This document shows, piece by piece, positions 1 through 32,000 of a DNA stretch of 32,000 nt; positions within the stretch are counted from its first letter, which is position 1; each line of letters begins with the position of its first letter. Source of the DNA: Anaerobacillus isosaccharinicus. GTDB lineage: Bacteria; Bacillota; Bacilli; Bacillales; Anaerobacillaceae. The notes under the pieces were generated by a model. It did no database searches. It saw only the letters and a list, made by a program, of their open reading frames with translations, and had not been told where the DNA came from. The stretch lies in contig NZ_CP063356.2 of assembly GCF_001866075.4 (NCBI RefSeq), positions 5,192,926 through 5,224,925 of the forward strand, given 5' to 3'. Both the position numbers and the translations under genes were made by a program.

Positions 1-296
1 TTATCAATAACTTGAACCTCGGCATTATCAATCGAAAAGAATTCCCGGAGAAGGATGTCTATATCGGTCCTTAACGTAGGTGTCGATTCATCACGACTTT
101 TCTTCATTTCTTGTTCGATATTATAGGCAAGTAAATTAGCTCTTTCATCTAGCATTTCAAAAAAATTATCTACGAGCTGATCTTCCAACTGTTTAGTGAA
201 ATAAACACCAATTACTTGCATAGCTATTAATATTAATAACACATAAATAATGACTATTTTCACATGAATCGATTTGAAAAAACCGACTTTATCCAT
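1..296 (-). CDS. walK: Sensor histidine kinase WalK (YycG), N-terminal fragment; the gene runs off the window start
   Basis: ATG at 296-294, 7 nt after the walR stop. Hand translation MDKVGFFKSIHVKIVIIYVLLILIAMQVIGVYF... closely matches the B. subtilis WalK N-terminus as I remember it. Position immediately downstream of walR fits. Confidence 0.85.
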   Translation of the reverse strand, partial: MDKVGFFKSIHVKIVIIYVLLILIAMQVIGVYFTKQLEDQLVDNFFEMLDERANLLAYNIEQEMKKSRDESTPTLRTDIDILLREFFSIDNAEVQVID

Positions 297-302
297 AGTT
301 AT

Positions 303-1004
303 TTACTCCTCAAAGTTCTTTAAATAATAGCCTACTCCTCTTCTAGTTATGATCCAATTAGGATGACTAGGATTATCCTCTACTTTTTCTCTCACCCTTC
401 GAACTGTAACATCAACCGTTCGGACATCACCAAAATAATCATAGCCCCAAACAGCTTGAAGAAGATGTTCTCTCGTCATTACCTGTCCAATATGCTTCGC
501 TAAGTAATAAATTAACTCAAACTCTCGATGTGTTAGCTCGATTGCCTCGCCACGTTTCGTTACTAAATAGGCATCAGGTTGAATAACAAGTGCGCCAATG
601 TGAAGCTCCTTCTTATCTGGAATGACTTCCTCAGCCTTTTGCTGATGGCGCCTTAAGTTAGCCTTAACTCTGGCTAATAGCTCCCTCGTGCTAAACGGCT
701 TTGTGACATAATCATCTGCCCCTAGTTCTAAACCTAGAACTTTATCAATCTCAGAATCCTTTGCAGTTAACATAATGATTGGCATATCATATTTCTTTCT
801 AACTTCACGACATACTTCCATACCATCTCTTAAAGGAAGCATAATATCTAACAATATTAAGTCAGGAACTAACTCAACTACTTTTTTAATTGCTTCTTCA
901 CCATCATGAGCACACTCTACAGTAAAGCCTTCTTTTTCTAAACTAAATTTCAAAATATCTGCAATCGGTTGTTCATCATCAACAACTAAAATTTTCTTAT
1001 CCAT
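303..1004 (-). CDS. walR: Essential OmpR-family response regulator WalR (YycF)
   Basis: [18 protein letters not shown]...[10 protein letters not shown]...[25 protein letters not shown]...RRGVGYYL is near-identical to B. subtilis WalR. The ORF-track start (1034) is a TTG; the ATG at 1004 follows AGGAG and matches the WalR N-terminus. Confidence 0.95.
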
Positions 1005-1071
1005 CTTTTTACCAACTCCTGACTTAAAGTTCAATAACTTTATACTTACTCATGTCTTAGTTTATTTTATC

Positions 1072-1100
1072 ATACTATCAATCTATTTTTCCGTTTACAA
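1072..1100 (-). promoter_or_regulatory. Candidate sigma-A promoter for walRK (-35 TTGTAA, 17-bp spacer, -10 TAGTAT)
   Basis: Minus-sense TTGTAA (1100-1095), 17 nt, TAGTAT (1077-1072), about 70 nt upstream of the walR ATG. Hexamer match only. Confidence 0.3.
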
Positions 1101-1230
1101 ATTTAAACAATATATAGTGAAAAACTCTATTTCATTCCCTAGTACGGAAATTCAGATGACTTAGATCAAACGTCTGTTCAGATTCATTGTACCATGGTCT
1201 TAAAGGGATCGTTTGGAACGAATATTTATA

Positions 1231-1290
1231 CAAAAAGGCCTAACTTGCCAGGCAAAAGATTGATATATTCACCAATACCTTTGCCAAGCT
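1231..1290 (-). terminator. Probable intrinsic terminator after the M23 peptidase gene
   Basis: Minus-sense imperfect hairpin (GGCAAAG...UUUUGCC plus outer pairs), then GCCU...AGGC followed by CUUUUUG. Hand-folded and imperfect. Confidence 0.35.
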
Positions 1291-1310
1291 AGTCAGACCT
1301 TACACGCTTT

Positions 1311-2825
1311 TTACCTATTTAAATAATCCATTGGATTTTTTAAATTTCCACCTTGTAACACTTCGAAGTGTAAATGGATTCCCGTAGAATTACCTGTCGA
1401 CCCCATTACACCAATTTTTTGTCCTTGAGCAACGGTCTGACCAACTTTTACATCCATTGATGCTAAATGGGCATATAACGTACTCATACCATTATTATGA
1501 TTAATAATAATTTTGTTGCCATAACCACCATCCCAGCCTGCAAATGAAACCGTTCCATTATCCGCAGCTAAGATATTTAGGTTTCTTGGTCTAGCAATAT
1601 CAATACCTCTATGAAACCTTCCCCAACGCATTCCTTGGTAACTTGAAATATAGCCACCAACCGCAGGCCAAGCAAGTTTCCCAGTTCCTCTGGAAGGAGT
1701 AACCTTTGTTCCTTTTAGAACAATACGGTTTTGCGGTTCCTTAGTTATTTTTTCGCTAACAATTTGCCTTTGAATTGTTCGCCCGTTTTCCCGGGTAATA
1801 TTATAACTAACAACTCTTTCTCCAGCATGCCCAGCTTGCTGAACTTTCGTGTCACCACGCCACATATTTGAATCATCTTTTGTCTCTGTTTGAAACGGAA
1901 TTTCTTCTTTTATAGTCGATGCTTCCTCTACAATAACCTTGACGATTGGTTCATAAACAGTAACATTTAACTCATCACCAATTTGTAGAAGTGTATTTTC
2001 TGTAATTGATGGATTTAGTGCTAAAACATCAGAAACTGAAAGACTATGTGCTTGAGCAATAGTCCCAAGTACATCTCCAGGCTCAACAACGTAAATATCA
2101 TCTTCTAATGTCCCTAGATTAAGTTGTTTAATTGCATTTTCAATTGACAAAATCGATTTTAGATCAACAGGTACTCTATCGATCTCAATATCTTTTGATA
2201 GTTTAACATCAATGATTACTTTTTCACCAACTGATGGCGGATTAATAGTTATATCATTCTCTTTAGCTTTCATTACAGTAGCCAATTGCTCTTCTGAGAC
2301 ATATTGCAGCTTGAGCTGTTTAATAACAGCCTGATAATCGTCTTCAGAACTTACATAACCCACTACTTTTCCATCAACCTTTAATGCAATAGCTTCCCCT
2401 TTAATTGAAATTTTATTTTCAAGTTCACTAACCGTTGCACTGCTATTAGCTCTTGAAGTAAAAACAACTTCTGGGATAAGCTTAATAGTTTCTCCAACAA
2501 CTAAATTCAAATTAGAGTAATCTTCCCTATACTCACTCATTTTCGAATTAATTACCCGTTCAACTAAGTTTTTATCATCTACCGAACCAACTCTAAGACC
2601 GTCCATATAAACATGATAAATCGTTTCTAAGTTTAATTTAGAAGTTTCTTCAGCTTTTACACTATCACTATGTACACTCGTTGTTAATAATGCAGCTATA
2701 CATATGCTCGTTCCAAGCACTTTTTTATATTTATTCGATAATTGTTTCATTGAGTTTAAACTACTTTTAGTTATCCCTTTAAGTTTTTCTTGTAGTTGAT
2801 CTAACCGGCCTTTATAATCTCCCAT
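1311..2825 (-). CDS. Secreted or membrane-anchored peptidoglycan metalloendopeptidase (LysM + G5-like + C-terminal M23/LytM domain)
   Basis: N-terminal hydrophobic anchor (VLGTSICIAALLTTSV). LysM-like segment (YVVEPGDVLGTIAQAHSLSVSDVLALNP...GDELNV). M23 motifs HRGIDIA and GIHLHFEV at the C-terminus. Strong RBS (GGAGGAG) before the ATG. Confidence 0.9.
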   Translation of the reverse strand: MGDYKGRLDQLQEKLKGITKSSLNSMKQLSNKYKKVLGTSICIAALLTTSVHSDSVKAEETSKLNLETIYHVYMDGLRVGSVDDKNLVERVINSKMSEYREDYSNLNLVVGETIKLIPEVVFTSRANSSATVSELENKISIKGEAIALKVDGKVVGYVSSEDDYQAVIKQLKLQYVSEEQLATVMKAKENDITINPPSVGEKVIIDVKLSKDIEIDRVPVDLKSILSIENAIKQLNLGTLEDDIYVVEPGDVLGTIAQAHSLSVSDVLALNPSITENTLLQIGDELNVTVYEPIVKVIVEEASTIKEEIPFQTETKDDSNMWRGDTKVQQAGHAGERVVSYNITRENGRTIQRQIVSEKITKEPQNRIVLKGTKVTPSRGTGKLAWPAVGGYISSYQGMRWGRFHRGIDIARPRNLNILAADNGTVSFAGWDGGYGNKIIINHNNGMSTLYAHLASMDVKVGQTVAQGQKIGVMGSTGNSTGIHLHFEVLQGGNLKNPMDYLNR

Positions 2826-3073
2826 GGTTCTCCTCCTACACTACTTTACTTACTATTTCTCTATAGTGTTAAAACTACTACTATATTATTTTACAAAATA
2901 TAACCTCTTGTATTTTATCATAAACTATAATTGTATGTCTGAAAAAATAAAAAAACGTAATATAACTGTATCATTTTTGGGAATTTTGTTCCAAATTACT
3001 AACAAAATTCGATACAAAATTTCATTCTATCAGAAAATCAGACCCATTAATAAGCGCGACATAAGCATTCACC

Positions 3074-3110
3074 CAAAAAATAAAAGTCTATCAAGTAAAT
3101 GATAGACTTT
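3074..3110 (-). terminator. Rho-independent terminator of the tRNA operon
   Basis: Perfect 11-bp stem AAAGTCTATCA/TGATAGACTTT (3083-3093 and 3100-3110), 6-nt loop, followed in minus sense by TTTTATTTTTT. Lies 17 nt after the tRNA-Thr 3' end. Confidence 0.85.
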
Positions 3111-3126
3111 AATCTTAATATAAGAG

Positions 3127-3199
<73 letters not shown>

Positions 3200-3215
3200 A
3201 TGATATCAAACTAAA

Positions 3216-3291
<76 letters not shown>

Positions 3292-3315
3292 AATATAAAA
3301 TTATAACGAATAAAA

Positions 3316-3391
3316 TGGCGGACCCGACCGGGATCGAACCGGCGATCTCCTGCGTGACAGGCAGGCATGTTAACCGCTACACCACGGGTCC
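3316..3391 (-). tRNA. tRNA-Asp (anticodon GUC), CCA encoded
   Basis: Minus strand GGACCCGTGGTGTAGCGGTTAACATGCCTGCCTGTCACGCAGGAGATCGCCGGTTCGATCCCGGTCGGGTCCGCCA. Anticodon loop CTGTCAC. Confidence 0.95.
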
Positions 3392-3520
3392 GTGGCAAAT
3401 AGATGTTTTGTTGGTACATTTACACAATGAAAGTTATTTTTACGTTGTACGCAGATTTGCTCTTGCACCACTTCGTTTGCTCGTCGCAAACCTTGCAAAG
3501 GAGTGAATTCAAGAAGTTGG

Positions 3521-3598
<78 letters not shown>

Positions 3599-3722
3599 AT
3601 AATATAAAGTATTTAATTTAGTTCCTGCACTTAGCCTGCTGACTGTTTCTTCCTCTTCCAGCTTTGCTTTGTAGCATTATGCGTCGAAACAACTCGTAGC
3701 GTATTCATGAAGTAACGCTCGT

Positions 3723-3759
3723 TGCTCCACCCCGCAATAATATAAAGTATTTAGTTCTT
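3723..3759 (-). pseudogene. Relic duplicate of the 5' end of tRNA-fMet (13 nt) plus its upstream flank
   Basis: 3724-3753 matches 3586-3615 at 29 of 30 positions (GCTCCACCCCGC[A/G]ATAATATAAAGTATTTA), offset 138 bp. Downstream of the 13 tRNA-derived nt I could build no D, T or acceptor complement. Confidence 0.55.
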
Positions 3760-3822
3760 AGCTTTTTGCCGACATAAATTATTATATCCAAGATCATTTT
3801 ATTTTACAACATGGATATAAGT

Positions 3823-3897
3823 TGGTGACCCGTACGGGATTCGAACCCGTGTTACCGCCGTGAAAGGGCGGTGTCTTAACCGCTTGACCAACGGGCC
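3823..3897 (-). tRNA. tRNA-Glu (anticodon UUC), CCA encoded
   Basis: Minus strand GGCCCGTTGGTCAAGCGGTTAAGACACCGCCCTTTCACGGCGGTAACACGGGTTCGAATCCCGTACGGGTCACCA. Anticodon loop CTTTCAC. Confidence 0.95.
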
Positions 3898-3910
3898 ACT
3901 AAGATGAAAA

Positions 3911-3986
3911 TGGTGAGCCATGAAGGATTCGAACCTTCGACCCTCTGATTAAAAGTCAGATGCTCTACCAACTGAGCTAATGGCTC
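3911..3986 (-). tRNA. tRNA-Lys (anticodon UUU), CCA encoded
   Basis: Minus strand GAGCCATTAGCTCAGTTGGTAGAGCATCTGACTTTTAATCAGAGGGTCGAAGGTTCGAATCCTTCATGGCTCACCA. Anticodon loop CTTTTAA. Confidence 0.95.
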
Positions 3987-4006
3987 ATCTTGTGACGACA
4001 AGATTA

Positions 4007-4035
4007 ATAGTAACATATTAAACTTATTAATGCAA
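4007..4035 (-). promoter_or_regulatory. Candidate sigma-A promoter of the tRNA operon (-35 TTGCAT, 17 bp, -10 TACTAT, A/T-rich UP-like tract upstream)
   Basis: Minus-sense TTGCAT (4035-4030), 17 nt, TACTAT (4012-4007). The predicted start is about 14 nt before the mature tRNA-Lys 5' end. Confidence 0.4.
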
Positions 4036-4151
4036 GCCTTTTTAATAAAAAACTTTTTTTGAATAATATTGCGATGTGTTTTTCAACACTTTTCCTATAT
4101 TACAGATACTTTTAAAGAAAAGCAAGTTTTTTTAAATGGAATTAATAGGTA

Positions 4152-4174
4152 AGGAGTGGCACTAAGCCACTCCT
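4152..4174 (-). terminator. GC-rich hairpin after the purA stop, probable terminator
   Basis: Perfect 9-bp stem AGGAGTGGC/GCCACTCCT with a 5-nt loop, 8 nt after the purA stop. The minus-sense 3' tail (UACCUAUUAAUU) is only moderately U-rich; the plus-sense side has the better T-run. Confidence 0.5.
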
Positions 4175-4182
4175 CTTTATTT

Positions 4183-5490
<1,308 letters not shown>

Positions 5491-5544
5491 TCAATGCATA
5501 TATATTTTTAACCTGATCTACTTTATTCATTCAAAACCATAGCT

Positions 5545-5573
5545 AGTGTAACAATTTACTTTGATGAAGTCAA
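5545..5573 (-). promoter_or_regulatory. Candidate sigma-A promoter of purA (-35 TTGACT, 17 bp, -10 TACACT)
   Basis: Minus-sense TTGACT (5573-5568), 17 nt, TACACT (5550-5545), about 70 nt upstream of the ATG and immediately downstream of the PurBox pair. Confidence 0.55.
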
Positions 5574-5574
5574 T

Positions 5575-5619
5575 AAATTCCGAACAATTTTACACTAATA
5601 TATTTATTTGTTCGTATTA
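5575..5619. promoter_or_regulatory. Inverted pair of PurBox-like sequences (PurR operator) upstream of purA
   Basis: AAATTCCGAACAATT (5575-5589) fits the PurBox consensus AWWWCCGAACWWT. The inverted partner ATTTGTTCGTATTA (5606-5619) has core ACGAAC. They abut the -35 of the purA promoter candidate. Confidence 0.55.
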
Positions 5620-5629
5620 ATTTGTGAAC

Positions 5630-5667
5630 AAAAAAAAAATTGATGATTCAACCTAGCGAATCATCAA
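5630..5667 (-). terminator. Rho-independent terminator of the queCDEF operon
   Basis: Perfect 10-bp stem TTGATGATTC/GAATCATCAA with an 8-nt loop, followed in minus sense by ten T. Begins 8 nt after the queF stop. Confidence 0.9.
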
Positions 5668-5674
5668 CTCCCAT

Positions 5675-6166
5675 TTACCTATTATCAATTTTTTCAGGAT
5701 ACATATCATGATTAAATAAGCGCTGTTTAGCCATGTCTTCAAACATTGTATCCTTCTTGCCATAGTTTGCGTATGGATCAATTGAAATACCACCACGTGG
5801 AGTAAATTTCCCCCAAACCTCAATATACTTAGGATCCATTAACTCAATTAAATCTTTCATAATAATATTTATGCAATCTTCATGAAAATCTCCTTGGTTA
5901 CGGAAGCTAAAAAGATACAATTTTAGCGATTTACTTTCGACCATTTTTTCACTAGGAATGTACGAAATATAAATTGCCGCAAAATCAGGTTGCCCCGTTT
6001 TAGGACAAAGACTTGTAAACTCAGGACAATTAAATTTTACCCAGTAATCATTGTCATTATGCTTATTTTCAAATGTTTCTAGAATTGATTTATCGTACTC
6101 AAATTTATATGGCACGTTTTGGTTACCTAATAAAGATACTCCTTCTAATTCATGGTCTTTTCTCAT
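5675..6166 (-). CDS. queF: NADPH-dependent 7-cyano-7-deazaguanine (preQ0) reductase
   Basis: 163 aa type-I Que[20 protein letters not shown] contains the catalytic Cys motif, and a SFRN-HEDC-like motif is present ([14 protein letters not shown]). Last gene of a queCDEF cluster. Confidence 0.95.
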
Positions 6167-6168
6167 GT

Positions 6169-6894
6169 TTACACTCCTTTTTTATTACCCCAGAGTAGGG
6201 CATGAAGCTGTGGTAATACTCTTGCATCATTAAACTCCGGATCATTTATTACCTTGCCAACTAACCAATCTAGCTTTTGTAATAATTTTTGGGCAAGCTC
6301 AACATCGTTTTCCATCGTCAGATCTTCATTTCCTACTGATAAATAAAATGGAACCGAAGAATACTTAGTATGAATTTTTTTCGCGTAGTTTAAGTCCTTA
6401 TCATCAAAAATAACGACCTTTAGGCTAACATGACCATTTGTTACTCTTTCTGTTAGCTGCTCGATCATTTCATTTAATTTACTGTAGTTTGTCTCCATGC
6501 CACTACTCGGTGGTTTTGGTGATATCGTTAGGTCATCTATATTTAACATCCAGTCTTGCCAAACCGTTCCTTGTGTTTCAAGACCGATCCTCAGATTTAA
6601 TTCTTTTAAAATATCAATGAGCTCACCAAGTTGCTTCAATAATGCTGGATTTCCACCTGAAATTGTGACATGCTGAAAATTCTCTAAACCAATTGCTTTT
6701 AGCTCAGTAACGATTTCATTAGCAGTCATCATTTTTATATCATCTTTCCCAGATCCATCCCACGTAAACGCAGAATCACACCAAGAACATTGATAATCAC
6801 AACCGGCAGTACGAATAAAAACGGTTTTTTTTCCAATTACCGCTCCTTCACCTTGAATGGTTGGACCGAAAATCTCTAATACAGGTATTTTCAT
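6169..6894 (-). CDS. queE: 7-carboxy-7-deazaguanine synthase (radical SAM)
   Basis: [15 protein letters not shown]...[12 protein letters not shown] has the CX14CX2C-type radical-SAM QueE signature, like B. subtilis YkvL. The ATG at 6894 overlaps the queD stop (ATGA). The ORF-track GTG at 6903 is an alternative start. Confidence 0.93.
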
Positions 6895-7379
6895 TCCATC
6901 CACTCTCTTCTAGCTTCAGCATAGCTTGTAGGAGTTTCAAAGAGGCGTACAAATTCAACTCTCGGTTTTAATGTCTTAAATTGGCTCTCTTTTAAATAGT
7001 CTGCCATTTTCTCATAGATCCAAACAACCATATTTTCAGCTGTCGTATTCATTGGAGGTAATGTCTCATTTAAATAACGGTGGTCTAAATAAATTTCAAT
7101 ATGCTCTTTCCAAATCGCCTTGATGTCACCGAAGTCAATGGCAATTCCAATCTCATCTGTTAAAGAACTTATACCAAAAATGACTTTATACGTATGACCG
7201 TGTAAGTTTTTACATTTACCTTCATAGTGATGAAGATGATGTGCAGAATCAAACGTAAACTCCTTACTTACCAAAACACGCTTATTATGATATCTCAAAT
7301 CTTCTATATGAATATCTTCACCTAGTTTTTGAAGTTTATCAACTATACGAAAACCAAATAATCCATCGCTGCTACACAT
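6891..7379 (-). CDS. queD: 6-carboxy-5,6,7,8-tetrahydropterin synthase
   Basis: [28 protein letters not shown] carries the His/Cys zinc and catalytic motif of QueD/PTPS. Start overlaps the queC stop by 8 nt. The N-terminal extent is uncertain. Confidence 0.9.
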
Positions 7380-8040
7380 GAGTCGACACCCCCGTTCCTT
7401 GTTCTTCTAGGAACTTTCGCAAACCTTCACTACGAAGTTTACAAGCAGGGCACTCACCACAACCATCACCAACAATACCATTATAGCAAGTCAATGTTTT
7501 TTCTCTAATATAATCAAAAGCTCCAAGTTCAGCTGCTAGAGCCCACGTTTCTTTTTTATCAATCCACATAAGCGGTGTGTGAATAACAAAGTTGTAGTCC
7601 ATCGCTAAATTGAGCGTTACATTTAGTGATTTAACAAACATATCACGGCAATCTGGATAGCCTGAAAAGTCAGTCTCACACACACCTGTAATAATATGAT
7701 TTATCCCTTTTGCTTTCGCCATAATAGCCGCAAAAGACAAGAAAAGATGATTTCTACCGTCAACAAACGTCGTAGGTAACTCGCCATCTTCTCCTTCTTT
7801 TATTTCAATATCACTTCTTGTCAACGCATTAGAAGTAAGTTGATTTAAAAGACTCATATCAATAACTGTATTTTCTACACTCATTTCATGAGCAATTTTT
7901 TTTGCTACTTCAATTTCCTCTTTGTGCCTCTGGTTATAGTCAAAGGTCACTGTTTCCACTTGATCAAAATGTTTTAGTGCCCAAAATAGACAAGTCGTTG
8001 AATCTTGTCCGCCACTGAACACCACCAATGCTTTTTTCAT
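7372..8040 (-). CDS. queC: 7-cyano-7-deazaguanine synthase
   Basis: [17 protein letters not shown] is the PP-loop SGGQDS motif, and the C-terminal [10 protein letters not shown] is the zinc cluster. The ORF-track start (8049) is a GTG; the ATG at 8040 follows the GGGAG of the riboswitch tail. Confidence 0.95.
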
Positions 8041-8050
8041 ATTTAACACT

Positions 8051-8090
8051 CCCTAGTTTTTTTTAACGAGAGGAGATCGCGAACTCTCGA
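8051..8090 (-). promoter_or_regulatory. preQ1-I riboswitch aptamer, apparently translational (Shine-Dalgarno follows the A-rich tail)
   Basis: Minus sense CGAGAGUUCGCGAUCUCCUCUCGUUAAAAAAAACUAGGGAG. P1 is CGAGAG/CUCUCG, with a UUCG-containing loop and an A-rich tail ending ACUAGG, as in the B. subtilis queC and T. tengcongensis preQ1-I aptamers. It sits directly upstream of queC with no room for a terminator stem. Confidence 0.8.
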
Positions 8091-8101
8091 AATTATATGA
8101 G

Positions 8102-8196
8102 AATGTAAAATGTAGCGTGTAGAATGACGTTAGTAACGCTTCGAAGTTTTTCATAAACAATCTACATTTTAAATTTTACATTCTACATTTTACATT
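8102..8196. repeat. Palindromic heptamer-array element, copy A (most degenerate)
   Basis: Left arm AATGTAAAATGTAGCGTGTAGAATG, core CGCTTCGAAGTT (CTTCGAAG 8139-8146), right arm ATCTACATTTTAAATTTTACATTCTACATTTTACATT. The outer 14 bp of the arms are perfectly complementary. Confidence 0.9.
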
Positions 8197-8243
8197 ATCT
8201 CTTAATAAAAATATACGTCATTACTTGGTAAATAACACAACAA

Positions 8244-8280
8244 TCCCCCTTTAGAACTTTTTTCAAGTACTAAAAGGGGA
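8244..8280 (-). terminator. Probable intrinsic terminator after the replicative helicase gene
   Basis: Stem TCCCCCTTTAG/CTAAAAGGGGA (11 bp, one mismatch), followed in minus sense by UUGUUGUGUUAUUU. Confidence 0.6.
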
Positions 8281-8368
8281 ATACTAGTGATTATAAACTA
8301 ACATTAACAAATTCTTTTTAAAAGCTTCGAAAGCACTTCTCTCACAAATCAATAATTCAGAAATGAAC

Positions 8369-9739
8369 TTATGCTCCTGCGCCAATAGGCATATTATTCT
8401 CATCAAAACGCCGTTCTAAGTTTACGAATTTATTATATTCCTTCACAAAAGCTAGCTCTACTGTTCCAACAGGGCCATTCCTTTGTTTAGCAATAATGAT
8501 TTCAATGATATCCTTATTTTCGCTTTCTTTATCATAGTAATCATCTCGATACAAGAAAGCAACAATATCTGCATCCTGCTCAATACTTCCGGATTCACGA
8601 ATATCAGACATCATTGGACGTTTATCCTGACGGGATTCTACACCACGGGAAAGCTGAGAAAGGGCAATAACAGGAACTTCTAACTCCCTTGCCAATGCTT
8701 TAAGTGATCTAGAAATCTCAGAAACTTCTTGCTGGCGATTTTCGCCACTACGGCCATCACCACGAATCAACTGCAAATAATCTATTAAAATCATGCCTAG
8801 ACCTTTTTCTTGACTCAACCTGCGGCACTTTGCCCGGATATCATTAACACGAATACCAGGCGTGTCATCAATATATATACCAGCCTTAGATAAGCTTCCC
8901 ATCGCCATAGTAAGTTTCGTCCAGTCCTCTTCTTGAAGAGAACCTGTACGAAGTCTCTGTGCATCAAGGTTTCCCTCAGCACAAATCATCCTCATAACAA
9001 GCTGAGAAGCGCCCATCTCTAAACTAAAAATAGCTACATTTTCATCGGTTTTAGTTGCTACATTTTGAGCAATATTTAAAGCAAAGGCTGTTTTACCTAC
9101 AGATGGACGAGCCGCAACAATGATTAAGTCATTTCGTTGAAATCCAGCTGTCATCCGATCCAACTCAGAAAACCCTGTTGGAATTCCAGTTATATCCCCT
9201 GTTCGATTTTGAAGTTTTTCGATATTATCGTATGCTTCAACAAGCACATCTTTTATAGAAATAAACGCACTTGTATTTTTTTTATGGGAAACTTCTAAGA
9301 TCGTTTTCTCTGCTTCATTTAAGATTGCGTCTACTTCATCTTCTTCAGCATACCCTTCAGCTGCTATGTTTGTAGCTACTCGAATTAGTCGTCTTAACAA
9401 GGATTTCTCTTCAACAATTCTACTATAATACTCAACATTTGCAGCGGTAGGAACTGAGCTAGCTAAGTCACTTAAATAAGAAACGCCACCAATTTCCTCA
9501 AGCCATTTCTTGTCCTGGAGCTCGGCTGTTACCGTTATCAGGTCAACCGGTTCTCCTTTTTCGGCTAATTGAATCATCACGCTGTAAATCCGCTGATGTG
9601 CAGCCCGATAGAAATCTTCCGATGCTAGTCTTTCTGATGCTGTAACAAGAGCCTCTGGTTCTAAAAAAATCGCACCTATAACCGCTTGTTCTGCCTCAAT
9701 ATTTTGTGGCGGAGTGCGATCAGCGAACAATTCACTCAT
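8369..9739 (-). CDS. dnaB: Replicative DNA helicase (DnaB family; named DnaC in B. subtilis)
   Basis: 456 aa. N-terminal PPQNIEAEQAVIGAIFL, Walker A ARPSVGKTAFALN, Walker B LILIDYLQLI, and RNGPVG near the C-terminus. Confidence 0.97.
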   Translation of the reverse strand: MSELFADRTPPQNIEAEQAVIGAIFLEPEALVTASERLASEDFYRAAHQRIYSVMIQLAEKGEPVDLITVTAELQDKKWLEEIGGVSYLSDLASSVPTAANVEYYSRIVEEKSLLRRLIRVATNIAAEGYAEEDEVDAILNEAEKTILEVSHKKNTSAFISIKDVLVEAYDNIEKLQNRTGDITGIPTGFSELDRMTAGFQRNDLIIVAARPSVGKTAFALNIAQNVATKTDENVAIFSLEMGASQLVMRMICAEGNLDAQRLRTGSLQEEDWTKLTMAMGSLSKAGIYIDDTPGIRVNDIRAKCRRLSQEKGLGMILIDYLQLIRGDGRSGENRQQEVSEISRSLKALARELEVPVIALSQLSRGVESRQDKRPMMSDIRESGSIEQDADIVAFLYRDDYYDKESENKDIIEIIIAKQRNGPVGTVELAFVKEYNKFVNLERRFDENNMPIGAGA

Positions 9740-9761
9740 GATGGTTTCACCTACCTTTTTT

Positions 9762-9860
9762 AATGTAAAATGTAGAATTTAGAATGAGAATGATTAAGGG
9801 TAAGACTTCGAAGCTTCCCCCAAAACAATTCTACATTTTACATTCTACATTCTAAATTTT
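9762..9860. repeat. Palindromic heptamer-array element, copy B
   Basis: AATGTAA|AATGTAG|AATTTAG|AATGAGA..., spacer TTAAGGGTAAGA, core CTTCGAAGCTT, spacer CCCCCAAAACA, then ATTCTAC|ATTTTAC|ATTCTAC|ATTCTAA|ATTTTA. It fills the rplI-dnaB spacer. Confidence 0.92.
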
Positions 9861-10302
9861 ATCCTTCTACAACATGTACTTTAATTGTTGCTGTAACTTC
9901 ATGGTGAAGTTTGATTGGAACGTTAGTATAGCCTAGTGCACGAATAGGCTCGTCTAGTTCAATTTTACGCTTGTCTACTTTCATTTTCATTTTAGCTAGG
10001 GTGTCGGCAATTTGCTTGCTTGTAACGGCACCAAATAGACGTCCACCTTCACCAGACTTCGCCTTAATTTCGACAGTCAGTTTTTCTAGCTTTTCTTTAT
10101 ATACTTGAGCCTCTTTCAATTTTTCTTCTGCGCGCTTTTCTTCGCCTTGCTTTTTCACTTCTAATGTTTTTAAATTGCCTGAGTTTGCTTCAGCAGCTAA
10201 TTTATTTGGTAACAGAAAGTTTCTTGCGTACCCTTCAGAAACATTTTTTACTTCTCCTTTTTTACCTTTACCTTTTACGTCTTCAAGAAAAATTACTTTC
10301 AT
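9859..10302 (-). CDS. rplI: 50S ribosomal protein L9
   Basis: [36 protein letters not shown] is the canonical L9 N-terminus. 147 aa. Confidence 0.97.
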
Positions 10303-12269
10303 TCTTCTCTTCCCCCTTCAAAATATTGATCTATTTTTTCCATTAATAATCTTTCAGCTTCATCTAAAGAAACATCGCCAAGCTGGGTTGCTGCATTTGT
10401 CAAATGTCCTCCACCATCCAGCATTTCCATAATTAATTGTACATTGACATCACTTAAAGACCTTGCACTAATACTTGTTGCACCGTCTTTTCGTTTTGAA
10501 ATAACAAATGAAGCAACGACATCATTCATTGATAAAAGTGTGTCAGCTGCCTGAGCTATAAGGACTTGGCTACAAACTTCATCAGGATTTCCTTTTGCTA
10601 TTGCTATTCCATTTCTATATATATGAGCACTTTCAATTAACCTAGATCGCTTAATATACTGGTCTAAATCTTGTTTTAATAAATTTTGCACTAAATGTGT
10701 ATCTGCACCTTTGGACCTTAAGTAAGATGCGGCATCAAAAGTCCTTGAACCTGTTCGAACAGCAAAGCTTTTTGTATCAACGATGATTCCCGCTAACAAA
10801 GCAGTAGCTTCAAGGAGGTCAAGCTTAGTTTGCTTTGGTTGATACTCAAGAAGCTCAGTTACTAGCTCCGAGGTTGATGAGGCATAAGGTTCCATATAGA
10901 CGAGCACAGCTTCATCAATAAACTCTTCACCACGACGATGATGATCTAGAACGATTACACGGTCAATTTTATCTAATAACTTTGGTTCAATCACTAATGA
11001 AGGTTTATGTGTATCAACTACAACTAATAATGTATTAGGTGTCACTTCCTCTAACGCTTCTTCAGGAGTGATAAAGTGCGCCCATAAACGGTCATGCTTT
11101 TCAACTTCTTCCATGAGCTTACGAACATCTCTACTAATATTATTGCGATCTAATATAATATAGCCTTCTTTACCATTAAGCTCGGCTAATTTTAATACAC
11201 CAATTGCGGCACCAATGGCATCCATATCTGGACTAATATGCCCCATGATCATGACACGGTCACTTTCTAAAATAAAGTCTCGAATGGCATGAGAGATAAC
11301 TCTTGCCCTAACTCTCGTTCGTTTTTCAACAGCATTTGACTTCCCACCGTAAAAGCGTACTTTTCCATTTTTTTGTTTAATAGCAACCTGGTCACCACCT
11401 CTACCAAGAGCTAAATCTAAACTCGATTGAGCCAATATACCAAGTTCTTGAAGGCTCCCTTGTCCGCTACCAACACCAATACTTAAAGTAATCGGTATCT
11501 TTTCCCTAGCAGTTGCTTCCCTTACTTCATCAAGGAGATCAAACTTTGTTTCTTCAATTTTCTCTAATATCTCTTGATGAAAAATAGCTAGAAACCGGTC
11601 TGAAGATGTTCGCCTTAAAAAGACACCATGTTCCTTTGACCAACTATTTAAACTTGAAGTGACCTGACTCATTAATTTACTTCTAATTTGGTCTTCCATA
11701 CCTTGTGTAACTTCATCATAGTTGTCTAAATAAATAATAGCAATAACAGTTTGTTCCTTTTCGTACAGCTTTTTCACTTTTGTTTCTTCAGTAATATCAA
11801 AGAAATATATGAGCCTTTCATCACGTCGAAAGTTCGTCCGAAAAACATTTTCACCAATTTGTATCGATACTTCATTTTGTCCACTTTCAATAGCATCAGC
11901 AAGTTCCACAGCAATTTTGGAAATCGAGCTTCCAATACAATCTTCTTCTATAATCGAATTAACCATCGGATTTGCCCACTGAATGATTTTTTCTTCATTA
12001 TAAAGAAGAATTCCTATCGGAAGTTTCGTAACAGCCTCTTCTCCTGCTTTATTAACACGATATGTTAGTGTTGAGATGTACTCTTCGATATCCCTTTTGT
12101 ACAAATTTCTCGCCTGTATCGTGTAGAAAAGGAGGATTCCTAAGCTTAAGAATCCAAGTAAACCAATGATCCACTGGTATATTGTTAAAATCCCAATGAA
12201 AATGAATGCCACAGCAAATAATGCGATAATATGATAGCCATGCCACCGTTTTAATAGGAATTCTGGCAT
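10299..12269 (-). CDS. gdpP: Cyclic-di-AMP phosphodiesterase GdpP (YybT): two TM helices, PAS-like, degenerate GGDEF, DHH/DHHA1
   Basis: 656 aa, collinear with B. subtilis YybT as I recall it. DHH motif (VVVDTHKP...VLDHHRR) and DHHA1 GGGH ([11 protein letters not shown]). Overlaps the rplI start by 4 nt. Confidence 0.95.
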
Positions 12270-12284
12270 AATTTCAACTCCTAA

Positions 12285-13220
12285 TTAATTCGAGTTTTTT
12301 ATTCTTTTCCGAAGTTCAAATCCTAAATCAATTATACCTAATATTCGATAGATATAAAGGAGAAATGGGGCAATTAAAGTAACGATGATAATTCCAATAG
12401 GAATGGATTTATTAAATCCTTTAGCATGACAATAAAACATGATTACAGCTAATCCTTGGATCGTCATAGCAATCTCTAAAAGGGGGAACAAATTCCACAT
12501 CACCATATAAAGTGCCGTTCCTTCTTCTAACCCCACTAAAATAAAGATTGATGTTACTAAATAATACCATAAAAATGACTTTGGAAATGCCCACTCCCGA
12601 AATGGTTTGAACGGAGCAACTTTCTCCCCAATTCTTTTTAAGATTGCATAGGCGATTACTTGAACAAAAAGAGCAAAAAATACTCCCGTTGTGATGATTA
12701 AAGACGGCGCTAAAAACATTAGGCGATCAATAAAATCAATTAAGGGCTCTAGTTGTTTACCTGGGTCTTGTCCAATTGCAAGAAGCATTGATTCAGCTGT
12801 TTGTACGGAATCTCTCATTAATTCTTGAATGACTTTAATTGGATGTAAGTCTAATACGACGATGCTTAAAATAAAGTACAAAATTAAATTACTAATATAA
12901 GCTAGGCTTCCACCAAATAATACTGTAAATGCTGATTTTTTTCTTCTATATAACTCCCCAACAACAATTCCACTACTTCCAAAAATAATAGCACTAAGAA
13001 TAAGGACTACCCCACCAATAGTAAAAGAAACAAAGGAGGCGACAACCCATAACATCAATCCTGCTTTCCAGCCATTTCTTACTGTGTACACAATAAAAGG
13101 GACTGGTAATATCCAAAGTAAAATGGAACCTAAGATCGGTAAAAAAACTGTTAAAAAGGCTATTAATGCAAAAATTGCTGCAAAAATTGCTCCTTCAGTC
13201 ATTACCTTGGTATTTTTCAT
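12285..13220 (-). CDS. yybS: Polytopic membrane protein YybS (DUF2232)
   Basis: Highly hydrophobic multi-TM protein immediately upstream of gdpP, as in B. subtilis yybS-yybT. The ATG at 13220 follows GAGGGAAG. The longer ORF-track start (13292) would place the promoter candidate at 13298-13326 only 6 nt upstream of the start codon (TSS inside the ORF). Confidence 0.85.
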   Translation of the reverse strand: MKNTKVMTEGAIFAAIFALIAFLTVFLPILGSILLWILPVPFIVYTVRNGWKAGLMLWVVASFVSFTIGGVVLILSAIIFGSSGIVVGELYRRKKSAFTVLFGGSLAYISNLILYFILSIVVLDLHPIKVIQELMRDSVQTAESMLLAIGQDPGKQLEPLIDFIDRLMFLAPSLIITTGVFFALFVQVIAYAILKRIGEKVAPFKPFREWAFPKSFLWYYLVTSIFILVGLEEGTALYMVMWNLFPLLEIAMTIQGLAVIMFYCHAKGFNKSIPIGIIIVTLIAPFLLYIYRILGIIDLGFELRKRIKNSN

Positions 13221-13297
13221 TAGACTTCCCTCATTTCTAAAAACAGTTCCTAAATGATCGATCGCTATCCTATCAAATGTAACTATATCCATTCCTG

Positions 13298-13326
13298 ATT
13301 ATATACGACTAAATTGATTTTGAAAA
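13298..13326 (-). promoter_or_regulatory. Candidate sigma-A promoter for yybS-gdpP-rplI (-35 TTTTCA, 17 bp, -10 TATAAT)
   Basis: Minus-sense TTTTCA (13326-13321), 17 nt, TATAAT (13303-13298). Confidence 0.4.
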
Positions 13327-13439
13327 ATAGTCTTCGATACTTATCGAATTTTTTTCTTATACTACCATCCAGTATGTTTGTTGAATTCATATATTCAATT
13401 AATAATTAATAATTGATAGTATAAGAAAAAATTCGTAAT

Positions 13440-13461
13440 GAAGGCATAACTAGATGCCTTC
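13440..13461 (-). terminator. Hairpin overlapping the ktrC-like stop codon, possible terminator
   Basis: Perfect 8-bp stem GAAGGCAT/ATGCCTTC with a 6-nt loop containing the TAG stop. The minus-sense tail AUUACGAAUUUUUU places the U-run 7 nt away. Confidence 0.4.
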
Positions 13462-14106
13462 TTCCTCAAATTTTTTCAAATCATTGTTATGACCTATTAA
13501 AATTAAAATATCCTTTTCCAATATTAGTTGATCTGGAAAAGGTGTAATAATAACATCTTCCCCTCTTTTTATACCTAATATTGTACAGCCATACTTTGCA
13601 CGAATATCTAATTTTTGAATGGTTTTATTAGCGACTTTATGTGAAGCAATAAGCTCCATAATGCTATAGTCAGGAGACAGTTCAATATAATCGATAATTT
13701 TCTCTGAAACTAAGTAGTGGGCAATTCTTACTCCCATATCTTTTTCGGGATGAATAATTCGGTCTGCACCAATTTTTTCAACTACTTTATGGTGATAATT
13801 ATTTTGAGCTTTTACCCATACGTGCTTAACATTTAATTCTTTCAACAAAAGTGTGCAAAGAATGCTCGCCTGGATATTGTCACCAATTGCTACTATTACG
13901 TACTCAAAGTTCCTAATTCCTAAAGATAATAATGTATTTTCGTCTGTAGCATTCGCAACAACTGCGTGTGTCGAAAAATTAGCAAAATCATGTACTCTAT
14001 CCTCATTAGTATCAATGGCTAAAACTTCATGCCCCATTGAATATAATTCTTTACAAACACTACCACCAAATCTTCCTAAACCAACAACCGCAAATTGTTT
14101 CTTCAT
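13450..14106 (-). CDS. ktrC: K+ uptake regulatory subunit, KtrA/KtrC (TrkA-N plus RCK_C) family
   Basis: MKKQFAVVGLGRFGGSVCKEL is the GxGxxG Rossmann motif, with an RCK_C-like C-terminal half. Length and sequence resemble B. subtilis KtrC. The ORF-track start is a GTG 1 nt after the SD; the ATG at 14106 has proper spacing from AAGGGGG. Confidence 0.88.
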   Translation of the reverse strand: MKKQFAVVGLGRFGGSVCKELYSMGHEVLAIDTNEDRVHDFANFSTHAVVANATDENTLLSLGIRNFEYVIVAIGDNIQASILCTLLLKELNVKHVWVKAQNNYHHKVVEKIGADRIIHPEKDMGVRIAHYLVSEKIIDYIELSPDYSIMELIASHKVANKTIQKLDIRAKYGCTILGIKRGEDVIITPFPDQLILEKDILILIGHNNDLKKFEEEGI

Positions 14107-14213
14107 AATAAACACGCCCCCTTACTATACTTACTTCCTTTATGTATAGTTTAAACAGTTTTTGATTTACAATGTGTTTGCCCTACAGAAAAAGTGTAAC
14201 CTGTTGTCATTAA

Positions 14214-14247
14214 ATAAAAAAAGGAGATAGACTATAAGCCATCCCCT
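14214..14247 (-). terminator. Rho-independent terminator of rpsF-ssb-rpsR
   Basis: Minus sense AGGGGAU...AUCUCCU (7 bp including one G.U) followed by UUUUUUUAUUU, 11 nt after the rpsR stop. Confidence 0.7.
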
Positions 14248-14258
14248 TTTGACATTAA

Positions 14259-14504
14259 TTATTCACCGCTAACATACGGTAATAAAGCGATTTGACGTGC
14301 ACGCTTAATTGCAGTAGTTAATTGTCGTTGGTACTTAGCTGAAGTTCCAGTTACACGACGAGGTAAAATTTTACCACGCTCAGAAACGAAACGCTTAAGT
14401 AGTTCAACGTTTTTATAGTCGATTTTCGTGATCTTGTTTACTGTAAAGTAACATACTTTACGGCGCTTCGCACCACGGCCACCACGACGTCCTCCCATTG
14501 CCAT
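14259..14504 (-). CDS. rpsR: 30S ribosomal protein S18
   Basis: [18 protein letters not shown]...[37 protein letters not shown] is canonical S18. GGAGG lies 8 nt upstream. Confidence 0.97.
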
Positions 14505-14591
14505 CTAAAAAACCTCCTTCTTTATAAATTTTTATATTCATCCAAAAGGGTACTTACCCTTATTTAAGTTAAACTAAGAAAGCCAATAGAT

Positions 14592-15083
14592 CTAGAATGG
14601 TAAATCATCATCTGAGATATCAATTGGCTTGCCATCACTAGCAAAAGGATCATCAGAAAATGACTGATTACTACGGCCTTGATTCTGGTTGTTATTATTT
14701 CCTCCTTGATTAGGAGAGCCATAATAGTCTCCACCGCCCTGATTTCCACCAGAATTGTTAGAGCCTTTCGTTTCAAGAAATTGCACACTATCAGCTACAA
14801 CTTCCGTTATAAAAACTTTCTTTCCTTCATTGTTTTCATAATTACGAGTTTGTAGACGACCATCAACACCCGCTAAACTTCCTTTACGTAAGTAATTAGC
14901 AACATTTTCTGCTTGTTTACGCCAAATGACTACGTTAATAAAGTCTGCTTCTCGGTTACCTTGTTGGTTAGAAAATGGTCTGTTTACAGCAAGTGTAATA
15001 CTTGCTACAGCAATTCCATTCGGCGTGTACTTAAGTTCAGGATCTCTTGTGAGTCGACCTACCAGAACGACACGGTTAAGCAT
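14592..15083 (-). CDS. ssb: Single-stranded DNA-binding protein
   Basis: [27 protein letters not shown] is the OB fold, followed by a Gly/Asn/Gln-rich linker and the acidic tip DISDDDLPF. Confidence 0.97.
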
Positions 15084-15114
15084 CAGAACCCCTCCCCAAT
15101 ATATCTACTAGTTC

Positions 15115-15402
15115 TTATTCTTCGTCTTTAGTAATAAGTAAACGAATTACATCTTCGTTAATTTTAATTAAACGATCGAATTCAGCGATTGCTGCTGGTT
15201 CAGCTGTTACGTTTAGTAATACATAGAAGCCTTCACGGAAGTCTTCAATTTCATAAGCTAAACGACGCTTACCCATTTCTTGAACCTTATCAAGAGTCGC
15301 TCCATTATCAGTTAAAACGTTGTTAAAACGTTCAACTAACTCTTTCTTTGCAGCTTCTTCTAGGTTTGGTCGAATAATGTACATGATTTCATATTTACGC
15401 AT
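15115..15402 (-). CDS. rpsF: 30S ribosomal protein S6
   Basis: [26 protein letters not shown]... is canonical S6. 95 aa. AAAGGAGGTG RBS. Confidence 0.97.
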
Positions 15403-15494
15403 TTGTACGTCACCTCCTTTTGGTCTAACGGCCCCTCTTAATTGAGGAGCAAGGGGCGAATAATAACAATTTTATAAGTGTCATTTACTCGCAT
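15403..15494 (-). promoter_or_regulatory. Structured rpsF 5' leader (candidate S6:S18 autoregulatory leader)
   Basis: Minus sense GCCCCUUGCUCCUCAAUUAAGAGGGGCCG forms a CCCCU/AGGGG hairpin. Its CUCCUC segment is complementary to the downstream SD. An S6:S18-binding leader is known upstream of rpsF in Bacilli, but no covariance model was run. Confidence 0.4.
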
Positions 15495-15500
15495 TTATCG

Positions 15501-15529
15501 ATTATAGCAGAATTAATATAGAAAGTAAA
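15501..15529 (-). promoter_or_regulatory. Candidate sigma-A promoter of rpsF-ssb-rpsR (-35 TTTACT, 17 bp, -10 TATAAT)
   Basis: Perfect TATAAT (15506-15501). The -35 TTTACT (15529-15524) lies inside the terminal heptamer of repeat copy C. Confidence 0.5.
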
Positions 15530-15616
15530 ATGAAAAATGTAGAATGTAGAATTTTTTTAGGGAAGCTTCGAAGCTAGTCCCACGCCATTTTACATTCTAC
15601 ATTGAATTTTACATTT
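15523..15616. repeat. Palindromic heptamer-array element, copy C
   Basis: AAGTAAAATGAAAAATGTAGAATGTAGAAT, spacer TTTTTTAGGGA, core AGCTTCGAAGCT (CTTCGAAG 15566-15573), spacer AGTCCCACGCC, then ATTTTACATTCTACATTGAATTTTACATTT. The right end abuts the ychF stop. Confidence 0.92.
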
Positions 15617-16716
15617 TAAACGTTAAACCTAAAGTGAATAACATCACCATCAGCAACGACATATTCTTTTCCTTCTAGCCTTACTTTCCCTTTTTCCTTA
15701 GCCGCAGCATGAGAACCAGCTTCAACTAGGTCATCATACGCTACTACTTCCGCACGAATAAAACCTCTCTCGAAGTCTGTATGGATGACTCCAGCAGCTT
15801 GAGGAGCTTTAGTCCCTTTCCGAATTGTCCATGCACGAACTTCTTGAACACCTGCTGTAAAATAGGTTGATAATCCTAATAAATGATAAGCAGCGCGGAT
15901 TAGTTGGTCTAAACCAGATTCCTTAATTCCTAACTCCTCAAGGAACATTGTCTTTTCTTCGCCTTCAAGTTCAGAAATTTCCTCTTCTATTTTTGCACAA
16001 ACAACGATAACCTCTGAGTTTTCTGCTGCAGCAAATTCTCTTACCTTTTGAACTAGTGGATTTTCATCTGCTACAAGTAACCCATCCTCATTCACGTTTG
16101 CTACGTATAATACAGGCTTCATCGTTAGTAAATGCATTCCTTGGACAATTTTCTTTTGCTCGTCCGTTAAATCTACACTTCTAGCAGGCTTTTCATTTTC
16201 AAATGCCTCTTTAAGTAAATTTAAAATTTCATACTCTGCCATTGCATCTTTATCTCTTTGCTTCAATAACTTTTCAACACGCATAATACGTTTTTCGACT
16301 GAATCAAGATCAGCAAGAATTAATTCTAAGTTAATCACTTCAATATCACGAATTGGATTTACACTACCAGATACGTGAGTGATGTTTTCATCTTCAAAAC
16401 AACGAACAACATGTGAGATTGCATCAACTTGGCGAATATGTGATAAAAATTTGTTTCCTAACCCTTCACCCTTACTTGCCCCTTCTACAATTCCTGCAAT
16501 ATCAGTAAATTCAAATGCAGTTGGAACCGTTTTTTTCGGTTGAACAAGTTCAGTTAACTTATTTAGACGGTGATCAGGAACTTCAACAATCCCTACATTA
16601 GGATCAATCGTACAGAATGGATAGTTAGCAGACTCTGCTCCTGCTTGTGTAATTGCATTAAATAATGTTGATTTTCCTACGTTAGGCAAACCAACAATTC
16701 CAGTCGTTAAAGCCAT
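15616..16716 (-). CDS. ychF: Ribosome-binding ATPase YchF (Obg-like)
   Basis: [16 protein letters not shown] is the G1 motif. 366 aa with a TGS-like C-terminus ([10 protein letters not shown]). Confidence 0.97.
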
Positions 16717-16960
16717 ATCATTGACACTTCCTTCATTATTAATAATATTTAATAAATTTCATTATTCAATATTCGTGACACTAATTTACAAGACTAAATC
16801 GCGTCCATTAGTTGCAATCATGCTAATTATGAAATTCATTTATATAAACTTTAAGTACGAATTCAAAGTTAAAAACAAGTTTTCTAATCCTTCACAATTA
16901 TATTGATTAAAGAAGAAAAGCGCAAGCGCCCCGTTAGCCCCGACTTGTTAATGTTCTGAA

Positions 16961-16990
16961 AGGAAAAACAAGCCTTGTTAAGCTTGTTTT
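16961..16990 (-). terminator. Hairpin overlapping the yyaE stop codon, probable terminator
   Basis: Stem AACAAGC/GCTTGTT (extendable with A/T pairs) with an 8-nt loop carrying the stop codon, followed in minus sense by UUUUUCCUUUC. Confidence 0.5.
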
Positions 16991-18978
16991 TTTCTAATAT
17001 TAACTAGACAATCGTATTGAATGCCACCTTGTCCAATATCGGACTCTCCTGATGAAGTAAGGACATTTACAGAACCGCCTAGCTTTTTCCATCTTCCCTC
17101 ATCAATATTAATCGTATCATCATGAGAATTCTTCATTATTTTCGCGCTGCCAGTAATACTGCCACGGTCATTCCAAATTGTGACCTCTTCTCCTTCTGAA
17201 AGGCATTTTTCTTTAGCGATTTTTTCTGATACTTCTACAACTACCTTTGAATCATTAATTAGATGGTAATTTTGCGAATGGTTAGACCTTGATGGATGTT
17301 TTGATAACAAATGGTATGGAAATTTAGTTTGTTTTGGGCTATTAATTGACTCTAACGGATATTGAAACGTTAGCTTTCCACTCTCCCCGTCCTTTAACGC
17401 TTTGGTGGACGAAAATTCATATTTACCTGATGGAGTTTTAAACTGATAGTCGGACCAAGGGACATCTTGAATTGGGAGTTTCACAAATCCTTCCGCTTTG
17501 ATTTTCTCCAGCGTAATCCCCTGTTTTTCTAATGATTGTAATCCCATCTTTAGAAATTCGTCATCACTAAATGCAAAGTCTTCACCAAAGCCTAAACGAT
17601 TGGCAAGTTCTGTCCAAATCCAATGATCTGCTCTTGCTTCACCTTTTGGCGTGACAAGCCTCGGCCCATAATTAACATAACTATGGTACATTGAAGCATA
17701 ATAAATATCTTCTTCCTCAAAAACGGTTGTACAAGGAAGGATATAATCAGCTAGCTCTGCCGTATCTGTCATAAATTGATCAATGACAACTAACGTCTCT
17801 ATCGACGTAAAAGCTTCTTCTACTCGATTCGTATCTGGCAACTGTGTCAATGGATTACCTCTAGTTACAAACGCCATTTTTATTGGCGGGTCTTGTTCAG
17901 ATAAGATTTTTTCAGCTTGATTCATTCTCGTAAAAACTCTATTTTGAAACCTTCGATTAGATAACGTTAAATTGCTTACATCAAATGATTGTCCCACCGG
18001 TAGATGTCCATAATTTGCACCGCCACCTTTAATTCCGACATTACCACTTATAGCAACTAATGCATCTATTAATCTAATCATACTGCCACCATTAGCATAC
18101 CTTTGCATTCCTAAACCAAGATACGTAGAAGTAGGACCACTACTATAATGACTAGCTAAAAGATTTATTGTTTCTTCTGACACTGAGGTTTGAGAAACGA
18201 TTTCAGATAGCTCTATCTCATCTATATACGCCATAAACTCATTATAACCATAGGTATGATTACGAATGAATTCCTCATCTACTAAATTCATTTTTTTTAA
18301 TTGTTTTATTACACCAATCGCCAAAAGACCATCCATTCCTGGTCTCACAGCAATATAGACATCTGCTAGTTTGGCAGTTTGGTGGTATAGAGGATCGATC
18401 ACAGTTACGTGAATACCTCTTTTTTTTGCTTCTATTAAGTTTGCATACAAATGAATATTTGTACTTGCAGCATTTCTACCCCATATAACCGTATTTTTAC
18501 TATTGAAAATATCTTCTGGAGCATGAGCTGCACTATTACCAAAATCCCGTATCTGCGCTTCAATTCCTGCTCCCCAGCATAGACTACCTACTACCTCTGT
18601 CACTCCACCATAGCAATTAAAAAAACGATGGTCTAAATTTTTTAATAAGCCATTATTAGAATAATCATGACTATGAAGGACAGCAGTTGAACCATACCTA
18701 TTTTTAGTAAAGAGTAGCTTTTCTGCAATTTCATCAAGAGCTTGGTCCCATGAAATTTCTACAAAATCGCCATTATTCTTTTTTAATGGCTTCGTAATCC
18801 GAGAAGGGGCGTTTGTTCTTGCCTCTAACATCCTACCTCTATTGCATATATGCCCCTTTGTAACTGGGTGTTGTTTGTTTCCAGCTACTTTTACTACGGT
18901 GTCATTTTCTACAGTTACAGTGAAGCCACATGTATCCCAACAATTAAGGGGACAGGCTGATATATCTTTTTTTTCCAT
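16978..18978 (-). CDS. yyaE: Molybdopterin-dependent oxidoreductase, MopB superfamily (YyaE-like)
   Basis: N-terminal Fe-S motif CPLNCWDTCG...GHICNRG. 666 aa. Same position (next to ychF) and size as B. subtilis yyaE. Confidence 0.9.
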   Translation of the reverse strand: MEKKDISACPLNCWDTCGFTVTVENDTVVKVAGNKQHPVTKGHICNRGRMLEARTNAPSRITKPLKKNNGDFVEISWDQALDEIAEKLLFTKNRYGSTAVLHSHDYSNNGLLKNLDHRFFNCYGGVTEVVGSLCWGAGIEAQIRDFGNSAAHAPEDIFNSKNTVIWGRNAASTNIHLYANLIEAKKRGIHVTVIDPLYHQTAKLADVYIAVRPGMDGLLAIGVIKQLKKMNLVDEEFIRNHTYGYNEFMAYIDEIELSEIVSQTSVSEETINLLASHYSSGPTSTYLGLGMQRYANGGSMIRLIDALVAISGNVGIKGGGANYGHLPVGQSFDVSNLTLSNRRFQNRVFTRMNQAEKILSEQDPPIKMAFVTRGNPLTQLPDTNRVEEAFTSIETLVVIDQFMTDTAELADYILPCTTVFEEEDIYYASMYHSYVNYGPRLVTPKGEARADHWIWTELANRLGFGEDFAFSDDEFLKMGLQSLEKQGITLEKIKAEGFVKLPIQDVPWSDYQFKTPSGKYEFSSTKALKDGESGKLTFQYPLESINSPKQTKFPYHLLSKHPSRSNHSQNYHLINDSKVVVEVSEKIAKEKCLSEGEEVTIWNDRGSITGSAKIMKNSHDDTINIDEGRWKKLGGSVNVLTSSGESDIGQGGIQYDCLVNIRKKQA

Positions 18979-18995
18979 ATAATAAACCTCTCCCT

Positions 18996-19025
18996 ATAAA
19001 AAAAGCACCTTATTCTGAGTGCTTT
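18996..19025 (-). terminator. Hairpin plus U-run between yyzM and yyaE (partial terminator or attenuator)
   Basis: Minus sense AAAGCAC-UCAGAAUAAG-GUGCUUU followed by UUUUAUAGGGAGAGG, which is the yyaE RBS. The stem overlaps the yyzM stop. Confidence 0.4.
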
Positions 19026-19210
19026 ATTAAAATTTTCTTTATTTTTCTACCAAACTCTTTACGTGGAATTAACACACTGTGATCACAGCCAAGGCACTTT
19101 ATTCGAATATCCATGCCTAGCCGAATGATCTTCCAACGATTTTCTCCACAAGGATGAGGCTTTTTCATCTCAACAACATCATTTAAGTCAAATTGTTTTT
19201 GATTTTCCAT
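19010..19210 (-). CDS. yyzM: Small DUF951 protein (YyzM-like), four-Cys zinc-ribbon-like
   Basis: VEMKKPHPCGENRWKIIRLGMDIRIKCLGCDHSVLIPRKEF is the characteristic DUF951 core. GGGAGGGGAAG RBS. Confidence 0.85.
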   Translation of the reverse strand: MENQKQFDLNDVVEMKKPHPCGENRWKIIRLGMDIRIKCLGCDHSVLIPRKEFGRKIKKILIKHSE

Positions 19211-19302
19211 GTTCGCTTCCCCTCCCTTAACCTAAAAAACAGATTTATCTATTTGTCATTATACAATAATGAAGACTTAAGATACTATCTTAAAACATAA
19301 AT

Positions 19303-19338
19303 CAAAAAGAAAGAGAACACATTTTGTGCTCCCTTTCT
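19303..19338 (-). terminator. Rho-independent terminator after yyaD
   Basis: 14-bp stem AGAAAGGGAGCACA/UGUGUUCUCUUUCU (two G.U pairs) with a 3-nt loop, followed by UUUUGAUUU, 2 nt after the stop. Confidence 0.7.
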
Positions 19339-19340
19339 AC

Positions 19341-20381
19341 TCATGCTTCACCATGATAATTTTTTGCAATTGGATATAGCAGAATTGCCGCTAATATATA
19401 TAAATTTAGTACACCGTATAATGGGTATAGTACTGCAATTAATGTTGAAAAACCAATTTTCGTCAAAGGGATCATCGCTAAAATGAGGAAAAATGCCAAT
19501 GCCCACAGTGGGATTGAAACATATTTTCTAAATCTCGTTGTTAATCCAAAAAGTCCAGCCGCAGCCGTAGTATATATGGCTACCCATAATAAACCTGACA
19601 TAACTAAAACCATAAAGTATGGATAATGTTTAAGAATAGCAAACAATGGAATTTCATAAAACATAATATCGTGAGCGACTTTCAATAAGGACTCATTATA
19701 GAGAAAAGAAATACCACCAAGCACAACTCCACTTCCCACACTTGCAATCCAGATCTCACCTTTTGTTTTTATTTCGCTTCCTATACCAGCTAAAACAGCT
19801 ACAAGAGGCAAGATATTTAACGCTGTGAAAGTAAAAGCTGCCGGCCAATTTCCTTGTTTACTTACACTTAAATTGACTGAAAAGCCTTGAAGGAATTGAA
19901 ATGAAAGTAAAATTCCGATTAGAAAAATGATTAAGATCGGCACAACGACTGAATTCATGGATGTAATCCCTTTTGTATCCCAGAAAAACAAGACAACTAG
20001 TAATCCTGAAATAAACATAATTCCTAGCCAATATGGCAAATGAACAACTTCTAATGTAGCTCCTCCGCCAGCTAACATCACTACTGTCACCGAAAATAAA
20101 TACAAAATAATCATATAATCATACAATCTAGTTAACTTCTTTCCCATTAGAAGTTGTAGCACTGGCACATAATCATTCGTTTTTTGGTTATAGCTTATTC
20201 CCATTATGACTGACACGCATATACTAAATAAAACCGCAAACAGTATAATTGCAAATCCACTTTCGTTCCCAAAAAACTCCCATAATTCTCTTCCTGATGC
20301 ATAGCCTGCACCAATCATTGTTCCAATAATTAAAAACATCCATTTGAAGCCTGCTTTTATCACACAAATGCACCCTTTCAT
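19341..20381 (-). CDS. yyaD: Polytopic membrane protein, YkvI/YyaD family (putative transporter)
   Basis: 346 aa, about 10 or more hydrophobic segments, IGTMIGAGYASGRELWEFF N-terminal motif. Syntenic with B. subtilis yyaD. The start codon is uncertain because the SD is weak. Confidence 0.8.
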   Translation of the reverse strand: MKGCICVIKAGFKWMFLIIGTMIGAGYASGRELWEFFGNESGFAIILFAVLFSICVSVIMGISYNQKTNDYVPVLQLLMGKKLTRLYDYMIILYLFSVTVVMLAGGGATLEVVHLPYWLGIMFISGLLVVLFFWDTKGITSMNSVVVPILIIFLIGILLSFQFLQGFSVNLSVSKQGNWPAAFTFTALNILPLVAVLAGIGSEIKTKGEIWIASVGSGVVLGGISFLYNESLLKVAHDIMFYEIPLFAILKHYPYFMVLVMSGLLWVAIYTTAAAGLFGLTTRFRKYVSIPLWALAFFLILAMIPLTKIGFSTLIAVLYPLYGVLNLYILAAILLYPIAKNYHGEA

Positions 20382-20461
20382 TATTTATTCCCGGGCATGT
20401 ATAGAAAGGAAAAAATATCCGTATACTAATACTATTAATTTTTAAGATGGGAGGTCATAGG

Positions 20462-21082
20462 ATGATTACACGTAATCTCTTTAAAAAGAAACAGTTACCA
20501 TTTCGAGTTCATATTGATGAAACTAATGCAGCCCATGACTTTGCAAACCAACTACTAGACCTTCTACCAAAACTATTAAAAAGAGATATTGTCATAGTCT
20601 GTATTGGCACCGATAGATCAACTGGTGATTCTTTAGGACCGTTAATTGGTTCTAGATTAAAAGAAAGTAATTTAGACTTCTTTCACACTTATGGAACATT
20701 AGAAAATCCAATTCATGCAGTAAATCTTGAAGAGAAATTAGCTGAAATTAACGAGAGACATAGTAATGCTTTTGTCATTGGTATCGACGCCTGTCTCGGA
20801 CGTTCAACAAGTGTTGGCTTTATTTCAATTGCGGATGGCCCTGTTAAACCTGGAGCTGCAGTTAATAAAAAGCTTCCACCTGTTGGTGACATTCATATTA
20901 CTGGTATCGTAAATGTTGGTGGATTTATGGAATACATGGTACTGCAAAATACTCGCCTTCACTTCGTAATAAAAATGGCTGATAAAATTGCCGAAAGTAT
21001 CCTTCTTACCGATAAGATACTTAATAAAGAAAGACAGCGTTCAATGTTAAAAAGCATTAAACCATCCTTTTTCTCTAGTTAA
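20462..21082 (+). CDS. yyaC: Sporulation protein / putative spore protease YyaC (GPR-like)
   Basis: VIVCIGTDRSTGDSLGPLIGSRL and GIDACLGR...GDIHITGIVNVGGFMEY are hallmark YyaC motifs. The ATG at 20462 lies 7 nt after GGGAGG; the ORF-track ATG at 20447 lacks an RBS. Confidence 0.9.
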   Translation: MITRNLFKKKQLPFRVHIDETNAAHDFANQLLDLLPKLLKRDIVIVCIGTDRSTGDSLGPLIGSRLKESNLDFFHTYGTLENPIHAVNLEEKLAEINERHSNAFVIGIDACLGRSTSVGFISIADGPVKPGAAVNKKLPPVGDIHITGIVNVGGFMEYMVLQNTRLHFVIKMADKIAESILLTDKILNKERQRSMLKSIKPSFFSS

Positions 21083-21152
21083 AGAATTATGTAACCTTCA
21101 ATTCGAAATATTTATTTAGCTACTTTAACTATTTAAAACCTTTATTAAGCAC

Positions 21153-21200
21153 GAAAAAAGACAACTCCTTACATGTATATGTAGAGGTTGTCTTCTTTTA
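21153..21200. terminator. Bidirectional terminator between convergent yyaC and the DUF554 gene
   Basis: AAAAAAGACAAC...GTTGTCTTCTTTTA. A 7-bp GC-containing stem extended by inner TACAT/ATGTA pairing, with an A-run on one side and a T-run on the other. Confidence 0.6.
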
Positions 21201-21261
21201 TGAATAATTTATTAGTTTTGCGTTTAAAGCGTAGAGTTTTCAAAGTAGCTCAGTGCAGTTT

Positions 21262-21963
21262 TTAAAAGAAGCTAAGGATCGTAACAATAACGGCTACTAC
21301 TAGAATTGCTGGTAGTAGATTAGCTACTCTAATTTTTGTAATTCCAAGAATGTTTAAACCGATCGCTAAAATCATCACGCCACCTGTTGCTGTCATTTCA
21401 ACAATAAATGCATCCATGATCACTTGTGGGACGTAATTTGTTATTTGTGTCGCGAGAATAGCAATCGTTCCTTGATAGACCATTACTGGAAATGCTGAGA
21501 ACAAAACACCAATACCAAGCGTACTAGTAAATAAAATTGCGGAAAAACCATCTAACATCGATTTCGTATATAACACGGCATGATCATTTCTTAAACCACT
21601 GTCTAGTGCACCAACAATAGCCATTGCACCAACAACATAGATTAATGTTGCTGTGACAAAACCTTTAGCAAAAGATCCCTCTTCCTTAGCACCTGTTTTT
21701 ACTTCTAACCATTTCCCAAGTCTGTTAAGCTTATCCTCTAAATCCCACTTTTCTCCTAAAACTGCACCTATAGCTAAACTTCCTATGACAATTAAGAAGT
21801 TCTCACTCTTTAATCCCATTCCTACTCCAATAATTATTACAGCTAATGCAATGGCTTGCATGACTGTTACTTTCACTCTTTCTGGAATATTTCTTAGCTT
21901 TATACCAATTAATGAACCAATAATAATTGCTAAACCATTTACAATTGTTCCAAACAACGCCAT
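21262..21963 (-). CDS. DUF554 family membrane protein (YqgA-like)
   Basis: 233 aa. MALFGTIVNGLAIIIGSLIG...DKLNRLGKWLE is the typical DUF554 organisation. AGGAGAAG RBS. Confidence 0.85.
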   Translation of the reverse strand: MALFGTIVNGLAIIIGSLIGIKLRNIPERVKVTVMQAIALAVIIIGVGMGLKSENFLIVIGSLAIGAVLGEKWDLEDKLNRLGKWLEVKTGAKEEGSFAKGFVTATLIYVVGAMAIVGALDSGLRNDHAVLYTKSMLDGFSAILFTSTLGIGVLFSAFPVMVYQGTIAILATQITNYVPQVIMDAFIVEMTATGGVMILAIGLNILGITKIRVANLLPAILVVAVIVTILSFF

Positions 21964-21975
21964 TCTCGTCTTCTC

Positions 21976-23136
21976 CTATCCCACTAAACCTTCTTTTATC
22001 TCTATAATCATATCAATCCATTGGTCAATTTCTTCTATTGTATTATAAAGTCCAAAACTAGCCCGTAACGTACCACCTTCAATTGTTCCAATCGTTTCAT
22101 GCGCTAATGGCGCACAATGGAGTCCACCTCTTAATGCAACTTGATAGTGTTGGTCAAATATCATTGCAATTTCTTGGACATCGGTTTCATTAATAATAAA
22201 CGGAATGACTGCCAACCTTTCAACATGAAGATCAGGACCAAATACAGTTACACCATTAATATTTTTGAGTTTTTCTAAGCAGTATTTTGTTAATTTCCAT
22301 TCATGTTGGAAAATAGTCTCGACACCTCTACTAACTACTTCATCAATTCCAGCCGATAATCCAGCGATACCTGGTGTGTTTAATGTTCCACTTTCATAGC
22401 GGTTTGGTCGTGCTAGAGGTTGATCTTTTTCTTCAGAATGACTACCAGTTCCCCCATGAAAAAGTGGAGTTAGTTCGATTGATTTTTTAACAATAAGGGC
22501 ACCCGTTCCTTGTGGACCTAATAACCCTTTATGACCTGGAAATGCTAGCATATCGATATTCATTTCTTCCATATTTATCGGCAATATACCCGCTGTTTGT
22601 GAAGCATCGACTAAAAAGGAAATTCCTCTCTCTTTACAAACTGTCCCGATCATTTCTATTGGAAAAATAGCCCCTGTTAAGTTTGAGCCGTGGCTAGCTA
22701 CAATTAATTTCGTTTCAGGGAGTACTTCTGTTAAAAGTTGTTCTCTTGAGATATGACCATTATGATCACTTTTTAAATAGGTAACCTTTACACCTTTTTC
22801 TTGTTTTAAATACTCCAAAGGTCTCCTTACCGAATTATGTTCGTAAGAAGTTGAAATAACATGATCACCTTGTTTTAGATGTAAACCTTTAATTCCTTGA
22901 TTTAGTGCGTGAGTTGCGTTTTGACAAAAGATCACATTATTCGGATCTTTTTCGCCAAAAAGCTTTGCTAGCTTTACTCTTGTTTCATATATGACTGACG
23001 CTGCCTGATTCGCTAATTGATGCCCACCTCGGCCTGGATTGGCTCCAAACTCATTAATGGCTTTGATAACAGCAGTCGCAACAGTGTCTGGCTTTGGAAA
23101 TGAAGAAGCCGCTTGATCAAAATAAATGATTGGCAC
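21976..23136 (-). CDS. Class-V aminotransferase-fold PLP enzyme, cysteine desulfurase family
   Basis: PLP-lysine motif AFPGHKGLLGPQG and active-site loop RGGLHCAP, typical of NifS/Csd-like desulfurases. GTG start 5 nt after AGGAGGG. Confidence 0.85.
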   Translation of the reverse strand: MPIIYFDQAASSFPKPDTVATAVIKAINEFGANPGRGGHQLANQAASVIYETRVKLAKLFGEKDPNNVIFCQNATHALNQGIKGLHLKQGDHVISTSYEHNSVRRPLEYLKQEKGVKVTYLKSDHNGHISREQLLTEVLPETKLIVASHGSNLTGAIFPIEMIGTVCKERGISFLVDASQTAGILPINMEEMNIDMLAFPGHKGLLGPQGTGALIVKKSIELTPLFHGGTGSHSEEKDQPLARPNRYESGTLNTPGIAGLSAGIDEVVSRGVETIFQHEWKLTKYCLEKLKNINGVTVFGPDLHVERLAVIPFIINETDVQEIAMIFDQHYQVALRGGLHCAPLAHETIGTIEGGTLRASFGLYNTIEEIDQWIDMIIEIKEGLVG

Positions 23137-23176
23137 GTTTACCCTCCTAACAAATTTCTCTTTAATCCTATAATTA

Positions 23177-23213
23177 GAAAAAAAGAGACTAACCCTTAAG
23201 GATTGGGTTAGAC
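23177..23213 (-). terminator. Rho-independent terminator of soj-spo0J
   Basis: Minus sense GUCUAACCC-AAUCCUUAA-GGGUUAGUC followed by UCUUUUUUUC. Confidence 0.7.
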
Positions 23214-23280
23214 CTCTTAAGAGACATCTTTACGTCCGTCTTACTTTTTGTCTAGCAAAAAACTAGCTCTTTTCTTATTA

Positions 23281-24126
23281 TTAGTTTCCTTCTAATAACG
23301 ATAAAATTCTTTCTAAATCATCTTCAGAATAAAATTGAATTTCAATCTTACCCCTTTTCTTATTTTTCTTGATCGCAACAGAAGTACCAAAACGATCTCT
23401 TAAATACTCTTCTTTTTCTTTTATGAAAATAGAAGGCTCTTGTTTTTTTCGAATTGTTTCACGTGAAACATTCTCATTTAGATTCTGAATAATTTGTTCT
23501 AGTTGCCTGACATTCAGACCTTCTTCAAGTACCTTTTTGAGTAAAGGTACGAGCTTTTCTTTATTTTTTAATCCTAGTAAAGCTCGTCCATGCCCCATGG
23601 AAAGCTCTCCTTCTTCGATTAAAGCTTGAACTTCGTTTGGTAACTGTAATAAACGAAGATGATTGGCAATATGTGGGCGACTTTTCCCTAAACGCTTTGC
23701 AAGCTGCTCTTGTGTTAATTTTAAATGTTTCATAAGCTTATCGTAGGCAACAGCTTCTTCGATCGAGTTCAAATCTTCCCTTTGTAAGTTCTCAATTAAG
23801 GCAAACTCCATCATTTTATCTTCTGTTAACTCTTTGATAACAACAGGGACTGTTTTTAATCCCGCCTCTGTAGCAGCACGATATCTACGCTCACCTACGA
23901 CAATTTCATAGCCTTTAATACTTTTGCGGACTAGGATTGGTTGTAATATGCCATGGTTTAGGATTGAATCTTTCAACTCAGTAATTGATTCCTCTGAAAA
24001 GTACTTTCTTGGTTGATAAGGATTTGGCCTTAATTCACTTAATGAAACCTCTTGAATTTGTTCTTGTTTTTCATCCATTGCATCTGGAAAAAATGCTGAT
24101 ATCCCCTTACCTAACCCTTTAGCCAT
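23281..24126 (-). CDS. parB: Chromosome partitioning protein ParB/Spo0J
   Basis: [13 protein letters not shown]..., [18 protein letters not shown] and the [28 protein letters not shown] are near-identical to B. subtilis Spo0J. The ATG at 24126 overlaps the soj stop; the ORF-track start is a TTG. Confidence 0.96.
23455..23470. other. parS centromere-like site (perfect 16-bp palindrome) inside parB
   Basis: TGTTTCACGTGAAACA matches the Firmicute parS consensus TGTTNCACGTGAAACA exactly. B. subtilis also carries a parS within spo0J. Confidence 0.92.
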
Positions 24127-24880
24127 TCGCAACCACTTCCTTTGCTAAATCTAGATAAACTTCAGCTCCCCTTGATTTCGGGTCATAAGTAATGATTGGT
24201 TGCCCGTGACTTGGCGCTTCACTTAAACGTACATTTCTTGGAATAATTGTTTTAAAAACTTTTTCTCGAAAGTATTTTTTTACTTCATCAATCACTTGAA
24301 TTCCCAAATTCGTTCTCGCATCAAGCATCGTTAACAATACACCTTCAATTGCTAAGTTTTTATTTAAGTGCTTTTGAACTAACCTAACCGTATTTAAAAG
24401 TTGACTTAATCCTTCAAGGGCATAATACTCACATTGAACTGGTATTAAGACTGAATTAGCAGCTGTCAAAGAATTAATCGTTAATAAACCTAAAGAAGGT
24501 GGGCAGTCAATAATGATATAATCATATTCTAGTTCCACTTGTTCAAGTGCTCTTCTTAATCGAACTTCCCTTGAAATTGTAGGAACTAGCTCTATTTCAG
24601 CACCGGCTAACTGAATAGTAGAAGGTATAATATGTAAACCGTCTACCGTTGTTTGCCTGATAACTTCTTTTGGACTTATATCTTCAACTAAAATGTTATA
24701 AATACAATTTTCAACATCGCCTTTATCTATACCAATTCCACTTGTTGTATTTCCTTGGGGATCAACGTCAATTAACAGTACTTTTTTACCTAAATGAGCT
24801 AGACAAGCACTTAAATTAACAGCAGTGGTTGTTTTACCAACCCCACCTTTTTGATTCGCGATTGCTATTACTTTCCCCAT
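24119..24880 (-). CDS. soj: ParA-family ATPase Soj
   Basis: [23 protein letters not shown] is the deviant Walker A. 253 aa from the ATG at 24880, which follows GAGGTAGGTGA. The ORF-track start adds 12 aa. Confidence 0.96.
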
Positions 24881-25146
24881 TCTTTCACCTACCTCATTTA
24901 CATGTCTTTCTATCATATTTAAATAGAATTTTGGTATAAAATGTATCTAGATTAAGATTTTTAACCAAAAAATATCTATCTAAAAATGCATTAGTTATAT
25001 TTTATCATGAAAATTTAAAACTAAGTTATTTTTTACGTTAAAAAATTGAAAAACTATTGATATTGATAGAAAAGTAAATAAAAAAAGAACTCAAATCCGA
25101 GGAAGTGAGCCATAGAATTAAGATAAATGGTAATTACCTAAAATTA

Positions 25147-26007
25147 TTATTTCTTTTTTGGGATTTTAATCGTGAATTGATAATAGTCTTCATGATCTTC
25201 TTCATCGGTATCAATAGAAAGACCACTTTTGATAACCATATCAACAGATTGACGAATTGTATTCATCGCTAAACGCATATCTCTTGAAAATGCTTTTCTT
25301 TGCGGTTTTTTCTTTTTGATTGGTCCTTCTAAGAACTTCTTAATAAGTTCTTCGGTTTGTTTCACATTTAGTCCTTTTTCAATAACTTCCGTAAGAAGTT
25401 TTTCTTGAACCTCTTCATCTTTTACAGATAGAAGTGCTCTAGCATGACGTTCTGTAATCACTCGATTTAATATAGCTTCCTGTACCTTTTCCGGTAACTG
25501 TAATAGCCGAAGTTTATTTGCGATTGTGGACTGCCCTTTTCCAAGGCGTTGCGCTAAACTTTCTTGTGTTAAACCATGTAACTCTAATAATTTAGCATAG
25601 GCAACAGCTTCTTCAATCGCTGTTAAACCTTCACGTTGCAAATTTTCAATTAAAGCAACAGAAGCAGTTTGGGAATCATTAAATTCCTTCACAATTGCCG
25701 GAATATGCTCCCAACCTAATTTCGTCACTGCTCTCCAGCGGCGTTCCCCAGCAATGATCTCAAATCTACCATCACGCTCACGGACAACGATTGGTTGAAT
25801 AACACCATGGGTACGAATCGTTTGTGCTAATTCATCAATACGTTCATCAACAAAAACAGTACGGGGCTGAAAACGATTTGGTACTATATCCTTAATAGGT
25901 AATTGTTTTACTTCTTCGTTCTCCCTAATTTCCTCAACTTTTTCTACTTCTTCAATTATTTCTTCGCTCTTTTCATTAAAACCGAACAGGCGTGAAAACG
26001 GCTTCAT
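25147..26007 (-). CDS. noc: Nucleoid occlusion protein Noc (ParB paralogue)
   Basis: [10 protein letters not shown] is the N-terminal amphipathic membrane-targeting helix typical of Noc. ParB box GERRWRA and [28 protein letters not shown]. Sits between rsmG and soj as in B. subtilis. Confidence 0.93.
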
Positions 26008-26101
26008 CGCGACACCACCCTCTGAAAACTACCTTCCTAACATATTTCTACATTGATATTAGAAAGTCCTTCTTTAATAATAACATTATAAACAATAAAA
26101 A

Positions 26102-26117
26102 TGTTTCACGTGAAACA
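26102..26117. other. parS site (perfect) in the rsmG-noc intergenic region, centre of a 30-bp perfect palindrome
   Basis: TGTTTCACGTGAAACA. The flanks extend the palindrome to ATAAAAATGTTTCACGTGAAACATTTTTAT (26095-26124). Confidence 0.92.
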
Positions 26118-26204
26118 TTTTTATTATGAATAAATCAAATAAGTCTATTAGACTAGCAAATTCAAAGATCAGTCAGATGTAACCAACAAATTTACTCTCC
26201 TAAA

Positions 26205-26230
26205 GAAGCTAACGATTAGTAGTTAGCTTC
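26205..26230 (-). terminator. Strong hairpin just after the rsmG stop (possible terminator; short U-tract)
   Basis: Perfect 9-bp stem GAAGCTAAC/GTTAGCTTC with an 8-nt loop. The minus-sense tail is only UUUAGG. Confidence 0.4.
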
Positions 26231-26248
26231 CTAAAGAATTTCAAATTT

Positions 26249-26962
26249 TTATAACGGTTGTTTATTTGGAGTTCCTGGCTTTCTTGGATACGTATTTGGT
26301 GTTTTCTTGCGTTTTTCGATAAATACAAAATGTCTTGTACTCTCTTCAACGGGTAATAATAAACTTTCGTTTCTAACAACGTGTCCTCCAAGAGTAGCAA
26401 TCGCTTTTTTACTATCTGCAATTTCATTAACTACTTCCGGACCTTTCATTGCTAGGAACAAGCCGCCTACTTTCACTAAAGGCAAACAAAGTTCTGCTAA
26501 AACAGGCATTCTTGCTACAGCCCTAGCTATGACAAAATCATAATTTTCACGATGTTCTTTTTTCTTAGCAAACGATTCAGCACGATCATGAAAAAATGCT
26601 ACCTTTTCTAACTTTAACATTGAAGCTAAATGTTGTAAAAAAGAAATTCGCTTGTTCAAAGAATCGACAATTGTTACGTTTAAGTGAGGAAAACAAATTT
26701 TTATGGGAATACTTGGAAATCCAGCTCCAGCACCTACATCAACTAGACGTAACGGCTTTGTGAAATCATGAAAAAAAGCTGCACTAATTGAATCATAAAA
26801 ATGTTTTAAATACACCGCTTCTTCATCGGTAATCGCTGTTAAATTCATTTTATTATTCCACTCAACTAATTCACGAAAATATAACTCAAATTGTTGCATT
26901 TGCGTTTCATTAAGAACAATACCTTTTTCTGCTAAGCTAGAATGAAACTCTGTCTTATTCAT
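26249..26962 (-). CDS. rsmG: 16S rRNA (guanine527-N7)-methyltransferase RsmG (GidB)
   Basis: [17 protein letters not shown]...[13 protein letters not shown]...VYLKHFYDS...[15 protein letters not shown] is the SAM motif. The ATG at 26962 overlaps the mnmG stop; the ORF-track start is a GTG. Confidence 0.95.
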
Positions 26963-28859
26963 CTGTACCACTTTCTTTCGTTCTTTTTAATTTACCTTGC
27001 TCTAAATAGACTAATAAAATTGATACATCAGCAGGATTAACACCTGAAACCCTTGAAGCCTGACCAACAGAAAGCGGTCTTACTTCACTTAGTTTTTGAC
27101 GAGCCTCTGTTGCCAGTCCAGAAATTGCATGATAATCAAGATTTTCAGGGATCTTTTTATCATCCATTTTCTTCATTTTTTCAACTTGTTGATACTGCTT
27201 TTCAATATATCCAGCATACTTAATTTGAATTTCTACTTGTTCAGCCACTTCAGCTGAAACTTCTTCATCACTAGGGAAAAGCTTCGCAATAAATTGATAC
27301 GTAATTTCAGGACGCTTTAATAGTACAGATGCTTTATAACCATCTTGTAATGGTGAAGATCCAATTTCAGCAAGTAATGACTGCACTTCACTAGTCGGCC
27401 TAATCATCGTTTGTTCTAATCGCTCAATTTCCTTTCTAACTTGGTCTTGTTTTGCGACAAAACGCTGGTAACGTTCCTCAGGAATAAGGCCGACCTTATA
27501 TCCAATTTCTGTAAGTCTTAGATCAGCATTGTCATGACGCAGCACTAACCGATGCTCCGCTCTTGAAGTAAGCAACCGATAAGGTTCATTCGTTCCTTTT
27601 GTTACTAAATCATCTACTAAAACACCAATATATGCTTCTGAACGATCAAGAATAATCGGCTCGCGGTTAGATGCTTTTAGCGCTGCATTAATCCCTGCAA
27701 AAATCCCTTGCCCTGCAGCCTCTTCATAGCCTGATGTTCCATTAATTTGACCTGCTGTAAAAAGGTTTTGAACTAATTTTGTTTCAAGAGTTGGCCAAAG
27801 TTGCGTTGGTACGACTGCATCATACTCAATGGCATACCCTGGACGCATCATTTTTACATTTTCTAACCCTTTAATTGTTTTTAACATTTCTAGCTGCACT
27901 TCTTCTGGCAAGCTTGTTGAAAATCCTTGGACATAAACTTCAGACGTATTTTTCCCTTCAGGTTCTAGAAAAATTTGGTGTCTAGGCTTATCACTAAAAC
28001 GAACAATTTTATCCTCAATTGACGGACAATATCTTGGACCAGTTCCTTCTATTACTCCTGAATACATAGGCGAACGGTGCAAATTAGCATTTATAATTCC
28101 GTGTGTTTCCTCTGTCGTATACGTTAACCAACAAGGTAATTGATCTACGACATTAAATTCTTTCGTTTCATATGAAAAAGCTCTTGGTTCATCATCTCCA
28201 GGTTGAATTTCGGTCACGCTATAATCAATAGTATCTCCTTGAACACGTGGAGGAGTTCCTGTTTTAAATCTAACTAACTGAAAGCCATGATTAAGTAAAT
28301 CATACGCTAAATTAACAGAAGGCTGTTGATTGTTTGGTCCACTTTCATAAGCTAAGTCACCAAGTATGACTTTTCCTCGTAAATAAGTACCGGTTGTAAT
28401 AATGACTGTCTTAGCTTTATAAGTTGCACCAGTATTAGTAACAACACCGCGGCAAAGTCCATCTTCAACAATTAGTTTTTCAACCATTCCTTGACGTAAC
28501 AATAAATTCTCTTGCTCTTCGATTGTCTTTTTCATTTCATGTTGATATAAATATTTATCGGCCTGAGCACGCAGCGCCCGGACTGCTGGCCCCTTTGCAG
28601 TGTTTAACATTCTCATTTGAATATGGGTTTTATCAATATTCCTTCCCATTTCGCCACCAAGAGCATCTATTTCTCTAACAACTATCCCTTTTGCAGGACC
28701 ACCTACAGAAGGATTACAAGGCATATAAGCAACTGCATCTAAATTTAACGTTAACATTAACGTGTTAGCACCCATTCGTGCCGCAGCTAAGCCCGCCTCT
28801 ACCCCTGCATGCCCAGCCCCAACAACGATAACATCAAACTCACCAGCATGATATTCCAT
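26955..28859 (-). CDS. mnmG: tRNA uridine 5-carboxymethylaminomethyl modification enzyme MnmG (GidA)
   Basis: [23 protein letters not shown] is the FAD dinucleotide fold. 634 aa, collinear with GidA. Confidence 0.97.
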
Positions 28860-28879
28860 TAAAATTCCTCCTCTACTTC

Positions 28880-28977
28880 ATTGTAAAATGTAGAATTTAG
28901 AATGTAGAATTAGTCGAGGGGAAAGCTTCGAAGCAACACTCACAACATTCTTCATTTTAAATTTTACATTCTACATT
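28880..28977. repeat. Palindromic heptamer-array element, copy D (best hairpin)
   Basis: ATTGTAAAATGTAGAATTTAGAATGTAGAAT, spacer TAGTCGAGGGGA, core AAGCTTCGAAGC (CTTCGAAG 28926-28933), spacer AACACTCACAAC, then ATTCTTCATTTTAAATTTTACATTCTACATT. By hand, 26 Watson-Crick pairs plus 1 G.U over 31 arm positions. Confidence 0.93.
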
Positions 28978-30353
28978 TATTTCCCTAAACAAAACTGTGA
29001 AAAAAGTTGATCGATTAGGCTTTCTGAAACGGTATCTCCGTTGATTTCACCTAATAGTTCCCATGTTCTTGTTATATCTATTTGAACCATATCAATAGGT
29101 ACTGCTGAATGCAGCGCCATAATCGCTTCATCAATCGTTCCTAGCGCTTGATGTAGTAAACCTATATGCCTAGAATTTGATACATACGTTAAGTCGCCAC
29201 CTTCAATATTACCCTGGAAGAAAAGTTTTGAGATGGCATCTTCTAACTCATCAATGCCTTCATCTTCTATTAAAGATGTCGTAACAACGGGTCTTCCTTT
29301 TGCTAACACCTTAACTTTCTCTAAATCAATTTTCTTAGCTACATCAGTTTTATTGACGATAATGATTGCATCCATGTTTTCAATAATTTCAAATAAGCTC
29401 TCATCTTCTTTTGTTAATACTTCACCGTAATTCAAGACAAGTAAAACGAGTTCTGCTTCTTTAACTACTTTCCTTGATCGTTCAACACCAATTTTTTCAA
29501 CAATATCTTCTGTTTCTCTAATACCAGCAGTGTCTAACAATCGTAGCGGAACACCTCTAACATTAACATATTCCTCAATAACATCCCTTGTTGTACCTGG
29601 TATATCTGTCACAATCGCTTTCGCTTCATGAACTAAGCTATTTAATAATGAGGATTTTCCGACATTCGGTCTTCCAATAATAACTGTTGAAAGCCCTTCT
29701 CGTAATATTTTCCCTTGTTGGGCCGTGTTAAGAATTTTTTCTATTTCACCCTTAACATACTGTGCTTTCTCTAAAAGAAGGTTAGTCGTCATTTCCTCAG
29801 CATCGTATTCTGGATAATCAATATTTACCTCAACGTGAGCAACCGTCTCTAGTAACGCTTGTCTTAGCTTCTGAACTTTTTTTGATAATCTTCCTTCGAC
29901 TTGGCCAATAGCAACGTTCATTGCCTTGTCTGTTTTAGCACGAATCAAATCAATAACACCTTCTGCTTGAGACAAATCAATTCGACCATTTAGAAAAGCC
30001 CGTTTTGTGAACTCACCTGGTTCAGCTAGACGAACACCCGACTGCAACACTTGTTGCAAGACGCGATTAACAGAAACTAAGCCACCATGACAGTTAATTT
30101 CAACAATGTCTTCCCTTGTAAATGTTCTTGGAGCCTTTAAAACTGAAACCATTACTTCATCTATAACTTGCTCTGAATTTTTTTCAATAATATAGCCGTA
30201 GTGGATCGTATGACTTTCCACCTCTAATAAAGATTTTCTACCTTTATAAATTTTATTAACCGCAGCAACTGCATCGTCTCCACTTACTCGAACAATAGCA
30301 ATAGCACCTTCCCCCATCGCAGTGGAAATTGCGGCAATTGTATCAAATTCCAT
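28977..30353 (-). CDS. mnmE: tRNA modification GTPase MnmE (TrmE/ThdF)
   Basis: [26 protein letters not shown]1 motif [18 protein letters not shown], and the C-terminal CLGK tetrapeptide. The ATG at 30353 lies 9 nt after GAGGTG; the ORF-track GTG start is part of that SD. Confidence 0.96.
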
Positions 30354-30621
30354 CTTCTTCTTCACCTCTTAATAGAAAAGCATAGAGCGCCGCATAGCGG
30401 CGACAAGCAAATAATATTATTGTATTTCTTTATAGAAAATCCTACTGTCCCTAACTAACAAGAATACCACAGTCTCTCTTTAATAAAAAGATTTTCCAAC
30501 TACTCTATTCAACTATTGTTTCCGTTTTTCACTATTATCAACCGTAAAACTATCCACAACCCTTTTTTCTTATTTTTTTCTTTTAAAAACATTTCTATTT
30601 TTCCACATGTTAATAACCGAT

Positions 30622-30716
30622 TTAAAATGCAAAATGTAGAATATAGAATTACTTGTGGGTAAATTCTACGAAGCTTTTCAAAAACATTTTACATTCTAAA
30701 TTCTATATTCTACATT
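30622..30716. repeat. Palindromic heptamer-array element, copy E
   Basis: TTAAAATGCAAAATGTAGAATATAGAATT, spacer ACTTGTGGGTAAAT, core TCTACGAAGCTT (one mismatch), spacer TTCAAAAA, then CATTTTACATTCTAAATTCTATATTCTACATT. 18 bp (30632-30649 against 30699-30716) are perfectly complementary. Confidence 0.9.
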
Positions 30717-30762
30717 AAAAAAAAGCCTACATCAGTGTTTTCACACTAGCATAGGCTTTTTT
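30717..30762 (-). terminator. Rho-independent (bidirectional-looking) terminator after jag
   Basis: Stem AGCCTA...AGTGT / ACACT...TAGGCT with an internal loop (30724-30757). Eight T follow in minus sense and six T in plus sense. Confidence 0.8.
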
Positions 30763-30772
30763 GTCATTTTAT

Positions 30773-31396
30773 TTACTTGCTGGCTGGAGCAACAACGATT
30801 CTACGGTTAGGTTCAACACCTTCGGAATACGTTTTGACTCCTTTAATTTCTTGTAGTGCTGTATGAATAATTTTTCTTTCTAACGCATTCATCGGTTCTA
30901 AAATAACTTCTTTTCTCGTTCTAACTGCTTTAGTACCTAGACGTTTCGCCAATTGCTCAAGGGATTCCTTACGACGATCTCGGTAATTTTCAGCATCTAA
31001 AACGATTCGCATATATTGTTCTGATGAACGGTTTGCTACTAGATTAACTAAATATTGAAGTGAATCGAGGGTTTGCCCTCTCTTACCGATAAGCATTCCG
31101 ATGCCTTCTCCGCTAAGATTCAATAGTAAACCATCTTTCGTTTCAACTTTATTTATCTCTATAGAAACACCCATATTTTTTGTAACATCTTGAAGGAAGT
31201 TAATTGCTTCATCTGCTGCATCAGGTTTAATCTCAACTTCAACGACTGCTGGTTTTACACCAATTAAGCCTAAAAATCCCTTTTGAGGTTCTTCTACAAT
31301 TTTAATTGAGACTCTTTCTCTCGTTGTATTTAATTGCTTTATAGCAGATTGGACAGCTTCATCAACGGTTTTCCCTGAAACAGTTATCTTTTTCAC
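30773..31396 (-). CDS. jag: RNA-binding protein Jag/KhpB (Jag_N, KH, R3H)
   Basis: [23 protein letters not shown] is the Jag_N domain, [14 protein letters not shown] the KH GXXG motif, and ERKIIHTAL the R3H motif. The GTG start overlaps the yidC stop (GTGA) and follows GGGGGAG. Confidence 0.93.
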
Positions 31397-32000
31397 TTTT
31401 TTGCTCCCCCTGGTTTAGCATCGCCATTCGCTTTGCCTACATTTGGTCCAGTAATAAAGTAAGTTTGTACAATCATGAAAATGTTACCTACTACCCAATA
31501 CAACGCAAGCGCTGATGGGAAAAAGGCAGCAAACGCAATAATCATTACCGGCATAATATAAAGTAATGCTTTCATTTGCGGATTATCAGTAATCATCATC
31601 ATCTTCTGTTGAATATATGTTGTAGCCCCTGCTACAAGCGGTAAAATATAAAATGGATCTGGTAACCCTAAATCAAACCATAAAAATGTATGTGTTTTAA
31701 TTTCACCTGTTCGAATAATCGCATGATAAAATGCAAACAAAATTGGCATTTGAACAAAGATTGGTAAACACCCTGCTAGTGGATTAACTTGATGCTCTTG
31801 AAATAACTTCATTGTTTCTTGTTGCAGCTTTTGTTGTGTTTTTTGATCTTTCGCACTATATTTCTCTTTTAATTTCGCCATTTCAGGTTGTAATGCCTGC
31901 ATCGCTTTTGAACTTTTCGTTTGTTTAATCATTAACGGTAATAGAACAATACGGATAATAATTGTAACAAAAATAATCGATAATCCATAACTTTCATTAA
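31393..32000 (-). CDS. yidC: Membrane protein insertase YidC/SpoIIIJ, C-terminal part; the 5' end lies beyond the window
   Basis: The frame stays open to the window edge: [36 protein letters not shown]...[15 protein letters not shown]..., with a basic C-terminal tail. This matches SpoIIIJ/YidC. Confidence 0.93.

Follow-up and report, generated by a model that had tools for sequence, protein, structure and literature searches.

The question raised by this locus is what five palindromes of about 95 bp, built from tandem heptamers around a common centre, are doing in the spacers of essential operons of Anaerobacillus isosaccharinicus. They were studied in a stretch of 32,000 nucleotides, here called the window. 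In our best reading, to which we give about an even chance of being correct, they belong to a REPIN/MITE-like family of small non-coding DNA palindromes, largely selfish foldback repeats with microsatellite arms that occupy safe intergenic sites.

All five copies listed in a preliminary description of the window were found (Table 1); the start of copy 3 was moved from 15523 to 15515, which added one further degenerate unit. When up to two mismatches were allowed, the heptamer pattern AATGTARAATGTAR gave 32 matches in the window versus 3.09 ± 1.76 in shuffled sequences. All but one of them (31/32) fell within the five copies, and the single stray match was at 13115. A scan of periods from 5 to 11 revealed arrays at period 7 only; in each of the five copies, an arm comprises three to five in-phase units. 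The arm unit has the form AAT-NNN-R and is mostly AATGTAG or AATGTAA. The heptad is conserved at position 1 (A, 97%), position 2 (A, 93%), position 3 (T, 87%) and position 7 (R, 93%), and its middle triplet is variable. The centre of each copy is a short G/C-containing hairpin, GGG...GCTTCGAAGC...CCC. With up to one mismatch, the core GCTTCGAAGC was found four times in the window against an expectation of 0.49, with one match apiece in copies 1–4; the variant core reported earlier for copy 5 proved to be CTACGAAG. The GGG left of the core, previously noted in four of five copies, is present in copies 2–5 and missing from copy 1. In 5/5 copies, a spacer rich in A and C (such as AAACAAT or ACAACATT) is found on one constant side, in agreement with the single orientation claimed for them. 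Beyond the repeat unit, the copies thus have the core, the G-run and this spacer in common, and their outer ends are variable.

Table 1. Palindromic elements of the window and associated features (positions in the window; ".", no strand assigned).
Feature	Position	Strand	Context	Parts and core	Ortholog
Copy 1	8102..8196	.	between dnaC (helicase) and preQ1 riboswitch/queC	left arm 8102-8126; core palindrome GCTTCGAAGT 8138-8147; right arm 8161-8196	L155
Copy 2	9762..9860	.	between rplI and dnaC	core ACTTCGAAGC 9805-9814	
Copy 3	15515..15616	.	between ychF and rpsF	core GCTTCGAAGC 15565-15574	L155, L124
Copy 4	28880..28977	.	between mnmE and mnmG	core GCTTCGAAGC 28925-28934	
Copy 5	30622..30716	.	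upstream of mnmE	variant core CTACGAAG 30666-30673	
rpsF promoter-like site	15501..15529	-		TTTACT-17-TGcTATAAT; -35 hexamer provided by the last repeat unit of copy 3	

The elements lie between co-directional ORFs of the minus strand, as had been stated. One small correction concerns their borders: at its right end, each of copies 2, 3 and 4 reaches or overlaps the stop codon of the upstream gene (9859–9861, 15616–15618 and 28977–28979), so that the elements adjoin coding sequence instead of standing apart from it. In the case of copy 2, everything between the stop codon and the ribosome-binding site is taken up by the element. Copy 4 has the same extent, and copy 5 directly follows the terminator hairpin of jag. 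The copies are 1.7–13 kb apart with genes in between, and each is internally inverted, so the earlier conclusion that they are not a CRISPR array was retained; that they are not an IS was also upheld. We noted that parS sites, too, occur in the origin region next to the 32-kb window with the five copies.

The arms differ in what they offer to the neighbouring genes. Any gene that reads into one of them encounters a stop in every frame within 21 nt; the arm leading out of the element has no stop codon and contains -35-like TTTACA hexamers. In essential operons, copies of this content could do no harm next to stop codons, ribosome-binding sites and promoters, and tolerance by the host would be the consequence. 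In the promoter-like site of rpsF, the -10 is kept in five relatives, and the element-derived -35 is present only where the element is.

A comparison with relatives revealed rapid turnover of the elements. Copies of the same type were found in L124 (two to three copies), L151 and L155, and a variant type in L156 and L157, which bears out the earlier proposal of a dispersed family of the REP/BOX/MITE class. A core-specific metagenome scan added one genuine copy, together with three chance matches. L155 is 96–97% identical to the window and carries a 13-nt indel that drops two units from one arm; in L156, a single arm has grown to 12–13 AGTTTTG units. Orthologs of copy 2 are present in L155 and L124. 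L126 has no elements at the three sites checked (those of copies 1–3), and L123 has none at the sites of copies 2 and 3, with a plain terminator exactly at the latter. This indicates that the copies are dispensable there. The comparison with relatives had been suggested as a search for empty sites; elements are indeed absent from some relatives, but no clean empty site was obtained. Where an element is missing, the spacer is wholly different and cannot be aligned, and the window copies show no target-site duplication.

Within a genome, every copy is of the same unit type; in a sister species, these five sites are occupied by another type. The sister lineage (L156/L157, including Anaerobacillus sp. 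CMMVII) carries elements at all five orthologous sites, with AGTTTTG as the unit. Position 2 of the unit is A in 37/37 window units and G in 44/53 units of L156/L157, and the L156/L157 copies have one common, non-periodic order of variant units. The site orthologous to copy 4 holds an AGTTTTG-type element in L157; that of copy 5 holds an AGTTATG-type element in L157 and arrays of 8-nt units in L159. Cores are slightly more similar within a genome than across orthologous sites. A model of locus-specific cores with genome-specific arms was rejected, as orthologous cores are no closer to each other than non-orthologous ones. The core may have either relative orientation between the A-type and B-type elements of the two species, as their spacers are partly palindromic.

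The same arm design was found in distant bacteria. Palindromes with AATGTAR arms and lineage-specific cores were collected from at least 120 loci in Bacteroidota, CPR, Nitrospira, Clostridia and others, and the design spans at least five phyla. In a set of 125 elements, 98/100 were intergenic (51 between tandem, 34 between convergent and 13 between divergent genes), at a median distance of 16 nt past the upstream stop codon. The median arm is 30 nt long and 94% complementary to its partner, and variant units are mirrored between the arms. Some of the elements in other phyla are dispersed copies with 95–98% identity that have their own terminal inverted repeats and target duplications of ~9 bp; in Saprospiraceae, the heptamer module lies within a unit bounded by terminal inverted repeats of 19 bp, with a target duplication of ~9 bp. 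Hits in large chromosomes of other phyla are scattered. Arrays on either side of a terminator-like G/C hairpin were seen in other taxa and in phage contigs. AATGTAR was compared with control heptamers in viral contigs only; there, AAGTTAR and AATTGAR gave five and three real inverted arrays versus three for AATGTAR, and 10 of the 13 AATGTAR hits belonged to one conserved phage gene.

At the loci collected, no gene was found to accompany the elements. When 2,290 ORFs taken from 120 loci were clustered all against all, only common families such as response regulators, ABC transporters and OmpA emerged, and no transposase or other linked gene was found within ~4 kb of these loci. No RAYT (Y1/HUH) gene was found in these loci, and an IS200 probe of limited sensitivity had no hits. 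No parent IS with matching termini was seen in about 1 Mb of loci.

The possibility of long hairpins in each copy, raised in the preliminary description, was confirmed by folding. Either strand of the window copies folded at -22.5 to -34.3 kcal/mol (z-scores of -3.5 to -8.1), and 0/200 shuffles were as stable. Such strong folding, and the position of copies just past stop codons within operons, would suit hairpins acting in operon mRNAs, in processing, 3′-end stabilisation, termination or attenuation, or by offering an array of sites to a nuclease or an RNA-binding protein. Nevertheless, we consider a role at the RNA level to be quite unlikely. The sense strand was the more stable in 19 cases and the antisense strand in 31 (Wilcoxon p = 0.72), and G:U-type and A:C-type mismatches in the stems were about equally frequent (23 vs 26). 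The palindromic symmetry is therefore one of the DNA, without bias to the sense transcript, and the window copies give the sense strand no advantage either. RNAalifold with seven copies gave 13 pairs, two of them with double changes, but covariation is uninformative here because the repeats slip in register. The hairpins of the window copies are not followed by a U-tract. In agreement with the earlier view that the elements are not plain terminators, no predicted intrinsic terminator (G/C-rich stem and U-tract) coincided with any copy, and copies 2 and 4 are located within operons. Rfam at the gathering score returned only six tRNAs in the window and no repeat family. In E-value mode with copies 1 and 2, nothing credible lay on the copies; the one match was the preQ1 riboswitch beside copy 1. 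The elements are, moreover, missing from close relatives that have the same operons. UAG-N4 repeats (HutP type) and UACAU sites (MazF type) in the arms were considered as candidate RNA motifs but not adopted; these resemblances are post hoc. The distribution of the elements supports neither of them, nor the equally post hoc readings as Spo0A box, DnaA box, extended -10 or start-stop mini-ORF.

The inward-pointing -10-like hexamers of the preliminary description are a genuine feature of the sequence, but promoter-like sites in general show no enrichment relative to shuffled sequence (33 vs 30.2 and 10 vs 7.5 in two scans). It is very improbable, in our view, that the elements are promoter modules in which tandem TAGAAT/TAAAAT hexamers and an outward TTTACA-N17-TACATT would drive or modulate neighbouring genes. 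The 7-bp period does produce outward-facing sites (TTTACA-17-TACATT at 30688–30716 and, toward mnmG, TCTACA-17-TACAAT at 28908–28880), and copy 3 provides the -35 hexamer of rpsF. However, the inward hexamers have no -35, and the same operons are expressed in relatives without the element.

One rival explanation at the DNA level, which we regard as unlikely, is that RAAT-N3 heptads are operator or centromere-like sites for a cooperatively binding DNA protein with which the unit type co-evolves. A precedent is the omega repressor, a ribbon-helix-helix protein that recognises heptads in direct as well as inverted order. Near-invariance of unit positions 1–3 and 7 around a variable triplet, symmetry without strand bias, and a unit type switched between species at five of five sites are all consistent with such a protein, as is the occurrence of five copies in 32 kb by the origin region, where parS sites lie as well. 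It is harder to reconcile with the lack of a linked gene, with the relatives devoid of elements at the sites of copies 1–3 (L126) or 2 and 3 (L123), with unit numbers that may differ greatly between two arms, and with hits scattered over large chromosomes of other phyla. Alternatively, arrays could grow in place without any movement: slippage would act around a hairpin already present at the site, for instance a terminator, and template switching would mirror the result. Unit-number polymorphism and one-sided expansion agree with this, as do the terminator-like hairpins flanked by arrays in other taxa and phage contigs, the plain terminator of L123 at the position of copy 3, and the control heptads that form similar arrays in viral contigs. 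Two papers that cite Mrazek 2007 also invoke polymerase slippage and report that, among the long simple-sequence repeats of bacteria, heptamers are the most abundant (PMC4692102, PMC4679880). We find growth in place improbable. Independent growth cannot yield a single unit type per genome at five sites. Also against it are the non-periodic core and spacers common to five copies, the identical order of variant units among L156/L157 copies, and the near-identical dispersed copies with target duplications in other phyla.

The reading as a largely selfish repeat family is based on the core, G-run and spacer shared by the copies, on members in relatives that differ in unit number and in presence or absence, and on the genome-specific unit type. 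The likeness of cores within a genome, mobility in other phyla, intergenic location, arm symmetry without sense-strand bias, and host tolerance as illustrated by the rpsF -35 hexamer also speak for it. Its observed part is that the number of units in an arm changes from one close strain to another and that relatives may have or lack an entire element. We propose that replication slippage alters the unit number and that hairpin-templated copying (template switching) keeps the two arms complementary. Some copy-and-replace process would spread or overwrite copies within a genome, either by transposition into existing copies or hairpins or by ectopic gene conversion anchored in the arms. Inside operons, copies are presumably co-transcribed, and a ~30-bp A/U-rich hairpin could be a putative RNase III target or exonuclease block, without a sign of selection for either. 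Against this reading stand the lack of an associated gene at 120 loci and of a target duplication or clean empty site for the window copies; moreover, five sites shared by two species would call for very strong target preference or conversion. A near-invariant RAAT every 7 nt and one unit recurring across phyla hint at a specific trans-acting factor, for which neither a purely selfish model nor one of slippage has any need. It is conceivable, at a low probability, that the arms are read or written by a lineage-specific machine for RAAT-N3 heptads, e.g., a dedicated HUH or other transposase or a templated repeat-adding enzyme, with all copies of a genome switching unit type together and one system with the AATGTAR unit present in Bacillaceae, Bacteroidota, CPR and Nitrospirota.

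The preliminary description did not recognise the heptamer-array design as that of a named family. No family name could be assigned by Rfam, the repeat strings have no match in searchable papers, and the literature on Anaerobacillus repeats offered nothing relevant; the design itself, however, has precedents in Xanthomonas, cyanobacteria and Beggiatoaceae. The closest published one is that of the inverted GGGAATC heptamer arrays of Xanthomonas. These consist of tandem 7-nt units, most often about four per array, and form 70–75 convergent (inverted) pairs per genome that are capable of stem-loops. About 90% are intergenic; they lie closer to the upstream ORF's 3′ end, for the most part with co-directional neighbours, and sister species differ in their length and sequence (Rehm et al. 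2015, PMC4692102). Tandem units, a strain-variable unit number and intergenic, 3′-proximal convergent pairs are found in the window family as well. In Xanthomonas, the unit is rich in G, has been investigated for quadruplex formation, is restricted to one genus and has no conserved central core described, whereas the window family has an A/T-rich unit, a shared core, and AATGTAR recurring across phyla. Cyanobacterial STRR heptamers and the TAACTGA arrays of Beggiatoaceae, Cyanobacteria and Bacteroidetes are likewise intergenic tandem heptamers (MacGregor 2015, PMC4679880). TAACTGA resembles our arms in recurring in unrelated phyla, by a transfer mechanism that is not known, and in holding stop codons (PMC4679880). 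In contrast, these arrays are nearly always direct (inverted in 1/170 TAACTGA sets) and sited just upstream of start codons (PMC4679880).

Dispersed extragenic hairpins of ~100 nt with two inverted modules and a spacer are also characteristic of REPINs and REP-BIMEs (Bertels & Rainey 2011, PMC3116915; Di Nocera 2013, PMC3733652). A species-specific sequence and a GTAG inside the AATGTAG unit add to this likeness. REP modules, however, are G/C-rich imperfect palindromes and the window arms A/T-rich tandem heptamers; the GTAG/CGTC end tag of REPs has no counterpart, as GTAG occurs only within the AATGTAG unit, and neither AATGTAA units nor the AGTTTTG type contain it. REP/PU elements were reportedly described as species-specific in sequence by Gilson and colleagues in 1987. 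With MITEs (Correia/NEMIS, RUP, ERIC, bcr1), the elements share being short, non-coding, bounded by inverted repeats, gene-adjacent and presumably co-transcribed, and they may likewise carry promoter-like hexamers. They differ in having no defined termini and a variable number of arm units; MITE termini with target duplication were seen only for the heptamer-bearing units of Saprospiraceae.

Few parts of bacterial genomes are as poorly understood as small palindromic repeats, and the arm design described here joins the literature on heptamer microsatellites with that on REPs and MITEs. The elements matter for annotation and strain typing because they border directly on promoters, stop codons and ribosome-binding sites, one of them giving rpsF its -35. 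Two sister Anaerobacillus lineages with different units in the same five essential-operon spacers constitute a natural experiment on genome-wide concerted change, and this contrast could be used for finding the copying or binding factor. That the arm design recurs in at least five phyla suggests that hairpin-forming DNA spreads or grows by a general route which has gone unrecognised.

The five palindromes of the window read as the preliminary description had them, with tandem heptamer arms around a palindromic core. A two-unit arm probe, AATGTARAATGTAR, gave 32 matches with up to two mismatches against 3.09 +/- 1.76 in shuffled sequences; 31 of them lay inside the five copies and one outside. 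Among periods 5 to 11, only period 7 formed arrays in the window. The core GCTTCGAAGC was found four times with at most one mismatch (0.49 expected), and copy 5 carries the deviant CTACGAAG in its place. A MAFFT alignment of the five copies upheld the common architecture (left array, core, A/C-rich spacer, inverted array), the G-run in four copies (2-5) and the uniform orientation, with the asymmetric parts on one side in 5/5 copies. The long hairpin proposed for each copy was obtained by folding either strand, with energies of -22.5 to -34.3 kcal/mol and z-scores of -3.5 to -8.1, and every flanking gene is on the minus strand, as had been claimed. The copies are members of one family.

Positions of the elements and other features; gene orders are based on Pfam labels of orthologous loci
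Locus	Feature	Positions	Strand	Setting
Window	Copy 5	30622-30716		jag-(copy 5)-mnmE-(copy 4)-mnmG-rsmG-noc-parA-parB
Window	Copy 4	28880-28977		mnmE-(copy 4)-mnmG
Window	Copy 3	15515-15616		ychF-(copy 3)-rpsF-ssb-rpsR
Window	Copy 2	9762-9860		gdpP-rplI-(copy 2)-dnaC-(copy 1)-queCDEF-purA
Window	Copy 1	8102-8196		dnaC-(copy 1)-queCDEF
Window	preQ1-I riboswitch candidate	8047-8094	minus	directly upstream of queC
Window	parS site	23455-23470		in parB-like gene
Window	parS site	26102-26117		between noc and rsmG
Window	ORF, noc by gene order	25147-26007		
Window	ORF, rsmG by gene order	26249-26971		
Window	Three DnaA boxes	30550-30662		between copy 5 and mnmE
Window	34-nt duplicate	3585-3618; 3723-3756		tRNA-Met 5' end and upstream region
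Window	Six-tRNA cluster	3126-3986		contains the 34-nt duplicate
L123 (IKA-2)	Inverted 8-nt unit array	11369-11540		copy 1 site
L159 (IKA-2)	Inverted 8-nt unit array	3169-3251		copy 5 site
L156	AATGTAA-type remnant and AGTTTTG-type element	11507-11750		dnaC-queC site
L126	IS3-family transposase pair (HTH_28, rve)	14532-15694		between M23 peptidase gene and walR
L001 (Saprospiraceae MAG)	AATGTAR array of 22 units	531-684		
L005 (Cloacimonadota MAG)	One element in three copies	5607-6010		spacing 170 bp

The window belongs to the origin-proximal housekeeping DNA of a member of the Bacillaceae. The closest named proteins were from Anaerobacillus sp. CMMVII (94%) and A. alkalilacustris (90%) for MnmG, and from Bacillaceae bacterium IKA-2 (92%) and Anaerobacillus sp. 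MEB173 (89%) for DnaC. An identical DnaC sequence is recorded solely in two SRA-derived assemblies. The elements abut stop codons and promoters. Copies 2 and 4 occupy the entire spacer between a stop codon and the ribosome-binding site that follows it, copies 2, 3 and 4 are in contact with the stop codon upstream, copy 5 comes after the jag terminator hairpin, and copy 1 is just upstream of the preQ1 riboswitch candidate. The candidate scored 27.5 bits (E = 0.0057), below the gathering score of 39, and its sequence is conserved in L123, L124, L155 and L156. The window also contains two perfect parS sites (TGTTTCACGTGAAACA; 0 expected). Three DnaA boxes with one mismatch each lie within 113 bp, among them TTACCCACA in the copy 5 spacer; over the whole window such boxes are not above chance (11 vs 10.3). 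The B. subtilis jag-thdF spacer has a DnaA-box cluster. The two parts of the 34-nt duplicate are 94% identical and may be the remnant of a duplicated tRNA or promoter.

Further members of the window's type were present in relatives, at three loci. L155, 96-97% identical to the window at the nucleotide level, carries copies 1-3; the 3' arm of copy 2 is shorter by 13 nt, or two units, and small indels and core substitutions are found elsewhere. L124 (91% amino-acid identity over YchF, GdpP and DnaC) contains copies 2 and 3, together with copy 1 in decayed form, and L151, from the same metagenome, holds one more member. No element was found at the 3/3 sites checked in L126 (83%). The transposase pair listed for that relative occurs there only. 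In IKA-2, the spacer orthologous to copy 3 holds a plain terminator, and those of copies 1 and 5 hold inverted arrays of an 8-nt unit (AAAGTTGG / CCAACTTT), accompanied by CTAACCAA and AAACCC runs. These arrays add a third lineage-specific unit, whose period is not 7. Elements are thus present or absent among relatives.

The unit type is genome-specific at orthologous sites. L156 and L157 (Anaerobacillus sp. CMMVII) have an element at 5/5 orthologous sites, with cores related to that of the window (GCTTCGAAG, GCTCCGAAGC, GCTTCGGAAGC) and arms built of AGTTTTG units and variants. Position 2 is A in 37/37 window units vs G in 44/53 L156/L157 units; the middle triplet of most window units is GTA, and that of most L156/L157 units is TTT. 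Variant units follow one shared, non-periodic order in the L156/L157 copies, which are therefore copies of each other. At the copy 1 site of L156, one arm, the 3' arm of the AGTTTTG-type element, is expanded to 12-13 units and its partner is not. Directly before this element stands the AATGTAA-type remnant, which has a core of its own, GCTTCGCAGC, and the arrangement may reflect insertion of one element into an older copy or next to it. Inheritance of cores by locus with homogenisation of arms was considered and found unsupported, as core similarity was not higher at orthologous sites (0.00) than at non-orthologous sites (0.08) or within a genome (0.19 and 0.16). Because similarity among cores is slightly greater within a genome than between sites, whole elements appear genome-specific. 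Close relatives show fast turnover of elements and a concerted change of unit.

A scan of 185,579 species genomes for two AATGTAR units, 40-70 nt and two inverted units gave at least 120 loci. The matches listed include Saprospiraceae, Chitinophagaceae, Flavobacterium, Prevotella, Peribacteria (CPR), Nitrospira, Clostridia, Gemmatimonadota, Alphaproteobacteria and Anaerobacillus. In 125 elements among them, cores are lineage-specific, arms have a median of 30 nt and are 94% complementary, and variant units reappear exactly, in mirror image, in the opposite arm. Outside the seed units of the matches listed, position 1 is A (97%), 2 A (93%), 3 T (87%) and 7 R (93%), and positions 4-6 are variable. 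Among the matches listed, 98 of 100 placeable elements are intergenic (tandem neighbours 51, convergent 34, divergent 13), at a median of 16 nt from the upstream stop codon. In one MAG of Saprospiraceae, the heptamer module is part of a ~180-bp unit that is bounded by 19-bp terminal inverted repeats and flanked by ~9-bp duplications. Related copies form dense clusters in L066, L113 and L120 (Clostridia MAG). In viral contigs, the control heptamers AAGTTAR and AATTGAR build inverted arrays of this sort at about the frequency of AATGTAR. The design is general, and AATGTAR did not stand out from the other heptamers in these controls. Ten of the 13 AATGTAR-pattern matches in viral contigs (L127-L134, L136, L139) were rejected as chance fits in one conserved phage coding region.

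On folding, the more stable strand was sense in 19 cases and antisense in 31 (p = 0.72), and arm mismatches were G:U-type in 23 cases vs A:C-type in 26. As the sense transcript is not preferred in folding, the symmetry is a property of the DNA, and we consider a function at the RNA level quite improbable. The elements might instead act as promoter modules: the -35 of the rpsF promoter comes from the last unit of the element, only where the element is present, and its -10, TGcTATAAT, is conserved in all relatives. This reading is highly improbable. Heptads, direct and inverted, are the binding sites of the omega repressor, and no protein family was found associated with the loci listed; that the elements are protein-binding arrays is unlikely. 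Purely in situ growth is an unlikely origin. Units are gained and lost, and dispersed copies within some genomes, among the matches listed, are 95-98% identical.

The preliminary description recognised no named family, and the searches agreed with it. Rfam returned six tRNAs only at the gathering score and, in E-value mode, nothing credible on copies 1-2, and eight diagnostic element strings were absent from the papers searched. The family has no name and, within the reach of these searches, no published description. REP/PU sequences were reportedly found to be species-specific by Gilson et al. in 1987. REPINs, which are REP doublets that form hairpins, are mobilised by RAYTs (PMC3116915, PMC3733652). 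GGGAATC heptamer arrays of Xanthomonas number 183-186 per genome, with 70-75 convergent pairs; ~90% are intergenic, near the upstream ORF end, and they differ between sister species (PMC4692102). TAACTGA arrays have been described from Beggiatoaceae, Cyanobacteria and Bacteroidetes, between which no route of transfer is known (PMC4679880). Two accounts name heptamers as the most frequent of the long simple-sequence repeats of bacteria, explained by polymerase slippage (PMC4692102, PMC4679880). Small palindromic repeats and heptamer arrays, convergent pairs included, are already known as a kind. What is new is the combination of heptamer arms with a shared core, the recurrence of a single unit across phyla, and a unit type that changes from one sister species to the other at five orthologous sites.

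Chances are about even that the elements are REPIN/MITE-like selfish DNA palindromes with microsatellite arms. In such palindromes, slippage would alter unit number, template switching across the hairpin would keep the arms mirrored, and copy-and-replace, by targeted transposition or arm-anchored gene conversion, would homogenise the copies within a genome. The host probably tolerates the elements because (AATGTAR)n places a stop codon in all frames within 21 nt, each ATG being directly followed by a stop, and (YTACATT)n is stop-free and yields TTTACA -35-like hexamers.
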